64,000 nucleotides of DNA, from positions 3,913 to 67,912 of the forward strand of contig JAGVWP010000001.1 in assembly GCA_018304985.1 (NCBI GenBank). The letters run 5' to 3'. Positions within the stretch are counted from its first letter, which is position 1. The number at the start of each line of letters is the position of its first letter. The position numbers and the translations under genes were made by a program. The stretch is from Candidatus Pacearchaeota archaeon. Its GTDB lineage: Archaea > Nanobdellota > Nanobdellia > Pacearchaeales > GW2011-AR1. Below, in pieces: positions 1 through 64,000 of the stretch. A model generated the notes under the pieces. The model was not told where the DNA came from. It worked only from the letters and a program-made list of their open reading frames with translations, and searched no databases.

Positions 1-932
1 TAAAAAGAGCTAAAAAAGCAGAGTTAACAGGCAGGGATATAAACAAAATCTCAAAAGAAATAGTTGCAGAAGCTGGAGGCATTACAGTTATTCTTGGATT
101 TGTCCTTGGAGTTTTAATATATGTTGCTATAAAAACGTTTTATTTTAAATCTACAGATAATTTAATTGAGATATTTGCCTTAATCTGCACAATAATCCTG
201 GTTTCATTTATAGGAATGATTGATGATATATTAGGTTGGAAAATTGGGCTTGGCAAAAAAACAAGAATTTTTTTAGTTTTATTTGCATCAATTCCATTGA
301 TAGTTATTAATGCAGGAAATCCTGGAATTTCTATTCCTATTCTTGGAAAGATTAATATTGGGATAATTTACCCTCTAATATTAATTCCACTTGGCATTAT
401 AGGCGCTTCAACAACATTTAATTTCTTAGCAGGATATAATGGTCTTGAAGCAGGACAGGGCATAATTCTCTTGTCAACACTTGCAATTTTTTCTGCAGTA
501 ACTGGAACAACATGGCTTAGCTTAATTGCATTATGCATGATTGCTTCATTAGTTGCATTTTTGCATTATAATAAATATCCTGCAAAAATTTTTCCTGGAG
601 ATGTTCTGACTTATTCAGTTGGAGCGCTGATTGCAATAATGGCTATACTTGGAAATTATGAGCTTTTTGTATTATTTATTTTTCTACCTTATATTTTAGA
701 GGTTGGATTAAAGTTAAGAGGAAAGTTAAAAAAGGAATCATTTGCAATGCCTCAAAAAGACGGTTCAATAAAAAATAAATATAATAAATTTTACAGCCTT
801 GTTCATGTTGCAATAAAACTTCTGGAAAAAATCAAAAAAAGCAGAAAGGCTTACGAATGGGAAGTTGTTCTTCTTATCTATCTTTTCCAAATCATTATGG
901 TATTACTGGGTTTTTTTATATTTTTATACTAA
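1..932 (+). CDS. UDP-GlcNAc:dolichyl-phosphate GlcNAc-1-phosphate transferase family (MraY/WecA/AglH-like GT4), 5' partial
   Basis: The reading frame is open from the window start (frame 3) and stops at 932. It is polytopic, and carries the DDxxG and NxxAGxNGLEAGxG motifs typical of polyprenyl-phosphate hexose-1-P transferases. Confidence 0.7.
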   Translation, partial: KRAKKAELTGRDINKISKEIVAEAGGITVILGFVLGVLIYVAIKTFYFKSTDNLIEIFALICTIILVSFIGMIDDILGWKIGLGKKTRIFLVLFASIPLIVINAGNPGISIPILGKINIGIIYPLILIPLGIIGASTTFNFLAGYNGLEAGQGIILLSTLAIFSAVTGTTWLSLIALCMIASLVAFLHYNKYPAKIFPGDVLTYSVGALIAIMAILGNYELFVLFIFLPYILEVGLKLRGKLKKESFAMPQKDGSIKNKYNKFYSLVHVAIKLLEKIKKSRKAYEWEVVLLIYLFQIIMVLLGFFIFLY

Positions 933-980
933 TATGCTAAAAATAAACCTTTTAGAAAGGTTTCCAAACCTTAAAGAAAA

Positions 981-2243
981 ATGACAATAAAACGAATATT
1001 ATCCAATGAGTTGATTAAGGGAAGCATAATTCTTTCTATAATGTTTAATATTTTTAATTTTTTAAACTTCCTTTTTCAGTTTTTTATGGCAAGGCTTTTG
1101 GGTCCTGCAGATTATAGTGTACTTGCCGTTTTGATGGCTTTTCTTTATTTTGTGGCAATTCCTTCTGAAAGCATTCAAACGCTTATGACTAAATATTCAG
1201 CGAAATTTAACTCTCAAAGAAAAATTGGAGAGATAAATTACTTATTAAAAAGGGTTTTTTCAAAGGGATTATTAATTGCACTGGGAGTTTTTATAATTTC
1301 AATACCATTTACATATGCTTTTTCATATTTTCTTGGAATTAATTTTCTTGTTTTTTTACTAACCTCTTTAATGATTTTTTCAATACCTCTTCTTCCAGCT
1401 TCAAGGGGAGTTATGCAAGGAATAAAGAAATTTAATACTCTTGGATTCAATATGGTATCTGAAGCAACAATAAAATTAGCCATATCAATCGGCTTGGTAT
1501 TTATCGGATTTGGGGTGTATGGAGCAATGATAGGAGTAATTCTAGGAACAATTAGCGCTTTTGCCTTATCTTTAATACCATTGAAAAGAATTATCAATTC
1601 AAAAAAAGAGGCTGTTAACACTTCAAAAATATATTCCTACAGCATGCCCATATTATTTTCTCTTTTAGCTGTTTTTCTTGTTCAAAGCATTGACGTAATT
1701 CTTGCAAAAAGATTTTTTGATCCAGTTATAGCAGGGCAATACGCGGTTGTCAATCTTGCTGGAAAAATAATATTTTTTGCAACAGTTGCTATAAGCAAAA
1801 CAATGCTTCCGCTTTCATCTGAGAATTTTGAAAATAATAATGAATATAATACAAAAAAAATATTTTACAGGGCTTTAATAATGGTTGTTGGAATATGCCT
1901 TATTATCTCAGCGATTTATGCTCTTTTTCCTTCAAAAATAATCCAGTTATTATTTGGAAGCCAGTATATTGATGCTTCGCATATTCTTTTAAATATGAGT
2001 CTTGCATTTACCTTTATTTCCTTAGCCAATATTATATTAATTTACGGAATATCCATCAATAAATCAGTCAAGCTTAGCTTTCTTATTATATTTGTAGTTA
2101 TAGAAATAGGCCTATTATGGGGATTTCATCAAAATATTTATATGTATTCTCTTGCAATGATTGCTTCAAGCCTTTTGCTTTTGATTGGAAGTTTATTTGT
2201 TTTACTAAGAAAAAATAGTAATTTTACTATATCTCAGTATTAA
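981..2243 (+). CDS. Wzx-like polysaccharide biosynthesis protein / oligosaccharide flippase (MOP superfamily)
   Basis: 420 aa with about 12-14 predicted TM helices, located inside the glycosyltransferase cluster. Confidence 0.6.
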   Translation: MTIKRILSNELIKGSIILSIMFNIFNFLNFLFQFFMARLLGPADYSVLAVLMAFLYFVAIPSESIQTLMTKYSAKFNSQRKIGEINYLLKRVFSKGLLIALGVFIISIPFTYAFSYFLGINFLVFLLTSLMIFSIPLLPASRGVMQGIKKFNTLGFNMVSEATIKLAISIGLVFIGFGVYGAMIGVILGTISAFALSLIPLKRIINSKKEAVNTSKIYSYSMPILFSLLAVFLVQSIDVILAKRFFDPVIAGQYAVVNLAGKIIFFATVAISKTMLPLSSENFENNNEYNTKKIFYRALIMVVGICLIISAIYALFPSKIIQLLFGSQYIDASHILLNMSLAFTFISLANIILIYGISINKSVKLSFLIIFVVIEIGLLWGFHQNIYMYSLAMIASSLLLLIGSLFVLLRKNSNFTISQY

Positions 2244-2291
2244 CATTTTGAGTATAAAAATGTTTAAATGCCTTTTATACTGCGATAATTC

Positions 2292-3089
2292 ATGCTAAGC
2301 ATAATAATTCCTGCGCATAATGAAGAAAAAAGGATAGGACCAACACTTGAAGTGTATGGAAAATTCTTTTCTGATATAGAAAAAAAACAAGGATTAAGGC
2401 ATGAGATAATTATTGTGTTAAATGCCTGTAAAGACAATACTATTGATATTGTTAAAGAATATTCCAGGAAATACAAGAAAATAAGCTATATTGAGTTTGT
2501 TCAGGGCGGGAAAGGATTTGCGGTAACAGAGGGTTTTAAGCATTCTCTTAGAATAAATAATGAAGCTAGCAATTTAATAGGCTTTGTTGATGCAGATATG
2601 GCAACATCTCCAAGTGATTTTTATCAGCTTGCAGGCAATATTGGCAATTATGATGGAATTATAGCAAGCAGGTGGATGAAAAAATCAGTAATAGACACTC
2701 CGCAAACTTTTTTAAGAAAACTGACAAGCAGAGGATTTAATTTTATTACAAGAGTTTTATTTTTTATGCCATATAAAGACACTCAATGCGGGGCCAAGAT
2801 ATTTAAAAGAAATGTAATAGAAATTATAACTCCAAAAATAAATATAACTCAATGGGCATTTGATATAAATCTTCTCTATTTATGCAAAAGAAATAATTTC
2901 AGAATAAAAGAGCATCCAACAGTATGGAATGACAAATCTGGATCAAAAATAAATCTTGTTCAGACACCTATGAAAATGTTTCTTGGAGTTTTAAGACTAA
3001 GGATTTTATACTCTCCATTAAATTTTATAGTCAGGTTTTATAATAAAATACCTGAAGTGGCTAAGATACATCATAAATTAACTGGATGA
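2292..3089 (+). CDS. family 2 glycosyltransferase (dolichol-phosphate sugar synthase-like)
   Basis: N-terminal IIIPAHNEE motif and a DAD motif, typical GT-A/GT2. Confidence 0.75.
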   Translation: MLSIIIPAHNEEKRIGPTLEVYGKFFSDIEKKQGLRHEIIIVLNACKDNTIDIVKEYSRKYKKISYIEFVQGGKGFAVTEGFKHSLRINNEASNLIGFVDADMATSPSDFYQLAGNIGNYDGIIASRWMKKSVIDTPQTFLRKLTSRGFNFITRVLFFMPYKDTQCGAKIFKRNVIEIITPKINITQWAFDINLLYLCKRNNFRIKEHPTVWNDKSGSKINLVQTPMKMFLGVLRLRILYSPLNFIVRFYNKIPEVAKIHHKLTG

Positions 3090-3101
3090 AGAAAAATAAA
3101 A

Positions 3102-4133
3102 ATGGCAAAAGCAGATATTCTTATAGTGCATTTAAATGGGGAAGATATAATAAAACAGTGTTTAGGCTCTATTAAGAAAAATACAAAGGATGCAGATATT
3201 TATCTTCTTCTTAATAATAGCCAGGACAAGAGTGAAAATATTGTCAGAAAAAAATTTCCAAAAGTAAAAATATACAAAACAGATAAAACAATAGGATTTG
3301 CAGAATCATGCAATATTCTTGCAAAAGAAGCAAAATCCAGATATCTTATTTTTCTTAATAATGATACTATTGTTGGAAAAAACTGGCTTGATGAAATGAT
3401 CAAAACAGTGGAAAAGCATAAGAATTGTGTTGCATGCCAGCCAAAAATAAAATCTTTTTTTCATAAAGAGGATTTTGAATATGCGGGAGCTGCAGGAGGT
3501 TTTATTGATAGATATGGGTATCCATTTTGCAGGGGGAGAATCTTTAATATTATTGAAAAAGATAAAGGACAGTATAATGATGAAATGAGAATATTTTGGG
3601 GTTGTGGGGTTTGTTTACTGGTAAATAGAAATTTTTTTCTAAAATCCGGCGGATTTGATGAAGATTTTTTTATGTATGCTGAAGAACTTGATTTCTGCTG
3701 GAGAACAAATCTTTATAGTAAGGAAATATGGTTTGCTCCAAAATCAGAAATTTATCACATTGGAAGCTATACAACCAAACAATCTAATTTAAGTATTAAA
3801 AATGCAAAAAAAGACTATTTTATAACAAGAAATCATCTGCTTGCACTAATAAAAAATTATTCATTCATAGAATTAACAAAAATATTGCCTTTGAGAATAT
3901 TTTTTGAAATAGTTGCAGCAATAAGATTTGCGCCTATTAGGACGCTTTCATTTGCTAAAATATTTATTTCTATGCCTTGGATTTATATTTCTAAATTCCA
4001 TAAAAAAAGGTCTTTTATTCAGAAAAACAGAAAAGCAAGCGATAATAAATTAAAATCATTAATAAGCAAAAAAAGCATTGTTGTAGAGCATTTTTTAAAA
4101 GGAAAAGATAAATTTAACGAGATTTTCAATTAA
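3102..4133 (+). CDS. family 2 glycosyltransferase
   Basis: GT2-like N-terminal Rossmann region (LNNDTIV, DxD-like); 13 nt from the preceding gene. Confidence 0.7.
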   Translation: MAKADILIVHLNGEDIIKQCLGSIKKNTKDADIYLLLNNSQDKSENIVRKKFPKVKIYKTDKTIGFAESCNILAKEAKSRYLIFLNNDTIVGKNWLDEMIKTVEKHKNCVACQPKIKSFFHKEDFEYAGAAGGFIDRYGYPFCRGRIFNIIEKDKGQYNDEMRIFWGCGVCLLVNRNFFLKSGGFDEDFFMYAEELDFCWRTNLYSKEIWFAPKSEIYHIGSYTTKQSNLSIKNAKKDYFITRNHLLALIKNYSFIELTKILPLRIFFEIVAAIRFAPIRTLSFAKIFISMPWIYISKFHKKRSFIQKNRKASDNKLKSLISKKSIVVEHFLKGKDKFNEIFN

Positions 4134-4134
4134 T

Positions 4135-5145
4135 ATGATAAAAAATAAAATAAGCATTGCAATACCTGTATTAAATGAGGGAAGAAATATTGGAAAATGC
4201 TTAAGCATAATTTATAATCAGAATTATAATAAAAAACTTATAGAAGTAATTATTGTTGATGCGGGTTCAACTGACAGAACCATGGAAATTGTAAAGAAAT
4301 TCAGTAAATATGGAGTTAAAATATTAGATAATAGCCTAAAAAAAGATTATGATACCGGAAAAATGATTGCTTTAAAGAAAGCTGCAGGAGAATTTTTCAT
4401 GTATCTTGATGCAGATATGTTTCTTGATTCAAATAACTGGATTAAAAAAATGATTGTTCCATTTTCCAATAAAAATATAAGTGCCACATTCACGAAATTC
4501 GTAGTTAAGATTAATGATAATGCATTAAACAGGTATTTATCATATGACTCGCTTCAGAGAGATCCGCTTTACAAATTCCTCACTCCTGGAATAGAATCTG
4601 TAATTGTTAAAAAAGAAGATAGTTTTTATTTATGCAAGCTTAGACTTAATAATCCCCCTCCAATAGGGCTTTGTCTTTATAGAACTGAATTATTAAAGAG
4701 ATTTTTTAAGGGGGATAGATTCCAGGATCTTGAGGTTCCCCTTAAATTACTTATTGAGGGTTATGGGTATTTTGCTTACATTCCCAATACTGGAGTGCAT
4801 CACGCTCATGTAAATAATATTAAACACTTGATTAAGAAAAGAATGAGAAATATTAATATTATGAATGATAATACAAGAGGGTATATACCTGATTATGAAA
4901 AAAGGCTTTTCAAATGGGTGGATTTTACAAAGAAATCTAGCATATTAAAGATTGGTTTATGGGTTATTTATGCAAATTTACTTATTCCCCTATTTATTTC
5001 AGGCATTTACAAAATGCTTAAATATAAGGATGGTTGTTTTATGCTTGAACCAGTAGTTGGACTGGCAGTTACTGATTCTGTGCTATGGAGTTTTATTAAA
5101 AACAGGCAAGGGTTAAAGATAATATCTGGGACAAAAAATAAATAG
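4135..5145 (+). CDS. family 2 glycosyltransferase
   Basis: ISIAIPVLNEG...VIIVDAGSTDRT motif; 1-nt spacing from the previous gene. Confidence 0.7.
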   Translation: MIKNKISIAIPVLNEGRNIGKCLSIIYNQNYNKKLIEVIIVDAGSTDRTMEIVKKFSKYGVKILDNSLKKDYDTGKMIALKKAAGEFFMYLDADMFLDSNNWIKKMIVPFSNKNISATFTKFVVKINDNALNRYLSYDSLQRDPLYKFLTPGIESVIVKKEDSFYLCKLRLNNPPPIGLCLYRTELLKRFFKGDRFQDLEVPLKLLIEGYGYFAYIPNTGVHHAHVNNIKHLIKKRMRNINIMNDNTRGYIPDYEKRLFKWVDFTKKSSILKIGLWVIYANLLIPLFISGIYKMLKYKDGCFMLEPVVGLAVTDSVLWSFIKNRQGLKIISGTKNK

Positions 5146-5157
5146 ATATAAAGAAAA

Positions 5158-5796
5158 ATGAAATACGAATATTATGGCAGGGAGAGAATATGCAGGTCTT
5201 TTATAGACACAAAGATAAATGGAAAAACACTTAATATAGGAGCTGGAGAAATGCTTTGGATAGAAAATGATTTGTTTCCAGGAAACCCAAATTTTATCTC
5301 TTCAGATATAAATAAAAGAAACCTTGGCAAACATAATCTTGCTATAAATAAAATAGTGGCAAACGCTGAGAACCTTCCATTAAAAAACAATGAACTTTCT
5401 CAGCTGATAATTTTAGATGTTTTAGAACATATAAAAAATGATGAAAAGGTTATAAGAGAAATTCATAGAGTATTGAATAGTAATGGGAAACTTGTTATTT
5501 GCGTTCCTAATGATACTTTGCTTAGCTTCATAAATCCGATAAGATATGCTCAGCATGAAAGGCATTATACAATCAAACAAATAACCTCGTTGCTTAAGAA
5601 AAACGGTTTTGCAATTGAAAAAGTGCATGCTGGCGGAAGAATCTTGGATTTAGTGGATTTATACTCTCATTTAATCATTAAATACACAACTGGAAAAAAG
5701 ATTAAATTAAGTTTTCTTAATGGTTTGAGAGATAAAGAATATTCAAATCATATAAACAACGGCAATGAAATTACAGTTCTTGCTAGAAAAATATAA
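5158..5796 (+). CDS. class I SAM-dependent methyltransferase
   Basis: GxGxG-like motif I and the LDVLEHI motif (Methyltransf_11-like). Confidence 0.65.
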   Translation: MKYEYYGRERICRSFIDTKINGKTLNIGAGEMLWIENDLFPGNPNFISSDINKRNLGKHNLAINKIVANAENLPLKNNELSQLIILDVLEHIKNDEKVIREIHRVLNSNGKLVICVPNDTLLSFINPIRYAQHERHYTIKQITSLLKKNGFAIEKVHAGGRILDLVDLYSHLIIKYTTGKKIKLSFLNGLRDKEYSNHINNGNEITVLARKI

Positions 5797-5911
5797 CTTA
5801 TTATATTTAATAATTTTTTGAAAACTATACAATCCTAAATTTCTCTTTTATAAGAAATTTAACATTATTTATAATTGATTAAATTAATTAGTTTATTATA
5901 ATTAAGCATCT

Positions 5912-5986
5912 AAAAGGATATGTCATAAAAAGAACCTTAGTATTTTAAGAGGAAGTTATTATAGAAGAAACCTTGGTGTCTTCTAT
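5912..5986 (+). repeat. intergenic bipartite palindromic repeat element (aaaagg..cataaaaagaaccttag + ggaagttattatagaagaaaccttggtgtcttctat), copy A
   Basis: Near-identical copy, inverted, at 12571-12648. Related copies occur at 28996-29035, 47546-47626 and 50473-50520. Confidence 0.8.
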
Positions 5987-7602
5987 TACTTATTAACTTT
6001 ATATATCACCACAGCAGGCTGCTGCTGAATTTGGTCGAAGAAAACTATTTTCTGGGGTGTGAGCATAGAACTTAAATTATTATTTGCATAATTTGCGGAT
6101 TCCTGAGTCTGATGCTCGAATGCATGAATTACAATATAATCTGCTTTTTGTACAGATCCTTGAAGATCAGTTATATTCCATACTTCGTATTTCCTTTCTG
6201 AATAATATATTACATAGGGATCAATTCCATCCCCTAAAATAACTGCATCTTTAGGTGTGTTGTCTTTAATCCATAAAAATGCTTCTTTCATCTGAGAGTA
6301 ACTCTGAGCTTTGTTTTTTATCAAATTATTTCCAAAGCTTACATTTGAATAAAGAGCTGTTAAAATAACTAAAATTAAAAATATAATTGCAATATTCTTT
6401 GAATATTTTTTTATTTTATCATAAGCAAAGAAAATACCTGAAGAAGTCATAACTAATATTGATATAAGCGGAAGAATAACATAACGATCTTCAGCAGCCC
6501 GCAACACAAAAATAAAGAATATGAAAGAGAAAATAAAGATTAGAAGAAAGAATAGATTTGATTCCAGTTTCTTTACTTTTAATATAGAATCAAATCCAAG
6601 TACTGTTTCTATAAATATAATGATAAATCCAATTATGAAAAATATCATTAAATTACTTGATAAAATGTTTGAACTAAATGGGTTTATAAAAAATGGACTA
6701 AATCCGAGATAGGGTTTAGGGCTTCCAAAGGTTGAAGCCTGTGGGCTTATATCGTAGGTTATAAAATCCAGTACATAAATAGCTATAGGCTTTCCTTCTG
6801 TACTTTGGGCATAAAGAGATGATGCTGGCAGCAGGCTTCCATAGTTCATTAAGTTAAATATTAAAAATATAATAATTGGCAATACTCCGATAATTCCCCC
6901 TATCCAAAATTGTTTATTTGCTAAGAATTTATGCTTGTGCTTAAGCAATACAAAAACAAGAAAAACAGCCCCTATAATTCCATAAAAATACCTTGTCATT
7001 ATTGCCAGAGATATAAAAAATATCGCCAAAGCAAATTTTTTGGTATTAAAATTCTCGTATGATTTTATAAAAAAGTAAATTGCTAAAAGAGAGAAAAATA
7101 GAGATGGAATATCTGACATTATTCTCATAGTGTAAAATAAATTAATCCATAAAACTGAAAAGATAAAGGATGATAATAAAGCGGTTCTTTTATCATAAAA
7201 CTCTTTAACTATAAGAAAGACAAGATAAACTGATAATATAGATGGAATTATTTCTAATATTAAAAGTATTCCAATATCTGATATGTTTAATTTAAGTAAA
7301 AAAGCCCACATTAATGAAAATAATGGCGGTCTTAGGGCTAACTCGTGAATTATAAATGGGTCATTAGGCCATAAGCCCATGGTTATCTGCTTGGCAATGC
7401 TTCCAAATGCCAAAGAATCCCACCAGTGTGCCTGATCTTTGACAATTGAGAATAAGTAAATTCTTATAATAACTGCCAGAGTTATAATTCCAAACAAAGC
7501 CAGATTATATTTGTCCCTAAGCCATGTTTCCAGCTTTGATTTTTCACTTTTTACATTGGTTTCTTTGCTAGATTCTTTATTAAGCTCTTTTTTATCTTCC
7601 AT
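5986..7602 (-). CDS. GT-C fold glycosyltransferase (GT39/ArnT/PMT-like membrane mannosyltransferase family)
   Basis: 538 aa with many TM helices; an acidic motif sits in the first extracytoplasmic loop; located in the glycan cluster. Confidence 0.55.
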   Translation of the reverse strand: MEDKKELNKESSKETNVKSEKSKLETWLRDKYNLALFGIITLAVIIRIYLFSIVKDQAHWWDSLAFGSIAKQITMGLWPNDPFIIHELALRPPLFSLMWAFLLKLNISDIGILLILEIIPSILSVYLVFLIVKEFYDKRTALLSSFIFSVLWINLFYTMRIMSDIPSLFFSLLAIYFFIKSYENFNTKKFALAIFFISLAIMTRYFYGIIGAVFLVFVLLKHKHKFLANKQFWIGGIIGVLPIIIFLIFNLMNYGSLLPASSLYAQSTEGKPIAIYVLDFITYDISPQASTFGSPKPYLGFSPFFINPFSSNILSSNLMIFFIIGFIIIFIETVLGFDSILKVKKLESNLFFLLIFIFSFIFFIFVLRAAEDRYVILPLISILVMTSSGIFFAYDKIKKYSKNIAIIFLILVILTALYSNVSFGNNLIKNKAQSYSQMKEAFLWIKDNTPKDAVILGDGIDPYVIYYSERKYEVWNITDLQGSVQKADYIVIHAFEHQTQESANYANNNLSSMLTPQKIVFFDQIQQQPAVVIYKVNK

Positions 7603-7684
7603 TAAAAATAGAATTAAAAAGGGTTTTTATTGTTTTGCGTTTGAGAACAATAAAGTTTATAAAAGATTTTTTAATGGATATATA

Positions 7685-9238
7685 ATGAAAGTTTTATATG
7701 CTCATAAACATCATCCTATAGAACCTTTAGGAGTAGCTTATATATCAAGTTCTATAGCAAGAAGTGGGCATGAATCTAAATTAATGCTTACTCCAAGAAA
7801 TATAGATAAAGCGGTTGAGGAAGTATCAAGAGTTATCGATCAGGAGCATCCAGATATTTTTGCTCAAAGCATAATATTTGGAAGCCACAAATATGCTATT
7901 GACTTAAGTAGAAAAGTTAAAGAAAGATATCCAAAAATTATTAGTTTTCTTGGAGGGCCTGCTCCAACATTTACGCCTGGATTAATTTCAAGGGGATTTG
8001 ATGCTATATGTCGTTATGAAGGAGAAAATCCATTTCTAACTTTCTGTAATAATGTTGAATCTGGAGCAGATGTTGGAAACATCCCAAATATATGGGTTAT
8101 GGAAAATCCAGATTTATATAATACAGAAGTAAGAAAAGTAAAAAAAGTCTTAGATAAAAATGATCTAAATTACAAAAAAGAAAGTGGATATGATCCTCAA
8201 AGAAAAATGTTTGTAAATGATACTGGAGTACTTCTTGAAGATGAAACCTTAGAAAATATTCCATTTCCAGATAGAGAATTATTATATGAACATGAAATGT
8301 ATAGAGATAGTGATATAAAACATTATATGTCTACACGAGGTTGTGCATTTAAATGCTCTTATTGCCACGTACATGTTCAAAATGCTGATAATAAAGGAAA
8401 GGGCAGTCCTGTAAGAAGGAGACAGAATGAATCTGTTGCAGAAGAAGTATTAGCAATTAAGAAAAAATTTGGATCTAAAAATGATTATTTTCAGGATGAT
8501 ATTCATGGAGCTTCTTATAAATTAGAGTTTGCTAAAGAGTATGCAGAAGTTATGGCAGGAGTTTCTCAAAATGGGCACTGCCATGTTAGATTTGATCTTA
8601 TTGCCAAGCATCCAGATATCGCTAAATATCTTGCAAAAGCAGGAATTACTGGAGTTCATGTTGCAATAGAATCTGGGGACGATTATATTAGGAATCATGT
8701 TCATAGAAGAGGAATGACTATAGAAGAAATTCTTAAAGGAGCAAAATATTTACATGATAATGGAATAAAGATGATGACCCAAAATATTTTAGGAGCTGCC
8801 GGAGAAACAAAAGAACAAATGTTGAAAACTTTAGAATTAAACATTGCAGTTAGACCCACCTTTGCTTCTGCATCAATCTTCCAACCGTATCCTGGAACTA
8901 GTGCTTTAGAATATGCAAGAGATCATGGAGTTTTACCTTCAAATAGTGAGGATGAATTAATAGACCTTTTTGGAATGGAAACATTTTATAATAAAACTAT
9001 ACTAATTCAAGATCCTCAACATAAAAGATGGTTAGAACTTTTTCAGAAGTTTTTTGCAATTGCTGTCGCAAATCCTCAAATCTATCAATCTGGAGTTTTA
9101 GATAAAATAATTGCCACTTATCCTAAAGGAGAAGAAGCAAATAAAGAGTTGGAGCATATGTATAGATTACATAGAGCTGAAGCTGATGAAAAACTTTATG
9201 GTGTAAAACTTAAAGAGATAGTTATGGAAGAGAATTAA
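7685..9238 (+). CDS. B12-binding domain radical SAM protein
   Basis: The N-terminal region resembles a cobalamin-binding Rossmann domain. A CAFKCSYC radical-SAM cysteine motif follows. The start is moved to the ATG at 7685 (MKVLYAHK) to remove the overlap with the convergent gene. Confidence 0.75.
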   Translation: MKVLYAHKHHPIEPLGVAYISSSIARSGHESKLMLTPRNIDKAVEEVSRVIDQEHPDIFAQSIIFGSHKYAIDLSRKVKERYPKIISFLGGPAPTFTPGLISRGFDAICRYEGENPFLTFCNNVESGADVGNIPNIWVMENPDLYNTEVRKVKKVLDKNDLNYKKESGYDPQRKMFVNDTGVLLEDETLENIPFPDRELLYEHEMYRDSDIKHYMSTRGCAFKCSYCHVHVQNADNKGKGSPVRRRQNESVAEEVLAIKKKFGSKNDYFQDDIHGASYKLEFAKEYAEVMAGVSQNGHCHVRFDLIAKHPDIAKYLAKAGITGVHVAIESGDDYIRNHVHRRGMTIEEILKGAKYLHDNGIKMMTQNILGAAGETKEQMLKTLELNIAVRPTFASASIFQPYPGTSALEYARDHGVLPSNSEDELIDLFGMETFYNKTILIQDPQHKRWLELFQKFFAIAVANPQIYQSGVLDKIIATYPKGEEANKELEHMYRLHRAEADEKLYGVKLKEIVMEEN

Positions 9239-9249
9239 ATAAAATAATC

Positions 9250-11154
9250 TTACCTTGCAGATTCTATTCTTTCCCAATTATCAACACTTTTAAATTTTTT
9301 AATTTTTGTATTATAAAAAACAAGTATCCACATATATAATCGAGCTAAAATTAATTCCAATGTCCAAAATCCCTCTTTAAATGTAGTTGGATAAGTTATT
9401 ATATGTATAAAACCTTCTAATGTTTCATTTTTAAACGATTTTACTCTAGGAGTAATTTTAGTATCTGCATATTTATCCAGTGTTTCATGAGCTTTAGCAG
9501 TTCTTACTTTTTGTTTTATCCAATCTTTCCAGTTGCTAACATTTTTTACATAAACTCTAGCATTTTCAGCATATCCTATTTTATACCCCTTTTCCCAGAA
9601 ATAATAAGGAATAATTGTGTCCTCCGCAGTATCTAATGGTATCTCTATTTTATTATCTCCCCTAAATGCAAAAAGATATCCAGAACACTCTATAAAAGAA
9701 TTACTTTCAAATGCTTTCATTCTTAACTTATTTGCTGCTTCAAATAAAAAATTGGCCCAATAACCATACTTATCTTTTCTTGATTCTATAGGAACCGGTC
9801 TTCCAGTAACACATCCTATTTCAGGATCTAAGAATAAATTTGTTATTTCTTCAATTACATTATCACTTATAAATACGTCCCCGTCTGTCAATATTAAAAT
9901 ATCCTCTTTTTTTGTATTCTTTATTAACAGATTCAAAGCATACATTTTTCCTTTTCCAGGATCTTTAAATAATTTTATCTCTTTATTATGCTTAGAATAT
10001 TTTTTTGCAATATTCAAAGTTTCCTCGTCAGGAGCAGAGACGAGAATACCATAATCATATTTTGTTTTTTGGTTTAAAGCAGATTCAATTGCTCTGCCGA
10101 TATTTAGTTCTCTAAAAGCAGTTATAATTAATAAAATTTTAAAATTGATCATTTCTTCAATTGATCTAATTATTTCATGTAATGAAATTTTTCCCATGCT
10201 TTTACAATTCCTGCTATAACAGCATAAACAATTTGACTTTGCAATTATTTTTTTACCAAGACCATACATATCTATCTCATGATTTGATGTTGGTCCTATA
10301 AGCACAATTGTTTTCCTTTTCAAGGCAAGAGCAATATGAAGTCCAAGTGTATCCGAGGTTATAAATAAATTGCAAATACTCACTAATGCTGGAAATTCTA
10401 CTAGATCATTTCCACAACCAGTACTAATTATAGGCGCTTTAGCTAATTTAATTACCTCCATATTTCTTGTGGTTTCCTCAGGTCCTCCAAAAAGAAGAAT
10501 TTTTGCATTAAATTTATTATGAATTTCTTCAATTAATTTAACAGTCATTTTTATTGGCAGATCCTTGGGCCATCTTTCCCCAGATCCAGTATTAATACCT
10601 ACAATTAAATCGCTTCTGGACAAATTATGTCTCCTTAAAAAATCATTTGCAATAATTCTTTGGTCAGTATTTAATCTTAAAAATGGTTCATATTTTTCAA
10701 AATCTTTTATATCTATAATTGCAGACATAAGCTGTCTATGGGTCTTAATATTCTCTTTTTTTAAAATATCTGCTTTCTTTTTTCCATATTTACTAATTAA
10801 AGAGGTATTAAACCATTCTTCTGTCTCTGATGTATAAATTATTTTATTGTCTTTATCCAAAAAAGCCCCTAATAACTTTTTTGTATTTAAAAAAGAAACA
10901 AATTTTGCACTATCTTCATCTTCTTCAAGATTAATAACAAGATCAAAATTAATACTTTTCAGTTTTTCTTTATCTTCCTCTGCAACTATTTGATAAACAT
11001 AAGGATTATTAACAAACAAAGAAATTGCTTTTTTACTAGTAACCCAAAAAACCTTGGGGTCTTTATTTTTATACTTATCTTTTAAAGCTTGGGCTAAAAA
11101 ACTTGTTCTTACCACATCTCCCAAAGCTCCTGTCTTTATAATTAATATATTCAT
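9250..11154 (-). CDS. fusion of a GT9 (ADP-heptose:acceptor heptosyltransferase-like) domain and a GT2 domain
   Basis: The N-terminus MNILIIKTGALGDVVRTSFLAQALK matches the RfaC/RfaF family signature. The middle has GGPEE...SGCGNDL...SDTLGLHIA motifs. The C-terminal ~290 aa are GT2-like with DGD. Confidence 0.65.
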   Translation of the reverse strand: MNILIIKTGALGDVVRTSFLAQALKDKYKNKDPKVFWVTSKKAISLFVNNPYVYQIVAEEDKEKLKSINFDLVINLEEDEDSAKFVSFLNTKKLLGAFLDKDNKIIYTSETEEWFNTSLISKYGKKKADILKKENIKTHRQLMSAIIDIKDFEKYEPFLRLNTDQRIIANDFLRRHNLSRSDLIVGINTGSGERWPKDLPIKMTVKLIEEIHNKFNAKILLFGGPEETTRNMEVIKLAKAPIISTGCGNDLVEFPALVSICNLFITSDTLGLHIALALKRKTIVLIGPTSNHEIDMYGLGKKIIAKSNCLCCYSRNCKSMGKISLHEIIRSIEEMINFKILLIITAFRELNIGRAIESALNQKTKYDYGILVSAPDEETLNIAKKYSKHNKEIKLFKDPGKGKMYALNLLIKNTKKEDILILTDGDVFISDNVIEEITNLFLDPEIGCVTGRPVPIESRKDKYGYWANFLFEAANKLRMKAFESNSFIECSGYLFAFRGDNKIEIPLDTAEDTIIPYYFWEKGYKIGYAENARVYVKNVSNWKDWIKQKVRTAKAHETLDKYADTKITPRVKSFKNETLEGFIHIITYPTTFKEGFWTLELILARLYMWILVFYNTKIKKFKSVDNWERIESAR

Positions 11155-11248
11155 AGTAAAAGATGCTTATAGGTATTTAAAAACATTTAGACTCCATAAA
11201 TATGTTATATATAACAATATTTAAATAATTATTTAAAATAAGCTATAA

Positions 11249-11746
11249 ATGATAGAATTAGAAAAAAAACTACTCTCAATAGAAGAAATTAGTGAAATAA
11301 TTAACCCATTAAAAAATATTGGTAAGATAATAGTAACTACTAGCGGAAGTTTTGATATATTGCATTCAGCCCATGTCCATTTTCTTCAAAAAGCTAAAAA
11401 AGAGGGGGATGTGCTTATAGTTTTGCTGAATACTGATAGTTCAATCAAAAGAAATAAAGGAGAAAAAAGACCAATAGTCCCTGAAGATGAAAGAGCTAAA
11501 ATGCTTGTCTCTTTAGAATGTGTTGATTATGTTGTGATTTTTAATGAAGATAAGCCATTAAAATTACTGGAGATGATAAAGCCAAATATACATGTAAAAG
11601 GTGGAAGCTTTATTCCTGAAAGAATTAAAGAAGAAAAAGAACTCTTGGACTCATGGGAAGGAAAATATAAAACCTTTGAATTAGAAGAAGGATATTCCAC
11701 AACAAATATTATTCAAACTATATTAGAAAAATATAACAACATATAA
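11249..11746 (+). CDS. D-glycero-beta-D-manno-heptose-1-phosphate adenylyltransferase-like (HldE domain II / RfaE-II cytidylyltransferase-like)
   Basis: SGSFDILHSAHVHFL...NTDSSIKRNKGEKRPIVPEDER...VDYVVIFNEDKP...VKGG closely parallels the E. coli HldE C-terminal domain. Confidence 0.7.
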   Translation: MIELEKKLLSIEEISEIINPLKNIGKIIVTTSGSFDILHSAHVHFLQKAKKEGDVLIVLLNTDSSIKRNKGEKRPIVPEDERAKMLVSLECVDYVVIFNEDKPLKLLEMIKPNIHVKGGSFIPERIKEEKELLDSWEGKYKTFELEEGYSTTNIIQTILEKYNNI

Positions 11747-11749
11747 AAA

Positions 11750-12421
11750 ATGCCCGAAAAAATGAAAATAAAATTTCATGCAACGGAAAATCAATATAAA
11801 CCCGTAGTGAGATATTTGAGAAATTACAGAAAAAAAGCAAAACTTATTGAAATTGGTGCCGGAGGTAGAACACTGCAAAAATTTCTTCCAGAAAATATCT
11901 CTTATTATAGCCTGGATTTTGACCCAAACTATGGCAAAGCTTTTTTCAAAGCAAAGCATGATTATCATTTTGACTTAGATAAAGGCAAACTTCCAGTTAA
12001 AGACAAATCTTATGATATTATTGTCTGCCTTGAGACTTTAGAGCATGTTATGTATCCCCAGAAAGTTGTGGATGAAATGAAAAGAGTTGCTAAAGACGAT
12101 GCAATCTTCTTTATATCAATTCCCAATGAGTATAATATCCTTCTTAGGTTGTATTATCTTTTTGGAAAAAAGCATAAAATGGATGAGACTTTTATGGTTG
12201 TTGAGAAGCATCTACATATACACAAGCCAAGAGTCAAGGATATTATAGGATTCTATAACAAGAACTTTACTATAAAAAAACTAGATTATATCTGGCAGTC
12301 AAGAAGCAGCATGTATTCAAAAATGGTTTATTTTATAGACAGAATAATTGATATTTTTGCAAAGATATATCCCAGTTTATTTGCAAAGATAATTTTAGTG
12401 AGAGCTGAGAAGAAAATTTAG
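11750..12421 (+). CDS. class I SAM-dependent methyltransferase
   Basis: IEIGAGG and LETLEHV motifs. Confidence 0.6.
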   Translation: MPEKMKIKFHATENQYKPVVRYLRNYRKKAKLIEIGAGGRTLQKFLPENISYYSLDFDPNYGKAFFKAKHDYHFDLDKGKLPVKDKSYDIIVCLETLEHVMYPQKVVDEMKRVAKDDAIFFISIPNEYNILLRLYYLFGKKHKMDETFMVVEKHLHIHKPRVKDIIGFYNKNFTIKKLDYIWQSRSSMYSKMVYFIDRIIDIFAKIYPSLFAKIILVRAEKKI

Positions 12422-12570
12422 TTTTATTGTTATGTATTTGAAAACATGCCATAACTTTACATTATTTATATCTAGTAAGTGTCTGATATTCATTAATATA
12501 ATATGATTAATTATCTAAACATACTTAATAATAACCTAAAAATCAGGGAAAGATATTGCAGTATTTCAAA

Positions 12571-12648
12571 ATAGAAGACACCAATGGTTTCTTCTATAAT
12601 AACTTCCTTTTAGATGCCAAGGTTTCTTTTATGAAGCTTCCTTTTAAA
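12571..12648 (-). repeat. same repeat family, copy B (inverted orientation)
   Basis: Reverse complement reads ggaagttattatagaagaaaccattggtgtcttctat, preceded by aaaaggaagcttcataaaagaaaccttgg. Confidence 0.8.
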
Positions 12649-12669
12649 TTTTATTATTTTTCAAAAATC

Positions 12670-13818
12670 TTAATCTTCATTAAACAAAACAGTTATTTCT
12701 TGTATTATCTTTTTCCAGCTGAATTTTTCAACTGACTTTCTGGCATTTTTTCTTATATTTAATATTTTTCTTTGATTTTTCTTATTTAGAATATAATTTA
12801 TTTTTTCTGCAAGCGCTTTTTCATCTCCTATATTAAATAAAAATCCGTTTTCAGTATCTTGGATTAAGTCTTTAGAAGCAAAATTATTGCTTGCAATAAC
12901 AATTTTTTGCCTTGACATAGCTTCGACAAGAGCCTGAGGCATGCCTTCTGCCTTACTCGGTAAAACAAATATCTTACATGAGTCTATTTTTTTTATTTTC
13001 TCTTTTAAATCATAGATTGGAGATGAAAAAACAACACTTTCTTTTAAGTTTAAATTATTAATCAATAAATCCAATTTCTTTTTATATTCCTCTTCAGCAG
13101 GACCGACAATCTCAATAATTATTTTTTTATCATTAGCATAGACAAGAGATTTTATCAGTGTTTCAAGACTTTTAATGGGCGAGATTCTTCCCAAAAAAAG
13201 AATTTTATTAAATTCATTTTTTTTATTAGATTTGTATTTAAAAAAATCCTCTGGAATTCCATTAGGAATATATGCCATTTGCTCTTTTTTTAATCCCAAC
13301 TCAAGTAAATATGGCTCTTCCCATTTAGTTATTGTTATAACTTTATTAAAATTATTCAGTGTTAATCTACCAATTATATTGTCATAAAACAACACTATTG
13401 TCTCGGATAATAAGCCTCTTGTTCTTGCAAATGGAGCATGAGTAACTAAAAATACCTTGCAATTAATATTTGCTTCTTTTAACTTTTTTGCTAATTTTAA
13501 TGCTTTTGTAGTATGTAAGTGCCTGTAGCTATGGGCAATAATTATATCAGGATGAAAATCAAGTGCTTTCTGCTGCGCATTTTTATCAAACCAATACATA
13601 AAGCTCTCACCGCCAAATTTTCTGAATGGAAATCTTTCTATTTTTACATTTCCAATTTTATCTTCTGCTGAAGCAAGTTCATTTGTTCCTTTAACTGAAT
13701 TTGATGAGAAAACAACAACTTCGTGTCCTTTTTTAGAAAGCAATTCTGACTCCTGTTTCACTCTTTGCCATACTCCACAAATTCCTGCTGAGAAATGGCA
13801 TAATTCTAAGATTTTCAT
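12670..13818 (-). CDS. family 4 glycosyltransferase (GT-B)
   Basis: The C-terminal EGMPQALVEAMSRQKIVIA motif is typical of GT4. Confidence 0.7.
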   Translation of the reverse strand: MKILELCHFSAGICGVWQRVKQESELLSKKGHEVVVFSSNSVKGTNELASAEDKIGNVKIERFPFRKFGGESFMYWFDKNAQQKALDFHPDIIIAHSYRHLHTTKALKLAKKLKEANINCKVFLVTHAPFARTRGLLSETIVLFYDNIIGRLTLNNFNKVITITKWEEPYLLELGLKKEQMAYIPNGIPEDFFKYKSNKKNEFNKILFLGRISPIKSLETLIKSLVYANDKKIIIEIVGPAEEEYKKKLDLLINNLNLKESVVFSSPIYDLKEKIKKIDSCKIFVLPSKAEGMPQALVEAMSRQKIVIASNNFASKDLIQDTENGFLFNIGDEKALAEKINYILNKKNQRKILNIRKNARKSVEKFSWKKIIQEITVLFNED

Positions 13819-13838
13819 ATTAATCTATGTAATTTTAC

Positions 13839-14630
13839 TTAATTTATAAGTTCATTCATCTTGACAAAATCGTGTTTTTTCTTTAAATAACCTACCATAA
13901 AGTCAAAATTCTCTATAACTCGATTGTGTGGGAAATTTCTATCAATTTTGCTTCTTGGAAGAGATATAAAATCCCATGAATGAGCATAGAAAACAGCGTC
14001 TTTATAGATTAATTCAAGCAGTTTAAAATAAATTTTTTGAGCAGATTTAGGAAATACCCTTGGGAGTATTGAAACAAATGGCAAGCCTAAAGAACTTGTA
14101 GGAATCTCAATTAAATTATGTGATTTATGTTTTCTTGGATTTGAGCAAAAGTTCAATAAATTGCTTTTAATTCTTTTTGGGAAAAAAGCCACTTGCAATA
14201 AATTTAACGGGGTTTTTGATGAGTCATATTTAAAACCATGATGAGAAAGTATTTTTGAAGTATTTATATCAACAGAATGCTGAGCAGCCCTAAATCCCAT
14301 TGGATGCTGGTTGAGATATTTTTTAAAAACATGTATTGATTTTTTAATAGATTCTTCTTTCTGCTCTAAATTAAGATCATCAAACCTAACATGTCTGTAT
14401 CCGTGAGAAGCAATTTCATGGCCATTTTTCTTTAAATTCTGAAATATTTTTGGATAATTTTCAATGCAATCAGAGGTTGTAAAAAAGGTTGCTTTTACTT
14501 TATGTTTATCTAAAATAGATAAAATTCTTGGTATTCCTTCTGTTATTCCAATGAATTCTCCCGAATGCAGATCTGGCTCAACATCAAAACTTAGTGAGAT
14601 TCTCATTTTACTATCTCTTTTATTAAACAA
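13839..14630 (-). CDS. polysaccharide deacetylase (NodB homology domain)
   Basis: SFDVEPD, ATFF and HEIASHGYRH motifs. Confidence 0.65.
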   Translation of the reverse strand: MFNKRDSKMRISLSFDVEPDLHSGEFIGITEGIPRILSILDKHKVKATFFTTSDCIENYPKIFQNLKKNGHEIASHGYRHVRFDDLNLEQKEESIKKSIHVFKKYLNQHPMGFRAAQHSVDINTSKILSHHGFKYDSSKTPLNLLQVAFFPKRIKSNLLNFCSNPRKHKSHNLIEIPTSSLGLPFVSILPRVFPKSAQKIYFKLLELIYKDAVFYAHSWDFISLPRSKIDRNFPHNRVIENFDFMVGYLKKKHDFVKMNELIN

Positions 14631-14658
14631 TCAAGTTTATGTATTAAAATATAAAAGA

Positions 14659-16869
14659 TCAATCGACAAAAACCTTTTCTCCATTTTTTATCTTTTCAAT
14701 AATCATTTTGGATATTTCTGGCCTCATAAACCAGTTAGGTAGTTGTTTACCTGATTGAAGTATTTCTCGTGCTTGAGTTCCAGAAATATGAAGTTTATGT
14801 TCTTCAGGATGATCTAAAAATTCTGATTCATGAATATAATCATTTTCAAGATCTGAGTAAAACACTTTATCGAATTTTATTGGTTCTATTCCTAATTCCT
14901 CTTTTGTGAAATTATCAAATATTTTATGTGACATATTGGGATGATAAAAGTTTTCTACACCTGTATGATCTCTACCGATAATAAAATGTGAGCATCCAAA
15001 GTTTTTTCTAGCAAGAGCAGTAAAAACTGCTTCACGAGGACCACAGTATCTAGAGTAAGTTGCAAATGTTCCAAGAATTACTAAGGATTTAGGATAAAAT
15101 TCTTCTATCATCTTCTCGTAAGCATTTATTATTACTTCTGATTCAAAATCTCCTGATTTTTTCTTGCCTATAACTGGATGTACTAGTAATCCATCACACA
15201 ATCCTTTTTTCATACCTTCAAGTTGAATGAATTCATGAGATTTATGAATTACATTTCTTGTATGAAATCCGAGTACTTTAGACCAACCTCTCTCAGCAAA
15301 AATCTTTCTTGTTTGATGAGGAGTTAGTTCATATATTTTATTTTTTGAATTTCTTCTTTTTAGTAATGTAACTTTTCCTCCAAGAAAATTATTTCCTTTA
15401 TCCAAAAACATCCTCACCCCGGGATGAGTTCTATCAGTAGTGCCATATACTTTTTCAGCTATTTTTTCTTTATCTACTGAATATATCTCATCCAAATGCA
15501 TTATTCCATAAACTTCATTATTATAAGATAAAGCAACTTCTTCCCCTTGACTAAGGTTTTTTCTAACATCCTCATCAACCATTAAAACAATAGGGATTGG
15601 CCAGACTAACCCATTAGGTAACTTCATATTATCTGCTACAGAATTTAATTCTTCTTTATTCATAAATCCCTCGAGAGGGCTAAATGCTCCTATCGCAATT
15701 TGTTCTACATCCATTAATGTTTCCTCATCTACCTCTAATTTTTTCTCTGGAATTGGTCCAGGATAATTTGAATCTAAACGATTAATTAATTTACCACCGT
15801 GTGGTTTTGGAAGTAAGTCAGGAGTTTCTAAAGAAAGAGCGTAGTTTAACTCTTCAAGTTTGTCAATAAGATTTTCTTTTTTGCTTTTATCTAAAAATCT
15901 TATTTGATTTAGCAATAATAAAAGAGTGTTAACTGTTTCTACAGGGTATTTTCCTACTGCAGTTTCTTTAGTTAGGGCTATACCTGTTGCTCCATCTAAA
16001 ATCGTGTTAATTATATCATTAACTTCCCCCTTACTTGGTTTTAAAGCAAAGGCCATTTGTTCTAAAGTATTTGTTGCTACAAAAACTTCTTTTCCTAAAT
16101 CTCTTACTTTTTTGATAATTAATTTTTGAATAAATGGAATTTTTTCTAGAGGAACTTGACTGCTTAAATCTCCTCTATCTATTAGTATTCCATCAGAAAC
16201 TTGGGCTATTTTTTCGAAGTTCTCCAGACCTTTTTTTGATTCTATTTTAGAATACAATGTAACTTCAGGATAATTTTCTCTGAATTTTATAACACTCTCT
16301 GGGTTTTCCATGAATGATAAAGTAAAATGCTTGATATTATACTTTTTAGCAAGAGCTACTGCAGCATAATCTTTTTTACTAAAAGGGGGTAGATTAAATG
16401 TAGGACTATCTATTTGTACTGCTTTTTTCCCCCCGATTAATCCTCCAATAACTACTTTACATAAAATATACCCATTATCTCTTTCAGAAGTATCGAAAAT
16501 ACGTAGTAACACTGAATTAAAATCAATAGAAATTAGATCCCCTTCTTGTAATTTTTTAAATACTCCTTCAGGTTTTAAAAATAAATTTTGAGCATCACAT
16601 TCTATTTTATTTCCAAAGATTTTAACCATCCCTGATTCCTGAAATGTTATTTCCTTTATATTTCCAGATCTTATTTGTGACCCTTCTGTATCTAGAATAA
16701 TTGGCACTCCATAACCTAAAAGGTCTTTTATTCTCTGTTCTATATCTTTCTCTTCTGTATGAGATAGATTAATCCTGAAAAAATTAACTCCTCTGTCTTT
16801 AAGCTTCACTAATACCTCTTCTTTATTTGATGAGGGGCCAATAGTACAAATTATTTTATGATTTACCAT
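14659..16869 (-). CDS. sat: bifunctional fusion: pyruvate-kinase-like barrel domain (N-terminal) + sulfate adenylyltransferase / ATP sulfurylase (C-terminal)
   Basis: N-terminus: KIICTIGPSS...NFFRINLSHT...ILDTEGSQIRSG and DRGDLSSQVP...ATNTLEQM...DGATGIALTKETAVGKYP are PK catalytic motifs. C-terminus: HGGKLINR...AFSPLEGFM, GFHTRNVIHKSHE and ISGTQAREILQSG are ATP-sulfurylase motifs. Confidence 0.75.
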   Translation of the reverse strand: MVNHKIICTIGPSSNKEEVLVKLKDRGVNFFRINLSHTEEKDIEQRIKDLLGYGVPIILDTEGSQIRSGNIKEITFQESGMVKIFGNKIECDAQNLFLKPEGVFKKLQEGDLISIDFNSVLLRIFDTSERDNGYILCKVVIGGLIGGKKAVQIDSPTFNLPPFSKKDYAAVALAKKYNIKHFTLSFMENPESVIKFRENYPEVTLYSKIESKKGLENFEKIAQVSDGILIDRGDLSSQVPLEKIPFIQKLIIKKVRDLGKEVFVATNTLEQMAFALKPSKGEVNDIINTILDGATGIALTKETAVGKYPVETVNTLLLLLNQIRFLDKSKKENLIDKLEELNYALSLETPDLLPKPHGGKLINRLDSNYPGPIPEKKLEVDEETLMDVEQIAIGAFSPLEGFMNKEELNSVADNMKLPNGLVWPIPIVLMVDEDVRKNLSQGEEVALSYNNEVYGIMHLDEIYSVDKEKIAEKVYGTTDRTHPGVRMFLDKGNNFLGGKVTLLKRRNSKNKIYELTPHQTRKIFAERGWSKVLGFHTRNVIHKSHEFIQLEGMKKGLCDGLLVHPVIGKKKSGDFESEVIINAYEKMIEEFYPKSLVILGTFATYSRYCGPREAVFTALARKNFGCSHFIIGRDHTGVENFYHPNMSHKIFDNFTKEELGIEPIKFDKVFYSDLENDYIHESEFLDHPEEHKLHISGTQAREILQSGKQLPNWFMRPEISKMIIEKIKNGEKVFVD

Positions 16870-16927
16870 CTTTTCATTAAAAATCTCTGATGTAAAAGTA
16901 TTTAAACGTTTTTGTTATACCTCAATT

Positions 16928-17842
16928 ATGGGCTCTAATAACTCAAGTGTTGATTTTGTGGGAATTGGTGTTGGAAGATCTGGAACAATTTGGATTTTAA
17001 ATGCTTTAGCAGAACATAAAGGAATTTGGTTTCCTTATACTAAAGAATTAAACTATTTTTCAAACCCCCATGGTGGAGAAGTAAGCGAGTATGACAAAAG
17101 AGGGATAAATGGGTACTTAGATTTGTTTAAAGAGTGTCCTAAAAATAAGATTAAGGGCGAATTTAGTTCACATTATATGCCTGATCCAAAGGTGCCAAAA
17201 ATATTGAAGAAGCATTTTCCAAATGTGAAAATATGGGCCATATTAAGAGATCCTGTTGAAAGAGCATTTTCAGATTATGTTAGAGGAAAGGAGTTCCATC
17301 TGAAAGAGAAAGATAGTTTTGAAGAAGCATTTTTCGCTGAAAAAAACATATTGTATAAAAAGGGTGACGGATATCAAGAACGAGGGTATTATTATAAACA
17401 TTTAAAGAGATATTTTGAACTATTTTCTAGAGAAAATATTAAGATAATTCTATATGATGATTTTAAAAAGGATAATGAAAAAGTAATAAAAGAACTCTAT
17501 GAATTTCTAGGAGTAGATCCTCTTTTCAAACCATCAATTATTGGGAAAAGGATAAATGAGCGTACTGGAACAAAGTTTAGAGGAATTAAGAAAGTAATAA
17601 CTTTCTTAGCAAAAATTTCGCATAAATTGGAAGAGGGTATGATAGGTAAGTTGATTTATACAATTAAAAGAAAAACAGGAATAAACAGATTTTTTAATCA
17701 GCTAAATGAACTAAACACAAAGAAAGAGGTTGAAAAGGAGAAATTAGATCCAGAATTAAGAGATAAATTAAAAGTAGTTTATTTAGATGATATAACAAAA
17801 CTTGAGAAGCTTATAGGAAGGGATTTAAGTGAATGGAAATAA
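16928..17842 (+). CDS. sulfotransferase
   Basis: 5'-PSB-like GRSGTIW motif and 3'-PB-like ILRDPVERAFSDY motif. Confidence 0.75.
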   Translation: MGSNNSSVDFVGIGVGRSGTIWILNALAEHKGIWFPYTKELNYFSNPHGGEVSEYDKRGINGYLDLFKECPKNKIKGEFSSHYMPDPKVPKILKKHFPNVKIWAILRDPVERAFSDYVRGKEFHLKEKDSFEEAFFAEKNILYKKGDGYQERGYYYKHLKRYFELFSRENIKIILYDDFKKDNEKVIKELYEFLGVDPLFKPSIIGKRINERTGTKFRGIKKVITFLAKISHKLEEGMIGKLIYTIKRKTGINRFFNQLNELNTKKEVEKEKLDPELRDKLKVVYLDDITKLEKLIGRDLSEWK

Positions 17843-17900
17843 AGCATAATTTTTTATGAATAAATATTTAAATAGGTTTGATAATAATTTTTAGGTTAAA

Positions 17901-19061
17901 ATGATAAAAAATATTGGTATTGTTGCTACTCCAAATATTTCTACAGGAGGGGGTTTTCCAAGAGTTGTCAGAGATTTAATAGCTTCATTAAATGAATTAA
18001 ATTATAAAGTTAGTTTAATGACTCCTTTTACATTAGATTATGAAAAAATAAAGGAGTTATACGGTCCAATAAAACTTGAAAAAGTGCATTATCCAAGCGG
18101 TTTTAAGAAGAAATTCTGCAAAGAAGACAGTATAACAAGAAGGTTAATGAAATCAGAATTCTTAAAAATGTTTAATGAAAATGATTTGGTAATCGATATG
18201 GATGGGAAAATTTTGGATAAGTATCTTAGTACTGAAGAAAAAAAGCGGTATATTATATGGAGAGTTTCTTGCGCTTATTCAGATACTAAAAAATTTCCGG
18301 AGATGAGGAGAGGGTTGAGCAGAAAAGGGAAAGAAATTCTTAAAGATTTATTAAACACAAAATCTACAAGACCTGGAAAAGATATTAAAATATATTCATT
18401 AGATGAATGGACTGCTAAAGAACTTAAATATTATTGGAATTTAAATTCTGCTGGTTTTTTAAATCCAGAAATACAGGTAGAACATATAAAATACAAAGGA
18501 CAAAAAAAGAAAAATCAAATAGCTGTTTTAGGAAGAATAGCCAGAAATAAAAAAATACATGATTCAATAGAAATATTTTCTAAAGGAACTAGCAAATTTA
18601 AAGATTATAAATTAGTCATTCTTGGAGGAGCAACTCCTGATTCTGATTTATATATTAAAGAATTAAGTAACCAAATTGAAAGATTAAATATTAAAGAAAG
18701 AGTTGAGATGATTCCAAATCCTTCATTTGAGAAGATTAAGGAAATTTTGCTTAATTCAAAAATACTTATTGATTCACAACAAGGAGTTAGTTTGACAATG
18801 ACTGCAATTGAAGCTATGGCTGCTGGTTGTATTGTTTTAGCAACAAAAAATGGGGGAACATATTTAGAAGTTTTAGGCAAAGGTAAATATGGTTTTGGTT
18901 TTGATAATATTAAAGAAGGTGGAAATAAGTTAGAACAGATAATACTTGAATTAAATAGCAAAAAACTTAACTACCATAAATTTATTAAAGGAGCTGATAA
19001 ATTCTCTCATAAAAATTTTATTAAAAGGCTAAAAGAGATTATAAATAATATAAACGTTTAA
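17901..19061 (+). CDS. family 4 glycosyltransferase (GT-B)
   Basis: C-terminal GVSLTMTAIEAMAAGCIVLAT motif. Confidence 0.6.
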   Translation: MIKNIGIVATPNISTGGGFPRVVRDLIASLNELNYKVSLMTPFTLDYEKIKELYGPIKLEKVHYPSGFKKKFCKEDSITRRLMKSEFLKMFNENDLVIDMDGKILDKYLSTEEKKRYIIWRVSCAYSDTKKFPEMRRGLSRKGKEILKDLLNTKSTRPGKDIKIYSLDEWTAKELKYYWNLNSAGFLNPEIQVEHIKYKGQKKKNQIAVLGRIARNKKIHDSIEIFSKGTSKFKDYKLVILGGATPDSDLYIKELSNQIERLNIKERVEMIPNPSFEKIKEILLNSKILIDSQQGVSLTMTAIEAMAAGCIVLATKNGGTYLEVLGKGKYGFGFDNIKEGGNKLEQIILELNSKKLNYHKFIKGADKFSHKNFIKRLKEIINNINV

Positions 19062-19090
19062 ATATACAAAATAGGATAAATTAAAGTAAA

Positions 19091-19852
19091 ATGGCAGAAA
19101 AAGCTTTTGATATGGATTATGCAAAGTATTATGATATTTTTAATCAGGGAAAAAATTACGAGCAAGAAGCAGAATTTTTAGACCGGGTATTTAAGAAATA
19201 TTCAAAAAATCAAATTAAAACAATTCTTAATCTTGGATGCGGGACAGGAATGCATGATATAGAATTAAGCAAAGAAGGATATTCAGTTATGGGATTGGAT
19301 CTTTCTGCAGATATGATAGAAATTGCAAAATCAAGAAATATTCCTAATACTGAATTTGTTGTTGGAAATATGTCTAATTTTTCTCTTAATAATAAATTTG
19401 GCGCATGCATAAGCATGTTTGCGACATTTGGATACCAGCTTGAGAATAAAGATATAAAATCTTCATTTGAATGTATTAAAAATCATCTGCTTCCTGGAGG
19501 ATTAGTAATTATTGAAGTATGGAATGGACTTGGAGTTTTAAGAGAATTGCCAAGCAGCAGAAAAAAAGAAATAATCCATGGAGATATTTTAATAAAAAGA
19601 CAGAGTTTCCCAGTTTTTGATGCATTTAATCATAAAGTTGATATTAATTTTAAAGTTGATATATTCAAAAATAATGAATCTGTTGAAAGTTATGAAGAAA
19701 TGCATAAAATGAGATTTTTCTTCCCGCAAGAGTTCATAAAATATGTAGAAGATGCGGGATTTGAGGTTCTTGAAATATGTGATACTTTCAAGCTTGGAAG
19801 CAAAGTTAATGAGAACAACTGGAATATGGTTTTGATCGCTAGGTTAAAATGA
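19091..19852 (+). CDS. class I SAM-dependent methyltransferase
   Basis: ILNLGCGTGMH motif I and DLSADMIE. Confidence 0.65.
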   Translation: MAEKAFDMDYAKYYDIFNQGKNYEQEAEFLDRVFKKYSKNQIKTILNLGCGTGMHDIELSKEGYSVMGLDLSADMIEIAKSRNIPNTEFVVGNMSNFSLNNKFGACISMFATFGYQLENKDIKSSFECIKNHLLPGGLVIIEVWNGLGVLRELPSSRKKEIIHGDILIKRQSFPVFDAFNHKVDINFKVDIFKNNESVESYEEMHKMRFFFPQEFIKYVEDAGFEVLEICDTFKLGSKVNENNWNMVLIARLK

Positions 19853-19906
19853 TAACTAGTATAATATTATAATAAAGCTTAAAAGAGATTTATTCTTAGT
19901 GTTTTT

Positions 19907-21034
19907 ATGAAAAAAGCTCTAATAACAGGAATTACTGGACAGGATGGAAGCTATCTTGCAGAATTCCTACTTGAAAAGGGATATGAAGTTCATGGGATAA
20001 TAAGGAGAAGTAGCACTATAAACAGAGAAAGAATAGATCACTTAACAAAGCCAGAAATCCCTGCAGGACATACTGGAAAAGAAAAGGGAAGCTTTATTCT
20101 TCATTATGGAGATTTAACTGATTCAAGCTCTGTTGAAAAAATAATAAAAGAAGTTATGCCTGATGAAGTTTATAACCTTGGAGCACAGAGTCATGTAAGA
20201 GTTAGTTTTGACATACCTGAAAATACAACAAATGTTGTTGCTTTGGGAACATTAAGAATTTTAGAAGCTATAAAAAATGTATGTCCAAAGGCCAGATTTT
20301 ACCAGGCTTCTTCATCTGAAATGTTTGGGCAAGTAGCTGAGGTACCTCAAAAAGAAACAACTCCTTTTCATCCAAGAAGCCCTTATGGATGCGCTAAAGT
20401 GTATGCATATCATATAACAAGAAATTTCAGAGAGTCTTATGGAATTTTTGCATGTAATGGAATCTTGTTTAATCATGAGTCTGAAAGAAGAGGAGAGAAT
20501 TTTGTAACAAGAAAAATAACTCAATCATTATCGAGAATTAAAATGGGGCTTCAAACAGAAGTTTATCTTGGTAATTTAGATGCTGAAAGAGATTGGGGGC
20601 ATGCTAAGGATTATGTTGAAGCAATGTGGCTGATTTTGCAGCAAAATGAACCTGAAGATTATGTTATTGGTACTGGAGAAAAATATAGTGTAAGACAATT
20701 TCTGGAAGAGTCTGCAAAAACTCTTGGCATGAATATAAAATCTAATGGGAAAAGAGGAGTTGAAGAAGAATATTTAAATGAAAATGGGCAAGCAATTGTT
20801 AAAGTTCATCCAAGGTATTTCAGACCAGCTGAAGTTGATCTACTTTTATCAGACCCAACTAAAGCAAGAACTAAATTAGGGTGGATTCCAAAAATAACAT
20901 TTAAAGAACTAGTAAGGCTAATGTGTGATCATGATTTGAAACTTGCTGAAAAAGAATATTATCTTAAAAATAAAGTCAAGGTTGTTGATGATATTATAAA
21001 TATATTAAAAGATCAGAATAATAAATTTACTTAA
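19907..21034 (+). CDS. gmd: GDP-mannose 4,6-dehydratase
   Basis: [36 protein letters not shown] and downstream GMD-specific blocks ([24 protein letters not shown]). Confidence 0.9.
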
Positions 21035-21042
21035 ATAAAAAT

Positions 21043-22101
21043 ATGGAATATAAATATCCGGTTTCAAAGCCTTCTTTGAAAGGCAAAGAATTAGAGTATG
21101 TAACAAAAGCAATAAATGATGGATGGATTTCTTCTCAAGGACCTTATGTTCAAGAATTTGAAAAAGCCTTTGCAGAATTTAATGGAGTTAAACATGGAGT
21201 TGCTTGTTCTTCTGGAACAGCTGCGCTTACAATTGCTTTACGGGCATTAAATATAGGTCCTGGTGATGAAGTAATTGTGCCCGAATTTACAATGATTGCA
21301 AGTGCATGGGCAGTTACTTATACTGGAGCAAAACCTGTATTTGTTGATTGCAAAGATGATTTAACAATTGACGCAGATTTAATAGAAGAAAAAATAACTT
21401 CTAGAACACGAGCTATAATGCCAGTCCATATTTACGGAAGGCAGTGCGATATGGAAAAAATTATGGATATAGCTTATAATTATAACTTAAAAGTTATTGA
21501 AGATTCTGCAGAAGCCCATGGTGTGAAACCTACTGGAGATATGGCTTGTTTTTCGCTTTTTGCAAATAAAATAATATCTGCTGGCGAGGGGGGAGTGTGT
21601 GTTACAAATGACGACCATTTAGCGAAGCAGATGGTTCATTTAAGAGCAATGGCGTTTACTCCAGAACATAATTTTATCCATAAAAAAATAGCATATAATT
21701 TCAGGATGACTAATCTCCAGGCAGGAGTTGCTCTTGCGCAACTTGAAAGAATTGAGGAAATGCTTGCAAAAAGAAAAAAAATTGAAGATATTTATGATGA
21801 AAAACTAAAAAATATTAAACAAATAAAAGTAATGCCAAAAAGAAATGTTTTATGGATGTATGATCTTCTTGCAGAAAATAAACACGCCTTGCAAAAACAT
21901 CTCGAGGGATGTGGTATAGAAACAAGGCAGTTTTTCAAGCCAATGAGCCAGCAACCTATGTACTATGATCCTAATTGGAAAACTCTTAATGCGGCTAAAT
22001 TTGGGCACAGTGGCATTTATCTTCCAACATATGCTGACTTAACAGAAGAAGACCAGGAATATATTGTGAGCAAAATAAAAGAGTTCTATGATAAAATTTG
22101 A
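21043..22101 (+). CDS. DegT/DnrJ/EryC1/StrS-family PLP-dependent sugar aminotransferase (GDP-perosamine synthase-like)
   Basis: GDEVIVPEFTMIASAWAV, SLFANKIIS (the lysine region) and YNFRMTNLQAGVALAQLERI motifs. Confidence 0.8.
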   Translation: MEYKYPVSKPSLKGKELEYVTKAINDGWISSQGPYVQEFEKAFAEFNGVKHGVACSSGTAALTIALRALNIGPGDEVIVPEFTMIASAWAVTYTGAKPVFVDCKDDLTIDADLIEEKITSRTRAIMPVHIYGRQCDMEKIMDIAYNYNLKVIEDSAEAHGVKPTGDMACFSLFANKIISAGEGGVCVTNDDHLAKQMVHLRAMAFTPEHNFIHKKIAYNFRMTNLQAGVALAQLERIEEMLAKRKKIEDIYDEKLKNIKQIKVMPKRNVLWMYDLLAENKHALQKHLEGCGIETRQFFKPMSQQPMYYDPNWKTLNAAKFGHSGIYLPTYADLTEEDQEYIVSKIKEFYDKI

Positions 22102-22124
22102 TAAAATTTAGAGAATAGAGTAAA

Positions 22125-22919
22125 ATGAAAGATAAATTAAAAAAGCAAAGGTATTCTATATGCCTAACAACTTATTTTGATAAAAATTTCAGTGAAATGG
22201 GTGAAATAAGCTTGAAATCCATAAGAGAATATGCTGATAAGTTTAATATTGATGTAAAATTGCTGAACAATATAAATTCTAACAGACCTCCTGCTTGGAA
22301 TAAGATATTAATTGTAAAAAAACTTCTAGAAAATTATGATTTTGTTTTTTGGATTGATGCAGATGCATTATTTGTTAGATTTAATGAAGATATAAGAAAT
22401 GAAATAGAAAATGGAAAAGATTTCTATCTTGTAAAACATTATATAAAAGAAAGATGGGTTCCAAACAGCGGAAGTTTTTTAATCAGAAATAGTGATTGGG
22501 GCAAGAAATTCTTAGATGATGTATGGAATAAAAAAGAGTATATTTATCATAATTACTGGGAGAATGCTGCGATAATTGATCTGCTTGGATATAAAGAGGT
22601 AATGTACTTTAATAAATATAAAATGCTTGCTAACAAAATATTCTATAAATTAAAAATAAAAAAACAAGCTGTAAAAGCCTTTAACCTGTCTAAGAAAATA
22701 TTATTTTTTAATAAATCAAGAAAAGATGATAATGCAATTGTAAAAAATGTTAAATATCCTGAAAACCCTGAAATTATTAAAAAAGTCAAATGGATTGACT
22801 TAAAATGGAATAATCTTCCTGGCGTGGCAGAGACAAAAAATCCTATTATAAATCACTATCCTGCCAAACCTTATGAAGAAAGACTTAAAAAAATGCGTAT
22901 AGATTCAATTAAAATATAA
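22125..22919 (+). CDS. putative GT-A nucleotide-diphospho-sugar transferase (GT34/GMA12-like)
   Basis: PPAWNKILIVKKLLENYDFVFWIDADALF resembles the GMA12/MNN10 galactosyl/xylosyl-transferase block. Confidence 0.4.
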   Translation: MKDKLKKQRYSICLTTYFDKNFSEMGEISLKSIREYADKFNIDVKLLNNINSNRPPAWNKILIVKKLLENYDFVFWIDADALFVRFNEDIRNEIENGKDFYLVKHYIKERWVPNSGSFLIRNSDWGKKFLDDVWNKKEYIYHNYWENAAIIDLLGYKEVMYFNKYKMLANKIFYKLKIKKQAVKAFNLSKKILFFNKSRKDDNAIVKNVKYPENPEIIKKVKWIDLKWNNLPGVAETKNPIINHYPAKPYEERLKKMRIDSIKI

Positions 22920-22921
22920 AA

Positions 22922-23470
22922 ATGGAAAAATTAAATTTAGGATCTGGAATGGATTATCGGCAAGGATTTGTCAATGTAGATATTGACAAAAATGCGAAAC
23001 CAGATTTTGCCATAGATATTGAAAAGGGATTAAAAAAATTCAAAGACAATACTTTTGATTATGTATATTCTAGGCATGTTTTAGAGCATCTTGATCCAAG
23101 AAAATTAAAATTTGTAATGGATGAAATCTCCAGAGTATCTAAAAATGGAGCAATAGTTGATGTTTATGTTCCTCATTTTAGCTGTGGAAAAACCTATCAA
23201 TCGTATGATCATTTAAACAGCATGAGTTTTTTCACTTTTTCTGTTAAGGATTTTAAAACCTTCAAAATTTTAAAAAGACATTTGAGTTTTATGAGAGATG
23301 AATTGCCTTATACTGGCAATCCCAAACTAAATAATTTAGCTAAAATAATAAATCCTATTTTTTCATTTATACCTAATAAAATCCCGTTTATTTATGAAAG
23401 ATTCTTTTGCTGGATTTACCCTATGGAAGAAATTCATTTTAGATTTAAAATAATAAAAGATCAAATTTAA
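22922..23470 (+). CDS. class I SAM-dependent methyltransferase
   Basis: LGSG...YSRHVLEHLDP; 2 nt from the preceding gene. Confidence 0.6.
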   Translation: MEKLNLGSGMDYRQGFVNVDIDKNAKPDFAIDIEKGLKKFKDNTFDYVYSRHVLEHLDPRKLKFVMDEISRVSKNGAIVDVYVPHFSCGKTYQSYDHLNSMSFFTFSVKDFKTFKILKRHLSFMRDELPYTGNPKLNNLAKIINPIFSFIPNKIPFIYERFFCWIYPMEEIHFRFKIIKDQI

Positions 23471-23657
23471 AACTATTTAACCTATAAAGATTAATATCTC
23501 AAACTTAATATCATGTTAAATTTATCCTAGATGAAAAATTTAGTATTACATTACTTTCAAAACTTATTTTGAAATTATACACTATCTCTGCTTAATTTTA
23601 TTATAATAAGTTATTGATATTTATCAATTAAAAAGTAAAAACTTTAGGTCTTATTAG

Positions 23658-25220
23658 TTATATCTTAACCTTTGTTTTAATAAAATAATCTTTTATTTTT
23701 TCTATAGCCAACTTTAGTATAAAGTAATCAGTGCTGTCCAGACCTTTTAGCATCATTAAAGCTAATATATAAACAGTTGCTCCTGAAGAAACTAAAAGAA
23801 TTCCGTTGAATAAATTTATATCGCCAAATAAGACCTTTAGCACATATATTGATATTACCATAATAATTGAGGCAGATAATGGCTTTATAATAATGCCCCA
23901 TTTTATTCTCACTCCTAGTCTTTTTCTTGCTAAAACAGTCATGCCTATGCAATAAACAAGCCAGGTAAATGTTGTTGCTATTGCCGCCCCTGTAATTGCC
24001 AAAACATCTGAATATTTTGATAAGAAATAAACAAGACCTGCATTAAGTATTATATCTATTATTATGATTAATAAAATTAAATTAAAGTAATCTTTTGGCT
24101 TTTCTCTTGATGAAAAAAGCTCGGTTATAAGGCTAACCTGTGCTGCCAAAAATATAAACATAGCTAAAAAGTAAAGAGGGAATGCTCCTTCAATATATTC
24201 GTATCCGTAAATTAATACAATAAAGTAACTTCCTAGAGAAGCCAATCCAAAAGCTATTGGAAAAGACAACATCATTGAATATCTAAGAGATTTATTAAAA
24301 ATATACTCAAGTTTTTGTTTTTTAGCTTCAATAAATACTGGAAGCAATACCTGGCCAAATCCCAGTAACCCCGAGATGCTTGACATTAAAACAAATGCTG
24401 CTTGGTAAATTCCAATGTATTTTGCATCCTCAAGAATAACTCCAAGAGTTATTGTATCCACATTTCCAATAATAACTGTTGCTATAGAAGCTATTGTAAG
24501 GTAATATGCAAATTTAAGTACTCTGCTTTTTTCTTTTAAAGATAATTCACCTCTTAACTTAAAAATTCCCGGCTGAACCTTATTAATATTATAAATACTT
24601 ATTGCTATAGCTAAAAATGAAGAGGCAATTAGTATTAAAAACGCCTGGTAAGCTGTTGGATTTTTAATTAAAAATACCAGAAATAAAAGAGATAAAGAAA
24701 TTTTTAACAATTGAAAAATCAATTCTTTTACAGCAATATATTTAACTTTTTTTACACTAAAGAAAAAAGAAGCGAGAAACTGGTCTAATGAAAGAAAGAA
24801 CATGTAAAATATCACTAAAAAAAGAGGAAAAACCATTTCAGGCTTTTTAAAAATGTATACTGATAAAGGATATAAGAATATGCCAAGCATTAATGAAAGG
24901 AAGGCTAATATAGATAACTTAATTTTCAAAGTGTATGTAAAATAATCTTTTGCTTTTTTTTCATTTCCTTTCTTTAGTGAATTAGAAAAATAGTAAATAA
25001 GTGATTTATCTATTCCCACTTGTGATAACATAAAAAATATAAGGCCTACTGAAACTGCCAAATTAAATATACCAAATCCTTCTGGAAGAAGATAACGGGC
25101 AATTATTACTGTAAAAATCAATCCTCCAATCCTTTGAATTGCTGCAGCTATGCTGCTCCATATAGATCCGCTAAGAACCTGAGAGGTTGTACTTTGTTTG
25201 CTTTTTTCTATGTTTTTCAT
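23658..25220 (-). CDS. Wzx-like polysaccharide flippase (MOP superfamily)
   Basis: 520 aa with about 14 TM helices in the glycan cluster. Confidence 0.65.
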   Translation of the reverse strand: MKNIEKSKQSTTSQVLSGSIWSSIAAAIQRIGGLIFTVIIARYLLPEGFGIFNLAVSVGLIFFMLSQVGIDKSLIYYFSNSLKKGNEKKAKDYFTYTLKIKLSILAFLSLMLGIFLYPLSVYIFKKPEMVFPLFLVIFYMFFLSLDQFLASFFFSVKKVKYIAVKELIFQLLKISLSLLFLVFLIKNPTAYQAFLILIASSFLAIAISIYNINKVQPGIFKLRGELSLKEKSRVLKFAYYLTIASIATVIIGNVDTITLGVILEDAKYIGIYQAAFVLMSSISGLLGFGQVLLPVFIEAKKQKLEYIFNKSLRYSMMLSFPIAFGLASLGSYFIVLIYGYEYIEGAFPLYFLAMFIFLAAQVSLITELFSSREKPKDYFNLILLIIIIDIILNAGLVYFLSKYSDVLAITGAAIATTFTWLVYCIGMTVLARKRLGVRIKWGIIIKPLSASIIMVISIYVLKVLFGDINLFNGILLVSSGATVYILALMMLKGLDSTDYFILKLAIEKIKDYFIKTKVKI

Positions 25221-25311
25221 TCATCTGATAATTCATCGGGGTTTTTAAAATATTCCCGTTGTAACATAGGAATAATTATAAAGTAAAATTATATCATTAG
25301 ATTGCGATAAA

Positions 25312-27207
25312 ATGGAAGATGAAAAAAATAAAATAAGTGTTGTTGATAAATCTATAAATAAAGGAGTAAGCCTTCTTTTTTCCAATAGTAATTCTATGAC
25401 TTATCTTGGTTTAATATTAATATTCGGCTTTGTGTTAAGGATTATTGCTGCAATTAATTTAAATGTTGTTGCAGATGATATGGTCCATACAATTCATGCT
25501 ATTGGTTTTTTTAATTCTGGAAAACTTGTTGATTACAGCCAATCTGCATCATTATGGTTTTATATAACTGATATTTTTTACAGGGCTTTTGGAGTGAGTC
25601 AGTTATCCTCAAGAATGGCTGCATTATTATTTGGGACTTTTTCAATAATTGCCATGTATCTTCTTGGCAAAGAATTATTTAATGAGAAAATTGGCTTGCT
25701 AAGCGCATTTATCTTAGCTGTGTCTCCATATCACATAAAAAATACTGTTGGAGAGATGGATGTTACAGTAATGTTTTTTATTCTTCTTGGATCAATCTTT
25801 TTTATACGTTCTTTAAAAATCAATAAAAAAATTAATTTTATTCTAAGCGGAATTTTTATAGGTCTTGCAGTAATGATCAAGGTTTATGCTCTCTTATTCC
25901 TGCCTTCTTTAATTCTCTTTTATATATACAAGAAATATAAAAAAGATAAAAAGATTATGGATAAAAATTCTTTAAAAATAATTATATTATTTTTATTTGT
26001 AATATTTATATTTACAATACCTACACTGACACATAACTATCTTCTTTACAAAGATAAGGGAATAACTGACTTTATATTTGCTAACACATTAGGCATAATA
26101 AATAATCAAACTGAACAGCTTTATTCTTTTGATCTTGGATGGAAAGCACAACATGACTGGATGGGATTTATATTTGGGGGAAATAAAAGCTATCAATACC
26201 CATTGGCAATAGAAGGTTTAAATTTTATCTTATTTGGCGATCCTTTAATTTTTATTTTTGGAATACTTGGTTTGGTCTATGGATTGTATAAAAAAGATGA
26301 AAGTTCCATATTCTTGTTTTTAATGATATTATTTATATTTCCGTATTTGGCAACAATTATACTTCTTCCCAAGCATTACACATTTATGCCTATTTTGCTA
26401 ACTCCTCTTGCGGCCAGTTTTATAATAAATATTTGTGAAAATTATAACCGAAAGAAAAGAAATCAAGAAAATAAAAATAGTCTTAGACTAAGGTATCTGG
26501 CAATTGCAATTCTTATTTTTAGTGTAATCTACCTTGGTTTTGCCCCCGAAAGCACAATGCAGCATGTTTATGGAAAAAGCTCAACAGTGCAATTTATAGA
26601 TTTTAAAAACAATAATATTAATAATGCAGATTTAATTGTTTTAGACTCAAGGATTTATAGAGGAAGAATTAACTGGATGGCTTACGGCAAGCCATATCTG
26701 GAAGGAATTGATTTTATAGAAATTGTGAATAATCAGGATCAGATTCCTGGAAACTATATTCCTATAAAAGTCTATTATGTAGAATGTGTTGTTGATGATT
26801 GTGGTTGGGGAACTGTAAAAGATCAGCCAGAATTTAATCAGTCTATGGAGCAGTTAACTGAATTTTTTAGAACAAATGGCAGTCTTATTAAAAGCATTGA
26901 AGAGCCTTATAAAAAAATGCCTTATTACCCAATTATCTATGAAAATAATAGAGTTAATGACATAAACATATATTATAAAATAATCTATCTAAAACCTCAA
27001 ACACTGCTTTTAGCTGTTCAGCCAAAAAACTGGTTTCATTATAATATAGGCCACTTTCCTAAAGGAGGAGAATTTGATGATTATTCTGTTCGCAGCCTTT
27101 TTGACAGAATTTTGGATAAATTTGCACACTTGATTATATATATTTCAATCATACTAGCATTTTTAAGCGTGATATTTTTGATTTATTTGTTATTCAAAAA
27201 AAAATGA
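25312..27207 (+). CDS. GT-C fold glycosyltransferase (GT39/ArnT-like)
   Basis: 631 aa polytopic protein with an ADDM acidic motif in the first loop. Confidence 0.55.
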   Translation: MEDEKNKISVVDKSINKGVSLLFSNSNSMTYLGLILIFGFVLRIIAAINLNVVADDMVHTIHAIGFFNSGKLVDYSQSASLWFYITDIFYRAFGVSQLSSRMAALLFGTFSIIAMYLLGKELFNEKIGLLSAFILAVSPYHIKNTVGEMDVTVMFFILLGSIFFIRSLKINKKINFILSGIFIGLAVMIKVYALLFLPSLILFYIYKKYKKDKKIMDKNSLKIIILFLFVIFIFTIPTLTHNYLLYKDKGITDFIFANTLGIINNQTEQLYSFDLGWKAQHDWMGFIFGGNKSYQYPLAIEGLNFILFGDPLIFIFGILGLVYGLYKKDESSIFLFLMILFIFPYLATIILLPKHYTFMPILLTPLAASFIINICENYNRKKRNQENKNSLRLRYLAIAILIFSVIYLGFAPESTMQHVYGKSSTVQFIDFKNNNINNADLIVLDSRIYRGRINWMAYGKPYLEGIDFIEIVNNQDQIPGNYIPIKVYYVECVVDDCGWGTVKDQPEFNQSMEQLTEFFRTNGSLIKSIEEPYKKMPYYPIIYENNRVNDINIYYKIIYLKPQTLLLAVQPKNWFHYNIGHFPKGGEFDDYSVRSLFDRILDKFAHLIIYISIILAFLSVIFLIYLLFKKK

Positions 27208-27917
27208 AAGTTCTGTCTGTGATTATTCCAGCATATAATGAAGAAGAAACTATATCCAATTTATTGGAAAGGGTTTTAGCTGCAAAAATTAGTTTGAAAA
27301 AAGAGATAATAATCATTAATGATGGATCAACAGATAATACTAAAACAGAAGCAAAGAAAACTCTTGATAAATTAATAAAAATATACAAAAATGATTCTTT
27401 ATTGATAATTAGCAAGAAAAATGGTGGCAAGGGCTCTGCAGTCAAGCTTGGCTTTGAAAAAGCAAGTGGAGATATAATTATTATTCAGGATGCGGATTTA
27501 GAGTATAATCCTGATGAATATCAAACCCTTATAAATCCAATAATAGATAATCAATATAAAGTAGTATATGGTTCCAGAAGGCTTAATAAGAATAATAAAG
27601 GGTATTCTAACCTTTCATTTTTTATCGGAGGCATAATTGTAACAAAATTAACCAATTTACTATTTAATTCCAAATTAACAGATGAACCTACATGCTATAA
27701 AGTTTTTGAAGCAAATTTAATAAAAAATATCCGAATTATTGGAAATGGTTTTGAGTGGGAGCCGGAAGTAACTGCAAAAATATTGAAAAAGAAAATAAAA
27801 ATACACGAGATTCCAATTTCATATAATCCTAGGAAGAAAAATGAAGGAAAGAAGATAAACTGGAAAGATGGTATGAAAGCTATATGGACTTTATTTTACT
27901 GGAGATTTAAAAATTAA
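27204..27917 (+). CDS. family 2 glycosyltransferase (dolichyl-phosphate sugar synthase-like)
   Basis: VIIPAYNEE and IIQDADLEY motifs; 4-nt overlap with the upstream gene. Confidence 0.75.
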   Translation: MKVLSVIIPAYNEEETISNLLERVLAAKISLKKEIIIINDGSTDNTKTEAKKTLDKLIKIYKNDSLLIISKKNGGKGSAVKLGFEKASGDIIIIQDADLEYNPDEYQTLINPIIDNQYKVVYGSRRLNKNNKGYSNLSFFIGGIIVTKLTNLLFNSKLTDEPTCYKVFEANLIKNIRIIGNGFEWEPEVTAKILKKKIKIHEIPISYNPRKKNEGKKINWKDGMKAIWTLFYWRFKN

Positions 27918-27994
27918 TAATATATAATTTTATATACCTTAAAAATTTTCTGTAATATTAAAAAAGATGAAATGAAATATAAATTGGTTGTTAG

Positions 27995-28303
27995 ATGCAT
28001 AGAAACCCGCTGGAGGTTTTTATAATGACTGACTGGATAAATAATGCTATAGATCATAATGGAATCCCCTTAATTGTAAAAAGCCTGCATGTAGGAGATT
28101 TTATTGAGGTTATTTATGCTAATTCGGATGAAAGACTTATTGGAGGTTATGTAACAACTCTGACTTCAAATTCTCCCAAATCTGACAAAGGAACAAATAA
28201 AGTTTATTTTCTGGGAATAAGCGCAGAACACCCGAATAATAATGAGGATGAAAAAATGCTTTGGGTTACCAAAATAAAATTATTCAGAGTGGTACATAAA
28301 TAA
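27995..28303 (+). CDS. hypothetical protein
   Basis: ORF only. Confidence 0.3.
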   Translation: MHRNPLEVFIMTDWINNAIDHNGIPLIVKSLHVGDFIEVIYANSDERLIGGYVTTLTSNSPKSDKGTNKVYFLGISAEHPNNNEDEKMLWVTKIKLFRVVHK

Positions 28304-28316
28304 GATTAAGGGATAA

Positions 28317-28348
28317 ACGCCCCCGTGATTACTTAATCTAAGGATTAA
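28317..28348. repeat. 32-bp perfect direct repeat, copy 1 (acgcccccgtgattacttaatctaaggattaa)
   Basis: Identical 32-mer found again at 28759-28790. Confidence 0.9.
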
Positions 28349-28384
28349 CTCCCAAACTTTTTCCTTTAAAGTTTAGAAAATTAA

Positions 28385-28684
28385 TTAATCATTAATAAAT
28401 AAACTATGCAAAGGAACAAAAAGGATAGTAAGCAAACCTACAAAAATTGAAAAATAGACCAAAACTGAGCGTTCTTTGTTTTTTGTAACAGAGATTATTC
28501 CAGTAATAAAAGCAGCCATTTCAATGAGGAATGAAACAGGTACAATTACATCCCACCAATGATCATCAAAATTAAGTATTTTAAGCACTAAGACTGAAAT
28601 AACAGAGACACTAATTATTATTATAAACAAGATATTCAGTCCTGCAGACCATTTTCCTAATTTTGTTTTGGGTTTTATTATCAT
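28385..28684 (-). CDS. small membrane protein (3 TM)
   Basis: ORF with hydrophobic helices, lying between the two 32-bp direct repeats. Confidence 0.3.
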   Translation of the reverse strand: MIIKPKTKLGKWSAGLNILFIIIISVSVISVLVLKILNFDDHWWDVIVPVSFLIEMAAFITGIISVTKNKERSVLVYFSIFVGLLTILFVPLHSLFIND

Positions 28685-28758
28685 ATCATTCTTAATATAA
28701 GCAGTGTTATAAATCTTATTGCAATTTGTATAATAACATATGTAACAAAAAGTATTAC

Positions 28759-28790
28759 ACGCCCCCGTGATTACTTAATCTAAGGATTAA
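28759..28790. repeat. 32-bp perfect direct repeat, copy 2
   Basis: Identical to 28317-28348. Confidence 0.9.
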
Positions 28791-28839
28791 TGTCCCCACG
28801 AGATAATTAACTTATTAGATAAAGAAATAAATAAAAAAA

Positions 28840-28952
<113 letters not shown>

Positions 28953-28995
28953 AATACACATATAAGAGTATTTTTAAACCTTTTGATATTGCTAT

Positions 28996-29035
28996 TTTAA
29001 GGAAGTTATTATAGAAGAAATGTAGTGTCTTCTAT
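28996..29035 (+). repeat. same family half-element (ggaagttattatagaagaaa..gtcttctat hairpin) abutting the 5' end of tRNA-Leu
   Basis: 33 of 40 nt identical to copy A positions 5947-5986. Confidence 0.7.
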
Positions 29036-29119
29036 GCGGAGATGCCGGAGTGGTCAAACGGATCACGTTTAGGCCGTGATGGCTTAGTGCCTACGAAGGT
29101 TCGAATCCTTCTCTCCGCA
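29036..29119 (+). tRNA. tRNA-Leu (anticodon TAG), class II with long variable arm
   Basis: Acceptor GCGGAGA/TCTCCGC, anticodon stem TCACG/CGTGA with loop TTTAGGC, T arm GAAGGTTCGAATCCTTC. Confidence 0.85.
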
Positions 29120-29168
29120 TTTTTTTACATACATTTTTAAAACTCTTTTATCCTTGTAATTCTAGTAT

Positions 29169-29247
29169 GCGCCTGTAGCTCAGCCTGGAATCAAAGAGCA
29201 GGTCCGTCCTAAGGACAAGGTCGTAGGTTCAAATCCTACCAGGCGCA
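29169..29247 (+). tRNA. tRNA-Arg (anticodon CCT) with an unusually long D region (about 5 extra nt)
   Basis: Acceptor GCGCCTG/CAGGCGC, anticodon loop GTCCTAA, T arm GTAGGTTCAAATCCTAC. The D loop is 14 nt instead of 7-11. Confidence 0.6.
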
Positions 29248-29295
29248 TTTTTAAAATAATAACATTTAAAACCAATATAAAATAGATATCAATAT

Positions 29296-29367
29296 GCGCC
29301 GGTAGTATAATGGTTCGTATATTTGGCTTCCAACCAAATGATCCGGGTTCGATTCCCGGCTGGCGCA
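29296..29367 (+). tRNA. tRNA-Gly (anticodon TCC)
   Basis: Acceptor GCGCCGG/CTGGCGC, anticodon stem TTTGG/CCAAA with loop CTTCCAA, T arm CCGGGTTCGATTCCCGG. Confidence 0.85.
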
Positions 29368-29411
29368 TTTTAAATCATTTAATTTAAATACCCATATTTT
29401 ATAGATTTTAA

Positions 29412-30476
29412 ATGAAAGAAAAACAAGAAGTTAAAGAGAGTAAAGTAAGCAGTAAAAGAAGCTTAAGTGAAATGTATGACAAGTATTACAAAATAGCTTT
29501 AATTATCCCTATTATTATTCTTATCTTAAGTATTGGTTACTTATTTAATTTTGCACAGCAAAATGGAGATATAATTAAAAAAGACATATCTTTAACAGGA
29601 GGAACATCTATACAAGTTAATGCTAAAGCAGATATTAATGAGTTAAAATCTGCTTTAAATAATAAATTTAATGATGTTTCAATAAGTTATATTTCAGATA
29701 TTCTTACAGGAGAGCAAGTTGCAGTTATAATTGAAACTAGAGCACAACCAGATGAAATAGTTCCGGAAATTGAAAAATATTTTGGATTTAAATTAGACTC
29801 TAAAAACAGCAGCATAGAATTTACTGGATCTACAATAGGAGAGGGGTTCTATCAGCAGCTTATGCTTGCAGTGTTCTTCGCATTCTTATTCATGGGAACT
29901 GTTGTATTTTTTATTTTTTCAAGCAATAAAAAAATAAAATACTTGCTCATCTTACTATCACTTATTCCTCCAATTTTATTCTTTTTCACAAAATCAATTT
30001 CTTTAACACAGGCATTTATTCTTTCTGGAATTGTTCTCTTAATAAGTATTTATTTTTATATAAGATACAGTATCCCGAGTATGGCTGTTGTTTTTGCAGC
30101 ATTTGCTGATATTGTAATGACTGTTACACTTGTTGATCTTATGGGCATGGAGGTTTCAACAGCAGGAATAGTTGCTTTCTTAATGTTAATTGGATATAGT
30201 GTTGATACAGATATATTGCTGACAACCAGAGTATTAAAACATAAGGGAGAAAGTGTTAATAGAAGGATTTTGAGTTCTTTTAAGACAGGAATAACAATGA
30301 CTTTAACTGCTTTAGCTGTTGTTGTTATTGGCTTAATTCTAACTTCCTCATTCTCAGATGTTTTAAGCCAGATTTTTACTATTTTAACTATTGGATTATT
30401 ATTTGATATACCTAATACATGGCTTACAAATGCTTCAATGGTTAAATGGTATGTCACTCATAAAAAACTAGATTAA
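29412..30476 (+). CDS. secF: protein-export membrane protein SecF
   Basis: 354 aa. One TM is followed by a ~100-aa periplasmic domain and then GSTIGEGFYQQLMLAVFFAFLFM plus 5 TM helices. Adjacent to SecD. Confidence 0.65.
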   Translation: MKEKQEVKESKVSSKRSLSEMYDKYYKIALIIPIIILILSIGYLFNFAQQNGDIIKKDISLTGGTSIQVNAKADINELKSALNNKFNDVSISYISDILTGEQVAVIIETRAQPDEIVPEIEKYFGFKLDSKNSSIEFTGSTIGEGFYQQLMLAVFFAFLFMGTVVFFIFSSNKKIKYLLILLSLIPPILFFFTKSISLTQAFILSGIVLLISIYFYIRYSIPSMAVVFAAFADIVMTVTLVDLMGMEVSTAGIVAFLMLIGYSVDTDILLTTRVLKHKGESVNRRILSSFKTGITMTLTALAVVVIGLILTSSFSDVLSQIFTILTIGLLFDIPNTWLTNASMVKWYVTHKKLD

Positions 30477-30557
30477 AATGAACCTTTGAAAAGACAAGCA
30501 AAAAACCTATCGGTTTTAAAGGTTCCCAAAACTAATAAAAATTAAATAAAAAACAAA

Positions 30558-32105
30558 ATGATAAAATTAACATGGAGAATATGGGCTTTGGTAATATTGC
30601 TAGCCTTATCTATATTATCTATTTTTAGCTTTCCTCCTTTGTTCTTTTCAAAAGGAGTTATTGTAAAAAGTGTTGAAGTTAACTCTACTGCATTTAATGA
30701 AGGATTAAAGCAAGGAGAAATTATAAAATCAATTAATAATCAGCCTATAAATAATTTTGATGAATATTCAAATATAGTTTCTCCATTAAATAATAAAACT
30801 AATGAGAGTATTAAATGGGTTATTACCACAAATAAGAATACATATTCATTTTTTAATCAAGGTTCTTTACAAATAGTTGTTAGTAATATCCCTAAAACAA
30901 CTTTAAAAACTGGTCTGGATCTTCAGGGAGGAGCAAGAGCGTTAGTTTCTCCGGAAAAACAATTAACAACTAATGAAATGCAGGATTTAATAGCAGTTAG
31001 CAATGAAAGATTAAATGTTTATGGTATAAGCGATGTTGTAATAAAACAAGTTAGTGACTTGACAGGAAATAATTATATGTTGGTTGAAATTGCTGGAGCA
31101 ACTCCAAAGGATTTAGAGTCTTTAATAGGGCAGCAAGGCAAATTTGAGGCAAAAATAGGAAATGAAACAGTATTTGTTGGAGGCAATAAGGATATAACTT
31201 ATGTTTGTAGGGATGATGCAAGTTGCGCAGGCATTGAAGCATGTAATCCTATTCAAGGCGGAGAGATATGTAATTATAGGTTTGTTATCCATTTAAGCGA
31301 AGAGGCTGCAAAAAGACATGCAGATATTACAAGTAAACTTTCTGTAAATTCTTCATCACCTACTGCGGGAGATAGATATCTTGAAAAACAAATTGATTTC
31401 TTTGTAGACGATAAACTATCAACCTCTCTTTATATTTCTGAAGATCTAAAAGGGCAGGTAACAACACAAATACAGATTCAGGGAAGTGGAACAGGCGCTG
31501 ATAGAAACTCTGCAATTCAAAGTGCGGAAGATTCAATGAAGAAAATGCAGACTATCCTTATTACAGGAAGCTTGCCGTATAAATTAAGTATTGTCAAGTT
31601 GGATACAATTTCTCCAGTACTTGGAGAGAGATTTAATTATTTAATCTTACTGACTGGACTGGCAGGCTTGATTGCAGTAGCAATTATAATTTTTGTTAGA
31701 TATAGAAATTTTAAGGCTTCTATGGCTTTGCTTTTCACAAGCTTTGCAGAAGTAGTAATTATTTTAGGAGTAGCTTCATTAATTAAATGGAATTTAGATC
31801 TGCCAAGTATTGTAGGGATACTTGTCACAATTGGAACAGGGGTTGACCAGCAGATAGTTATTCTTGATGAATTCAAATCAAAAAGAATTGAAAGTTTAAG
31901 AGAAAAATTAAAAAGCGCTTTATTCATTGTTGTTTCAGCTTTTTTTACAGCAGTAGTTTCACTTCTTCCTTTATTCTGGGCAGGAGCAGGACTCTTAAAG
32001 GGATTTGCAGTTACAACAATCATTGGACTAACAATTGGAGTTTTAATCTCAAGACCAGCATTTGCAGATATGCTTAAATTTTTAGGGGAAAGACATACGC
32101 AGTAA
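30558..32105 (+). CDS. secD: protein-export membrane protein SecD
   Basis: 515 aa. An N-terminal TM is followed by a large extracytoplasmic domain and a C-terminal 6-TM bundle with a TIGTGVDQQIVI motif. Confidence 0.65.
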   Translation: MIKLTWRIWALVILLALSILSIFSFPPLFFSKGVIVKSVEVNSTAFNEGLKQGEIIKSINNQPINNFDEYSNIVSPLNNKTNESIKWVITTNKNTYSFFNQGSLQIVVSNIPKTTLKTGLDLQGGARALVSPEKQLTTNEMQDLIAVSNERLNVYGISDVVIKQVSDLTGNNYMLVEIAGATPKDLESLIGQQGKFEAKIGNETVFVGGNKDITYVCRDDASCAGIEACNPIQGGEICNYRFVIHLSEEAAKRHADITSKLSVNSSSPTAGDRYLEKQIDFFVDDKLSTSLYISEDLKGQVTTQIQIQGSGTGADRNSAIQSAEDSMKKMQTILITGSLPYKLSIVKLDTISPVLGERFNYLILLTGLAGLIAVAIIIFVRYRNFKASMALLFTSFAEVVIILGVASLIKWNLDLPSIVGILVTIGTGVDQQIVILDEFKSKRIESLREKLKSALFIVVSAFFTAVVSLLPLFWAGAGLLKGFAVTTIIGLTIGVLISRPAFADMLKFLGERHTQ

Positions 32106-32106
32106 A

Positions 32107-32553
32107 ATGCTTCCTAAAATCCATATTCTTCTAGGCATAATTTTCTCTTTAAGTTTCTGGTATCTTTTTCCACAAATCGGTTTTCTTGGCTTTGCAATAA
32201 TTTTTGCTTCTTCAGTATTAATTGATGTTGACCATTACTTATTTTATGCTTATACAAGGAAGGACTGGAATTATTTTCATGCTAAGAAATGGTTTATGGA
32301 TAAGACAATGGAATTTAGAAAAATGCCAAAAGGCAAGAGAAAAAAATTGGCAAGAGCGATTCCGTGCATTTTTCATGGAATTGAAGCTATAATTATCCTG
32401 CTTTTTTTATCATTGTTTTCAAATATTTTCTTTTTTATCCTTATAGGTTTTTTATTTCACGAATTTCTTGATTTAATTGGCATTATATATTGGGGCTATG
32501 ACTTGAATCATATACTTTCTCAAACGCGGAATATTTTACGATATAAAAAATAA
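32107..32553 (+). CDS. membrane protein, possibly YdjM/DUF457-like metal-dependent hydrolase
   Basis: Hydrophobic, with a DVDHYLFY motif; 1-nt spacing from secD. Confidence 0.3.
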   Translation: MLPKIHILLGIIFSLSFWYLFPQIGFLGFAIIFASSVLIDVDHYLFYAYTRKDWNYFHAKKWFMDKTMEFRKMPKGKRKKLARAIPCIFHGIEAIIILLFLSLFSNIFFFILIGFLFHEFLDLIGIIYWGYDLNHILSQTRNILRYKK

Positions 32554-32680
32554 GATCAAATGTAACCCTTACAGAAATGTTCTGAAAACATGCTATATCT
32601 CTTTTTAATTTATGCTTAAGCTACTGATGTTTATATTTAATTAGATAAAGTAAAATTTATTAATAAGCTATAAACCATGC

Positions 32681-32705
32681 AAAATTTCTCTCAATGAGAA
32701 ATTTT
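32681..32705. repeat. 9-bp stem hairpin aaatttctc-N5-gagaaattt (terminator-like) between convergent genes
   Basis: Same hairpin at 53254-53279; the flanks (ttctgaaaaYatKSYAtaWCT) are also shared. Confidence 0.7.
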
Positions 32706-32738
32706 ATAATGTAATGATTCAAACCTGTTTTAAAGATT

Positions 32739-32936
32739 TTAGAATTTTTTGAACTTAGTTGTTAATTCCAAAAGATCAACCTGTCCTAGAAAAGCTGCTC
32801 TGCAGCAATATCTTTCCAATCCCAGCTCATCCATTACTTTTCCAGGCTCTTCGCCAGATTCTACACGCTTTTTAAAATCGTCGTGCAAATGTGCTATCGG
32901 ACGACCGCAACTCATACACCTTATGGGACAAATCAT
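32739..32936 (-). CDS. rpoN: DNA-directed RNA polymerase subunit N (Rpb10 homologue)
   Basis: MICPIRCMSCGRPIA...LERYCCRAAFLGQVDLLE has the CxxC...CC zinc motif and Rpb10 length (65 aa from the internal ATG; the track ORF starts at an upstream GTG). Confidence 0.85.
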   Translation of the reverse strand: MICPIRCMSCGRPIAHLHDDFKKRVESGEEPGKVMDELGLERYCCRAAFLGQVDLLELTTKFKKF

Positions 32937-32951
32937 TGTATATTTATCCAC

Positions 32952-33896
32952 TTAAGGATATTTATAAAGCTTTTGATTCATAGTTTCTAAATTTTTAGTA
33001 CATGAATTCACAATATTCAAAAAAGATTTAATTTCTTCCTGCTTTCCTAAATTAAGAACCCAAATAGGTTTACGTTTATCTCCTGGAGGATATTTTCTTA
33101 AATTCAACCTTGGATGGAATCCAAGCCCCTCGATTAATTGTTTAGTTAATTGAATAGTGTTTTCTTCACAACTTACAATTATTAATATAAGATAGCTTCT
33201 ATTATATCTTTTATCATGATTTATGCTCAAACATCCTTCACTTTCATGTATGCCTTTTAAAAAATAAATTGGATAATCTAAGGCGATTTTTCTTATATCT
33301 TCTATAGTCAGGTTATTAAACCAATTATAAAATAACTTTGATGAAGCAATAGTTCTCCAATATTTTTTCTTTTGAAAAATATTTGGATTTAGACCTATCT
33401 TTTTTAAGGTGTCATAAAAACACTTACAAAAATTATAATCCAAAACATCTAATCCTATGAAAGAGTTATTTTTGTATTTATATGTCCAAGCATCACCAAG
33501 TAGAACTCCCAAGATATAAGATATATCGGGTGAGGAAGAAAGATTTGGATTTAGAGTGTTTCCAGGATCCCTCCATTTCAAAAATGAAGTTGATTTTCTT
33601 AATTTAATATTATTTTTTAAAAGATTTTCTCTTATTGTCCATTGTGAGCAATTATATTTTTTTGCTATATCCTTAAAAGATAAATTTTTATTTTCATAAA
33701 AATCTACTAAATCGTCTTTTTTAATATTTATCTTTATTTCATAAAGCCTTCTTTTTATTTTATACTCTATAAGCCTTCTTCTAATTGTTTCTGGGTTACA
33801 TCTATATATTTTAGAAATATCGCTTGTGGATTTTCTTTTTTTCAAATAAAGTCCCTTAAGTTTGCTTCTTGGGATTGTTATTTTTTCATTTTTCAT
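32952..33896 (-). CDS. free-standing LAGLIDADG-family homing-endonuclease-like protein with two N-terminal HTH modules
   Basis: Two LAGLIDADG-type motifs, YILGVLLGDAW and YFLKGIHESEGCL, about 90 aa apart. The N-terminus carries two resolvase-like HTH repeats. Confidence 0.6.
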   Translation of the reverse strand: MKNEKITIPRSKLKGLYLKKRKSTSDISKIYRCNPETIRRRLIEYKIKRRLYEIKINIKKDDLVDFYENKNLSFKDIAKKYNCSQWTIRENLLKNNIKLRKSTSFLKWRDPGNTLNPNLSSSPDISYILGVLLGDAWTYKYKNNSFIGLDVLDYNFCKCFYDTLKKIGLNPNIFQKKKYWRTIASSKLFYNWFNNLTIEDIRKIALDYPIYFLKGIHESEGCLSINHDKRYNRSYLILIIVSCEENTIQLTKQLIEGLGFHPRLNLRKYPPGDKRKPIWVLNLGKQEEIKSFLNIVNSCTKNLETMNQKLYKYP

Positions 33897-33961
33897 TAAT
33901 CTTTAGATCTCAAAATGGAGTCGAGGCATCACAGAATAAAAATAAAGGTATAAAAATATAA

Positions 33962-34795
33962 TTATAATCTGCTAAATAATCCTAATACCTCTTCAAGTTT
34001 TGAAGCAGGTAGTTCTCCTGTTCTGACACCTTCAACAATTTTTTTATGTTCTTCAATTTCTTGAGGAGTGTATTTTTTCACGTTTTCAGTTTCAGTAGTT
34101 TTAGAAACTTTTTGTGAAGCGCCTTCGGCGCTTACTTCACGCACCCCACGAACCCTATCGCCGCTATGAAGGTCCCTGCTGCCGCCATTAAGCACAGACC
34201 TGCTGTCAAGCCTGCTGAACCACAGCTGTCTAGCAAAAGGATAATTTTGTTTATTAACATAATCTTTATCAACTGCCCAAACAGGCATTTTCATTATTTC
34301 TGGTTCTCCATTTCTTAACCAATTTCCATAGGCCTGTGCTTTATCTGAATCTCCTGCTCCAAAAGCCCAGATAGTTAACGCTTCTTCATTAAACCTATTT
34401 GTTGGAATTCCTATATTATGCAAAGGAAAGTCAACAGAATCTGCTAAAGCTTTTTCAATAGCTTCTTTAGAAGGATAAAATTCTTTAATATCCCTATGTG
34501 CCTGTGTTGCTTCTTCAGCTGAATATAAAATTGGAGAATTTCTAACTAATTTAGTTCCTTTTCTAGGAATGTAAAGAACTCCTTCTCTTACATAATTTCC
34601 CTTTGTAGAAACATTATGCTGTTTACCTTGAATCATTCTTTGCTCAACATTTACAGGCAAAGAAATAATATCATAATTTTCACTTTCTAATTCTGCTTGA
34701 GCTAAATCAAAAGGAGCATAAACTATTCCAGATTGAAGTTTACTTGGAACTATATCCACATTTACTTCATACTTTGTTTGAGTTGCTGTTGCCAT
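33962..34795 (-). CDS. hypothetical protein (no TM, locally GC-rich coding patch)
   Basis: 277-aa ORF whose composition is unlike its neighbours. About 160 bp of ~50% GC at 34095-34260. A TATA-like element lies upstream. Confidence 0.45.
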   Translation of the reverse strand: MATATQTKYEVNVDIVPSKLQSGIVYAPFDLAQAELESENYDIISLPVNVEQRMIQGKQHNVSTKGNYVREGVLYIPRKGTKLVRNSPILYSAEEATQAHRDIKEFYPSKEAIEKALADSVDFPLHNIGIPTNRFNEEALTIWAFGAGDSDKAQAYGNWLRNGEPEIMKMPVWAVDKDYVNKQNYPFARQLWFSRLDSRSVLNGGSRDLHSGDRVRGVREVSAEGASQKVSKTTETENVKKYTPQEIEEHKKIVEGVRTGELPASKLEEVLGLFSRL

Positions 34796-34912
34796 ATTTT
34801 TTCTAGAAAAGTAGACTATTTAAACTTTTCTATTAATATTAATTTATTAGTAGTAACAATAAAAAGGTTTATAAGTAATTATTTATACTAATTAAAATAA
34901 GAGTAAGTAAAA

Positions 34913-35626
34913 ATGAAACACGAAATAGAACTGAAGAATGTAACAAAGTATTATTATATGGGTGAGAATATAGTGAAAGCTTTGGATGGAATTAGCATTA
35001 ATATTGAAACGGGAGATTTTGTTGCAATAATGGGGCCTAGTGGAAGTGGAAAATCAACAGGCATGAATCTTACAGGAAGTTTGGATTATGCAACAAAAGG
35101 AGAAATATACTTAAATGGAATGAATATTGAAGAACTTTCAGAATCTGAATTAGCCCAAGTAAGGGGGAAGAAAATCGGATTCATATTTCAGGGTTTTAAT
35201 TTAATTCCTAATTTAACCGCGTTGGAAAATGTAATGCTTCCAATGACTTTTCAAGGATTAGATAAAGATGAGAGAAGAGAAAGAGCTGAGAAGCTTCTTG
35301 AAAAAGTTGAATTAAAAGAAAGGGAAGATCACTATCCTAATCAGCTTTCAGGCGGGCAACAGCAAAGAGTTGCAATTGCAAGAGCATTGGCAAATAATCC
35401 TGAAATAATTCTTGCAGACGAGCCGACTGGAAATTTAGATACAAGAACCGGAGAGATTGTTATTGAATTTCTTGAAAAACTAAATAGTGAAGGCAAAACA
35501 ATAATTATGGTTACTCATGATCCTAATCTGGCACAAAAACATGCCAGAACAGTTTACTGGCTGAAAGATGGAAAAGTGGAGAAAGTTACTAAGAAAGTTA
35601 AGGGAAAGTGGGTAGTTGTAAAATGA
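34913..35626 (+). CDS. ABC transporter ATP-binding protein (MacB/LolD/FtsE-type)
   Basis: Walker [10 protein letters not shown], signature [15 protein letters not shown], Walker B ILADEPT, H-loop. Confidence 0.85.
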
Positions 35627-35757
35627 TTAAAATTTAGAGCAACATATTATAAGGATATACCAACAAGTTGTTACAGTTAGTAGAAATTCCTCTCGATTGA
35701 TATTTTTTATATGTAAATATTTAAGAATACTATGAATTTCTTGGTGTATAAGTTTGA

Positions 35758-36606
35758 TTAATAGTTCGAGATCGTTAGTCTGATTTTTGGATATTCGTTA
35801 TAGTAAACGTCTAGTCTTGGAAAGTTATTATTATCGGATTTAGAATACTCCATGCTTTGATCTTGATTCAAGAAATATTCTAAGCCAAGGTTATCCCAAG
35901 GAAATCTCCAATTGTTTTTAGTTAAGTATGAATGATGTTTTATGTATGTTTCGTTTAGTGGATAGACCGAATTATATTCACAAATTAAGTTGTAATATTT
36001 TGTTCCCCATGTGTCTGTTTTTACCTCGTATTTTATGGTTTCACATTCACCGTTGTTAGAATATATAGGTATATCTTCAAGATAATTTGAAAATTGTCTT
36101 TTATAAGAAAAGTAATTTGAGTTGTAAGCTACTAAAGATATTCCGACTACTATAAGCAATACAACTATTGACAAAATAATAATGTTTTTACGAAGGCTTT
36201 CTTTTTCTTTAACTTTAAAAAGTCCAATTATTCCAATTATGACTCCAATTGCGTAGATAATTCCCAGAACTGGACCACCAAAGATTATTGTAAATATAAG
36301 TACATAACCTACTTCCCCCCATCCAAAGAAAATGTAAGAAACTAGTGCAGCTCCTATAAGGGTAATTATTCCAAGTAAAATAGTAGCTATTAACACCTTT
36401 TTAGCTTTGTTATTTAGTGAGTTTTGTTCTGAATATGATAAAATAATCAAAATAGGTATATTTAATAAGAGTATAATAGAAACCAGATAAATAAATTGAT
36501 AAGCTTGACCTAAGGCGTCTGAATTCAAAATTACCAAGAAATAACGGGAGAAATACAACAATACTGACAAGACTAATAACCCCCAAAGAACTTTTTTCTC
36601 TACCAT
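35758..36606 (-). CDS. hypothetical membrane protein
   Basis: N-terminal multi-TM region followed by a soluble C-terminal domain. Confidence 0.4.
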   Translation of the reverse strand: MVEKKVLWGLLVLSVLLYFSRYFLVILNSDALGQAYQFIYLVSIILLLNIPILIILSYSEQNSLNNKAKKVLIATILLGIITLIGAALVSYIFFGWGEVGYVLIFTIIFGGPVLGIIYAIGVIIGIIGLFKVKEKESLRKNIIILSIVVLLIVVGISLVAYNSNYFSYKRQFSNYLEDIPIYSNNGECETIKYEVKTDTWGTKYYNLICEYNSVYPLNETYIKHHSYLTKNNWRFPWDNLGLEYFLNQDQSMEYSKSDNNNFPRLDVYYNEYPKIRLTISNY

Positions 36607-36760
36607 TTACATATTTATGTTTAATTAGATTTAAAAACTTTGTCTTATCCAGAAATAATGTTCATTCGACAAATAAGAATAGAAAAGTTCAATAAAGCTA
36701 AACTTAAAACACCTACATTTACATATTTTATTTAATTTCTTAATATATTCTACTTTAATT

Positions 36761-37420
36761 TTATTTTTTAGCATTTTTATCAATTTGCTTATTTAACAAA
36801 TTCCAAAGCTTATCTAAAACATATTCAGGAATAACCACTTTATTTTTATTTGTTAAATTTTCAAATGTTGTTCTAAGTTCTAAAATAGCTCTTTCACTTC
36901 CTAAATTAACCTGATTTTCAGCTTCATTAATTATCAAATCCCAATTTATTTTTGAATTATTTATTATATTCAATATATCCAGTTCGTCTTTCTCTCTTCC
37001 AGTAACTGCTTTCATTATGATTAGATCATGAATATCTGCAATTTTTATTATTAAATTATCATTAAATTGCCGAATAGTATCCTCGGATCTTTTTTGCATC
37101 TGCTTTGAAAAAGTCGAGGTTATAACTTTTAACAAAAATAAATCAATCCTTGCATCATCTAACTTAATTAAAATAGGTTTATTGCTTCTATCTCCGTAAA
37201 CTACCTTTGCATCCATTTCACCATACCCTAAAGATTCTGCAGCTTTCTTAAAAGCCTGCCTGTCTTTATCGTTTGTGAAAATTAAATCTATGTCTAATGA
37301 ATTTGCTTTTAATCCAAGAAACATAAGCGCTGTCCCGCCTATTGCATATATTGTAATTTTTTTGTCAAGTCTCTTCGCTATTGATGTAAATAAATTTGTT
37401 TGATCTACTAAAGATATCAT
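36761..37420 (-). CDS. Pol-beta-superfamily nucleotidyltransferase (AbiEii-like toxin candidate)
   Basis: AIGGTALMFLGLKANSLDIDL fits the GG-x12-DhD minimal NTase motif; 4-nt overlap with the upstream wHTH gene. Confidence 0.5.
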   Translation of the reverse strand: MISLVDQTNLFTSIAKRLDKKITIYAIGGTALMFLGLKANSLDIDLIFTNDKDRQAFKKAAESLGYGEMDAKVVYGDRSNKPILIKLDDARIDLFLLKVITSTFSKQMQKRSEDTIRQFNDNLIIKIADIHDLIIMKAVTGREKDELDILNIINNSKINWDLIINEAENQVNLGSERAILELRTTFENLTNKNKVVIPEYVLDKLWNLLNKQIDKNAKK

Positions 37421-38016
37421 AATTCATATTCCTCCAAATCGGCAGTATTTAACGGAATATAAACTTTCCATTTTTTTTCAAGGTCGGTAAAACTTTTAGA
37501 ACTAAATCCTTCAATAAAATACTTGTATTTATCAGATTTTTTTGGTGTTGCAAGAGTCTTGAATCTTTTAGGCATTCTTCTTATCTTTGGAATTACAAGC
37601 CTTGCAATATCATACAATATTGCTACTTCTCTTACCAAATCTTCTTTTTTAGCAAGTTTGTATAAACTGCTCCAGTCTTTTAATCCCCTAAATAAAGAAA
37701 GCGAGGCGATAAGAAACCTTACATCTCTGCGATTTATTGCATAAATCAGGGTTTCTTCTATACTGGGAATTTTGCCATAAATAATATGATTTCCATAGTC
37801 AGCTAATTTTATTCCAGCTGTAGGAGCATATTTATTTATAATATCTATATAACTTATGCCTTTAGCCGGATTTGTAACATAAATATAATACACTCTCATT
37901 TTGCTAGAAGTGTATTTAGTTTTAACATATCCTTTCTTTCGTAATTTATACACAATATAAACTGCTCTAGCCCTGTCTATATCTAACTGGTCTTGGATTG
38001 TCTGAATTGTGTGCAT
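37417..38016 (-). CDS. winged-HTH transcriptional regulator (AbiEi-like antitoxin candidate)
   Basis: Taking the internal ATG at 38016 (MHTIQ...) gives a 200-aa wHTH protein. It is translationally coupled to the NTase gene. Confidence 0.45.
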   Translation of the reverse strand: MHTIQTIQDQLDIDRARAVYIVYKLRKKGYVKTKYTSSKMRVYYIYVTNPAKGISYIDIINKYAPTAGIKLADYGNHIIYGKIPSIEETLIYAINRRDVRFLIASLSLFRGLKDWSSLYKLAKKEDLVREVAILYDIARLVIPKIRRMPKRFKTLATPKKSDKYKYFIEGFSSKSFTDLEKKWKVYIPLNTADLEEYEL

Positions 38017-38060
38017 TCCTTCTAATTTTTTAGCTAATTCGAATAATTTGGTTTTTATAA

Positions 38061-38143
38061 TTAAATGTATGCGAACTAATATATAAACTTTTCTATTATT
38101 TAAGCTAAATGTTAAATGTATGAGCAATAATATATAAATAAAG
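38061..38143. repeat. tandem direct repeat (2 x ~28 bp: ttaaatgtatgMgaaMtaatatataaa) in the divergent promoter region
   Basis: Copies at 38061-38088 and 38112-38143. Confidence 0.7.
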
Positions 38144-38271
38144 TCTTTATTTATATTATATCATTTGAATAAGCTTTTTTAGGATTAAAGATAGATATTT
38201 TAACTTCTTAATGGTAACAATAAAAAGGTTTATAAACTTAGATTTATGGTGATTTTAAGGAGAAAAATGAA

Positions 38272-38652
38272 ATGGAAAGCAGAACAAATGAAGAAAGTGA
38301 AATTGAAAGCGCAATAGAAAGTTATAGAAAGTCAACTTCTAAAAAAAGGTTTATGTTGAAACCTGAAGAAGTCCCGCAATTAATTAGAACTTTTCTTGAT
38401 ATGTTCTATCCTGATGAAGAAACTGATGAATGGTTAAGAACGAAAAATAAAGTATATGGCGGTAAAACTGGCTTAGAGATATTTAGTGAGTTAGATCCTA
38501 AAAAATTAAAGGGCTATATTCATAAATTTCATGATGGTGTATATAAGGTTCTTGCCTTTACTACAGTTCCTGAAGTAATTCCTGTTGAAAGATTTTATTC
38601 AGCAGTTAGAGAAGCGCAATATAAACAACTAAAAGAAATAGGTTTGATTTAA
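38272..38652 (+). CDS. hypothetical acidic protein, first gene of a 9-gene operon
   Basis: ORF; an aaaaggtttataa BRE/TATA box lies about 40 nt upstream. Confidence 0.4.
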   Translation: MESRTNEESEIESAIESYRKSTSKKRFMLKPEEVPQLIRTFLDMFYPDEETDEWLRTKNKVYGGKTGLEIFSELDPKKLKGYIHKFHDGVYKVLAFTTVPEVIPVERFYSAVREAQYKQLKEIGLI

Positions 38653-38653
38653 A

Positions 38654-39199
38654 ATGGAAAACGGAAAAGCTAAATTAGGAAAATTAGAAATTGGTTTAGA
38701 TCAACTTGCAAAGTTTATAGTTAAAGCTAAAAAAAATTGTTATGCTGGAAATGGTCAAGAAGAAAGATTAAGAGATGGCTCTAAAGTTCTGACTTTTCAA
38801 GATGGAGATTTTCATTATACTGATAATTATGCTGGTTTCTACCAAGCTCCCGGAACAGAAATTGTGAGATGGCAAAAAGCTGACGGGCAAAGGTTATGGC
38901 AGATGTCTTATCATGGAAGAATGTTGCCTGAATTTCGGGAAAATGAAGAATTTGCAAAACTAACTTTTAGATTTTTAAAATTAGCATTATCTGAAGCATC
39001 ACAAGACAAACCATTTAGAGGCCCTGAATGGGATAATGGATTTAGAATAGATGACTGGAGATTTAGTAATTGGTTGTATAAAACAAAGACTGAAGGCAAC
39101 CTAACAAACTTCAGAGGAAAAGAAAGAATATTCAATGAATTAGGAAATGAAGTATTTTCACAAGATTATATAGGAGGTTTAGTTATTCCTAAAGATTAA
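38654..39199 (+). CDS. hypothetical protein (possibly DUF5680-like)
   Basis: Motifs YAGNG, DGDFHYTDNYAGF, FRGPEWDNG and YIGGLV. The family assignment is from memory only. Confidence 0.35.
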   Translation: MENGKAKLGKLEIGLDQLAKFIVKAKKNCYAGNGQEERLRDGSKVLTFQDGDFHYTDNYAGFYQAPGTEIVRWQKADGQRLWQMSYHGRMLPEFRENEEFAKLTFRFLKLALSEASQDKPFRGPEWDNGFRIDDWRFSNWLYKTKTEGNLTNFRGKERIFNELGNEVFSQDYIGGLVIPKD

Positions 39200-39200
39200 A

Positions 39201-39458
39201 ATGAAAAGCAGACAAGAATCACATTTAAAGAATATCACAAGAAATATTGATAATTCTATAGCTAACCTAATTTCTCCAAATAGAGAAAGTAATATTTACT
39301 GTAATCTTAGTCTTTTTGAAAATGTAGTAATTGGGGGGTTATTAACTGGAGGAACAGCTAATGCTATAAAAGCAGGAAATGAAATCGGAATAATAAATGC
39401 AGGTATTCTAGCTATTTATTTAAGACATGTTTATTTAGCGAAAAGTTATGATAATTAA
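39201..39458 (+). CDS. small Gly-rich hypothetical protein
   Basis: ORF, 1 nt after the previous gene. Confidence 0.3.
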   Translation: MKSRQESHLKNITRNIDNSIANLISPNRESNIYCNLSLFENVVIGGLLTGGTANAIKAGNEIGIINAGILAIYLRHVYLAKSYDN

Positions 39459-39459
39459 A

Positions 39460-40353
39460 ATGGAAAATAAAAAAACATTTCAAGTTTTGGTATTAACATT
39501 TTTACTTAGCTTGGCTCTTGTTATTACCTTAAGTTCAGTTGCATCTGCAATAACTGTAAGCTCTTTAACTCAAGGAAAGCTTTATCCTGGAGAACAGGCA
39601 ACAATAAGCCTAAGTATAAAAAATACTCTAAATCAGGATGTTGAAGATGTTTCTATGAATTTGCTTTTAGAGGAAACTAAGTTTATTTCAGTAGGTGGAA
39701 GCGAGGAAAGTATTGATGAAATAAGAGAAGATAAAGACAAAAGTTTTGATTTTACACTTAAAGCTTCGCAAGATATTGCTCCTGGAGATTATAATATCCC
39801 TTATGTAATTAGTTATACTGATCCAAATCCTAGTTCTGATGGAAAAAAAATTGAGAAAAAAGGAAGTATTGGAGTTACTGTAAGCGCTAGAACAGAGCTT
39901 GATTATATTGCATCTGCTGAGAACCCTGTAATAGGCCAGCAAGGAAAAGTAAGCCTGAAAATTGTAAACAGAGGATTTGGAGATGTTAAATTTGTTTCTG
40001 TTAAAATAAAACCACAAGGTTTTACATTGCTGTCAAGTGAAGATGTTTATATTGGAAATGTTGATTCAGATGATTTTGAAACAGCAACTTATGATGTTTT
40101 ATTCAAAGATCAAACTGCTAGATTAAAAGCAAGTGTTGAATATAGAGATTTTGACAATAAAAAGCTAGTTGAAGAAATAGACCTTCCATTAAATGTTTAT
40201 ACAAGAGAAAAAGCTTTAGAACTTGGGATAATCCAGAAGAATAATACATGGATGTATGGAATTATTGTTGTATTTGTTGTTATTGCTTGGTTTGTTTATA
40301 GAACAATAAAAAAAAGAATGAAAAGAAATAAAAAAAGAGATGATGGGAAGTAA
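39460..40353 (+). CDS. secreted cell-surface protein (COG1361/CARDB-like beta-sandwich) with C-terminal TM anchor and basic tail
   Basis: Signal peptide (LVLTFLLSLALVITLSSVASA) and a C-terminal WMYGIIVVFVVIAWFVY-RTIKKRMKRNKKR segment. Confidence 0.5.
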   Translation: MENKKTFQVLVLTFLLSLALVITLSSVASAITVSSLTQGKLYPGEQATISLSIKNTLNQDVEDVSMNLLLEETKFISVGGSEESIDEIREDKDKSFDFTLKASQDIAPGDYNIPYVISYTDPNPSSDGKKIEKKGSIGVTVSARTELDYIASAENPVIGQQGKVSLKIVNRGFGDVKFVSVKIKPQGFTLLSSEDVYIGNVDSDDFETATYDVLFKDQTARLKASVEYRDFDNKKLVEEIDLPLNVYTREKALELGIIQKNNTWMYGIIVVFVVIAWFVYRTIKKRMKRNKKRDDGK

Positions 40354-40354
40354 A

Positions 40355-40657
40355 ATGAAACCTATTAACGAAAGGGAAAAAAGAAAAATTATAAAAGGAT
40401 TGTTAAGTATGTTAAAAGTAGAAGAAACTAGATTAACCCAAGCTGTTTCGGAGCATAATTCTAATAGTGTTTTGTATATAAATAAACAAATGGAAAGACT
40501 AGCAAATGAAATTAGTAAGAGGTATATTGATCCTCTTGAAATTAACAACTCTCATAGTCAAGCGTTTTATGAAAAAGTTGATAATGTTTTAATAAGATGT
40601 GGTATTAGAAAGGGGTATTATAGAAAACAAAGAGCTCAGAGGAAGGAAGATGAGTGA
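40355..40657 (+). CDS. small basic hypothetical protein
   Basis: ORF; the start at MKPINE is 1 nt after the upstream stop. Confidence 0.3.
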   Translation: MKPINEREKRKIIKGLLSMLKVEETRLTQAVSEHNSNSVLYINKQMERLANEISKRYIDPLEINNSHSQAFYEKVDNVLIRCGIRKGYYRKQRAQRKEDE

Positions 40658-40994
40658 AGAAAGAGAAGAAGATAGCCCTGTTTATGTTACAAGAATTGTT
40701 AGAGATAAAATGGGAGTAGAGAGTTTATTAAGTTTCTTAGGTTGCACATTTGAATGTGTTCAAAGAATTCCTGAGTCTACGAGTATAATAATCTACCTTG
40801 TTTCTCAATGCGGGGTAGATTATGAAAGAATAGAATATGAAATATTTGATCATGAATATAAAAAGTTAAAAAAGATATCTGAAGAAAATAGGTCTATGAG
40901 TTTGGTCCAAGATCTAGCATTACAAATAGATACTGCATTGGAAAAGGAAGAAAGACAATTTAGAAAAATAGAAAGAAGAAATCAGGAGGCATAA
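40650..40994 (+). CDS. hypothetical protein
   Basis: ORF starting at MSEEREED, overlapping the upstream stop (ATGAGTGA). Confidence 0.3.
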   Translation: MSEEREEDSPVYVTRIVRDKMGVESLLSFLGCTFECVQRIPESTSIIIYLVSQCGVDYERIEYEIFDHEYKKLKKISEENRSMSLVQDLALQIDTALEKEERQFRKIERRNQEA

Positions 40995-40999
40995 CCTCC

Positions 41000-42214
41000 A
41001 TGATAATTGATTATCTTGTTCTGGCATTAAAAAGTCTAAAACATAGAGGGCTGAGAACATGGCTTACAATGCTTGGGATTTTTATTGGAATTGCAGCTGT
41101 TGTTTCACTGATTTCACTTGGTAGCGGATTGCAAAGCGCAATTACAGGCCAATTTGGAGGATTATCTATTGATACATTAACAATTTCTAATGCTGCAACA
41201 GCTTTCGGGCCTCCTGGAAGCACTTCTGTAAAAAAATTAAATGATCATGATTTAGATATTGTTAAAAATACAGATGGAGTGAAACTAGTTGTTACAAGGC
41301 TTATTAGAATTATTAAATTTGAATATAATGATAATACTGCCTTTATCTATATTGCAGACCTTCCTGAAGAAAAAGAGCAAATGGATTTTGTTTACAAGGT
41401 TGCTAATTTCAAATCTGAAAAAGGCAGGATTCTAAATAGCAATGATCATGGAAAAGTGCTGCTTGGAAGCGATTTTCTAACTGACAGGTTTGGAAAAACA
41501 ATTGAGCCAGGAAGCAAAGTAAAAATTAATGGAAAAGATTTTGAAGTTGTTGGAATTTCAAAGAAAACAAGCAATTTCATATTTAATGGCGCGATAATTA
41601 TGTTAAATGATGATATGGAAAATCTTCTAGATATCCACGATAATATTGACTTAATTGTTGCCCAAGTAGAAGATCAAAATAAAATAAATGATGTTGCTAA
41701 TGAAATTGAAAGGAAACTTAGAAAAGACAGGAATAAAAGAATAGGAGAGGAAGATTTTTCTGTGCAGACGCCTTTAGAATCACTTTCAGCAGTCAGCACT
41801 GTATTAAATATTGTTAATTTAATTGTTATTGGCATTGCAGCAATTTCACTTTTAGTTGGAGGAATAGGAATTACCAATACAATGTATACTTCAACATTAG
41901 AAAGAACAAAAGAAATTGGAATAATGAAAGCTGTTGGAGCGAAGAATAAAGATATTTTATTTATCTTTTTAATTGAATCTGGTTTACTTGGATTAGTGGG
42001 GGGAATTATAGGAGCTGCTCTCGGATTAAGATTAGCATTCGCTGCTTCAAGTGTTGCTGGAAGCTTCTTAGGAGGCATTGATTTACAAGTTCAAGTATCA
42101 TGGCCTCTGCTAATCGGCTCTGTTGCATTTTCATTTTTGCTTGGAATTTTCTCAGGTTTGCTTCCTGCGTTACAGGCATCTAAGCTAAAACCAGTGGAGG
42201 CGCTGAGGAAATGA
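41000..42214 (+). CDS. ABC transporter permease, FtsX/MacB type
   Basis: N-terminal TM, a ~250-aa extracytoplasmic domain, 3 C-terminal TM helices, and the conserved TNTMYTSTLERTKEIGIMKAVGA block. Confidence 0.8.
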   Translation: MIIDYLVLALKSLKHRGLRTWLTMLGIFIGIAAVVSLISLGSGLQSAITGQFGGLSIDTLTISNAATAFGPPGSTSVKKLNDHDLDIVKNTDGVKLVVTRLIRIIKFEYNDNTAFIYIADLPEEKEQMDFVYKVANFKSEKGRILNSNDHGKVLLGSDFLTDRFGKTIEPGSKVKINGKDFEVVGISKKTSNFIFNGAIIMLNDDMENLLDIHDNIDLIVAQVEDQNKINDVANEIERKLRKDRNKRIGEEDFSVQTPLESLSAVSTVLNIVNLIVIGIAAISLLVGGIGITNTMYTSTLERTKEIGIMKAVGAKNKDILFIFLIESGLLGLVGGIIGAALGLRLAFAASSVAGSFLGGIDLQVQVSWPLLIGSVAFSFLLGIFSGLLPALQASKLKPVEALRK

Positions 42215-42744
42215 GAAAAATTAAAGGATATATTTGCGCAGCAAGAATTGAAGAAATTATTTATCCAAATATAAGAGAATATGTTTTATTTGGTAAAAAA
42301 CAAGATGCAAAGATTATAGGAAATCACGAAGCTTTAGCAACAAATAATCTAACTGCTTATGAAAATCTACCTGACGCGGAATTGGGCCTGCAAGATTTAG
42401 CAAAAATGGATGAATTTGATAGAGTTGAAGTAAGAAAATTAGAAATGTGGGTTGCAGAAAATGCTGAAGAACTTTATTCTTTTGAAAAAGAAAATTCTTT
42501 AGTTGTTATTTGGGATAATTTTATGGGAAAGCAAATAATAGGAGTATATACGGGCGGTAGGGGGTTGAGTACCTTACCTGGAGATTATATAATACGTAAT
42601 GGATTTAAGCCATTTAATAACTTTGAAAGAGCTAATTGGGCTAGAAGTGAAGCAAGCAGACAAAGCGGCAGTTCTCCTGCAACTTTGGCAAAATTCAAAA
42701 TTTCTAAACCTTTAAGAGTAATTGGAAGAAGAGGTGGAAAATGA
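42211..42744 (+). CDS. hypothetical protein between the two permease genes
   Basis: ATGA overlaps at both ends. Confidence 0.35.
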   Translation: MRKIKGYICAARIEEIIYPNIREYVLFGKKQDAKIIGNHEALATNNLTAYENLPDAELGLQDLAKMDEFDRVEVRKLEMWVAENAEELYSFEKENSLVVIWDNFMGKQIIGVYTGGRGLSTLPGDYIIRNGFKPFNNFERANWARSEASRQSGSSPATLAKFKISKPLRVIGRRGGK

Positions 42745-43952
42745 TCACAGACTACTTTAACATTGCGTGGAAGAACTTAAGAAAAAGAAAATTGAGATCC
42801 TGGCTGACAATAGTTGGAATTGTAATCTCGGTTGCAACAATATTTACACTTATCAGCTTGTCAATTGGACTGCAAAATGCTGTGAAAGAGCAATTTGAAA
42901 CGCTTGGAGGGGATAAATTTTTTATCCAGCCTAAAGGCCAGCTAGGCCCGCCACAAGCAGGGGGAGCTGTTCAGCTTACAATTAATGATATAGATGTTAT
43001 TGATAAAGTAACTGGGGTAAAAAGAACAGCTTATTTTACAATTGGAAATGCGCAAATTGAATTTGAAAAAGAAAAAAGATTCTTTTCAGTTTATGGTTTG
43101 CCTCCTGAATTCATGAATCTTTATATAGAAACAGGATCTTTTGAAATTGATGAGGGGAGAGTTTTAAAAAATGGGGATAGGAATAAGGTAATTATTGGAA
43201 ATCATTACAAAACAAGAAATATTTTCAGTACAAATGTAAAAGCTGGAGATAAATTTATAATTAATGATAAAGAGTTTGAGGTTGTTGGTATTTTTAAAGC
43301 AATAGGAAATCCGGATGATGATAGAAGTATAATAATGCCTAGAGATGATTTTATTGAAATGTTTAATTCTGGAGGCAGGGTTGATGCAATAATGGTTCAG
43401 GTAGATGAAGGAGCAGATGTTAAAGCTGTTGCTGAGGTTGTTGAAAAGAAATTACGTAAGTTTAGAAATGTTGATGAAAAAAATCAGGATTTTACAATTT
43501 TAACTCCTGAAGAAATTCTGGCTATTTTTGGAACAGTACTTGGAATAATAACCGCTTTTCTTGGAGCAATTGCTGCAATTTCATTATTAGTTGGAGCAAT
43601 TGGCATTACAAACACAATGTATACTTCTGTATTGGAAAGAACAAAAGAAATTGGAATTATGAAAGCAGTAGGAGTGAAGAATAAAGATATTTTATTTATC
43701 TTTTTAATTGAATCTGGTTTAATTGGTTTGGTTGGAGGGGTTATTGGAGTGGGATTAGGTTATTCGGTAAGCAAGACAATAGAATTAATTGCAACACAAT
43801 CTCTTGGAACAAATCTTTTACAAGCTGCTGCTCCATTATACTTAATTCTTGGCTGCTTGGCATTTGCATTCTTAATAGGAAGTGCTTCAGGAACATGGCC
43901 TGCATGGAGAGCTAGCAAGATAAAAGTTGTTGATGCGTTGAGGTATGAGTAA
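42741..43952 (+). CDS. ABC transporter permease, FtsX/MacB type (paralogue)
   Basis: Same architecture, with the TNTMYTSVLERTKEIGIMKAVG block. Confidence 0.8.
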   Translation: MITDYFNIAWKNLRKRKLRSWLTIVGIVISVATIFTLISLSIGLQNAVKEQFETLGGDKFFIQPKGQLGPPQAGGAVQLTINDIDVIDKVTGVKRTAYFTIGNAQIEFEKEKRFFSVYGLPPEFMNLYIETGSFEIDEGRVLKNGDRNKVIIGNHYKTRNIFSTNVKAGDKFIINDKEFEVVGIFKAIGNPDDDRSIIMPRDDFIEMFNSGGRVDAIMVQVDEGADVKAVAEVVEKKLRKFRNVDEKNQDFTILTPEEILAIFGTVLGIITAFLGAIAAISLLVGAIGITNTMYTSVLERTKEIGIMKAVGVKNKDILFIFLIESGLIGLVGGVIGVGLGYSVSKTIELIATQSLGTNLLQAAAPLYLILGCLAFAFLIGSASGTWPAWRASKIKVVDALRYE

Positions 43953-44368
43953 AAATTAGTAAATTTCTTAAATAAATTAGGCGAAATTATTTTATAAGTC
44001 GCGGACGGACAACATTCTCTAATCTTCCAGAACAAGAAGCAAGAAACTTTCTATCTTCATCACAAGCATCAAGAAATTTAGAAGTTGGTACCGCTTGATC
44101 AACAATATCCCACATTTCATGAGCAACTTCCCTAGTAGTTTTAGAAGAATTATATTCTGAAGCATTAATATCTGGATAATTATTCATCTATATACAGTCT
44201 ATTTCAAATATATAAAAATTTATATTTTCAATTGAAATAGTCATTTAAACCTCTTCTGCACAATAAATAAGTTTAAAAACATGGCTTTGTATTTTATTAA
44301 TCTGGTGATTGAAATAGATAAAACAAGGTAAAATAAAATAATAAAAAAGAGGAAAATAAAGAAAAGAG

Positions 44369-44542
44369 ATGAAAAAATGTATTTATTGCAAGGCTGAAAT
44401 TCCAAGTGAAAGTGTAATTGATTTCTGTGAGAGATGTGGAGTTGGTGTGTGGGGACCAAAAATGTTTAATACAATCAAAAAAAGCATGGAAGAAGCTAGA
44501 GATAAAGGTAATTTAGACCAGGGATTAATAAGCATGAAGTAA
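44369..44542 (+). CDS. small zinc-ribbon protein (57 aa, CxxC...CxxC)
   Basis: MKKCIYCKAEIPSESVIDFCERCGVGVW...; below the ORF-track size cutoff. Preferred over the low-complexity antisense ORF 44241-44459. Confidence 0.4.
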   Translation: MKKCIYCKAEIPSESVIDFCERCGVGVWGPKMFNTIKKSMEEARDKGNLDQGLISMK

Positions 44543-44856
44543 GGAAATTCTATTAAGGATATTAATTAAAACTCAGTATTTCAAGTGTAAAAATCATGGA
44601 AAGTTATTGTGATATTAACTAAACATACAATATTAAATTTCTTGTTTATAGAAATTTATGCCTTATTTAACATTATTTATATTAAAAGTAAATATTTAGT
44701 ATCTCTTAATTAACAATTAATTCTCTTAGTAATCCAAAGGTTTTTAGCCCTAAAAACCTTTAAAAAGCCACTATTTATAGATAATTAATAAAGGAAACCA
44801 AGGTTTACCCTTATCAACCCTTCCTTTTAATAGAACTAAATTACATATTTGGAAAA

Positions 44857-45141
44857 ATGCCGGGAAAAAGAAAACGAATTAAGGAACGTGGAAAAATAAG
44901 ATTTAGTGAATACTTCAAGGAATTAAAAACTGGAGATAAAGTGGCATTAAAACGGGAACAATCTGTTATGGAAGTTGGATTTCATAAAAGGATGCAAGGC
45001 AGAACAGGAGTCGTTGTCGGCAAGCAAGGAAGAAGTTATATTGTAAAAGTAAAAGATATTAATAAAGAAAAGACTCTTATACTTCCAGCAATTCATTTAA
45101 AAAGAATAGAAAATAAATCTATAAAGAAAGGAGAGAAATAA
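44857..45141 (+). CDS. rpl21e: 50S ribosomal protein L21e
   Basis: MPGKRKR...GDKV...YHGRTGVV pattern, and the conserved archaeal L21e-RpoF-DUF655 neighbourhood. Confidence 0.75.
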   Translation: MPGKRKRIKERGKIRFSEYFKELKTGDKVALKREQSVMEVGFHKRMQGRTGVVVGKQGRSYIVKVKDINKEKTLILPAIHLKRIENKSIKKGEK

Positions 45142-45142
45142 A

Positions 45143-45445
45143 ATGATACGAGAAATGAAACCATTAAGTTTGGCAGAAACAGAACATATTGTAAAAGAAA
45201 ATAAAGGAAAGGAAGAGTTAGGGTCATATTTCAAGAAATTTGTAGTTTTAAAATTAAAAGATGCCTTAGAACTAAGAAAAGAACTTGAGGCACTTGGAAA
45301 TCATAAAATAAAGCAAGAGTATGTTGTAAAAATAATTGACTTACTGCCAGAAGATGCATCTGATGTTCATAAAATTTTTATTGATGTTGGTTTAGATGAA
45401 AATGAAGTTAAACAAATACTTGACATTGTGTCAAAATATAAGTAA
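45143..45445 (+). CDS. rpoF: DNA-directed RNA polymerase subunit F (Rpb4 homologue)
   Basis: About 100-aa helical protein between L21e and DUF655, as in other archaea. Confidence 0.5.
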   Translation: MIREMKPLSLAETEHIVKENKGKEELGSYFKKFVVLKLKDALELRKELEALGNHKIKQEYVVKIIDLLPEDASDVHKIFIDVGLDENEVKQILDIVSKYK

Positions 45446-45447
45446 AA

Positions 45448-45990
45448 ATGACAAAGAAAGAAGAAAATGCAATAATACTAGAATACCTTCCTTATGGATA
45501 TCCATTGGAAGGAAAAATGATGCCTATAGCTCAGGCTATAGGAGAGGAAAACTTCACTCTTCTTCAGCTTATTCCTAGAAAGGGAGTAACACTTCAATTA
45601 AAGGAAAGGGTTTATATAGGAGACGGCAAGAGAGATAAGATATATTACATCCTAGGAAGACTGCCTGCTGAAAAATTGACAGAAAATGCAAAAATTCAGC
45701 TAGAAGAGTTTATTGCTAATGTTGTTGAAGAAAAAGAAAAACAGTTTGTAGAGTTTTTCAATAAAGCAACAGCGATTAACACAAGAATACATCAAATAGA
45801 ATTGCTGCCAGGGTATGGAAAAAAACACATGAAAGAAATACTTAAAACTAGAGAAGAAAAAGAATTTGAAGGTTTTGACGATATGAAAAAAAGAATTCCC
45901 AGCTTGCCAGACCCTAAAACTGCAGTTCAGAAAAGAATAATTAAAGAATTAACAGGAGACGAAAGACATAGGTTGTTTGTTCTTTCATAA
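45448..45990 (+). CDS. DUF655 family archaeal RNA-binding protein
   Basis: N-terminal EENAIILEYLPYGYP signature. Confidence 0.65.
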   Translation: MTKKEENAIILEYLPYGYPLEGKMMPIAQAIGEENFTLLQLIPRKGVTLQLKERVYIGDGKRDKIYYILGRLPAEKLTENAKIQLEEFIANVVEEKEKQFVEFFNKATAINTRIHQIELLPGYGKKHMKEILKTREEKEFEGFDDMKKRIPSLPDPKTAVQKRIIKELTGDERHRLFVLS

Positions 45991-46038
45991 AAACCCGCTG
46001 GTGGTTTTTATGACTCCTGCAACCACAATAATTAAAAA

Positions 46039-46572
46039 ATGAAACAAGAAACAGGACAATTACAAGTAAAGAAACAAGATAAAGCTGAAAAGCCTGAAAA
46101 ATATGAGAGAAAAGAAGAAAGCCATGAAATGCTAATTAGAATTCTTTCAACAGACATTCCTGGAAGCAGGAAAGTCAATATAGGCTTGACTTATATAAAA
46201 GGAATTTCATTTTCAATGTCAAACGCCGTGTGTTATATATTAAAAATGGATAAAAATAAGAAAATTGGAGAATTAAGCAAGGAAGAAATTGAAAGAATAA
46301 CTGCTGAAATTAAGAACCCTAAAGTTCCAGATTATTTTAAAAATAGAAGGAATGATTTTGATACAGGAGAAACCAGGCATTTAGTAACAACTGAATTAGA
46401 CTTAAAAAAGGAATTTGATATTAAAAGAATGAAAAAAATACACTCTTACAAAGGTGTAAGACATTCTCGCGGGTTGCCAGTAAGGGGTCAGAGAACAAAG
46501 AGCCATTTCAGAAAGAAAGGCAAGAATAGAGTTGTTGGAGTCAGTAAAAAACCTACAGGAAAAAAAGGCTAA
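46039..46572 (+). CDS. rps13: 30S ribosomal protein S13
   Basis: IRILSTDIPGSRKV...GISFSMSNAV...GVRHSRGLPVRGQRTKS. Confidence 0.85.
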   Translation: MKQETGQLQVKKQDKAEKPEKYERKEESHEMLIRILSTDIPGSRKVNIGLTYIKGISFSMSNAVCYILKMDKNKKIGELSKEEIERITAEIKNPKVPDYFKNRRNDFDTGETRHLVTTELDLKKEFDIKRMKKIHSYKGVRHSRGLPVRGQRTKSHFRKKGKNRVVGVSKKPTGKKG

Positions 46573-46622
46573 TTATGAACCTTTAAAAAAAGTTCCCAAA
46601 AATATAAAAATAAATAAACAAA

Positions 46623-47165
46623 ATGATCAGAAAACATAAAAAATTCAGCAAACCAAGAACAAGATTCGATTCAACAAGAATTGAGGAAGAAGATAAAATT
46701 GTTGAAAGATATGGATTGAAGAATAAGAGAGAAATATGGAAAGCAAAAGGTAAACTGGAGAGAATAAGAAATATTGCAAAAAAGTTAATAGATTCCAGCC
46801 AGGAAGAACAGGAAAAATTCCTGGTTAAGTTAAAAAAACAGGGATTTGATGTCAAAACAACTGTTGATGTTCTTGCTTTAACTGAAGAAGAAATTTTAAA
46901 GAGAAGGCTTCAAACAATTGTGTACAATAAAAAGCTTTCAACAACTCCAAAAGGAGCAAGGCAATTGATAACTCATAAAAATATATTAGTTAATGGAAGA
47001 ATTGTCAATATTCCTTCATACATGGTTGAAGTTGATGAAGAAAATATGGTAAAATTAGCTCATAAAAAAAGAATTGTAAAACCTGTTTCTCAAGAAATTC
47101 CAGAAGAGATTATTGTTGAAAATAAAGAAGAAATTATTCAAATTGGAGAGATAGAAAATGGCTAA
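46623..47165 (+). CDS. rps4: 30S ribosomal protein S4
   Basis: RRLQTIVY...GARQLITHKNILVNGRIVNIPSYMV S4 domain. Confidence 0.85.
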   Translation: MIRKHKKFSKPRTRFDSTRIEEEDKIVERYGLKNKREIWKAKGKLERIRNIAKKLIDSSQEEQEKFLVKLKKQGFDVKTTVDVLALTEEEILKRRLQTIVYNKKLSTTPKGARQLITHKNILVNGRIVNIPSYMVEVDEENMVKLAHKKRIVKPVSQEIPEEIIVENKEEIIQIGEIENG

Positions 47166-47547
47166 AGATGAAAAAGATCATACTGGAATTGCATATGTTT
47201 ATGCTACATTCAATAATACAATTGTACATATAACTGATTTATCCGGAAATACAATTGCAAGATGCTCTGGAGGCATGGTTACAAAGCAGGACAGGCTGAA
47301 AGCAAATCCAACAACAGCAATGTTTATAGCTAAAAAAATCGGGGAAGAGATAAAAGAGCTAGGAGTAAACAGTTTATATGTAAGAATGAGGGGAAAAACT
47401 GGAAGCACTGGACTGGGTCCTGGAGCACATAGCGTTGTTAAAACATTATCAAAAGACGGATTTAAAATATTGAGCATCTCTGAAACTACAAGAGTTCCAA
47501 GAGGCGGACCAAAGGCAAAGGGTGGAAGGAGAGGAAGAAGAGTATAA
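47158..47547 (+). CDS. rps11: 30S ribosomal protein S11
   Basis: GIAYVYATFNNTIVHITDLSGNTIARCSGG. Confidence 0.9.
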   Translation: MAKDEKDHTGIAYVYATFNNTIVHITDLSGNTIARCSGGMVTKQDRLKANPTTAMFIAKKIGEEIKELGVNSLYVRMRGKTGSTGLGPGAHSVVKTLSKDGFKILSISETTRVPRGGPKAKGGRRGRRV

Positions 47548-47626
47548 AGACAACCAATGGTTTTCTTTATGAAACTTTCCTTTTAGATGGACCAAGGTTT
47601 TCATTATGGGTTTTCCCTTAAGAAAG
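47546..47626 (-). repeat. same repeat family, copy between rps11 and rpoD
   Basis: agacaaccaatggttttctttatgaaactttcctttt + ccaaggtttt. Confidence 0.65.
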
Positions 47627-47667
47627 CAAATAATAAATTTAAATACCAAAAATAACTTAAATTTAAA

Positions 47668-48438
47668 ATGAAAAACGAACAAAAAGAAAAAAACAAAGCA
47701 AGTTTTATAATTGACGGAGATGAAACATTAGCAAATGCTATAAGAAGAAGTTCTAATGAAATAACAATTGCAGCAATTGATGAAGTTGAATTTCGTAAAA
47801 ATGATTCAGCGCTTTATGATGAAATTCTATCCCATAGACTTGGATTAATTCCACTAAAAGAGAATAGAAAATTAAATGAAATAGACAAATGCAGCTGTGA
47901 TGGCAAAGGGTGCAATAAATGCCAGGTTCAAGTTTCCTTAAAAGCTAAAGGACCATGCACTGTTTATTCTGGAAGTTTAAAGGGAGATGTTGAAGTAATT
48001 TATGGAAAAATGCCAATTACCTTGTTAGAAAAAGATCAGGAATTAGAATTTGTGGCTTTTGTAAGGCTTGGCAAGACTGTAAAGCACGCAAAGTTTTCCC
48101 CAGGATTGGTTTTTTACAGGCATATTTCTGAAATAACTGTAAAAAATGCGGATCAGGCAGAGAAGATATTTGAAAAATTAAAGGCAAGCATATTAAATCC
48201 TCCAAAAGGAAAGATAAAAAATGGAGAAACTTATCAATGCAGTGAAGATGTGGATTATATTGAGACATTTATTGAATCTGCTGAAAATAAAAGTAAACTA
48301 ATAGAAGTTAAATATGGTGAAGAGCTTGTATTTATTATTGAATCTTGGGGCCAGTTAGAACCTAAGGAAATTTTTACAGAATCTGTTAAGGCGCTTGAAT
48401 CAAACCTTAAAGAAGTTTTAAAAACCATTAAGAAATAA
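47668..48438 (+). CDS. rpoD: DNA-directed RNA polymerase subunit D
   Basis: FIIDGDETLANAIRR...HRLGLIPL, plus the CSCDGKGCNKCQ Fe-S cysteine cluster. Confidence 0.85.
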   Translation: MKNEQKEKNKASFIIDGDETLANAIRRSSNEITIAAIDEVEFRKNDSALYDEILSHRLGLIPLKENRKLNEIDKCSCDGKGCNKCQVQVSLKAKGPCTVYSGSLKGDVEVIYGKMPITLLEKDQELEFVAFVRLGKTVKHAKFSPGLVFYRHISEITVKNADQAEKIFEKLKASILNPPKGKIKNGETYQCSEDVDYIETFIESAENKSKLIEVKYGEELVFIIESWGQLEPKEIFTESVKALESNLKEVLKTIKK

Positions 48439-48447
48439 TCAGTGTAT

Positions 48448-48531
48448 GCGGGAATGTCAGAGCGGTCAAATGAACCACGTTAAGGCCGTGGTGGCTTAGT
48501 GCCTGCGAAGGTTCGAATCCTTCTTTCCGCA
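48448..48531 (+). tRNA. tRNA-Leu, class II; anticodon reads AAG by position (atypical A34)
   Basis: Acceptor GCGGGAA/TTTCCGC, anticodon stem CCACG/CGTGG with loop TTAAGGC, long variable arm, T arm GAAGGTTCGAATCCTTC. Confidence 0.75.
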
Positions 48532-48563
48532 TACATAAATATCTCAATAAAATAATAAATTAA

Positions 48564-48947
48564 TTGAAGATGAACGGAATAAAAAAAGCAAAAGTTGAGA
48601 AGAAATTAAGAAGAAAAACAAATCCAGAGCTAGTTGAGACTATAATTGCTGCTAAAAAAAATCCTAAATGGCTGGAAATTGCAAACTTAATTTCAAGGCC
48701 AAAAAGAAAACAGATTTCTGTTAATCTTGATCAGATAAATGAAAAAGTGAAAGATGGTGAAAGAGTTATTGTTCCTGGCAAGATTTTAGGTGAGGGACAA
48801 TTAAATAAGAAAATTGCTTTAGTTGGATTTTCATTTTCACAAAGCGCAAAGGAAAAATTAAAGAAAAACAAGATTGAAACATTAGAACTTTTAAATGAAA
48901 TAAAGAAAAATCCTGAAGCTAAAAATATTAAAATAATAAGAGAATAA
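48564..48947 (+). CDS. rpl18e: 50S ribosomal protein L18e
   Basis: Sequence pattern and its position upstream of L13-S9. Confidence 0.75.
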   Translation: MKMNGIKKAKVEKKLRRKTNPELVETIIAAKKNPKWLEIANLISRPKRKQISVNLDQINEKVKDGERVIVPGKILGEGQLNKKIALVGFSFSQSAKEKLKKNKIETLELLNEIKKNPEAKNIKIIRE

Positions 48948-48988
48948 TAAAATGAACCTTTAAAAAAGGTTCCCAAAATCATATAAAG

Positions 48989-49396
48989 ATGACGAATGAA
49001 ATTATTATTGATGGCAAAAATGCAACAATGGGAAGATTAGCAAGCTATAGCGCTAAACAGGCTTTGCTTGGAAAGAAAGTTGCTATTGTAAATTCAGAGG
49101 AGGTTGTAATAATTGGAGATAAAAGAAATATTGCTGAAAAATATGCAAGATTAGTTAAAAAGGGCGGTAGCAGCCAGAAAGGGCCAAAAATAATAAGAAC
49201 CCCTGAAAGAATTTTGAAGAGAGTTATAAGAGGGATGTTGCCCCATGATAAAGGCAGAGGAGAGGAAGCATTAGACAGAATAAGATGCTATAATCAAATA
49301 CCTGAAGAGTATAAAGAAACTAAAAAAATTCATGCAGGCAAGGAGAAAAGAGGAAAGTTTATCACATTAAAAGAGCTTGTATCCCTAATAAAATAA
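48989..49396 (+). CDS. rpl13: 50S ribosomal protein L13
   Basis: IIDGKNATMGRLASYSAKQALLGKKVAIVN. Confidence 0.85.
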   Translation: MTNEIIIDGKNATMGRLASYSAKQALLGKKVAIVNSEEVVIIGDKRNIAEKYARLVKKGGSSQKGPKIIRTPERILKRVIRGMLPHDKGRGEEALDRIRCYNQIPEEYKETKKIHAGKEKRGKFITLKELVSLIK

Positions 49397-49575
49397 AAAA
49401 TAATTTAAAACAAAATCAAGATAAGAATATGAAGATGAGTAAATTAAACATAAAAAACCATGTAAAAGTATTGCAGTATTTTCAGAATAAAAGTTTAGCT
49501 AAACACACAATATCTTTACCTAATTTAAATGAGAAAGCTACTGATATTTTATGTAGTGTAAACTAAATAATAAAA

Positions 49576-49983
49576 ATGACAGAAAAATTAATTATTGTGA
49601 GTGGAAAAAGAAAAAGAAGCATAGCTAAAGCAATAATTTCTAGTGGAACTGGAAAAATAACTGTAAATAATATTCCATACCAAAATCTTTATCATATACA
49701 TAGATTAACAATTGAAGAGCCTATAAGAATTGCAAAAAAAACACTTAAAGATTTTAATTATGATATAAAAGTTAAAGCAAAAGGCGGCGGAAGAGAAGGG
49801 CAAATGGATGCTGCAAGGCTTGCAATTTCAAAAGCTCTTGTTGCTAAAACAAAATCTGAAACATTAAGAAAAGCTTTCTTAAAATATGACAAACATCTTC
49901 TTGTTGCAGATGTAAGAAGAAAAGAGGCTTATAAGCCTGGAGATTCTAAGGCAAGAGCAAAGAGACAGAAGAGTTATAGATAA
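49576..49983 (+). CDS. rps9: 30S ribosomal protein S9
   Basis: SGKRKRSIAKA...GGG..GQ..A.RLAI..AL...SYR C-terminus. Confidence 0.85.
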   Translation: MTEKLIIVSGKRKRSIAKAIISSGTGKITVNNIPYQNLYHIHRLTIEEPIRIAKKTLKDFNYDIKVKAKGGGREGQMDAARLAISKALVAKTKSETLRKAFLKYDKHLLVADVRRKEAYKPGDSKARAKRQKSYR

Positions 49984-50025
49984 TGATCATTTTCTAAGTT
50001 AATTATCTCGTGGCATGTTACCTCA

Positions 50026-50472
50026 TCAAATCCCCAACTTTCTCTTAATTAAACCCAAGTCTATTTGAATATCTCTAATTTCTTTTTCAGCTTTTCTATT
50101 GACAGCATAATCGTATTCTGCTCTTAATCTATCACGCTCAGCTTCTCTAACCTGGCTCATTAATATTATTGGCGCTTGAATTGCAGCAATGCATGACAAA
50201 ATAAGATTTAATAGAATAAATGGGTAAGGGTCAAATGGATTTTTATTAGTCTGTATTAAAAAATAAATATTTGTAGAAATCCATAATACTAAGAATAAAA
50301 CAAATAGCAGGATAAACGGCCAGCTTCCTGCAAACTTCGTCATCATATCTGATGTTTTTTGCGAGAAAGTTAAGTGTTTTCTGCTGAAAAGCCGGTTAAA
50401 ATGCTCTTGAGAAAGAATATTTTTGTTAATAGGATAAGATTTCAAACTGCCAAAATCGCTCTCTTTTTGCAT
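50026..50472 (-). CDS. DUF1003 family membrane protein
   Basis: FDPYPFILLNLILS...QAPIILMSQ..ERDR..AE.D..VN.KAE.EI. Confidence 0.6.
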   Translation of the reverse strand: MQKESDFGSLKSYPINKNILSQEHFNRLFSRKHLTFSQKTSDMMTKFAGSWPFILLFVLFLVLWISTNIYFLIQTNKNPFDPYPFILLNLILSCIAAIQAPIILMSQVREAERDRLRAEYDYAVNRKAEKEIRDIQIDLGLIKRKLGI

Positions 50473-50520
50473 ATAAAGACAACCAAGGTTTTCTTTATTA
50501 AACTTTCCTTTAACAAATAG
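50473..50520 (-). repeat. same repeat family, single unit upstream of the DUF1003 gene
   Basis: agacaaccaaggttttctttattaaactttccttt. Confidence 0.6.
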
Positions 50521-50533
50521 ATTGAATGTATAT

Positions 50534-51040
50534 TTAAGATTTGCTCCATTTGCATCCTATTTTATTTTGTATTGCAAATTGCTCTGCTTCCTGGATCTCT
50601 TTTCTGTATTTTGTGTTATCCTCTCCTTCAAATCTTGCAATACAATACCCTTCTCTAACCATTTTCACATTTATATTTTCTTCATTTAGAAAAATATACC
50701 TTAATAGCCTTTTATACTGGTCTTTATCCTCTTTTCCGCTTTCTAAAATAACTTCCTTTCCGAGCAACAACTCATCAATCCTATTTTTTGCAATAGTATA
50801 ACATTCTCTTCCACGCTCGTCACAATCAATTCCAAGCAATCTAACATTTTCTCCCCCACTAACAATAACTGTATCTCCATCAATTATTTTTGTTACAATT
50901 CGTTCTTCTGTTTTTATCTTTCCATCACCAATTTTTATAATATCTCCAAGGATGCCTGAATTAGCATAATTTAAAAATAAATAATCTATTGCCAAAAGTA
51001 ATAAGATTAATATCAGGATAAGAATTTTTCCTCTTTTCAT
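50534..51040 (-). CDS. secreted thermonuclease (staphylococcal-nuclease-like)
   Basis: Signal peptide, then IDGDTV...VRLLGIDCDE SNase motifs. Confidence 0.65.
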   Translation of the reverse strand: MKRGKILILILILLLLAIDYLFLNYANSGILGDIIKIGDGKIKTEERIVTKIIDGDTVIVSGGENVRLLGIDCDERGRECYTIAKNRIDELLLGKEVILESGKEDKDQYKRLLRYIFLNEENINVKMVREGYCIARFEGEDNTKYRKEIQEAEQFAIQNKIGCKWSKS

Positions 51041-51070
51041 ATTTATTATTAGGCAAATTAGTATAAAAGC

Positions 51071-52228
51071 CTAACGATTCTCCACGCCAATTGCTTCTGA
51101 AATATCCTTATATCCGTCGCGTTTTAATAATTTTGTCAGGTCTTGATTTATTTCAGATATTGTTTGAGGTCCTTCAAATACCATTCCCGTAATTAATTGA
51201 ATTAATGAAGCTCCTAGCTTGATTTTTTTATAAGCATCTTCTGCTGAAAAAACTCCCCCAACCCCAATTATTATAAATTTTCCTTTTGTTTTTTTGTAGA
51301 TATAAGAAATATTTTTATTTGCAAGCTCTTCAACAACCTTTCCGCTAATGCCTCCATTTTCTGGCAGATTTTCATCTAAGATTTTATTCTTAATATTAAG
51401 ATTTTCTCTGTCTTTTGTTAAATTAGTGCAGACAAAACCATTAATTTTATATTTTTCAGCTATCTTTATTATATCATCAAGCTGTTTTTCTGATAAATCT
51501 GGGGCTATTTTAAGAAAAATTGGTTTTTTTGAAGGTATTTTTCTAATTTTAGATAACAATAGATTGAGATTTTTAGCATTGTGAAATGGTTGTCCTCCGT
51601 AAGCATTTGGGCAGCTTAAATTAATTGTTGTGTAATCTCCAATTTCTGCAAATGCTTTGTAAGCTTTCACATAATCTTTAATTCCGGCTTCAGTAGATGC
51701 TGTCAATTTGGAATTTGTTTTTGCAACACTTATTCCAATTGGTATTTTACATTTCTTAATGTTAAATTTTTCTTTAAGCCTTTTCGCGACTGCTTCACAT
51801 CCTTCGCTTTTTAATCCATAGTAAACAACTAGAGCTTTTGATTTTTTCAGTCTCCAGAGTCTTGGCTTGGGATTTCCATCGCATCTCTCTCCAGTAACTG
51901 AGCCAACTTCTTCAAAACCAAATCCAGTGCTTGGAATGATATCAATTAAATATCCGTCTTTGTCAAAGCCTGCAGATAATCCTATTGGATTCTTGAATTT
52001 AATACTTAAAATTTTCTGCTCAAGAATTTTATTTGAATAAGAAAAACAAGCTCTTGTTGCAAGCCTTGTTATGGGATTTGAACCTAAAATTTTTCCCAGC
52101 CTTAAGGTATTATCATGAACTTTTTCAGGATCAATTTTAAAAAATATCTGCTTAATTATTCCTTTGTATATTCCTCTTATTCCCTTGTTTCTTAGATAAA
52201 TAATTGCTTCTTTCATTTTTCTTATCAA
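51071..52228 (-). CDS. pyrD: dihydroorotate dehydrogenase, class 2-like
   Basis: FKNPIGLSAGFDKDG...GFGFEEVGSVTGE...GNPKPRLWRL blocks. Confidence 0.75.
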   Translation of the reverse strand: MIRKMKEAIIYLRNKGIRGIYKGIIKQIFFKIDPEKVHDNTLRLGKILGSNPITRLATRACFSYSNKILEQKILSIKFKNPIGLSAGFDKDGYLIDIIPSTGFGFEEVGSVTGERCDGNPKPRLWRLKKSKALVVYYGLKSEGCEAVAKRLKEKFNIKKCKIPIGISVAKTNSKLTASTEAGIKDYVKAYKAFAEIGDYTTINLSCPNAYGGQPFHNAKNLNLLLSKIRKIPSKKPIFLKIAPDLSEKQLDDIIKIAEKYKINGFVCTNLTKDRENLNIKNKILDENLPENGGISGKVVEELANKNISYIYKKTKGKFIIIGVGGVFSAEDAYKKIKLGASLIQLITGMVFEGPQTISEINQDLTKLLKRDGYKDISEAIGVENR

Positions 52229-52298
52229 AATTAACAGGTTTTTAATGGTTTCTATAAAATTAGAGAATATTTAAATAGTAATAATCTTATAATAAAAT

Positions 52299-52661
52299 AT
52301 GGATAAAAACCGAATTGCTGGAATTTACTCGCTAGTGATTTCTATTATTGGAATGGTATTAAGTCTAGCTTATTTTCTTTATCTCATTCAGATTTATGGA
52401 GGAATAATTAACAAAGAGGGGGCTGGAGCAATATTTATATTAGTTATAATTCCTCTTTTTTTCATATCTTTATTATTGCTTTTTTCGTCTTTTGGAATTA
52501 TGAAAAATAAAATGTGGGGAAAAATTGTTTCTTTGATAATATATATTATTATAATACTCCCTTTTTCATTCTCTATTTTTAGTTTTACTTTTTGGGTTTT
52601 ATCTTTAATTAGTCTAATTGGAATAATTCTTATAATATTAAGTTTAAAGCAAAAGAAATAA
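52299..52661 (+). CDS. small membrane protein
   Basis: Hydrophobic ORF. Confidence 0.35.
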   Translation: MDKNRIAGIYSLVISIIGMVLSLAYFLYLIQIYGGIINKEGAGAIFILVIIPLFFISLLLLFSSFGIMKNKMWGKIVSLIIYIIIILPFSFSIFSFTFWVLSLISLIGIILIILSLKQKK

Positions 52662-52673
52662 ATTATTTTTATT

Positions 52674-53195
52674 ATGAAAAAAGAAATGAATGGATTTAAT
52701 CTTATTTTATTTATTCTTTTTATAGTTATTTTAATCATTTTAGCAATTATTTATGTGTTTTTTATTAATTTTAAACAGCAAACACCTGTTCAAACAGCTG
52801 AAAATATTAAACAGGTGTGTTTTAAACAGGTAGATTTACCAATAAATAAGTGTTTTAGTGTTGAGGTTGCGCAAACAGCTGTTGAAAGAGAAAAAGGTTT
52901 GATGTTTAGAGAAGAATTAGGCCAAGATAAAGGGATGTTATTTATATTTCCAAAGGCAGAAAAATATGGATTTTGGATGAAGAATACGCTTATTCCATTA
53001 GATATAATCTGGATTGATGAAAATAAAACAGTAGTTGATATTAAAAAAGATGTTCAGCCGTGCAGGGCAAATAATTCAGATAATTGTCCTGTTTATGTTC
53101 CTGATAAAGAAGCAATTTATGTATTGGAAATAAATTCTGGTTTATCTGAGGAGAATAATTTAAGTGTTGAAGATGAAGTTAATCTTATAAGTTGA
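52674..53195 (+). CDS. DUF192 (COG1430) family protein
   Basis: N-terminal TM, then REKGLMFR...GMLFIF...FWMKNTLIPLDIIWID. Confidence 0.6.
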   Translation: MKKEMNGFNLILFILFIVILIILAIIYVFFINFKQQTPVQTAENIKQVCFKQVDLPINKCFSVEVAQTAVEREKGLMFREELGQDKGMLFIFPKAEKYGFWMKNTLIPLDIIWIDENKTVVDIKKDVQPCRANNSDNCPVYVPDKEAIYVLEINSGLSEENNLSVEDEVNLIS

Positions 53196-53253
53196 AAATT
53201 ATAAACAGAAATGAATAAATTTAAAATTAATTAAAATAACTAATAAATTATGT

Positions 53254-53279
53254 TAAATTTCTCCCAAATGAGAAATTTA
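53254..53279. repeat. second copy of the aaatttctc/gagaaattt hairpin
   Basis: See 32681-32705. Confidence 0.7.
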
Positions 53280-53384
53280 GTATGATATGGATTCAAGATT
53301 CTGAAAATATTGCAATAACTTTACCTAATTTATAAGTTCAATTAGTAGGTATTAGATTAATTGTAAGTATCTTATTTATCAGAA

Positions 53385-54014
53385 TTAAATTCTTATTCCA
53401 AAAACTCTCAACCTTTCTAAAAGCTGAAGATAATTATGAAATAAAATATATTTCATGCCAACTTTCTTAGCAGGAATTAAATTCCAGTCTCTATCGTCTA
53501 TAAATAGACATTTTTCTGGATGAAGTTTTAATCTTTTGGCAGTTAATTTATATATTTCAGGATTTGGTTTCCTAATTCCTTCTTTTTGAGACCAAACAGC
53601 AGTATTTACTCGCTTGTTTAGTTTGAATTTTTCATAAGCTTCGTAAGACATTCTTGTCTGGTCTGATAAAATGGCTACTTTGTATTTATTTTTCCTTAAT
53701 TTTTTAACAAGCTTAAACATTTTTCTGTCTTTTTTAAAATGTTTTTTAAATGCTTTAACAAACCATTTGTCTAATCTGCTTCTGGAAATATGAAAATGCT
53801 TGGCAATTTGATTTAAATGATGTTCTGTTGTGAATTCTTCTTTAACCATATCCTCCCAATAAGGATTAATAGCATCAAACCACTCTTCAAAACCTATGTG
53901 TAGTTTTTTAGCCATATATTCATGAATTGATCTTCCGTGACCTTTTAATAAAACTCCGTTAACATCAAATATTATTGCTTTGATCTCGGTTTGTTTTTTT
54001 GCTTGTTTTTTCAT
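53385..54014 (-). CDS. HAD-superfamily hydrolase
   Basis: IIFDVNGVL motif I and C-terminal LFIDDRDWN motif. Confidence 0.6.
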   Translation of the reverse strand: MKKQAKKQTEIKAIIFDVNGVLLKGHGRSIHEYMAKKLHIGFEEWFDAINPYWEDMVKEEFTTEHHLNQIAKHFHISRSRLDKWFVKAFKKHFKKDRKMFKLVKKLRKNKYKVAILSDQTRMSYEAYEKFKLNKRVNTAVWSQKEGIRKPNPEIYKLTAKRLKLHPEKCLFIDDRDWNLIPAKKVGMKYILFHNYLQLLERLRVFGIRI

Positions 54015-54018
54015 GTTT

Positions 54019-54846
54019 TTATAATCTATCTAAAGGAGATTTGACTTTTTTAATTTGACTGCTTGAAATATGAGTATATAATTCGGTAGTAGAAATATTG
54101 GCATGACCGAGCATTTCTTGAATAATCCTTATATCTGTTCCACTTTCTAATAAGTGGGTTGCGAATGAATGTCTAAGAGTATGGGGAGTCACTTTTTTGT
54201 TTATTCCTGCTTTCAGCGCTGTTTTCTTAATTAAAAGTTGTATGTTTCTGGTTGTTAAAGGCTTGTCCTTTGAAAAAATGAATTTATTTTCGGGATTGCT
54301 AGTTATCTGTTTTTCCAGTTGCTTTGAAATTGAATCTGCTAATCTAAATATTCTATCTTTTTTCCCTTTTCCTCTCCTGACCCAACCAATACTTTGTTTA
54401 AAATCTAAGTCTTTAGGAGTAAGGTTAACTAGTTCTGAAACTCTTAAGCCAGAGCTGTAGAGAAGCTGGATTAAAAGTTTTGATTTTTTGAAATTGGCTG
54501 AATCTATTAAAGATCTAACTTCTTCAACAGAAAGCACTTCTGGAAGCTTTCTCTCCCTTTTTGGGACTTCTAACTTAACAAATATATCTGGCCTGTCAAG
54601 AACTCTTTTAAAAAAGAATCTTAAACTTGAGACAGCCAAAGCCCTAGATTTATTGCTATATCTGTCAATTAAACTAGCTAGATAGGATTTAACTTCATCA
54701 AGACTTGTTTTTTCAGCAGAGTCTATTTTTTCTAAAAATGGTCTGAGAAAGAAAATGTAAATGTTAATTGTATTTTTACTATAATCTCTTAATCTTAATT
54801 CAGTCTTCACTTTATCCAAGTATTTTTCTATTTCCTCTTTTTGCAT
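54019..54846 (-). CDS. xerA: tyrosine site-specific recombinase (XerA/XerC/XerD-like)
   Basis: C-terminal catalytic box LRHSFATHLLESGTDIRIIQEMLGHANISTTELYTH, plus R and K box residues. Confidence 0.8.
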   Translation of the reverse strand: MQKEEIEKYLDKVKTELRLRDYSKNTINIYIFFLRPFLEKIDSAEKTSLDEVKSYLASLIDRYSNKSRALAVSSLRFFFKRVLDRPDIFVKLEVPKRERKLPEVLSVEEVRSLIDSANFKKSKLLIQLLYSSGLRVSELVNLTPKDLDFKQSIGWVRRGKGKKDRIFRLADSISKQLEKQITSNPENKFIFSKDKPLTTRNIQLLIKKTALKAGINKKVTPHTLRHSFATHLLESGTDIRIIQEMLGHANISTTELYTHISSSQIKKVKSPLDRL

Positions 54847-54991
54847 AATTAATTATATTAAACGAAGTTTTTAAATACTTCTTTTAGTGCTGATTAGGCG
54901 AAGTTCTTACACATAAAAATGGTTTTTGGTATGGTTTTTTAAGAATTTTACTTATGCAGAAAGTTTTAAGCTTTGATAAGAAGTTCTATTG

Positions 54992-55378
54992 TCATAATCC
55001 ATGTGATTTATAAGACCCTGAAGCGGGATCTGAATATTTTCCCATCATATTTCTTGAATCTCTAGGTTGTTTAGCTACTTCTTTTTCAAGTTTTGATAAA
55101 ACCCATCTTAATTGATCATTTACATGAATTCCATATTGTTTTAGATCTCTAGAATGCTTTAAATCTCCGATAAAAATATAACCTTTAACTTCTTCTTTTC
55201 TCATGAGTAATCTAGGGGTTCTATCTAATTCAAAAAAAGGATTTCCTTCAGTATCATATTCACCTGTAAAAATCATAAAGGTTGTAATGTTAGGATTAAG
55301 ATACACTCCCCCTTTTTCCAATGGCTGGTTACGATTATCATTTACATTATAATTTGACATTATTCTTTTAAAAAACAC
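54992..55378 (-). CDS. hypothetical protein
   Basis: ORF. Confidence 0.35.
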   Translation of the reverse strand: MFFKRIMSNYNVNDNRNQPLEKGGVYLNPNITTFMIFTGEYDTEGNPFFELDRTPRLLMRKEEVKGYIFIGDLKHSRDLKQYGIHVNDQLRWVLSKLEKEVAKQPRDSRNMMGKYSDPASGSYKSHGL

Positions 55379-55829
55379 TTATTTTTAATCATTTCTATAC
55401 TATTTTCACTGGTTTTTTAGCATTTTACACATGCTAAAACTTCTTGCTTTTGATTAAAGGTTTTAGCTGAATAGACTAAGAGTTAAGAATTAAGAATTAA
55501 AAACTAAAGGATATTCTAAGTTAAACTACATATCAATAACTTGACCTAATACTTGCAATAATCCTATTAAAATAAGATAAATACCTATGGCATAGTTTAA
55601 GATTTTAGGCCAGATAAGAATGAGAATCCCCACTATAATTGCGAGCAGACCAGAAATTAAAACTATTGATATATACACCATTATCTTATTTATTTAATCA
55701 TATTAATATAAATACACTAGCAGTCACATAAATACAAATTATACTAATTGCTAAGTTTGTTATTTTAACAATTTATATTACTACATTACCAATCTGTGCT
55801 TTGGTATAGGTTAATATTATAGTTATGAC

Positions 55830-56060
55830 TTATTTTCTCTTATTGCCTAGTTTGTAATTTCTTGCTAGCTTGCCAATACCTATTGCTAAGACGCCAATTG
55901 CTATAAGCCATGCTAGATATCCTTCAGTAGCTGTACCTAACTGATTAACACCTATTAGCGGCAGTAGCAAAAGTACTCCCAAGATAGTTACCAGCCATGC
56001 TGTTAGTTTTGCCATTTTTCCTCTTTTTGTTTTTGTTTCCTTTTTAGTGAACCTAATCAT
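55830..56060 (-). CDS. small membrane protein
   Basis: ORF with two TM helices. Confidence 0.3.
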   Translation of the reverse strand: MIRFTKKETKTKRGKMAKLTAWLVTILGVLLLLPLIGVNQLGTATEGYLAWLIAIGVLAIGIGKLARNYKLGNKRK

Positions 56061-56261
56061 AGAAGATCATCTTTTCAGCCCATACTGAATAATGCTGATG
56101 ATATTAGTATCAGCGAGACAATCGATCTTTAACTAATGGCTCTGTTAGTTAATGCCGTCTTTAACTCTTTTTAGTTGAAAGGTAAAGGGTTTTTAGCTAT
56201 TTAAAGGTTTAGAAAATAAGGTTGAATATATGCTAAAACATGTTATCTTTGCTTAAATGTT

Positions 56262-56447
56262 TTAAGCAATATCTGGTAAATATGAATGTCTAATTTTGCT
56301 TAAAACTCCTAAATATCCCTGCGAAATTGGATCAAAATCTGGATCAAAATCTCCCCTATCTAATTCTTCTAGTGAAAGAGTTCTAGAAACTTTTTCTTCA
56401 AGTCTAATAACTTTAATTGTTGGATTAGACTTATAATAATCCGGCAT
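56262..56447 (-). CDS. hypothetical small protein
   Basis: ORF. Confidence 0.25.
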   Translation of the reverse strand: MPDYYKSNPTIKVIRLEEKVSRTLSLEELDRGDFDPDFDPISQGYLGVLSKIRHSYLPDIA

Positions 56448-56534
56448 AATATAAAATAGTAAATTTGGTTTTTAAATTAAATGGTTAGAAGTTATAGGGA
56501 TATTTTTAATAGGCAAAATAGGTTCTTTATAAAT

Positions 56535-57085
56535 GAAATATAGCTGTTTATCGGGATTTTTGCTATGGGATTTTTATCGACGTAGTTTAGGTGTTTATTG
56601 GTGTTTAAACAGCTGTTTATTGTAAAATTAGTGCTGTTTAAAGTGTTAAAATAGCTGTTTATGGGTGTTTTTTATAAGTTTTTATAGTATTTTTTGCTGA
56701 AAAAACAAAACATTTAAATACCTCTTCCGTATATAAATTATAGAATGTTTAACTGGCTATTTAATCATAAGAAAAAAGAGGAGATGGAAGAGGTAAAAAA
56801 GGAAGTAAGAGGCTCTTTTGATCATGTTAAATCTGATATTGAAAGAATTAGCAAGTGGGTTAACCATCTAAACAACCAGGATATTTCTTTAAACAGCTGT
56901 TTAGATGATGTTAAACAGGATATATCGACGATAAAAAATGATCTTGAACAGGTTAAAGAAGTTATTTCTATGTTAAATGATGAGGTATCTAAACAGGTGT
57001 TTAAAACAACTAAGCCTGTTTATCGTAAACAAACAGCTGTTGAAGGTGTCCAAACAGCTGTCCAAACAGCTGTCCAAACAGGCAA
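56535..57085. repeat. array of at least 9 copies of the palindromic motif AAACAGCTGTTTA / CTGTTTA spanning the promoter and 5' part of the downstream HTH gene
   Basis: Copies near 56541, 56608 (perfect taaacagctgttta), 56632, 56653, 56890 (perfect), 56993, 57015 and 57030. A 3 x 12-bp tandem gtccaaacagct lies at 57049-57084. Confidence 0.8.
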
Positions 57086-57380
57086 AAATAATGATTTTTT
57101 AGGAATCTCAAATTTATCTGTAACTGAAAAAGCAATTCTTTGGGTTTTAATAAATAATGAATTAAAATTAAGTTATGATGATTTAGCTGCAATGCTTGGA
57201 AAAACTAGATCAACAATAAGAGGTCAGATAAATAGTATAAAACAGAAAAGTGATGGATTAATTGAAGAATATGTTGAAAGTAATGGTAAAAAAAGGGTTT
57301 ATATTCCTAGTGAAATAAAGGAAAAAATACTAAAAAATGTGAAAGTGAGAATTGATAAGAAGATTAAAAGAAAGGGATAA
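56745..57380 (+). CDS. coiled-coil / C-terminal winged-HTH DNA-binding protein with a TAVQ low-complexity linker
   Basis: N-terminal heptad-like region, (TAVQ)3 repeat, and a C-terminal LSVTEKAILWVL...STIRGQINSIKQK HTH. Confidence 0.5.
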   Translation: MFNWLFNHKKKEEMEEVKKEVRGSFDHVKSDIERISKWVNHLNNQDISLNSCLDDVKQDISTIKNDLEQVKEVISMLNDEVSKQVFKTTKPVYRKQTAVEGVQTAVQTAVQTGKNNDFLGISNLSVTEKAILWVLINNELKLSYDDLAAMLGKTRSTIRGQINSIKQKSDGLIEEYVESNGKKRVYIPSEIKEKILKNVKVRIDKKIKRKG

Positions 57381-57832
57381 GGTAGTGGATAATAGATTAA
57401 TTAAAGTTGTATAAGGGGGGTTTGTAGGACCTAAAATAACTCTAAAAAACGAAAAGTGAGAGTTCAAATATCCTAAAAACCTAAGGAAAATAGGGAAAAA
57501 GGTAAGTAAATAGGCAAAACAAAAAATAAATAGGTAAAAGTGAGGATAAAAATACTAAAAAATTTTAATATTGATTAAATAAAAAATTCAGAATGTAGTA
57601 AAGTGAGAAGAGAATAAGAAAAAATAAAAATAACTTGGTAAAAATATATTAAAAAATAAAGGAAAATGAGAAAAATGTAGGGGGTAAAAAGAGAAAAAGG
57701 AGGTGTAAATGTAGGGGATAAATAATAAGTGAGATAAAATAAAGGAAAACATTAAAAAAAATAAACTGGGAAATTAGAAGGTTAGTAGACTTGTTCGGTA
57801 TACCCATTAACTAGAAGTTTATATTTATGAAT
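57381..57832 (+). other. 450-bp non-coding polypurine (A/G >85% on the + strand) spacer with short internal repeats
   Basis: No ORF on either strand. Motifs such as aaataggYaaaa, aaagtgag and gtagggg recur. Confidence 0.6.
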
Positions 57833-58510
57833 TTATATCTCTCTAAGCTTGATTAAAGTGTCTAAAGAGGCTAATTTTTTGAGATTTTGAGATATGTGGA
57901 GGAGAACTTTCTTGTTATTAATCTTTTCTTTCTCAAGGGAGATACCCTTGGCAATTATCCTTTGAATATAGTCTCTAATTGAGCTTTCAGAAAGATTTAG
58001 CTTGGAAGATAATAAGGGATAATCGACGAGAAAGCCCTGATCTTCAAGCTGGTAAATAAGAGAAAAAACAAGCATTTCCTGGTTAGTAAGATGTTTAAAT
58101 TGAATGATAGTCTCTTTTTTAAGAGCATCCAATTGGTCTAAAATTAGGGAAGTATTAGGTAAATAACCCTGTCTGTCTGTCTGTTGGTTTGTCTGTCTGT
58201 CTGTCGAAACCCCCTTATTTCCTATGGAATTTAAGGTATTTTGACTTTTTAAGCCTTGAAATTGGTATTTATCTGTCGAAGTGTCTGTCGAATTGCTGGA
58301 ATGTGTTGGATTTATCTGTCGAAGTGTCTGTCGGTTTGTCTGTTTGAAATTAGGGTTTTTTTCTAAAATATTTGAGTTAGTTTTAACAGAAAAAAGAACT
58401 AGAATTGAATTTTGGATTTCATCAAGTTCTTTATGAATACTTGAAATTTCCTGCTTAAGAAGAGTTATATCTTCTTTTACTTTTTGAAAAGCTTCTTTTA
58501 CCTGATCCAT
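57833..58510 (-). CDS. coiled-coil / C-terminal HTH protein, paralogue of 56745-57380, with (GTCT)n-encoded TDRQ low-complexity region
   Basis: Same architecture as 56745-57380; C-terminal LTNQEMLVFSLI...SSIRDYIQRIIAKG HTH; tetranucleotide tracts at 58170-58204. Confidence 0.5.
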   Translation of the reverse strand: MDQVKEAFQKVKEDITLLKQEISSIHKELDEIQNSILVLFSVKTNSNILEKNPNFKQTNRQTLRQINPTHSSNSTDTSTDKYQFQGLKSQNTLNSIGNKGVSTDRQTNQQTDRQGYLPNTSLILDQLDALKKETIIQFKHLTNQEMLVFSLIYQLEDQGFLVDYPLLSSKLNLSESSIRDYIQRIIAKGISLEKEKINNKKVLLHISQNLKKLASLDTLIKLREI

Positions 58511-58576
58511 GTTTTAGGAATTAACTAGAATTTTATAAAGATTTGTATTATTTCATCTTATGTATTCTAAAGAGTT

Positions 58577-58846
58577 TCATTTGGTATGGTTAGAATAAGC
58601 TTCCTGGGCTTTATTTGATAATCTCCATCTAAGTCTTCTTAGGTATTTAGTTCCCTTTGAATTCTTATTTATAGGGATAACAATACCTTTTTTCTCTAAT
58701 TCCTGAATTAGAGTTTTTGTAAATTCTTCATCCCTAGCTATTTCATGGGCTATTTGAGAAGTAAATAGTGGTTTTGGGAATTGATCATAAAGAACTGAAA
58801 GAATATGTTCTGTTATTTTTTCCCTCTTTTTATCTGAAATTTTCAT
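58577..58846 (-). CDS. small winged-helix protein
   Basis: ORF with a helical pattern. Confidence 0.3.
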   Translation of the reverse strand: MKISDKKREKITEHILSVLYDQFPKPLFTSQIAHEIARDEEFTKTLIQELEKKGIVIPINKNSKGTKYLRRLRWRLSNKAQEAYSNHTK

Positions 58847-58907
58847 AAAAAGAGTTGGAAAAGTAGGTTTATAGTTTTTATTATCAAGATATCATCAAGA
58901 AAGACTT

Positions 58908-59312
58908 TTATGGTTTAACAACTCTTGGAAGGGGGATGTGTGGTGGAAGATTAAGGTCCTCTTCCAGCTGCAAGGCACGTAAGTTACATTTTGTAAAGAT
59001 AGCATTAATTACCTCGGCTTTTATATCTTCAGAGATTTTTTTGTCCTTCCAGTCTTTTAATATCTTTTTAGAAATTTCATTATTATCAACTAGAACAAAA
59101 ATAGTCCCTTCCATTAGTAAATTGGCAAAGTTTGGCTCGTAATCCACTTTAAATTCGTAATCAAACATTAAAGTGTCCTGGTTTTTGAATATTTCAGCTG
59201 TCTTTTTCTCAATATTCTTCACCTCAGCATTAAGATTTATATTAAGGCCTTTAGCAGAATCGCCTTTTCTTTCTACAGTAATTTTCTTAAAATTAAATCC
59301 AACAATCTTCAT
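58908..59312 (-). CDS. hypothetical protein
   Basis: ORF. Confidence 0.35.
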   Translation of the reverse strand: MKIVGFNFKKITVERKGDSAKGLNINLNAEVKNIEKKTAEIFKNQDTLMFDYEFKVDYEPNFANLLMEGTIFVLVDNNEISKKILKDWKDKKISEDIKAEVINAIFTKCNLRALQLEEDLNLPPHIPLPRVVKP

Positions 59313-59363
59313 TTTAATGAATTATTCTCTAAATTTTATAAAGTTTATTAATATCAAAAATAA

Positions 59364-59624
59364 TTATCTTAAATCTTCTTCAGAAACAACTACAAAATCC
59401 CCTATAGCCATGATAGAATTGTGAGGAATAAGCAATTCCCCTTGATTTGTTCTTTCAAGATTAAGGTTTTGAGAGTAAACTGTCGGGTTTTTAATAACTA
59501 ATTGTATTAATTCGCCACTTCTTGTTTCAAAAGTAATGTCCTGAATAAAACCTATTCTCTTACCTTCTTTTGTAACAACTAATTTTCCGGCAAGTTCCCT
59601 TAACGCTCTTTTTTCGTCTGACAT
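59364..59624 (-). CDS. PRC-barrel domain protein
   Basis: GKRIGFIQDITFETRSGELIQLVI pattern. Start taken at the ATG (MSDEKR), with an aaaagtttaaata BRE/TATA about 30 nt upstream. Confidence 0.5.
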   Translation of the reverse strand: MSDEKRALRELAGKLVVTKEGKRIGFIQDITFETRSGELIQLVIKNPTVYSQNLNLERTNQGELLIPHNSIMAIGDFVVVSEEDLR

Positions 59625-59830
59625 ATTAGGTAAAAATAGACTCAATATTTAAACTTTTCTATTATTTGTTAATGAGTATTCAATGATTAGTGTTATTAAA
59701 ATTAATTATAATAGATTTTGAATAGATTAATTCTAACAGAGTTGATTGTAAGGTTTTTGAATGGTTATAGTTTAAAAAGGGAAAGTAATGATTTGAAATA
59801 CCCTTAAAGGGTGGCATTGCACAAACTTGA

Positions 59831-59995
59831 CTCCACCCTGACCCCCTGGTTTCGTATAGAAATGTTTAAAAAGAAAATTGAAATTTTGCTTTTCTTTCTC
59901 TTCTTTTCTTTTTTAAATATATATATTATATATTATATATATTATATTATTATATATAGTAATATATATACTAAAATATATATGTTGATGAGAAT
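59831..59995. promoter_or_regulatory. oriC: predicted chromosomal replication origin region: ORB-like box (ctccaccctgaccccctggtttcg, 59831-59854) plus AT-rich DUE with (TA)n/(TATAT)n tracts (59906-59985)
   Basis: Immediately upstream of orc1/cdc6, in the canonical archaeal oriC-cdc6-polD arrangement. A pyrimidine run precedes an almost pure A/T repeat. Confidence 0.45.
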
Positions 59996-60254
59996 TTGTT
60001 AAAAGATTCTAAAATAAGTTATAAGAAATTATAAACTAAGTTATGGGAATTTTAAAGGGAATTCTGGCTATTTCAAAGGAGGAAAAAAGATATATTTCGA
60101 GGGTAAAGTTTTATTTTTAATGTATTTAATTCTCCATAAGAAACAGAGGTGTGAGTATAAAATAATTAAGATTTAAATTAAAGAAATAACCTATTATACA
60201 AAAGTTTATAAGAAATAAGATTATCTGATTTTGTAAAAAGAGGAAAAAGAGGAA

Positions 60255-61577
60255 ATGCCCAATATATTGCCAATATCAAAGACACCTAATTCAAAAATAC
60301 CTAATACCTTAAATAATTCAAATAAGTCTCAGGAGGGGATGAATAAAATTTTTGATTCTTTTATGCAGAATAGTATTTTTGAAAATAAAGCGGTTTTACA
60401 GACAAGTTATACTCCTGAAACTATCCCACATAGGGATGAACAAATAGGGCAGATTGCCAGTATATTAGCTCCTGCATTGAGGGGTGAGAGAACAAGCAAT
60501 TTATTTGTTTATGGCAAAACTGGGAGTGGGAAGACTATTTCTGTCCAGTGTGTTAGGGATGAATTGTTAAAAAGACAAGCAACAAACAAAAATAAATTAA
60601 TTATACAATATATTAACTGCAAGCTAAAAAAGGTTTCAGATACAGAATATAGGATTTTAGCCGAGTTAATAAAAAAGCTCGGAGGAAATGTTCCTGCTAC
60701 TGGTCTTCCGACAGACCAGGTTTATAATAAATTTTTAGAATTAATTGACAATGAAAAGAAATTAGTTATTCTTATTTTTGATGAGATTGACCATGCAGTT
60801 AATAAAATTTCAGATAATTTCCTTTATAACTTAACTAGATTAAATTCCGAGCTTTCTAAAAGCCAGATAAGTGTTGTTGGAATAAGCAATAATCTGACTT
60901 TCTTAGATGATCTTGATCCTAGAGTTAGGAGTTCTCTAAGTGAAGAAGAGGTTGTTTTTCCACCCTATAATGCTTTAGAGTTACAAGATATTTTAAAAAA
61001 AAGAGCAGATATGGCCTTTAAAAAAGGAGTTTTAGAAGAAGGAGTTATAGCAAAATGTGCTGCATTCGCTGCAAGAGAGCATGGAGATGCAAGAAGAGCT
61101 TTAGATTTATTAAGAATAGCTGGTGAAATTGCTGAAAGAAATAATCTCCTTAAAGTAAGTTTGAAAGACATAGATAATGCCAATGAGAAAATAGAGAAAG
61201 ACAAAATTTTAGATATTGTTAAAACAGAGCCAAAGCAATTTCAGCTTGTTCTTCTTGGAATTATGGAAATTCTTGAAAAAAAGGAAAAAAGCGAAAAAAC
61301 TTTGTTTGATAGCGAAAAAACAAAGCAAAGTGAGGTTTTTACAGGAGATATTTATAATGCTTACCAGATATTATGCGAGAAAACAAAAACAGAAGTGTTA
61401 ACTCAAAGAAGGGTTTCAGATATCTTGTCTGAATTTGACATGATGGGAATAATCAACAGCACTGTGATCTCCAAAGGAAGACAGGGAAGAACCAAAAAAA
61501 TAAAATTAGCTGTCCCGAAGAATCTTACAGGAAAAGTGAAGACTATTTTATATGATTCACTTGAATTAACTGCTTAA
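60255..61577 (+). CDS. orc1: Orc1/Cdc6 replication initiator (AAA+ with C-terminal winged helix)
   Basis: Walker A GKTGSGKT, Walker B ILIFDEID, sensor and arginine regions, winged-helix C-terminus. Confidence 0.9.
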   Translation: MPNILPISKTPNSKIPNTLNNSNKSQEGMNKIFDSFMQNSIFENKAVLQTSYTPETIPHRDEQIGQIASILAPALRGERTSNLFVYGKTGSGKTISVQCVRDELLKRQATNKNKLIIQYINCKLKKVSDTEYRILAELIKKLGGNVPATGLPTDQVYNKFLELIDNEKKLVILIFDEIDHAVNKISDNFLYNLTRLNSELSKSQISVVGISNNLTFLDDLDPRVRSSLSEEEVVFPPYNALELQDILKKRADMAFKKGVLEEGVIAKCAAFAAREHGDARRALDLLRIAGEIAERNNLLKVSLKDIDNANEKIEKDKILDIVKTEPKQFQLVLLGIMEILEKKEKSEKTLFDSEKTKQSEVFTGDIYNAYQILCEKTKTEVLTQRRVSDILSEFDMMGIINSTVISKGRQGRTKKIKLAVPKNLTGKVKTILYDSLELTA

Positions 61578-61647
61578 TTTGAAAGTTTAATTTAAATTAT
61601 GGAAATTAAAAAAGAAGTTACATCAGTAAATAAAAATAATTTTAACA

Positions 61648-63264
61648 ATGAAGCAGGAAATGCTAGATTTTTGCAGGCAAAGAGGCATTTTAATAGATAG
61701 GAGCATATTAGAACTGCTTGGAGATTTGCAGGATTTGGAGATTGCTAAGAATTTAATAGAAAGAATTGAATACCAATATAAACAAAAAATAATCACAAAG
61801 GCTTTCTTTTACAATAATCTCAATAAGGTTTCTGAAATTTTGATGAATTATAGTGGAGAGGATAAAAGAGCTATAGAAGATTTTTTAGAGAAGTTAGGTT
61901 TAGACTTAAAAATACTAGTTTTTGATGAGAAACTGCCTCAAAACAACAAAAAAGAAGAGTTTTTTTTAAATAGAAACAATCATGGAATAAATCTGCTTAA
62001 GATTTACCAAAATCAGCCAAAGAAAATTGAGGTAAATGATTTCGTTAAGAATTTTAGAAATAGATTTAATACTTTAAAAAATTTCTTGCAGGAGAGAACA
62101 GAACTGGAAAATTTAGCTTCTATTTCTAGAATTGAGAATAATAAAATTTTTTCACTAATTGCAATAGTTTATGACAAAAAAGTTACTAAAAATGATAATA
62201 TTCTTCTTGAATTAGAAGATTTAACAGGCAAGGTAACAGCAATAGTCAATAAAAATAGGCTTGATGTTTATGAAAAATCCAAGGAAATAATTTTAGATGA
62301 AGTTATTGGGTTAAAGTGCAGCGGCAGCAGAGATATGGTTTTTGTTAATGATATTGTATTTCCAGATATAAAATTACTTGAAAAGAAAAAATCAAATAAA
62401 GAAGAGCTTGTTGCTTTTACTTCAGATGTACATGTTGGAAGCGACAAGTTTCTTGAAAAAAATTTCCTGAAATTTATTAGCTGGTTGAATGGTAAGGAAG
62501 GCAGTGAAAAACAAAAAGAAGAAGCATTGAAAGTCAAATATCTTTTTATTACTGGAGATTCTGTTGATGGAGTTGGAGTTTATCCCGGGCAGGAAACTCA
62601 GCTCGATATAATAGATGTAAGAGACCAGTATAAAAAACTTGCAGAACTGCTTTTAATGATACGAAATGATGTGAAAATAATTTTATGTCCTGGGCAGCAT
62701 GATGCTGTTAGAGTTGCAGAACCACAACCAATTATTGGAGAAACTTATGGCGGGGCTTTGTATAATTTAGATAATTTATACCTTGTTACAAATCCCTCTC
62801 TTATTGAAGTTGGAACTGATGTAAAATTCAAGGTTTTAATGTATCATGGGGCAAGCATGCACGGAATTATAAACAGCATTGATAACTTAAGAATGAATAG
62901 GGCTCATGATTATCCAACACAAATTGTTAAATATATGCTGAAGAAAAGACATCTAGCTCCAACACACTCACTTGTAACTTATACTCCATTGGAAAACGAA
63001 GATGCCTTATTAATTAAAGAGATTCCAGATATTGTTGCAACAGGGGATCTTCATCGCCCGGAGATATCAGATTATAATGGAATATTATTATTTTCTGGAA
63101 GCTGCTGGCAATCTATAACTCCATTTGAAGAGAAAGTTGGCAATAACCCAGATCCATGCAAAGTTCCAATTTTAAATTTGCAAACAAGAGAAGTAAAAAT
63201 GCTTGATTTTTCAGATGTAAATGAATTAGATAATAAAGAAAATGAATTAGGGGGAGAGATTTAA
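61648..63264 (+). CDS. DNA polymerase II (PolD) small subunit DP1
   Basis: Calcineurin-like phosphoesterase motifs DVHVGSDKF, GDSVDGVGVYPGQ, CPGQHDA and GDLHRP; located next to cdc6. Confidence 0.85.
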   Translation: MKQEMLDFCRQRGILIDRSILELLGDLQDLEIAKNLIERIEYQYKQKIITKAFFYNNLNKVSEILMNYSGEDKRAIEDFLEKLGLDLKILVFDEKLPQNNKKEEFFLNRNNHGINLLKIYQNQPKKIEVNDFVKNFRNRFNTLKNFLQERTELENLASISRIENNKIFSLIAIVYDKKVTKNDNILLELEDLTGKVTAIVNKNRLDVYEKSKEIILDEVIGLKCSGSRDMVFVNDIVFPDIKLLEKKKSNKEELVAFTSDVHVGSDKFLEKNFLKFISWLNGKEGSEKQKEEALKVKYLFITGDSVDGVGVYPGQETQLDIIDVRDQYKKLAELLLMIRNDVKIILCPGQHDAVRVAEPQPIIGETYGGALYNLDNLYLVTNPSLIEVGTDVKFKVLMYHGASMHGIINSIDNLRMNRAHDYPTQIVKYMLKKRHLAPTHSLVTYTPLENEDALLIKEIPDIVATGDLHRPEISDYNGILLFSGSCWQSITPFEEKVGNNPDPCKVPILNLQTREVKMLDFSDVNELDNKENELGGEI

Positions 63265-63266
63265 GA

Positions 63267-64000
63267 ATGATAGCAGATGATAAAGTTTATGGTAGAGAAC
63301 AAGTAGAGGATCCTTTATTAGTGGAGCTTATTAATTCTCCAGAATTAATAAGGCTAAAAAGTATTTCTCAATATGGGTTGCCTCCAGAACTTTATCACAA
63401 AGAGGGGTTTTCCAGATATGAACATTCTGTAGGGGTATTAATTCTTTTAAGGAGATTAGGAGCTGATTTAAAAGAACGGGCTGCAGGATTAGTGCATGAT
63501 GCTTCCCATACGGCTTTTTCTCATGTTGTTGATTGGGTTGTAGGGGATCCTGCTAGAGAGGATTATCAGGACCGCACTTTTTTAGAGTTTCTAAAAAAAT
63601 CAAGCCTTAAAGGGATTTTTGATAGATATAGTATTAATTATAAAGAGATTGGTAATCTGGGCAATTTTTCCTTATTGGAAAGAGAGCTTCCAGAATTATG
63701 TGCCGATAGATTTGATTATACTGTGAGGGAAATGTTAGGTTTTGAAAGTAGAGATGTGATTGAAAGAATTGTTGGAAATGTTCAGAATGAGAATGGGTTA
63801 ATGGTTTTTAAATCTAGAGGGGTTGCAGAATTATTTTCTGCAGGATTTATGGAGTGTCAGGAAGAACATTGGGGAGGAGATGAAGCAAAAGCGAGGTATC
63901 ATATTTTTTCAGAAGCTATTAGATTAGCAATAAGAAGGAGATATATCTGTTTTGAAGATTTAATGGGAACCGATATGGAAGTTGTTGCAAAGCTAGAAGC
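63267..64000 (+). CDS. HD-domain phosphohydrolase, 3' partial (runs off the window)
   Basis: The frame is open to the window end; it carries an H...HD...H motif (RYEHSVGV...LVHDASHTAFSH). Confidence 0.55.
   Translation, partial: MIADDKVYGREQVEDPLLVELINSPELIRLKSISQYGLPPELYHKEGFSRYEHSVGVLILLRRLGADLKERAAGLVHDASHTAFSHVVDWVVGDPAREDYQDRTFLEFLKKSSLKGIFDRYSINYKEIGNLGNFSLLERELPELCADRFDYTVREMLGFESRDVIERIVGNVQNENGLMVFKSRGVAELFSAGFMECQEEHWGGDEAKARYHIFSEAIRLAIRRRYICFEDLMGTDMEVVAKLE

Follow-up and report, generated by a model that had tools for sequence, protein, structure and literature searches.

The window analysed here (the whole stretch of 64,000 nucleotides) most likely carries, at a probability of roughly 0.72, the principal agl cluster, for N-glycosylation of proteins, in a DPANN archaeon (Candidatus Pacearchaeota). 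Pfam and NCBIfam scans identified glycan-biosynthesis domains in 24 of 24 consecutive open reading frames (ORFs) between positions 1 and 27917, and chance alone as the source of this run is excluded by a wide margin. A preliminary description of this DNA had proposed a dense glycan island of about 24 consecutive genes; the profile HMM check upheld this proposal and did not reassign most of the ORFs to unrelated functions. The whole locus is an aglB-anchored cluster of about 25 genes and approximately 30.8 kb, running from aglB to the end of the last GT2 gene at 27917; about 2.8 kb of it lie outside the window, beyond the left edge, and were read from a 156.8-kb metagenome contig that is identical to the window. 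Exact NCBI protein matches (MBS3091798.1 and MBS3091784.1) carry the name 'Candidatus Pacearchaeota archaeon', and the rest of the window contains archaeal housekeeping genes. A cluster of this type, for a decorated protein-linked sugar chain, is ordinary; the archaeon that carries it has the tiny genome of a DPANN lineage.

The preliminary description found no AglB/STT3 oligosaccharyltransferase with a WWDYG motif, and this proved to be an artefact of the window edge. On the identical metagenome contig, the AglH-like gene is immediately preceded by aglB (L005 6176-8911, outside the window), whose end lies some 110 bp to the left of window base 1. The AglB product of 911 aa contains the motifs WWDYGYW and DIGK, displays 15 hydrophobic segments by hydropathy and matches STT3/AglB structures. 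This adjacency is seen on metagenome contigs with the same sequence as the window and lies beyond the window's own left edge. The AglH/Alg7-type polyprenyl-phosphate GlcNAc-1-P transferase (1..932, + strand; PF00953 at 3e-29) agrees with the AglH/WecA-type initiating transferase described earlier and is cut by the window start; its ORF is open from base 3, and the full gene encodes 333 aa and starts 70 bases left of window base 1. Among solved structures it matches human DPAGT1 best, at 79 bits, versus 30 bits for MraY, and the core of the cluster, AglB with a DPAGT1-like AglH, is archaeal/eukaryotic in type. Because AglB adjoins the AglH-like gene, the question of an N-, O- or S-layer glycan that the preliminary description had raised is resolved mainly towards AglB-dependent N-glycosylation. 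Both of the Wzx flippases described earlier were recovered as Wzx/MOP-family candidates, Wzx1 at 981..2243 (+; Polysacc_synt_3/Polysacc_synt/MatE, 12 hydrophobic segments) and Wzx2 at 23658..25220 (-; PF01943 at 4e-23, 14 hydrophobic segments). Orthologues of AglB-AglH-Wzx1 lie together in L017, 4 kb from a PK-Sat gene (see below), with the adjoining Wzx1 copy at 40% identity. Given two flippases and nine strand changes, more than one pathway may depend on the cluster.

The right edge of the cluster, at 27917, is followed by two small ORFs (27995-28303, +; 28385-28684, -) that have no Pfam match, appear in the gene calls of the metagenome contigs and are treated as boundary genes not assigned to the pathway. 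Beyond them lie a 5S rRNA (28839-28951, -; Rfam), three tRNAs identified with ARAGORN/Rfam (tRNA-Leu, 29036-29119; a third tRNA, 29169-29247; tRNA-Gly, 29296-29367) and the conserved flank formed by secF (29412-30476, +; PF02355) and secD (30558-32105, +). On the other side, an IS630-type (IS630/DDE_3) transposase flanks the cluster left of aglB. Glycan clusters of relatives abut secDF and the S13/S4 operon as well (L010, L011, L018 and L012), and their gene content at this same secDF site is mostly different; the locus is a variable gene set at a conserved chromosomal site.

The earlier count of five or more GT2 enzymes and a GT9-GT2 fusion was matched by four free-standing GT2 genes and the GT2 half of the fusion. 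GT2a (2292..3089, +; PF00535 at 2.5e-17) is soluble and has copies at 47-50% identity in L009, L019 and L031, and GT2b (3102..4133, +; PF00535, PF10111) and GT2c (4135..5145, +; PF00535 at 2.3e-21) each have a single C-terminal hydrophobic segment. The fusion (9250..11154, -; PF01075 with PF00535/PF13641) joins a GT9 domain of the heptosyltransferase family (GT-B) to GT2, and its orthologues in L022 and L030 show 62% and 53% identity. Only two of the three reported GT4 enzymes were found with PF00534, GT4a (12670..13818, -; 5e-31, with PF13439; GT-B) and GT4b (17901..19061, +; 1.6e-19); the third was probably the ORF at 22125..22919 (+; PF05637 at 5e-12), a GT34-like nucleotide-diphospho-sugar transferase of GT-A fold, which matches xyloglucan xylosyltransferases weakly. 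This enzyme, the HldC-like nucleotidyltransferase and the fusion nature of Sat, both described below, had been missed in the earlier gene list. The fourth free-standing GT2 (27204..27917, +; PF00535 at 4e-34) resembles DPMS/ArnC/GtrB, with P. furiosus DPMS, ArnC and GtrB as its best PDB matches, and is a candidate polyprenyl-phosphate monosaccharide synthase. Its start overlaps the stop of GT-C2 (translational coupling), and this GT-C and GT2 pair recurs in L009.

Two PMT_2-family GT-C enzymes are present as described, but a likeness to GT39 in particular is not supported. GT-C1 (5986..7602, -; PF13231 at 7e-16, PF02366 at 27.8 bits) has 11 hydrophobic segments, and GT-C2 (25312..27207, +; PF13231 at 2.4e-16) is its distant paralogue at 25% identity. 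GT-C2 belongs to a family of about 620 aa conserved in Pacearchaeota; DD is invariant in its first loop, as is the motif ECxxDDCGWG in an external alpha/beta domain. A Foldseek search with its AF2 model (pLDDT 87) returned OST, ArnT and ALG9-12 structures at a match quality at least equal to that of PMT, and neither a MIR domain nor other PMT hallmarks were found in the GT-C enzymes of the cluster.

The sugar-supply and tailoring genes were largely those named before. Gmd, GDP-mannose 4,6-dehydratase (19907..21034, +), scored 534 bits against the TIGR01472 cutoff of 415, and the adjoining DegT-family aminotransferase (21043..22101, +; PF01041 at 8e-106) has GDP-perosamine synthases as its best PDB matches (3BN1, 3DR4 and 3DR7, 292-295 bits). 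The aminotransferase is most like a GDP-perosamine synthase and, together with Gmd, would make a 4-amino-4,6-dideoxyhexose; no perosamine N-acyltransferase was found. An HldC/RfaE-domain-II-like nucleotidyltransferase (11249..11746, +; PF01467; best solved relative 5X9Q) scored 166 bits on TIGR02199, slightly below the cutoff of 181.5, and no heptose-phosphate genes were found as partners of this gene and the GT9 gene. The four SAM methyltransferases lie at 5158..5796 (Methyltransf_11/23), 11750..12421 (Methyltransf_11/23/12), 19091..19852 (Methyltransf_25/23/11) and 22922..23470 (Methyltransf_11), all on the + strand. The B12-binding radical SAM enzyme (7685..9238, +; PF02310 with PF04055) has 517 aa according to the metagenome gene call and reached no NCBIfam equivalog cutoff, the best score being 88 bits for HpnJ (cutoff 578). 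An alternative TTG start at 7511 would make it overlap GT-C1. A NodB/CE4 polysaccharide de-N-acetylase (13839..14606, -; PF01522 at 3.5e-24) and a carbohydrate-type cytoplasmic sulfotransferase (16928..17842, +; PF00685 at 4e-17) complete the set; the latter has PAPS-type motifs (5'-PSB-like GRSGTIW and 3'-PB-like RDPVERAFS), and among solved structures it is closest to 3RNL and to heparan-sulfate 3-O-sulfotransferases. Since the tailoring enzymes, NodB among them, have neither a signal nor a TM segment by hydropathy, modification would take place while the glycan is still lipid-linked.

Sat accompanies the sulfotransferase as described, but as the C-terminal half of a 736-aa fusion, PK-Sat (14659..16869, -; PF00224 at 3e-62, PF14306 at 5e-48 and PF01747 at 2e-74). 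The fusion comprises a pyruvate-kinase A+B barrel (residues 3-313), PUA_2 (355-505) and ATP sulfurylase (513-725), and has neither the PK C-terminal domain nor an APS kinase. The sulfurylase half scored 438 bits against the NF003166 cutoff of 387, the PK half can be aligned to solved PKs, and neither half varies in its catalytic residues across 119 fusion homologues. No published account of such a fusion was found in the literature; across DPANN, CPR and other bacteria, 436 species genomes encode one, usually with a sulfotransferase adjacent, which suggests a PEP-driven PAPS synthase. PAPS synthesis in vitro needs ATP regeneration by PK/PEP, since ADP traps APS kinase (PMC9885120).

In the proposed pathway, the AglH/DPAGT1-like enzyme would transfer GlcNAc-1-P to dolichyl phosphate on the cytoplasmic side of the membrane, and GT2a-c, the two GT4-type enzymes, the GT34-like enzyme and the GT9-GT2 fusion, all soluble or with a single anchor, would extend the lipid-linked glycan. 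Gmd and the perosamine-synthase-like aminotransferase would supply GDP-4-amino-4,6-dideoxymannose, and the HldC-like enzyme would activate a further sugar- or alditol-phosphate. Tailoring in the cytoplasm by the four methyltransferases, the B12-radical SAM enzyme, the NodB de-N-acetylase and the PAPS-type sulfotransferase would precede flipping by a Wzx-type protein and transfer to Asn by AglB. Wzx2, the DPMS-like GT2 and the GT-C enzymes may form a branch like AglR/AglD/AglS or ArnC/ArnT, in which a dolichyl-monophosphate carrier would donate a sugar for addition outside the membrane. For sulfation, the ATP-sulfurylase half of PK-Sat would produce APS, the most likely role of the PK half would be to regenerate ATP from PEP and to clear ADP, an inhibitor of APS kinase, and the APS kinase for PAPS would be encoded elsewhere, provided that the genome has one. 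The predicted features of the glycan are thus a GlcNAc start, perosamine, methylation, de-N-acetylation and sulfation. The methylated, sulfated, amino-deoxy-sugar glycan of the preliminary description has enzymes for all three properties, but its sulfation pathway is incomplete. Of the predicted features, sulfation has the least support, because no APS kinase is present in the 73 kb examined (the window plus 9 kb on its left), and the PAPS supply is unproven in this organism.

It is possible, if doubtful, that the locus is composite, with only the aglB-proximal part (AglB, AglH, Wzx1, GT2a-c and the first methyltransferase) serving the N-glycan and the remainder (GT-C1, the radical SAM enzyme, GT9-GT2, HldC, GT4a, NodB, PK-Sat, the sulfotransferase, Gmd/Per, Wzx2, GT-C2 and the DPMS-like GT2) serving a second lipid-linked glycan, which the GT-C enzymes would move to Ser/Thr (O-glycosylation), to lipid or to another surface polymer. 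The paired Wzx and GT-C genes and the strand switches fit such a division, as do the differing distributions of the sub-modules: AglB-AglH-Wzx1 is common only to L017, NodB-GT4a-GT9/GT2-HldC to L022, L027 and L030, and GT-C2 with the DPMS-like GT2 to L009 and L019. The PMT_2 family covers protein O-mannosyltransferases and also ArnT, a lipid A glycosyltransferase. Membership of the GT-C enzymes in this family points the same way; however, no PMT hallmarks were found in them, and the fold of GT-C2 is no nearer to PMT than to OST or ArnT. Furthermore, five other species (5/80 loci) have AglB and PK-Sat no more than 10 kb apart, and a second flippase-like and a GT-C-like protein of Haloferax serve one N-glycan pathway. 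A recently acquired foreign island, for instance a bacterial O-antigen-like cluster in place of a resident archaeal locus, is very unlikely. The transposase at one end and the RNA genes at the other, a gene content nearly unique among the 84 loci compared, and bacterial relatives of PK-Sat, Gmd, Per and GT9 would be in keeping with acquisition, but GC content (0.27-0.33 within the region and 0.26-0.34 outside) shows no step, relatives' clusters occupy the same secDF/S13-operon site, the AglB-AglH core is of archaeal/eukaryotic type, and contigs from several samples share one gene order. The term island therefore holds for a dense, variable locus, but not for foreign DNA by composition.

An inactive or incomplete sulfation branch, with PK-Sat and the sulfotransferase kept, no APS kinase, no PAPS and an unsulfated glycan, is an unlikely reading. 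Besides the 73 kb without CysC, the best 120 of 7977 CysC matches include none on a contig with the length of this genome's or of those of two relatives (857 kb and 867 kb), and the close relatives L017, L019-L024, L027 and L030 also have no CysC within 10 kb. DPANN archaea are often host-dependent, and in a variant of this reading PAPS or APS-kinase activity would be drawn from the host cell. However, both genes are intact, the catalytic residues of PK-Sat are invariant, and that CysC search covered 73 kb and the best 120 matches, not a complete genome; moreover, on the PK-Sat tree, proteins with CysC fused, adjacent or not found are interspersed, and relocation of a small gene therefore fits better than loss of function. 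A role for PK-Sat in energy or sulfur metabolism (glycolytic ATP, assimilatory or dissimilatory sulfate activation, or ATP from APS and PPi) is highly improbable. Both halves look catalytically competent, and DPANN surveys count 'pyruvate kinase' and 'sulfate adenylyltransferase' as energy/sulfur-cycle genes (PMC8091004), but PK-Sat lies within glycan clusters, with a Pfam-validated sulfotransferase within 10 kb in 46 of the 80 species-level loci and CysC fused or within 10 kb in 53/80, and CysC-sulfotransferase fusions adjoin it in L049 and L063. Domains of APS/PAPS reductase or sulfite reductase were found in none of the ORFs scanned, which comprised all 24 cluster ORFs and most, but not all, of the larger ORFs of the flanks.

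The proposed side branch of the DPMS-like GT2 and GT-C enzymes resembles the AglR/AglD/AglS precedent of Haloferax, where one N-glycan pathway uses both a GT-C-like enzyme and a second flippase-like protein (PMC3871713). The lipid-linked tailoring proposed here resembles that in Halobacterium salinarum, whose glycan is sulfated and transiently methylated, both at the dolichol stage (PMC4335974).

Profile scans with Pfam and NCBIfam assigned a glycan-pathway domain to 24 of 24 consecutive ORFs between positions 1 and 27917 of the window, in agreement with the preliminary description, which had claimed about 24 consecutive glycan genes. The series opens with a PF00953 initiating transferase that is cut by the window start (1-932), and it includes two MOP/Wzx proteins (Wzx1, 981-2243; Wzx2, 23658-25220), four free-standing GT2 enzymes (GT2a to GT2c, starting at 2292, 3102 and 4135, and a fourth starting at 27204), a GT9-GT2 fusion (9250-11154), two GT4-type enzymes with PF00534 (GT4a, 12670-13818; GT4b, 17901-19061), a GT34-like enzyme (22125-22919), and two PMT_2-family GT-C enzymes (GT-C1, 5986-7602; GT-C2, 25312-27207). 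Tailoring and sugar-nucleotide functions are represented by four SAM methyltransferases (MT1 to MT4, starting at 5158, 11750, 19091 and 22922), a B12-binding radical SAM enzyme (7685-9238), a NodB/CE4 deacetylase (13839-14606), an HldC/RfaE-II-like nucleotidyltransferase (11249-11746), Gmd (19907-21034; TIGR01472 score 534.5 bits, cutoff 415), a DegT aminotransferase here called Per (21043-22101), an ATP sulfurylase (14659-16869, minus strand), and a sulfotransferase (16928-17842). The gene list drawn up earlier was thus essentially correct, except that it counted three GT4-type enzymes where there are two, and it overlooked the nucleotidyltransferase and the GT34-like enzyme. The gene it listed as Sat does encode a sulfurylase: in its 736-aa product (PK-Sat), a pyruvate kinase (PK) barrel and a PUA_2 domain precede the ATP sulfurylase, which makes up the C-terminal half.

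The left end of the cluster lies outside the window. Window base 1 corresponds to position 9021 of a 156,780-bp metagenome contig (L005), with 100% identity across 300 bases, and a 911-aa STT3-family protein (PF02516; L005 6176-8911) ends about 110 bp to the left of that base. This protein carries the AglB motifs FGHWWDYGYW and DIGK (DK-type) and 15 hydrophobic segments, and its structural matches are eukaryotic STT3 and Pyrococcus AglB (C-terminal domains). The earlier statement that AglB is absent therefore holds for the window, but not for the locus. In the NCBI records the protein is labeled 'hypothetical protein J4466_00015' (MBS3091784.1); its accession number precedes the one for PK-Sat (MBS3091798.1) by exactly 14, which is consistent with gene order, and MBS3091798.1, assigned to 'Candidatus Pacearchaeota archaeon' (kingdom Nanobdellati, DPANN), is identical to the PK-Sat of the window. 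Directly downstream of aglB on L005 is the complete PF00953 gene (333 aa), the product of which scored 79 bits against human DPAGT1 and 30 bits against MraY among solved structures, and 48 bits against the NCBIfam pseudomurein MraY model (cutoff 450). On the structure match and the NCBIfam score, a pseudomurein-related MraY was rejected; the protein is DPAGT1-like. An origin from a Methanobrevibacter- or Methanosphaera-type methanogen, which the GC of 29% had suggested, was likewise rejected, since the identical proteins are those of Candidatus Pacearchaeota. Counted from aglB through the GT2 gene that ends at 27917, the cluster comprises 25 genes in about 30.8 kb. To the left of aglB are a DDE_3 (IS630-type) transposase (L005 4543-5541) and then housekeeping genes; a ParE-toxin fragment is found at the far left of L005 (1-127). 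Judged from its predicted genes, the region is best filed as a variable N-glycosylation cluster anchored by aglB, in this case from a DPANN archaeon.

The preliminary description had called this region an island, and its borders are of the island type, with the transposase on the left, a 5S rRNA gene and three tRNA genes on the right, and a content that varies among relatives. To the right of 27917 are two small familyless ORFs, the 5S rRNA gene (28839-28951, minus strand), tRNA-Leu, a third tRNA, tRNA-Gly, secF and secD. In this stretch, which separates the glycan cluster from secF, the 5S rRNA gene is solitary, with the three tRNA genes as its neighbours, and no 16S or 23S rRNA gene was found in the window. 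The third tRNA (29169-29247, plus strand) was detected by Rfam only (53.9 bits) and missed by ARAGORN; an atypical structure or an intron is possible. The composition profile of the window revealed no island signature: GC is about 29% across the window, 0.27-0.33 inside the cluster versus 0.26-0.34 outside, with no step at either end. Gene order is the same on contigs of several samples, and glycan clusters of relatives occupy the same chromosomal site, beside secDF and an RpoN/ABC/CARDB/FtsX/DUF655-S13-S4 block (L010, L011 and L018 from Pacearchaeota/Nanoarchaeia, and L012 from Nanoarchaeia GCA_028718305.1), with mostly different gene content. The glycan genes form a mosaic of variable content at a chromosomal site that is conserved, and not a compositionally foreign island.

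The mosaic composition was examined in 84 loci around PK-Sat homologues, with a threshold of at least 40% identity for a counterpart. PK-Sat itself is 44-73% identical across the compared loci, and no counterpart at this threshold was found in the 84 loci for MT1, MT2, MT3, GT2b, GT2c, GT4b, the GT34-like enzyme, the radical SAM enzyme or Per. Different segments are shared with different loci: AglB-AglH-Wzx1 with L017, NodB-GT4a-GT9/GT2-HldC with L022, L027 and L030, the sulfotransferase with L020 and L030, and GT-C2 together with the fourth GT2 with L009 and L019. A fixed site with near-complete turnover of content between related species is the pattern of serotype-like surface variation, which in haloarchaea and bacteria occurs under virus or host-contact selection. 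If the genome measures about 0.86 Mb, as inferred from relatives assembled on single 857-867-kb contigs, the cluster would occupy about 3-4% of it.

The rest of the window contains archaeal housekeeping genes, including those for SecF/SecD, S13, S4, RpoD, Orc1/Cdc6 and the PolD small subunit. Between secDF and the ribosomal-protein genes (34913-43952) are an ABC ATPase, a CARDB/NPCBM-associated surface-type protein and two MacB/FtsX permeases; the ABC, CARDB and one MacB/FtsX gene have the same position in L010, and the CARDB protein (39448-40353) is a possible glycosylation target. About 5 kb to the right of the cluster, a free-standing ORF (32952-33896, minus strand) matches LAGLIDADG_3 and HTH models weakly; in Haloferax, free-standing homing endonucleases are found beside variable glycosylation clusters (PMC5867893). 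A tyrosine recombinase with Phage_integrase and SAM-like N domains (54019-54846, minus strand), near ORFs without family matches (54992-59312), may be a chromosomal XerA-type resolvase or the integrase of an integrated element. The segment 59312-63264 encodes Orc1/Cdc6 (60255-61577) and then the PolD small subunit (61648-63264), and the sequence upstream of Orc1/Cdc6 is AT-rich and contains repeats, inverted ones at 59912-59986 and direct ones of 24 nt at 60006-60216. This segment is a candidate replication origin; cumulative GC skew displayed no turning point there.

With the flippase, transferase and tailoring set of the cluster (two MOP/Wzx proteins, nine further glycosyltransferase domains, four methyltransferases, NodB, the sulfotransferase and the radical SAM enzyme), up to nine transferase domains would lengthen a GlcNAc-PP-dolichol primer on the cytoplasmic side, and perosamine would be one of the sugars added. 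Among solved structures, Per matched the Caulobacter GDP-perosamine synthases best (295 bits, with the next match at 219). It reached no NCBIfam equivalog (LegC-family model 301, cutoff 420), and the tentative assignment as a C4-aminotransferase specific for GDP-4-keto-6-deoxymannose is supported by the adjoining gmd gene. No perosamine N-acyltransferase was recognized in the cluster, so the amine may be free or methylated. Before flipping, the lipid-linked glycan would be methylated, de-N-acetylated and sulfated, and C-modification by the B12-dependent radical SAM enzyme would be possible; hydropathy analysis found no hydrophobic segment in the sulfotransferase, NodB, the methyltransferases or PK-Sat. 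The sulfotransferase matches PF00685/PF13469, aligns to 3RNL and to heparan-sulfate 3-O-sulfotransferases, and carries GRSGTIW and RDPVERAFS, which we take to be the 5'-PSB and 3'-PB PAPS-binding motifs. A Wzx protein would then flip the glycan and AglB would transfer it. The fourth GT2 (237 aa; 27204-27917) is closest to Pyrococcus DPMS, ArnC and GtrB, and its start overlaps the stop of GT-C2, to which it is translationally coupled. This DPMS-like enzyme, Wzx2 and the GT-C enzymes could together form a branch like that of AglR, AglD and AglS, by which the last sugar would be added outside the cell.

The GT-C enzymes had been described as GT39-like, a designation that found no specific support. 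No MIR domain was found in either protein; GT-C1 matches PF02366 at 27.8 bits (cutoff 22.7) with a far stronger PMT_2 match, and GT-C2 has no PF02366 match. NCBI names homologues of GT-C2 'glycosyltransferase family 39 protein', which is a family-name annotation only. GT-C2 belongs to a conserved family of about 620 aa in Pacearchaeota (42-52% identity); GT-C1 is a distant paralogue of GT-C2 (25% identity). Invariant in the family are two aspartates of the first external loop (D55/D56) and, in an external domain, the motif ECxxDDCGWG (residues 491-500). A C-terminal TM helix follows this domain, and neither the motif nor the helix matched a described GT-C family. Because GT-C2 had no sequence match to solved structures at E<0.01, its structure was predicted with AlphaFold (39 sequences; pLDDT 87, pTM 0.88). 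In Foldseek searches the model matched AglB/STT3/PglB (E 3e-8 to 2e-6, TM 0.39-0.47), ArnT (TM 0.51/0.58), ALG9/12 (TM 0.50-0.51) and PMT1/2/4 (TM 0.28-0.42), a fold no closer to PMT than to the other GT-C enzymes (OST, ArnT), and GT-C2 has neither a WWDYG motif nor a MIR domain. Identity as a GT39 protein O-mannosyltransferase is not supported by these results. By its predicted fold, GT-C2 is a GT-C of the OST/ArnT/PMT class, and it probably acts on a protein-linked glycan, not on lipid A or O-antigen.

The most novel element of the locus is its member of the PK-Sat(-CysC) fusion family, the cluster type itself being already known. The PK half of PK-Sat aligns along the entire A+B barrel to genuine pyruvate kinases (PF00224, 211 bits), and residues R32, N34, S36, H37, D60, T61, R67, K149, K208, E210, D234 and T266, which cover the PEP, metal and ADP sites, are kept in 117-119 of 119 fusions. 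Family-specific changes in this half are DTKG to DTEG and PEIR to SQ(I/V)R. There is no PF02887 match to the C-terminal alpha/beta (effector/tetramer) domain of pyruvate kinase, and the PUA_2-Sat part stands in its place; TIGR01064 scored 244 bits (cutoff 306), with only model positions 3-327 of 476 matched. The sulfurylase half scored 438 bits against NF003166 (cutoff 387), and its HxxH and GRDHTG-type residues are invariant.

The same architecture was present in all of the best 120 database matches, 22 of which also carry a C-terminal APS kinase (CysC), and a scan of one genome per species identified 436 fusion loci. Archaeal loci are from Pacearchaeota, Woesearchaeota, Nanoarchaeia and Micrarchaeota; bacterial loci are from many CPR lineages and from Chloroflexota, Acidobacteriota, NC10, Omnitrophota, Elusimicrobia and others. 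This spread over DPANN, CPR and other bacterial phyla suggests inter-domain transfer. A query with the PK/PUA junction retrieved 107 clusters (50% identity) at E<=1e-30 among 1.84 billion representatives. No NCBIfam model covers the architecture, the fusions are named 'pyruvate kinase' or 'sulfate adenylyltransferase' in the source databases, and a literature search for a pyruvate kinase/ATP sulfurylase fusion found no paper describing one. Among 80 retrieved loci, 53 have an APS kinase that is fused to PK-Sat or no more than 10 kb away from it, 46 have a sulfotransferase within this distance (52 of 54 sulfotransferase-like ORFs were confirmed by Pfam), and 5 have AglB within it. In two loci, ORFs that fuse CysC to a sulfotransferase adjoin PK-Sat (L049, 5628-7025; L063, 12185-13642).

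In vitro, PAPS cascades need ATP regeneration and ADP removal, since APS kinase is otherwise caught with ADP in a dead-end complex (PMC9885120). By analogy, the simplest mechanism for PK-Sat would be that of a PEP-driven PAPS synthase, the PK part regenerating ATP and removing ADP. We put the chance at somewhat better than even (roughly 0.55) that PK-Sat is an undescribed, cross-domain class of PEP-driven PAPS synthase that joins a PK barrel devoid of its C-domain to Sat, and to CysC in about one fifth of cases, in glycan loci beside sulfotransferases. The PK-Sat of the window is without a CysC part, and tblastn for APS kinase (PF01583) found none across the window and the adjoining 9 kb on the left. 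A CysC profile search yielded, among the best 120 homologues, none assignable to this genome or to two relatives (on contigs of 857 kb and 867 kb). One CysC candidate, P0261, was rejected, as it comes from another Pacearchaeota that co-occurs with this one and has a PK-Sat of its own. A neighbour-joining tree was used to see whether PK-Sat proteins without a CysC form a separate clade that might have changed function. They do not: the fused, adjacent and not-found states of CysC proved to be intermixed on the tree. We read this as a small gene having repeatedly fused, split off and moved, and not as new chemistry; a sulfotransferase that, in genomes in which no APS kinase was found, works without CysC-made PAPS is regarded as improbable. 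The gist of the preliminary description stands, and sulfation is the least secure of the predicted modifications.

A survey of DPANN genomes assigned sat to the sulfur cycle and pyk to glycolysis (PMC8091004). Genomic context argues that the fused pyk/sat genes, at least, serve glycan sulfation, and the names 'sulfate adenylyltransferase' and 'pyruvate kinase' for PK-Sat can mislead metabolic reconstructions. If the reading as a PEP-driven PAPS synthase is true, many 'pyruvate kinase' and 'sat' calls in small-genome organisms would denote glycan sulfation, and not glycolytic ATP or the sulfur cycle. The naturally occurring fusion that joins PK to ATP sulfurylase and APS kinase parallels the engineered ATP-regeneration cascades for PAPS supply and would be a direct candidate for one-enzyme PAPS production.

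Among known systems, the closest parallel to PK-Sat is provided by the Sat-CysC PAPS synthases (human PAPSS1/2 and the bacterial/Aquifex type), in which consecutive steps of sulfate activation are fused, as in those PK-Sat relatives that carry Sat and CysC on one chain (PF01747 + PF01583). Compared with these bifunctional enzymes, PK-Sat adds an N-terminal PK A+B barrel, and the copy in the window is without CysC. The pairing of the DPMS-like GT2 with GT-C2 resembles ArnC/ArnT and GtrB/GtrA/GtrC, in which a polyprenyl-phosphate sugar synthase works with a GT-C enzyme outside the membrane; unlike ArnC and GtrB, the DPMS-like GT2 is without TM helices, and unlike ArnT, GT-C2 has a distinct external domain with the invariant ECxxDDCGWG. 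In Halobacterium salinarum, the N-glycan is sulfated and methylated while dolichol-bound (PMC4335974), and tailoring at the dolichol stage fits the TM-less cytoplasmic sulfotransferase and methyltransferases found here. The sulfotransferase of Hbt. salinarum was unidentified in that study (PMC4335974), whereas here a candidate is encoded beside a sulfate-activating enzyme; the sugars also differ, being hexuronic acids in Hbt. salinarum and, as predicted from genes alone, perosamine and GlcNAc here. Bacterial Wzx-dependent O-antigen loci with gmd-per share with this locus a variable content at a fixed site, Wzx, many GT2/GT4 enzymes, and Gmd with Per. It differs from those loci in that neither a Wzy polymerase nor a chain-length regulator nor an O-antigen ligase was recognized, and the adjoining transferase is the archaeal oligosaccharyltransferase AglB.

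In Haloferax volcanii, AglB is accompanied by AglJ/G/I/E, the methyltransferase AglP, and AglD/AglR/AglS, and in the side branch a DPMS-like GT2 loads dolichyl phosphate, a flippase-like protein moves the sugar, and a multi-spanning transferase adds it outside (PMC3871713). As in that agl cluster, glycosyltransferases, methyltransferases and flippase-like MOP proteins surround aglB here, and GT-C, the DPMS-like GT2 and Wzx2 may be likened to the AglS/AglD/AglR branch. The initiator differs: Haloferax uses the GT2 enzyme AglJ on Dol-P, whereas here a DPAGT1/AglH-type GlcNAc-1-P transferase implies a Dol-PP-linked start. The present cluster is about twice the size of Haloferax agl, and it contains beyond that set Gmd/Per, NodB, the B12-dependent radical SAM enzyme, the GT9-GT2 fusion, the HldC-like nucleotidyltransferase, PK-Sat and the sulfotransferase. 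In its mosaic variability, it is like both the variable agl clusters of Haloferax (PMC5867893) and bacterial O-antigen loci.

What the first reader, a model, noticed from the sequence alone, without database searches (positions are those of the whole stretch)
9250..11746. GT9 heptosyltransferase-like::GT2 fusion next to an HldE-domain-II-type adenylyltransferase, suggesting ADP-heptose chemistry in an archaeon
The N-terminal 340 aa carry the RfaC/RfaF GT9 signature (ILIIKTGALGDVV...). The divergent neighbour strongly resembles the ADP-heptose-forming adenylyltransferase domain of bacterial HldE. ADP-heptose pathways are essentially bacterial (LPS core, some S-layer glycans). GmhA, HldA and GmhB are not in the window.
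Basis: partly seen in the sequence, partly recalled or inferred. Interest (0 to 1): 0.6.

Follow-up and report, generated by a model that had tools for sequence, protein, structure and literature searches.

The report
Archaeal heptose-type glycosylation gene pair
A tiny symbiotic-type archaeon (Pacearchaeota) carries, inside its protein-glycosylation gene cluster, a two-headed sugar-transferring enzyme and a sugar-activating enzyme of the kind bacteria use to put seven-carbon sugars (heptoses) on their surface, which offers a testable answer to what archaea use activated heptose for.

Summary
ORF 9250-11154(-) is a 634-aa GT9::GT2 fusion, confirmed by Pfam, an AlphaFold model (pLDDT 90.6) and fold matches to WaaF/WaaC. 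ORF 11249-11746(+) is a single-domain HldC/HldE-domain-II-type nucleotidyltransferase, not TagD (166 vs 46 bits; 43% vs 25% identity). The host is a Pacearchaeota (DPANN) archaeon, and the pair lies in an AglB-anchored N-glycosylation cluster. The fusion is not unique: hundreds of DPANN contigs carry it at 60-79% identity. In 8 of 19 long related loci it lies within 10 kb of an HldA-type kinase and/or HldC/HldE, and once beside a full GmhA/GmhB/HldD/kinase/HldC set. Orthologous HldC genes in other archaea sit in classic heptose operons with GT9 genes. Heptose-nucleotide chemistry feeding a lipid-linked glycan is therefore the best reading. Three caveats apply. No GmhA, kinase or GmhB occurs in about 84 kb of this genome. 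The local HldC subclade has an unusual HxAH motif and also occurs in housekeeping contexts. The premise that the pathway is "essentially bacterial" is outdated (Tang et al., Science 2024; heptose in the Thermoplasma N-glycan). Verdict: partly supported; a new variant of a known kind; moderate interest.

The parts
10141..11154 (-). GT9 (GT-B, heptosyltransferase-like) N-terminal domain of the 634-aa fusion, aa 1-338
   Evidence: PF01075 47.6 bits. Profile hits to 3tov and to WaaF 1psw. Foldseek TM 0.78 to 3tov, 0.68 to WaaF, 0.61-0.67 to WaaC. The equivalents of WaaC D13, K192(R), E222, D261 and H266 are invariant in 20/20 orthologues.
9250..10140 (-). GT2 (GT-A) C-terminal domain of the fusion plus two C-terminal helices (aa 574-587 and 592-618, the latter moderately hydrophobic)
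   Evidence: PF13641 54.9 and PF00535 52.3 bits. T423-D-G-D426 (DxD) is invariant. Fold and profile matches to hyaluronan synthase, TarP and the archaeal N-glycan mannosyltransferase PcManGT 6yv7. Kyte-Doolittle 1.54 for aa 595-613.
11155..11248 (.). 94-bp AT-rich divergent intergenic region with TATA-like boxes about 25 nt upstream of each start codon
   Evidence: Read directly. Weak evidence only, because such motifs are common by chance at 29% GC.
11249..11746 (+). Monodomain HldC/HldE-domain-II-type sugar-1-phosphate nucleotidyltransferase (heptose nucleotidyltransferase candidate), Pacearchaeota-type subclade with an H-S-A-H motif and L-E-E-G-Y-S-T-T
   Evidence: TIGR02199 166.2 bits vs TagD 46. 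Best PDB hit 5x9q (Burkholderia HldC) 93.5 bits vs TagD 33. 43% identical to E. coli HldE-II and 25% to TagD; groups with HldC/HldE-II sequences in the NJ tree (bootstrap support for that grouping is low). Motifs.
11750..12421 (+). SAM-dependent methyltransferase starting 4 nt after the HldC stop codon, probably co-transcribed
   Evidence: PF08241/PF13489. The same pair occurs on all contigs of this population.
7685..9238 (+). B12-binding radical SAM enzyme, a recurrent neighbour of HldC and the fusion
   Evidence: PF02310 + PF04055. Found next to HldC and/or the fusion in L100, L018, L019, L121, L123, L133 and L141, and near archaeal heptose operons L024, L027 and L063.
5986..7602 (-). PMT_2-type GT-C glycosyltransferase, one of the two most frequent neighbours of the fusion
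   Evidence: PF13231 59.3 bits. A PMT_2 homologue begins within about 2 kb of the fusion's end in most related loci with enough flank.
12670..13818 (-). GT4-family (Glycos_transf_1) glycosyltransferase, conserved neighbour of the fusion
   Evidence: PF00534 108 bits. Orthologues scoring 300-450 bits lie immediately upstream of the fusion in many loci.
216..932 (+). 3' part of the GT4 (PF00953) priming phosphosugar transferase; AglB/STT3 (911 aa) lies just upstream, outside the window
   Evidence: L139 shows STT3 911 aa, then GT4 333 aa, then the flippase at the start of the cluster.

Best explanation
The two genes are the donor-making and donor-using ends of a heptose-type branch of this Pacearchaeon's N-glycosylation (agl) cluster. 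The 165-aa enzyme condenses a beta-heptose-1-phosphate (or a very similar sugar-1-phosphate) with a nucleoside triphosphate to give a nucleotide-activated heptose. ADP-heptose is the most likely product, because the enzyme lacks the arginine that marks CTP/UTP-promiscuous enzymes. The GT9 domain of the fusion transfers that sugar, with inversion, onto a lipid-linked (dolichol-phosphate-type) oligosaccharide at the cytoplasmic face of the membrane. The fused GT2 domain, held at the membrane by its C-terminal helices, adds the neighbouring sugar. The glycan is then flipped, possibly extended outside by the adjacent PMT_2 GT-C enzyme, and transferred to protein by AglB. Shown: the domain identities, folds and conserved catalytic positions; the placement with HldC rather than TagD; the AglB cluster context; and the recurrent linkage of fusion orthologues to HldA kinase, HldC or HldE in relatives. 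Inferred: the donor identity, the acceptor, the order of steps, and where heptose-1-phosphate comes from in this genome.
For: Domain and fold. Conserved WaaC-equivalent residues. HldC classification: TIGR02199 166 vs TagD 46 bits; 5x9q 93.5 vs 1coz 33 bits; tree and identities; hallmark (F/L)XXGXSTT present as LEEGYSTT (motif from PMC11461863). Linkage in relatives: of 19 fusion loci of at least 16 kb, 8 have an HldA-type kinase and/or HldC/HldE within 10 kb (window, L108, L110, L111, L117, L121, L123, L133), plus the short contigs L100 and L137. L133 carries GmhA, GmhB, HldD, kinase and HldC around the fusion. A single-copy gene in a roughly 1-Mb genome would fall in a 20-kb span about 2% of the time. 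HldC-side count: 7 of 11 Pacearchaeota-type HldC loci have GT9 nearby. Other archaea have gmhA, kinase, gmhB, hldC, hldD and GT9 in operon order. AglB, GT4 and a flippase open the cluster. Precedent: archaeal heptose enzymes are active in vitro, and a heptose occurs in the T. acidophilum N-glycan.
Against: No GmhA, HldA-type kinase, GmhB or GHMP heptose kinase in about 84 kb of this genome. The kinase is patchy in the lineage: the closest kinase-bearing relative's kinase has only two close homologues in 5.8 billion proteins, whereas HldC and the fusion have hundreds. 11 of 19 long fusion loci show no heptose gene nearby. The local HldC subclade carries HxAH instead of the canonical HxGH (about 110 of 120 sequences), scores just below the TIGR02199 cutoff, and also sits in a conserved housekeeping context, S19e...DNA_alkylation-HldC-Cbf5. 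The GT9 domain scores only 32-40 bits against the LPS heptosyltransferase equivalogs, whose cutoffs are 134-185, so donor specificity cannot be read from sequence.
Confidence: 0.55

Rival explanations
1. Same enzyme families, different sugar. In this kinase-less, isomerase-less lineage, the HxAH-type HldC activates a sugar-1-phosphate other than canonical glycero-manno-heptose (for example beta-mannose-1-phosphate, a salvaged or host-derived sugar phosphate, or a sugar remodelled by the adjacent B12-radical SAM enzyme), and the divergent GT9 domain transfers that sugar.
For: No upstream heptose genes in about 84 kb. The module rSAM-HldC-fusion-PMT_2 recurs without a kinase in L100, L018, L019 and L141. 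There is a clade-specific HxAH motif. In L117 a Pacearchaeota-type HldC coexists next to a canonical HldE-type fusion, suggesting non-redundant roles. The GT9 domain is far below the heptosyltransferase equivalog cutoffs. From general knowledge, HldE and WaaC tolerate mannose analogues in vitro.
Against: The sister of the Pacearchaeota-type clade (L123) and one clade member (L117) lie beside HldA-type kinases. The fusion itself is often next to canonical kinase/HldE genes. Identity to proven HldC/HldE-II is 40-51% over the full length, including the C-terminal motif. Upstream genes could simply lie elsewhere in the roughly 1-Mb genome: the cluster also has GDP-mannose dehydratase without a GDP-mannose synthase nearby.
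Confidence: 0.28
2. The adjacency is incidental. The small nucleotidyltransferase is a core housekeeping enzyme of these archaea (for example a cofactor adenylyltransferase of the same PF01467 superfamily, such as a RibL-, PPAT- or NMNAT-like enzyme) that happens to lie in the glycan cluster here, and the GT9::GT2 enzyme uses ordinary nucleotide sugars.
For: The family is very widespread and 60-75% conserved in DPANN. Two genomes show the same non-glycan context, S19e...DNA_alkylation-HldC-TruB/Cbf5. L015 and L017 also lack glycan neighbours. Fusion loci L007-L009 lack any PF01467 gene within 10 kb.
Against: Cofactor-enzyme models score far lower (PPAT 28.6, RibF-type 25.8, NadD 15.8 bits, against rfaE_dom_II 166). 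The RibL-like 3glv scores 54 bits over only part of the protein and falls outside the HldC group. Adjacency to GT9 recurs in 7 of 11 loci at 63-79% identity, in different gene orders and orientations, which argues for selection rather than chance.
Confidence: 0.12
3. The small protein is a TagD-like glycerol-3-phosphate cytidylyltransferase making CDP-glycerol for a glycerol-phosphate decoration.
For: It belongs to the same Pfam family PF01467 and scores weakly against TIGR01518 (46 bits).
Against: 46 bits against a cutoff of 165, versus 166 bits for rfaE_dom_II. 25% identity to TagD versus 43% to HldE-II (the TagD sequence was verified against 1coz). TagD's RTEGISTT arginine position is Leu here, as in heptose enzymes. 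Orthologues sit in heptose operons.
Confidence: 0.03

Closest known systems
E. coli LPS heptosyltransferases WaaC (HepI) and WaaF (HepII), CAZy GT9
   Same: GT-B fold (Foldseek TM 0.61-0.68). N-terminal G-D motif with the catalytic Asp, and the D-(S/T)-x-x-x-H donor-site motif plus Arg/Lys and Glu positions, are conserved. Relatives are genetically linked to ADP-heptose-making genes.
   Different: Only about 16-17% structural-alignment identity. 32-40 bits against the equivalog models, whose cutoffs are 134-185. Fused to a GT2 domain with C-terminal helices. The host has no LPS or Kdo-lipid A, so the acceptor must differ (probably a dolichol-linked glycan in an AglB cluster).
[quoted passage not shown]
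   Same: 40-43% identity over the full length. Same size as monodomain HldC. (F/L)XXGXSTT motif present. Best NCBIfam and PDB matches.
   Different: H-x-A-H instead of H-x-G-H in the nucleotide-binding signature. Just under the TIGR02199 cutoff. No kinase partner nearby in this genome. Forms a DPANN-specific subclade.
Archaeal NDP-heptose biosynthetic enzymes (HBEs/HENases) of Tang et al., Science 2024
   Same: Monodomain heptose-nucleotidyltransferase type present in archaea. Operon-organised sets were found here in Methanosarcinales, Iainarchaeota, Woesearchaeota and Undinarchaeota.
   Different: According to the two commentaries read here, that work established synthesis and left the physiological use in archaea open. 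Here the nucleotidyltransferase is tied to a specific candidate acceptor-side enzyme inside an N-glycosylation cluster. The fifth motif position is Tyr/Phe, not the Arg (STTR5) linked to CTP/UTP promiscuity.
PcManGT, membrane GT2 mannosyltransferase of Pyrobaculum calidifontis (PDB 6yv7), and other membrane-associated GT2 enzymes (hyaluronan synthase, TarP)
   Same: The C-terminal half shares the GT-A fold with DxD and following helices. PcManGT is an archaeal mannosyltransferase by its PDB title; its N-glycan role is recalled from general knowledge.
   Different: Low identity (about 15%). Here the GT2 domain is covalently fused behind a GT9 domain. Only one or two moderately hydrophobic C-terminal helices, and no evidence of a polymer channel.
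Heptose-containing N-glycan of Thermoplasma acidophilum
   Same: Precedent that an archaeal AglB-type pathway can install a heptose (PMC11407970).
   Different: Different phylum. The transferase responsible was not identified in the passage read. No chemistry is available for any Pacearchaeon.

Membership tests
CAZy GT9 / Pfam PF01075 (heptosyltransferase family) | Sequence match to the family model above the curated threshold | tested here: met
   PF01075 47.6 bits vs cutoff 22, aa 63-318. Profile of 47 orthologues hits 3tov (58.7 bits) and WaaF 1psw (32.6 bits).
CAZy GT9 / Pfam PF01075 (heptosyltransferase family) | GT-B two-Rossmann fold superposable on WaaC/WaaF | tested here: met
   AF2 model pLDDT 90.6. 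Foldseek top hits 3tov TM 0.78, 1psw 0.68, WaaC 0.61-0.67.
CAZy GT9 / Pfam PF01075 (heptosyltransferase family) | Catalytic Asp (WaaC D13) and donor-site residues (K192, E222, D261, H266; residue roles recalled from the WaaC structural literature) | tested here: met
   D, R (as in WaaF), E, D and H are invariant in 20/20 fusion orthologues in a MAFFT alignment with E. coli WaaC/WaaF.
LPS heptosyltransferase I/II/III equivalogs (TIGR02193/02195/02201) | Score above the equivalog cutoff (orthology to the LPS core enzymes) | tested here: not met
   32.2, 39.6 and 31.8 bits vs cutoffs 185.3, 134.6 and 170.2. It is a GT9-family member but not an orthologue of WaaC, WaaF or WaaQ.
LPS heptosyltransferase I/II/III equivalogs (TIGR02193/02195/02201) | [quoted passage not shown] | not testable with these tools
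   Needs enzymology. The acceptor cannot be Kdo-lipid A in an archaeon. Only genomic association with HldA/HldC/HldE supports the donor.
Heptose-1-phosphate nucleotidyltransferase (HldC / HldE domain II; TIGR02199; HENase) | Score above the TIGR02199 equivalog-domain cutoff | tested here: not met
   166.2 bits vs cutoff 181.5. By far the best model, but just below its cutoff.
Heptose-1-phosphate nucleotidyltransferase (HldC / HldE domain II; TIGR02199; HENase) | C-terminal (F/L)XXGXSTT motif (as given in the commentaries on Tang et al. 2024) | tested here: met
   L-E-E-G-Y-S-T-T. About 100 of the 120 clade members have LxxG(F/Y)STT, and none has Arg at the fifth position (motif source).
Heptose-1-phosphate nucleotidyltransferase (HldC / HldE domain II; TIGR02199; HENase) | Canonical HxGH nucleotide-binding signature | tested here: inconclusive
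   H-S-A-H here. About 110 of 120 clade members have HxAH, whereas every kinase-linked or bacterial sequence with a locatable motif has HxGH. Both His residues are kept and Gly to Ala is conservative, but the functional effect is unknown.
Heptose-1-phosphate nucleotidyltransferase (HldC / HldE domain II; TIGR02199; HENase) | Groups with HldC/HldE-II rather than TagD, ECT or RibL-like proteins | tested here: met
   NJ tree and identities: 43% to E. coli HldE-II, 40% to 5x9q, 25% to TagD, 29% to ECT, 37% to partial 3glv. PDB phmmer 93.5 vs 33 bits. Bootstrap support is modest (60 for the subclade, 35 for the whole HldC-like group).
Heptose-1-phosphate nucleotidyltransferase (HldC / HldE domain II; TIGR02199; HENase) | Co-occurrence with GmhA, HldA-type kinase and GmhB in the same genome | tested here: inconclusive
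Present next to orthologues in L021, L024, L027, L063, L123 and L133.
Glycerol-3-phosphate cytidylyltransferase (TagD, TIGR01518) | Score above the equivalog cutoff and the RTEGISTT motif | tested here: not met
   46 bits vs cutoff 165.4. Leu replaces the motif's Arg. 25% identity.
Bifunctional HldE (NF008454) | N-terminal PfkB kinase domain fused to the adenylyltransferase | tested here: not met
   165 aa, adenylyltransferase part only (matches profile positions 319-473). Bifunctional versions exist in relatives L108, L111 and L117.
GT2 (GT-A) glycosyltransferases, Pfam PF00535/PF13641 | Family model above threshold, DxD motif and GT-A fold | tested here: met
   54.9 and 52.3 bits. D424-G-D426 invariant. 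Fold matches to hyaluronan synthase, TarP and PcManGT.

The most novel reading that the evidence does not exclude
Pacearchaeota run a shortened route that needs neither the isomerase nor the kinase. The HxAH-type HldC, the B12-radical SAM enzyme and the GT9::GT2 fusion would form a self-contained module that activates a salvaged (host-derived) or radical-SAM-remodelled sugar phosphate, possibly a C-methylated or chain-extended hexose that mimics a heptose, and installs it on the N-glycan. That would be a nucleotide-sugar pathway not described in any domain.
Probability: 0.12. Interest if true: 0.75.

Novelty: new variant of a known kind. Interest (0 to 1): 0.45.

Why it matters
Heptose-nucleotide synthesis was recently shown to exist in archaea, but the authors' own commentary says the reason archaea make manno-heptose remains elusive (PMC11573728). 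This locus and its many DPANN relatives supply a concrete candidate answer. A conserved GT9::GT2 enzyme sits inside AglB-type N-glycosylation clusters and is repeatedly linked to HldA, HldC or HldE genes. That makes the question testable with two recombinant proteins and a monosaccharide analysis. It would extend GT9 chemistry from bacterial LPS to archaeal protein glycans. It also bears on how ultra-small, host-dependent archaea build their surfaces, and on whether they expose or release heptose metabolites, which mammalian ALPK1 senses.

Tried and rejected
1. TagD/CDP-glycerol reading: rejected by profile scores, PDB scores, motif and tree.

2. Cofactor adenylyltransferase reading (RibL, PPAT, NMNAT): these models score no more than 29 bits. 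It is kept only as a low-probability rival because of the housekeeping context in L013 and L142.

3. Search for GmhA, HldA, GmhB, HddA and HldD in this genome: tblastn with E. coli K-12 proteins (taken from NC_000913.3) and with archaeal and DPANN probes found nothing in the window or in about 10 kb beyond each end. The only HldD-like hit is the GDP-mannose dehydratase. The HAD hydrolase at 53385-54014 is not GmhB-like.

4. Attempt to place a kinase on this genome's contig by matching contig lengths among homologues of the nearest relative's kinase: no match to 167,178 or 156,780 bp. The test is weak because only the best 120 of 7,981 hits are listed.

5. Walking the contig further was not possible, because look-ups are restricted to window proteins.

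6. The Tang et al. paper itself is not held, so only two commentaries were read. Literature searches for DPANN or archaeal GT9 heptosyltransferases found nothing relevant.

7. The first bootstrap tree run timed out and was redone with a faster distance routine.

8. TATA-like boxes in the divergent spacer were noted but given no weight at 29% GC.
Full report
**Observation**

ORF 9250-11154 on the minus strand encodes 634 aa. ORF 11249-11746 on the plus strand encodes 165 aa. They are divergent and separated by 94 bp.

Pfam places GT9 (PF01075, 47.6 bits, cutoff 22) on residues 63-318 of the large protein, and GT2 (PF13641 54.9 bits, PF00535 52.3 bits) on residues 340-552. The small protein is PF01467.

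In NCBIfam the small protein's best model by far is TIGR02199, the adenylyltransferase domain II of RfaE/HldE. It scores 166.2 bits, just under the 181.5 cutoff. The full-length HldE model scores 151.6 bits over profile positions 319-473. TagD (TIGR01518) scores 46 bits against a cutoff of 165.

The window is archaeal. It holds Orc1/Cdc6, the PolD small subunit, RNA polymerase subunit D and archaeal-type uS13 and uL13. GC content is about 29%. Both proteins are 100% identical to NCBI entries named Candidatus Pacearchaeota archaeon.

**Anatomy of the fusion**

An AlphaFold2 model built on 47 orthologues is confident (mean pLDDT 90.6, pTM 0.88).

- The N-terminal half superposes best on GT9 structures: Veillonella GT9 3tov (TM 0.78), E. 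coli WaaF 1psw (0.68) and WaaC (0.61-0.67).
- The C-terminal half matches membrane-associated GT2 enzymes: Chlorella hyaluronan synthase, TarP and the archaeal mannosyltransferase PcManGT 6yv7. A profile search of the PDB gives the same families.
- I aligned the fusion family with E. coli WaaC and WaaF, whose sequences were taken from NC_000913.3. The positions I know from the WaaC literature as catalytic or donor-binding are kept in 20 of 20 fusion orthologues: Asp13 is Asp, Lys192 is Arg (as in WaaF), Glu222 is Glu, Asp261 is Asp and His266 is His.
- The GT2 half keeps an invariant D-G-D. It ends in two helices, one of them moderately hydrophobic.
- The GT9 half scores only 32-40 bits against the LPS heptosyltransferase I/II/III equivalogs, whose cutoffs are 134-185. 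It is a GT9-family member but not an orthologue of the LPS enzymes.

**The small protein is HldC-type, not TagD**

- Its best solved relative is Burkholderia HldC 5x9q, at 93.5 bits over the full length. ECT scores 65, the RibL-like 3glv 54 (partial coverage only) and TagD 33.
- In a trimmed alignment it is 43% identical to E. coli HldE domain II, 40% to 5x9q, 41-51% to bacterial HldC/HldE sequences, 25% to TagD and 29% to ECT. I recalled the TagD sequence from memory and verified it as 100% identical to 1coz.
- In a neighbour-joining tree it falls inside the HldC/HldE-II group, in a Pacearchaeota-type subclade with bootstrap support 60. Support for the HldC-like group as a whole is low (35).
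- It carries the heptose-nucleotidyltransferase hallmark (F/L)XXGXSTT as L-E-E-G-Y-S-T-T. The fifth position is Tyr or Phe throughout the clade, never the Arg associated with CTP/UTP promiscuity (motif as described in PMC11461863).
- One clade-specific oddity: about 110 of 120 members have H-x-A-H (H-S-A-H here) where kinase-linked and bacterial enzymes have the canonical H-x-G-H.

**Local context**

The first 28 kb of the window is one large glycan cluster. It holds a GT4 priming transferase, two flippases, several GT2 and GT1 enzymes, two PMT_2 GT-C enzymes, methyltransferases and a polysaccharide deacetylase. It also holds a pyruvate-kinase-barrel::ATP-sulfurylase fusion next to a sulfotransferase, and a GDP-mannose dehydratase next to a DegT aminotransferase.

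Looking 10 kb beyond the window start shows AglB/STT3 (911 aa) immediately upstream of the priming transferase. The finding therefore sits in an AglB-anchored N-glycosylation cluster.

**Is the pair peculiar to this genome? No.**

The fusion has hundreds of full-length orthologues (about 630 aa, 60-79% identity) in Pacearchaeota, Nanoarchaeota and Woesearchaeota contigs. Several are already auto-annotated as heptosyltransferase, for example in archaeon GW2011_AR19. The small protein has 827 relatives, and the best 120 are all single-domain proteins of about 160 aa (nearly all 150-175 aa) at 59-76% identity.

**Is the pairing conserved, and does it connect to heptose synthesis?**

I fetched 39 metagenomic loci around fusion orthologues, 80 genome loci around HldC relatives and a dozen further contexts. 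I probed all of them with E. coli GmhA, GmhB, HldE (both halves), HldD, WaaC and WaaF, and with archaeal versions of the same proteins.

*First result: other archaea.* HldC orthologues (about 46-49% identical) sit in classic heptose operons together with GT9 genes.

| Locus | Lineage | Heptose-type genes around HldC |
|---|---|---|
| L021 | Methanosarcinales | GT9, gmhA, hldC, kinase, then two more GT9 genes |
| L024 | Iainarchaeota | kinase, gmhB, hldC, hldD, GT9 |
| L027 | Woesearchaeota | GT9, hldD, kinase, gmhB, hldC, B12-rSAM |
| L063 | Undinarchaeota | gmhA, kinase, hldC, GT9 |

*Second result: the fusion's relatives.* Of 19 fusion loci at least 16 kb long, 8 have an HldA-type kinase and/or HldC/HldE within 10 kb.

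| Locus | Heptose-pathway genes near the fusion |
|---|---|
| window | HldC only |
| L108, L111 | PfkB::nucleotidyltransferase (HldE-like) |
| L110, L121 | kinase only |
| L117 | three nucleotidyltransferase fusions, one of them HldE-like |
| L123 | fusion, rSAM, HldC, kinase in that order |
| L133 | GmhA, a GHMP kinase, GmhB, HldD, an RpiB::nucleotidyltransferase and a PfkB kinase |

The short contigs L100 (HldC) and L137 (kinase) show direct adjacency as well. For a single-copy gene in a roughly 1-Mb genome, the chance expectation for a 20-kb span is about 2%.

*Third result: counting from the HldC side.* 7 of 11 Pacearchaeota-type HldC loci have GT9 nearby. In L018 and L019 the GT9 and GT2 parts are separate genes. 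L141 shows the module GT1, rSAM, HldC, fusion, PMT_2 in one direction.

The most constant neighbours of the fusion are a GT1 enzyme upstream and a PMT_2 GT-C enzyme downstream.

**What argues for caution**

- In this genome, none of GmhA, an HldA-type kinase, GmhB or a GHMP heptose kinase is detectable in the window or in 10 kb beyond either end, about 84 kb in total. This holds at E below 1e-3 with probes from close relatives.
- The kinase is patchy in the lineage. The kinase of the nearest kinase-bearing relative (L121, fusion 70% identical) has only two close homologues in the whole database. All other hits are at or below about 44% identity and are a mix of archaea and bacteria. The fusion and HldC each have hundreds of close relatives.
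- Eleven of the 19 long fusion loci have no heptose gene nearby.
- The HxAH-type HldC also occurs in a second conserved, non-glycan context, S19e...DNA_alkylation-HldC-TruB/Cbf5 (L013 and L142).
- In L117 a Pacearchaeota-type HldC sits beside a canonical HldE-type gene, which suggests the two are not redundant.

**Most likely mechanism (confidence about 0.55)**

1. The 165-aa enzyme makes a nucleotide-activated heptose, probably ADP-heptose, from heptose-1-phosphate.
2. The GT9 domain transfers it onto a lipid-linked oligosaccharide at the cytoplasmic face of the membrane.
3. The fused GT2 domain adds the neighbouring sugar.
4. The glycan is flipped, possibly extended by the adjacent PMT_2 GT-C enzyme, and transferred to protein by AglB.

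The folds, motifs, phylogenetic placement, cluster context and recurrent linkage are shown. The donor, the acceptor, the order of steps and the origin of heptose-1-phosphate are inferred.

The main rival (about 0.28) keeps the same enzyme families but has them handle a different sugar-1-phosphate in kinase-less genomes. An incidental-adjacency or housekeeping reading gets about 0.12. TagD is effectively excluded.

**Comparison with what is known**

According to two commentaries on Tang et al. (Science 2024), heptose biosynthetic enzymes, including single-domain nucleotidyltransferases, occur and are active in archaea. One of them, written by authors of that study, states that the reason archaea make manno-heptose remains elusive (PMC11461863, PMC11573728). 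A heptose is documented in the Thermoplasma acidophilum N-glycan (PMC11407970).

I found no literature on GT9 enzymes in DPANN or on a GT9::GT2 fusion. The Science paper itself is not held.

What appears new is threefold:

- a conserved GT9::GT2 architecture sitting inside AglB clusters;
- its recurrent linkage to HldA, HldC or HldE genes;
- the HxAH subclade of HldC.

I class this as a new variant of a known kind, of moderate interest (0.45). It turns an open question, what archaea use activated heptose for, into a directly testable hypothesis.

Noticed in passing
window 14659-16869 (-) and 16928-17842 (+); also L007 482-2695: A 736-aa fusion of a pyruvate-kinase barrel domain, a PUA_2 domain and ATP sulfurylase lies divergently next to a sulfotransferase. 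The same fusion recurs in another Pacearchaeota glycan cluster (737 aa; a sulfotransferase-like gene with only a faint Pfam hit sits just upstream). This suggests a sulfated glycan, but no APS kinase was seen, so how PAPS (or APS) would be supplied is unclear.
   Followed up: partly
window 7685-9238 (+); L100, L018, L019, L121, L123, L133, L141, and L024, L027, L063: A B12-binding radical SAM enzyme recurs right next to HldC and/or the GT9::GT2 fusion, and near archaeal heptose operons. Its best NCBIfam hit is HpnJ at 88 bits (cutoff 578), so its function is unknown. It may methylate or rearrange the sugar or the glycan.
   Followed up: partly
L013 2673-3176 and L142 10001-10492: The Pacearchaeota-type HldC (HxAH motif) has a second conserved neighbourhood with no glycan genes: ribosomal protein S19e ... 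DNA_alkylation protein - HldC - TruB/Cbf5 (then MCM in L142). This suggests it is a core gene in some lineages.
   Followed up: partly
L117 15691-21389 (-); L133 2273-3818 and 11968-12855; L123 15380-16369: Relatives show unusual fusions of the nucleotidyltransferase domain. They include an ARMT1-like damage-control phosphatase::nucleotidyltransferase (866 aa), a PfkB::nucleotidyltransferase, and an HldC::unknown domain with weak ArgZ-like Rossmann similarity (the same unknown domain is a separate gene after the kinase in L123). L133 has an RpiB sugar-phosphate isomerase::nucleotidyltransferase, plus a GHMP kinase next to GmhA.
   Followed up: partly
L123 4547-5860: A cytidylyltransferase-like::PEP mutase fusion (phosphonate-type chemistry) lies in the same glycan cluster as a fusion orthologue.
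   Followed up: no
window 19907-22101 (+): GDP-mannose 4,6-dehydratase is followed by a DegT-type aminotransferase (a GDP-perosamine-like branch), with no GDP-mannose pyrophosphorylase nearby. This is another case in the cluster of late enzymes without the early ones.
   Followed up: no
window 28839-29368: A 5S rRNA (minus strand, 28839-28951) sits next to three tRNAs. The one at 29169-29247 is found by Rfam but not by ARAGORN, so it may be atypical or intron-containing.
   Followed up: no
window 59313-63264 and L140 12599-17455: A gap of about 940 bp with no ORF of 100 aa or more precedes orc1/cdc6, which is followed by the PolD small subunit, an HD-domain gene and the PolD large subunit. This is a likely replication origin region. 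The large subunit (just outside the window) carries an intein with a weak LAGLIDADG domain hit.
   Followed up: no
window 54019-59312: A tyrosine recombinase/integrase (54019-54846, minus strand) is followed by a run of small, mostly unannotated ORFs. This may be an integrated mobile element between the housekeeping genes and the origin region.
   Followed up: no
window 32952-33896 (-): A free-standing 314-aa protein has weak HTH and LAGLIDADG-like domain hits, both below Pfam's cutoffs. It may be a homing-endonuclease relic.
   Followed up: no

Follow-up and report, generated by a model that had tools for sequence, protein, structure and literature searches.

What is a pyruvate kinase (PK) doing at the front of a sulfate-activating enzyme, in a locus that encodes a sulfotransferase and no APS kinase? 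The question is raised by a gene of Candidatus Pacearchaeota archaeon, located at 14659..16869 (minus strand) of the 64-kb stretch of DNA analysed here (the window), whose 736-aa product, identical to NCBI MBS3091798.1, joins PK, PUA_2, and ATP-sulfurylase domains. With moderate confidence, we propose that the PK module works as a PEP-driven ATP regenerator and ADP scavenger within the PAPS supply for surface or N-glycan sulfation.

The domain composition described in the earlier note, a PK barrel lacking its C-terminal domain followed by a full sulfate adenylyltransferase (Sat), was borne out by Pfam, NCBIfam, and an AF2 model. The PK module (residues 3-313; 15931..16863, minus strand) comprises the TIM-barrel A domain and the lid (B) domain, and matches PF00224 over profile positions 3-328 of 328 with 210.9 bits (cut-off 30). 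The lid (residues ~66-154; 16408..16674, minus strand) is all-beta in the model and bears the invariant K149 (rabbit K206). The PK module is followed by a PUA-like domain, the N-terminal one of ATP sulfurylase (residues 355-505; 15355..15807, minus strand; PF14306, 163 bits), and the ATP-sulfurylase catalytic domain (residues 513-725; 14695..15333, minus strand; PF01747, 250 bits). The fusion scored above the cut-offs of two NCBIfam sulfate adenylyltransferase models, NF003166 (438 bits, cut-off 387) and TIGR00339 (353 bits, cut-off 323). Sat-type enzymes are recognized by the motifs (Q/H)TRN...HxxH, GPREA, and GRDH(A/T)G, and the fusion carries H536-T-R-N, H542xxH545, G610-P-R-E-A, and G632-R-D-H-T-G, which align to 8a8d and 1v47. 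Scores and motifs alike thus place the C-terminal part among the predicted Sat-type sulfate adenylyltransferases.

The PK equivalog TIGR01064 reached 244 bits, under its cut-off of 306, and covered only profile positions ~3-327 of 476; because the match ends there, the PK C-domain is absent. Consistently, Pfam found no PK_C (PF02887), the alpha/beta domain for allostery and tetramer formation, anywhere in the 736 residues, and a helical linker of ~40 residues and then the PUA-like domain stand where it would be. Pfam also detected no APS kinase domain (PF01583) in the fusion, and PRK05537, the model for bifunctional Sat/APS kinase, gave 276 bits, under its cut-off of 669. In the AF2 model (pLDDT 93.3, pTM 0.90), the TIM barrel with its beta-rich lid precedes the PUA-like domain, and the whole protein is confidently predicted to be a single rigid unit. 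Foldseek matches of the model include PykF and PKM.

The fusion is real. Independent assemblies from ENA, Logan, and JGI encode the same protein, residue for residue, in an unchanged gene order; in total, four independent sources agree on both. These assemblies, together with 119 full-length homologues, rule out a frameshift or misassembly as the origin of the fusion, which the earlier note had raised against itself. More than 100 homologues with 33-73% identity share the architecture, and the 119 full-length homologues, which keep the PK-Sat order, are 49-100% identical overall. The architecture, for which the earlier note knew of no precedent, is undescribed in the literature that we searched; it nevertheless belongs to a large family that is already in the databases, where its members are named either "sulfate adenylyltransferase" or "pyruvate kinase".

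The PK site of this family is conserved in detail. The fusion has R32, N34, S36, H37, D60, T61, R67, K149, K208, E210, G233, D234, T266, and E302, and thereby keeps all of the canonical residues known from rabbit PK (R72, N74, S76, D112, T113, R119, K206, K269, E271, D295, T327, and E363). The 14 PK catalytic positions are invariant in 118-119 of the 119 homologues, as are the Sat catalytic motifs, and the PK ligand residues for PEP, Mg2+, K+, and the nucleotide show little or no variation. Such constancy across divergent homologues argues for selection on catalysis. It also bears on the possibility that the PK module is non-catalytic and serves as a scaffold, an oligomerization domain, or a PEP/ADP-sensing regulatory domain, by analogy with the degenerate, allosteric APS-kinase-like domain of fungal ATP sulfurylase. 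The rigid packing against Sat suggested by the model (pTM 0.90) would suit such a role, and enzyme-derived regulatory domains on ATP sulfurylase have a precedent in the fungal enzymes 1i2d and 1j70, which are among the structural matches to our model and in which the APS-kinase-like domain has a regulatory role. However, pseudo-enzymes usually lose the very residues that are invariant here, and we judge a non-catalytic module to be very unlikely.

The second shell of the site is distinctive. Near-invariant departures from canonical PK lie beside the active site (K114 to E62, E117 to Q65, A292 to D231, G297 to S236, Q328 to N267, and S361-G362 to T300-K301), giving the family the signature DTEGxQxR / IDRGDLS / LTKE. 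Because these departures are next to the active site, an altered cation dependence or substrate specificity is conceivable. Potassium-dependent PKs carry the signature T-K-E-T and potassium-independent ones L-Q-K-L/I/V, and the family fits neither. One could therefore suppose that the module has been remodelled for another nucleotide, cation, or phosphoryl acceptor and catalyzes a reaction other than PEP + ADP to pyruvate + ATP, with E62, Q65, D231, S236, N267, and T300/K301 around the active site as its mark. Yet the first shell is complete for PEP, Mg2+, K+, and the nucleotide phosphates alike, and the gene context suggests no alternative substrate, so that this supposition appears improbable to us. 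The residue check proposed in the earlier note hence returned a conserved first shell within a distinctive second shell.

The neighbouring genes point to glycans. Upstream of the fusion and divergently transcribed from it lies the gene of a PAPS-type sulfotransferase of 304 aa (16928..17842, plus strand; Sulfotransfer_1/3, PF00685/PF13469), which matches Sulfotransfer_1 with 63 bits (cut-off 22). The two genes are separated by an AT-rich spacer of 58 bp (16870..16927), which presumably holds the promoters of both. The sulfotransferase carries the 5'-PSB motif G-R-S-G-T (residues 15-19) and the 3'-PB motif R-D-P-V-E-R-A-F-S (residues 107-115); among solved structures, 3rnl and the heparan-sulfate 3-O-sulfotransferases come closest to it, and the motifs align to 3rnl and 3-OST-1. 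Both open reading frames and the assignment of the neighbour were thus confirmed. Around them, profile matches outline a cluster (1..28000) with four GT2 genes, two GT1/GT4 genes, a GT9-GT2 fusion, a GT34-like gene, two Polysacc_synt flippases, two PMT_2 genes, a B12-radical SAM gene, a cytidylyltransferase, methyltransferases, a polysaccharide deacetylase, a GDP-mannose 4,6-dehydratase, and a DegT aminotransferase. No enolase, second PK, pyrophosphatase, sulfate transporter, or CysQ was found across the 64-kb window. The 5' end of the AglH/WecA-like GT4 gene of the cluster is just outside the window, and AglB/STT3 (911 aa) and GT4 (333 aa) are directly to the left of it (L104). By gene content, the surroundings are an AglB/STT3-linked, Agl-like archaeal N-glycosylation cluster. 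The same association recurs in the family, with a homologous sulfotransferase at most 2 kb from the fusion in 40 of 83 loci and with flanking genes enriched in sulfotransferases (25/122), CysQ-like PAP phosphatases (8), and glycan genes; in three loci, CysQ was fused to APS kinase in a single-pass search. The sulfation of a glycan built by this cluster, which the earlier note had suggested, agrees with both the local and the family-wide context.

This context also weighs on the simplest reading of the PK module, namely that it is a general glycolytic PK tethered to Sat by an accident of evolution or for the sake of co-expression, and kinetically uncoupled from sulfate activation. In its favour, the catalytic residues match a functional PK, and a separately annotated PK is often missing from the reduced DPANN genomes; K00873 occurs in only a few Pacearchaeota-rich MAG sets according to one survey table, and such proteins are already listed under "pyruvate kinase" in databases and in the literature. 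In the family, however, the fusion sits in glycan or sulfation clusters and not with glycolytic genes, and it has been retained over dozens of 50%-identity clusters in archaea and bacteria alike. Members have gained further pathway-specific partners (APS kinase, NTP_transferase, and NPP), and the loss of the allosteric C-domain would be unexpected in a glycolytic PK that controls flux. We therefore regard a merely tethered glycolytic enzyme as unlikely. One variant (P0262) joins a complete PK, including PK_C, to Sat, which shows that recruitment of true PKs to Sat does occur.

The piece that the locus lacks is APS kinase. As the earlier note had observed, neither the fusion nor its vicinity encodes one: tblastn with six fused APSK domains found none in the window (best E 0.15), and an APSK HMM had no match across the 84 kb formed by the window and its 10-kb flanks. 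Downstream, a gap of 28 nt separates the fusion gene from the polysaccharide deacetylase gene (13839..14630, minus strand), which occupies the spot held by cysC in many relatives, and no cysC remnant was found at that position. Among 83 non-redundant loci, APS kinase is linked to the fusion in 50, being fused C-terminally in 14, immediately downstream in 31 (gaps of -45 to +460 nt, with stop and start often overlapping), and nearby in 5. Two more of the 83 have an AAA_33-type kinase in the APS-kinase position; such a kinase is fused in P0116 and adjacent in L046 and L095. In the long-form relatives, Sat is followed by an APSK domain whose P-loop, DGD, and ISPF motifs are intact. The lack of APS kinase here is thus mostly a local peculiarity.

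Three explanations of this gap had been offered: a PK-like module that supplies a kinase or ATP-regenerating function, a sulfotransferase that uses APS, and an APS kinase elsewhere in the genome. The linkage to APS kinase in 50 of 83 loci, together with the MAG GCA_039796495.1, in which one locus resembles that of the window (L016) and cysC is found unlinked, on a different contig (L017), leads us to favour the last, combined with an ATP-regenerating PK; in the present genome, too, APS kinase is presumably encoded elsewhere. Another candidate, P0128 ("Adenylyl-sulfate kinase [Ca. Pacearchaeota]"), was rejected as the cysC of this genome since it comes from another MAG, with an accession ~5,400 entries off, a GC content of 32.7% vs 29.7%, and a PK-Sat of its own that shares only 70% identity. 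A search by NCBI accession, which most entries do not carry, yielded no further same-genome pairs of fusion and cysC.

The alternative for genomes without a linked cysC, such as this one, is that PAPS is formed from APS and PEP by the PK-like module itself, independently of cysC, or that the sulfotransferase takes APS as its donor. The 84 kb around the gene contain no APS kinase, 14 well-flanked loci have none within 5 kb, and two close relatives on contigs of ~0.86 Mb (P0005 and P0056) have no matching APS kinase among the best 120 APS-kinase matches, which hints that some genomes may lack the family-typical cysC. Several observations speak against both versions, including the unlinked cysC of GCA_039796495.1 and the AAA_33 kinase that stands in for APS kinase in some loci. 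In 14 loci, the invariant PK site occurs together with a fused APS kinase whose motifs are intact, which is not expected if PK replaced that enzyme. Moreover, PK transfers phosphoryl groups to a phosphate or carboxylate-type oxygen and not to a ribose 3'-OH. As for APS as the donor, the 3'-PB Arg and Ser, which bind the 3'-phosphate, are each kept in 15 of 15 sulfotransferases from loci without cysC, and these enzymes accordingly look PAPS-dependent from their motifs. We consider this pair of alternatives the least probable of those discussed here. It would be an equally long shot that certain reduced DPANN genomes, perhaps this one among them, have no APS kinase at all and that a remodelled PK-like site (E62, Q65, D231, N267, and T300-K301) performs or replaces the second step with PEP; if so, the protein would be a cysC-independent, PEP-powered PAPS synthase and represent new chemistry for the pyruvate-kinase fold.

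Under the ATP-regeneration model that we favour, the fusion gene would encode the core enzyme for sulfate activation in a module that supplies PAPS specifically for the sulfation of N-linked or surface glycans. The Sat part, as predicted from its sequence, would convert ATP and sulfate to APS, and a separate APS kinase, fused or adjacent in most relatives and here presumably encoded elsewhere, would turn APS into PAPS, which would be consumed by the divergently transcribed sulfotransferase. The N-terminal module, judging by its residues a catalytically competent and unregulated PK, would return the ADP from APS kinase to ATP at the expense of PEP, beside the ATP-consuming sites. ATP would then be available for both activation steps, the dead-end APS-kinase-ADP-APS complex and product inhibition by ADP would be avoided, and the uphill activation of sulfate would become effectively PEP-driven. 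We infer both the PK activity and its kinetic coupling to PAPS synthesis. It counts against coupling that the fusion joins PK to Sat and not directly to the ADP-producing APS kinase, and with cysC unlinked, any coupling would have to rely on a non-covalent complex or on ADP of the bulk pool. If this holds, the fusion is, to our knowledge, the first natural PK built into a biosynthetic ATP consumer.

The closest biochemical parallel is artificial. Human PAPS synthase in vitro makes almost no PAPS unless PK/PEP removes ADP, as a dead-end enzyme-ADP-APS complex stalls it (PMC9885120). That system combines the same three activities for the same proposed reason, ADP removal and ATP regeneration, but as a mix of separate enzymes, whereas the fusion holds PK covalently in a natural enzyme. 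The bifunctional PAPS synthases (Aquifex aeolicus 2gks; human PAPSS1/2) are likewise multi-domain enzymes of sulfate activation for PAPS with a homologous Sat, and the long-form relatives share their Sat-then-APSK order; the fusion itself, in contrast, has no APS kinase domain, and the family adds an N-terminal PK module that is absent from the described enzymes. For residues ~350-736, the closest solved structures are the stand-alone ATP sulfurylases of Methanothermococcus thermolithotrophicus (8a8d) and Thermus thermophilus (1v47), with similarity at E 2.5e-96 in sequence and TM 0.91 in fold, and with the same PUA-like and catalytic layout and the same catalytic motifs. Both function in assimilatory sulfate reduction and lack any N-terminal extension, while the fusion has a glycan sulfation context and a PK part of 330 residues. 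Canonical PKs (E. coli PykF 1pky, S. aureus 3t05, and rabbit/human PKM) align end to end over the A and B domains (E 1e-46 to 1e-50), and differ from the fusion PK in that the latter lacks the allosteric and tetramerization C-domain, scores under the cut-off, has its own signature, and resides in a sulfation enzyme and not in glycolysis. A precedent for sulfated archaeal N-glycans is Halobacterium salinarum, whose Agl pathway and N-glycosylation cluster include PAPS-type sulfotransferases, two of them according to work cited in PMC13308652; the phylum and the glycan are different, and no PK-Sat fusion is reported from that system.

These results have consequences for how DPANN metabolism is read. 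The family has probably been scored in DPANN reconstructions as glycolytic substrate-level phosphorylation plus sulfur catabolism or assimilation, whereas its gene context points to glycan sulfation. A Pacearchaeota "pyruvate kinase" has been detected in a metaproteome (PMC11537232), the supplement of which does not show whether it is a PK-Sat fusion. The compact PK-Sat-APSK long forms could serve as one-protein PAPS generators for enzymatic sulfation. If our proposal is correct, the fusion would represent nature's own version of the PK/PEP regeneration system that biochemists add to PAPS synthase reactions, and would show how energy-poor, genome-reduced archaea drive a thermodynamically uphill activation step. 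A further prediction is that Pacearchaeota and other DPANN sulfate their N-glycans or surface glycans, a trait with possible relevance to host attachment.

We found that the ORF at 14659-16869 on the minus strand encodes a 736-aa protein, 100% identical to NCBI MBS3091798.1 ([quoted passage not shown]). In Pfam, it consists of a pyruvate kinase (PK) barrel with full profile coverage (residues 3-313, 211 bits), a PUA_2 domain (residues 355-505, 163 bits), and an ATP-sulfurylase (Sat) domain (residues 513-725, 250 bits), with no C-terminal allosteric domain of PK (PK_C). In NCBIfam, the C-terminal 380 residues exceed the trusted cut-offs for sulfate adenylyltransferase, while the PK match ends at about position 327 of the 476-position profile and scores below the equivalog cut-off. 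The protein belongs to the Sat family, and its PK A+B module fails the full-length PK definition because the C-domain is missing; the earlier note had read the architecture in the same way, as a complete PK barrel without its C-terminal domain joined to a full Sat. The AlphaFold2 model, built with 78 homologues as input, has a mean pLDDT of 93.3 and a pTM of 0.90, scores that are high for a three-module protein and imply that PK would be packed against Sat in a fixed manner. The modelled PK part is a TIM barrel with a beta lid (residues ~66-154), and the last barrel helix is followed by a short helical linker and, directly after it in place of the PK C-domain, a PUA-like domain. Foldseek matched the N-terminal half to the A+B domains of PykF and PKM, and the C-terminal half to the ATP sulfurylases of M. 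thermolithotrophicus and T. thermophilus (TM 0.91).

Misassembly, a concern of the earlier note, is not the source of the fusion: independent assemblies of ENA, Logan, and JGI data contain the identical protein in the same gene order, and more than 100 full-length PK+PUA_2+Sat proteins at 49-73% identity came from a word-indexed search. Most of these are labelled Pacearchaeota or Nanoarchaeota, and a few have bacterial labels (Omnitrophota). With HMMER, an exhaustive search covering 1.84 billion cluster representatives recovered dozens of clusters (50% identity) that span both halves, with identity as low as ~33%, and a scan of reference genomes placed the full-length fusion in two Nanoarchaeota MAGs and one Deltaproteobacteria MAG. 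The family is not restricted to DPANN archaea, and its full-length members in bacterial MAGs suggest that it has been transferred horizontally. Bacterial full-length members include L020 (Deltaproteobacteria MAG LacPavin, with an adjacent APS kinase gene, cysC), P0014 (Omnitrophota), and P0090 (on an 8.78-Mb contig). As the earlier note supposed, no description of the PK-Sat architecture was found in the literature searched; a survey of archaeal fusions lists only one Sat fission and one Sat-histidine-phosphatase fusion. PK-Sat is a variant of the known multi-domain sulfate-activating enzymes, common in DPANN metagenomes and already deposited under generic names.

Related architectures were also observed. 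P0262 (859 aa) joins a complete PK, including PK_C, to PUA_2 and Sat; its PK carries a K+-independent-type signature, and it may represent an independent recruitment of PK to Sat. Larger proteins (P0268 and P0104) place a nucleotide pyrophosphatase/phosphodiesterase (PF01663; 1151 aa) or an NTP_transferase (1019 aa) before PK+PUA_2+Sat, and stand-alone PK-barrel proteins of ~345 aa (P0325, P0369) carry the family signature. At three loci, a bifunctional Sat-APS kinase gene (535-605 aa) adjoins PK-Sat, so that two Sats lie side by side (L066 2139-3953, L087 2299-4032, and L097 7358-8962).

The PEP/ADP-site residues of the PK module, whose state the earlier note had left undecided, proved to be conserved. 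Across 119 homologues with overall identity down to 49%, R32, N34, S36, H37, D60, T61, R67, K149, K208, E210, G233-D234, T266, and E302, corresponding to R72, N74, S76, H77, D112, T113, R119, K206, K269, E271, G294-D295, T327, and E363 of rabbit PKM1, are invariant in 118-119 of the 119 proteins. In established structural work on PK, these residues serve in PEP, Mg2+, K+, and nucleotide binding and in acid/base catalysis. Their invariance argues for an active phosphotransferase, and a non-catalytic scaffold or sensor is unlikely. The nearby signature differs from that of three aligned bona fide PKs: DTKGPEIR, VARGDLG, and ATQML are replaced by the near-invariant DTEGxQxR, IDRGDLS, and ATN(T/L)L, and LSGE by LTKE (LAAE in distant members). 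Since this signature lies near the active site, it could reflect a PK module with remodelled specificity, a reading that we consider quite improbable.

No APS kinase was detected in the window by tblastn with six fused APS kinase domains (best E 0.15), nor in the window plus 10 kb on each side (84 kb of the ~157-kb contig), consistent with its absence from the fusion and its surroundings in the earlier note; the only Walker-A proteins in the 84 kb are an ABC ATPase, Orc1/Cdc6, and one partial ORF without family assignment at the outer end of the right extension. P0128, a Pacearchaeota APS kinase from the same sample, belongs to a different MAG and was rejected as the cysC of this genome. Roughly a fifth of the nearest homologues are long forms of 835-950 aa with a C-terminal PF01583 domain, in which the P-loop, DGD, and ISPF motifs are intact. 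Long forms and short forms, which have no APS kinase, are intermixed at every identity level, suggesting that fusion and fission of the kinase occurred repeatedly. Searching with the fused domains returned many stand-alone APS kinases of ~170 aa (55-76% identity), and those examined lie directly 3' of a PK-Sat gene encoding 737 aa, separated from it by 1 nt or overlapping it by 4 nt. We scored 99 fusion loci, reduced to 83 at 95% identity, with local HMMs: the APS kinase is fused in 14, directly downstream in 31, within ~6 kb in 5, and not seen in 33 (24 of these have at least 800 bp downstream, and 14 at least 5 kb on both sides). L044 (2391-3308) carries an APS kinase fused to a PQ-loop/SemiSWEET-like membrane domain.

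One explanation for loci without a visible kinase is that PK itself replaces APS kinase. Two close relatives on ~0.86-Mb contigs, P0005 and P0056, have no APS kinase assignable to them among the best 120 matches, which is only a hint in this direction. This replacement is disfavoured, because identical PK sites co-occur with fused APS kinases and because other apparent sources of the activity are seen in the family. At a "not seen" locus, P0116 (L047 9983-12829) carries an AAA_33/KTI12-like P-loop kinase fused to PK-Sat in the C-terminal position of APS kinase, and stand-alone homologues of this kinase lie directly downstream of the fusion at two others (L046 6498-7112 and L095 5331-5909), which looks like a non-orthologous replacement of APS kinase. 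The RL557 MAG (GCA_039796495.1) has a window-like locus with a short fusion, a divergent Sulfotransfer_1 gene, a GT4, a deacetylase, and a CysQ-like gene, and its APS kinase is on another contig, ~500 genes away, in a second glycan cluster; it is a direct precedent for cysC elsewhere in the genome.

The divergent neighbour of the fusion (16928-17842, plus strand), separated from it by 58 bp, is a Sulfotransfer_1/3 protein in Pfam whose closest solved relatives are bacterial 3rnl and PAPS-dependent heparan-sulfate 3-O-sulfotransferases; its 5'-PSB (GRSGT) and 3'-PB (RDPVERAFS) motifs align to them, in agreement with its earlier assignment as a PAPS-type enzyme. A homologue lies within 2 kb of the fusion in 40 of the 83 loci. 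Among 122 genes immediately flanking the fusion family-wide, Pfam assigned 25 to Sulfotransfer_1, 21 to Sulfotransfer_3, 10 to CDP-alcohol phosphatidyltransferases (e.g., L042 9163-9903), and 8 to Inositol_P (CysQ-like PAP phosphatase), the others including deacetylases, GT2, methyltransferases, and flippases. The frequent CDP-alcohol phosphatidyltransferase may mean that in some lineages the sulfated product is a lipid head group or is linked to a lipid. Among the 83 loci, 11 have CysQ-like genes, and in three of these CysQ and APS kinase are fused, in either domain order (L048 14994-16352, L064 12745-14145, and L094 7516-8847), which combines PAPS synthesis and removal of the by-product PAP in one protein. 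Genomic linkage to the fusion therefore extends to the full PAPS cycle (Sat, APS kinase, sulfotransferase, and PAP phosphatase). In the sulfotransferases of cysC-less loci, the Arg and Ser that bind the 3'-phosphate are conserved in 15/15, as in the other classes, so that APS as the sulfotransferase donor appears disfavoured.

The window is part of a low-GC (~30%) archaeal chromosome, with L21e, S13, S4, S11, L13, S9, RNA polymerase subunits, Orc1/Cdc6, and the PolD small subunit as archaeal markers. Directly to its left (L104 6176-9952) are AglB/STT3 (911 aa) and a full-length GT4 initiating transferase (333 aa), the latter cut by the left edge (window 1-932). Flippases and GT2/GT1/GT4/GT9 glycosyltransferases come next within the window, and the whole is an N-glycosylation (Agl-like) cluster rather than a generic polysaccharide locus. 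It also encodes PMT_2 proteins, methyltransferases, a deacetylase, GDP-mannose 4,6-dehydratase, and a DegT aminotransferase. Its left boundary is a DDE_3 transposase, and on the right it is delimited by a 5S rRNA/tRNA cluster and SecDF. Two further members of the cluster, a B12-binding radical SAM enzyme (7685-9238) and a 634-aa GT9 (heptosyltransferase-like)+GT2 fusion (9250-11154), recur beside PK-Sat at L007 and L016. Halobacterium salinarum is already known to have sulfated N-glycans and sulfotransferases of the Agl pathway, according to work cited in PMC13308652.

Elsewhere, a stand-alone 5S rRNA on the minus strand adjoins a three-tRNA cluster (28839-29368), whose middle tRNA (29169-29247) has an Rfam match without an ARAGORN call and may be atypical or intron-containing. 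A possible integrated element (54019-59645) consists of a tyrosine recombinase (Phage_integrase) followed by ~5 kb of small ORFs without family matches, and it lies just upstream of Orc1/Cdc6 (60255-61577). A free-standing ORF (32952-33896) has weak LAGLIDADG_3/HTH matches, and the PolD large subunit to the right of the window (L106 12599-17455) contains an intein with a LAGLIDADG domain.

The most economical function for the PK module, given the reaction scheme, would be ATP regeneration for PAPS synthesis: Sat would use ATP to activate sulfate, APS kinase would use ATP and free ADP, and PK would turn ADP and PEP into ATP and pyruvate. With the C-domain gone, this predicted PK activity would be free of allosteric control. 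A biocatalysis study found that human PAPS synthase makes hardly any PAPS without an added PK/PEP system, because ADP drives a dead-end enzyme-ADP-APS complex (PMC9885120); PK-Sat looks like a natural, covalent version of that mixture. It is possible that a housekeeping PK is merely tethered to Sat, as would fit reduced genomes, but this is a poor match to the lost regulation and to a context that is consistently one of glycans and sulfation. The interpretation in the earlier note is supported in part: among its options, the best supported is an ATP-regenerating PK combined with a cysC elsewhere in the genome, and the APS-using sulfotransferase is disfavoured.

PK-Sat offers a plausible natural design by which ATP could be regenerated during PAPS synthesis. 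In DPANN studies, "PYK" has been scored as a sign of energy conservation by glycolysis and "sat" as a sign of sulfur catabolism, and one metaproteome contained a Pacearchaeota "pyruvate kinase" (PMC8091004, PMC11537232). These scores and the detected protein may derive from the PK-Sat fusion, and the DPANN "PYK" and "sat" calls may both come from one glycan-sulfation enzyme.
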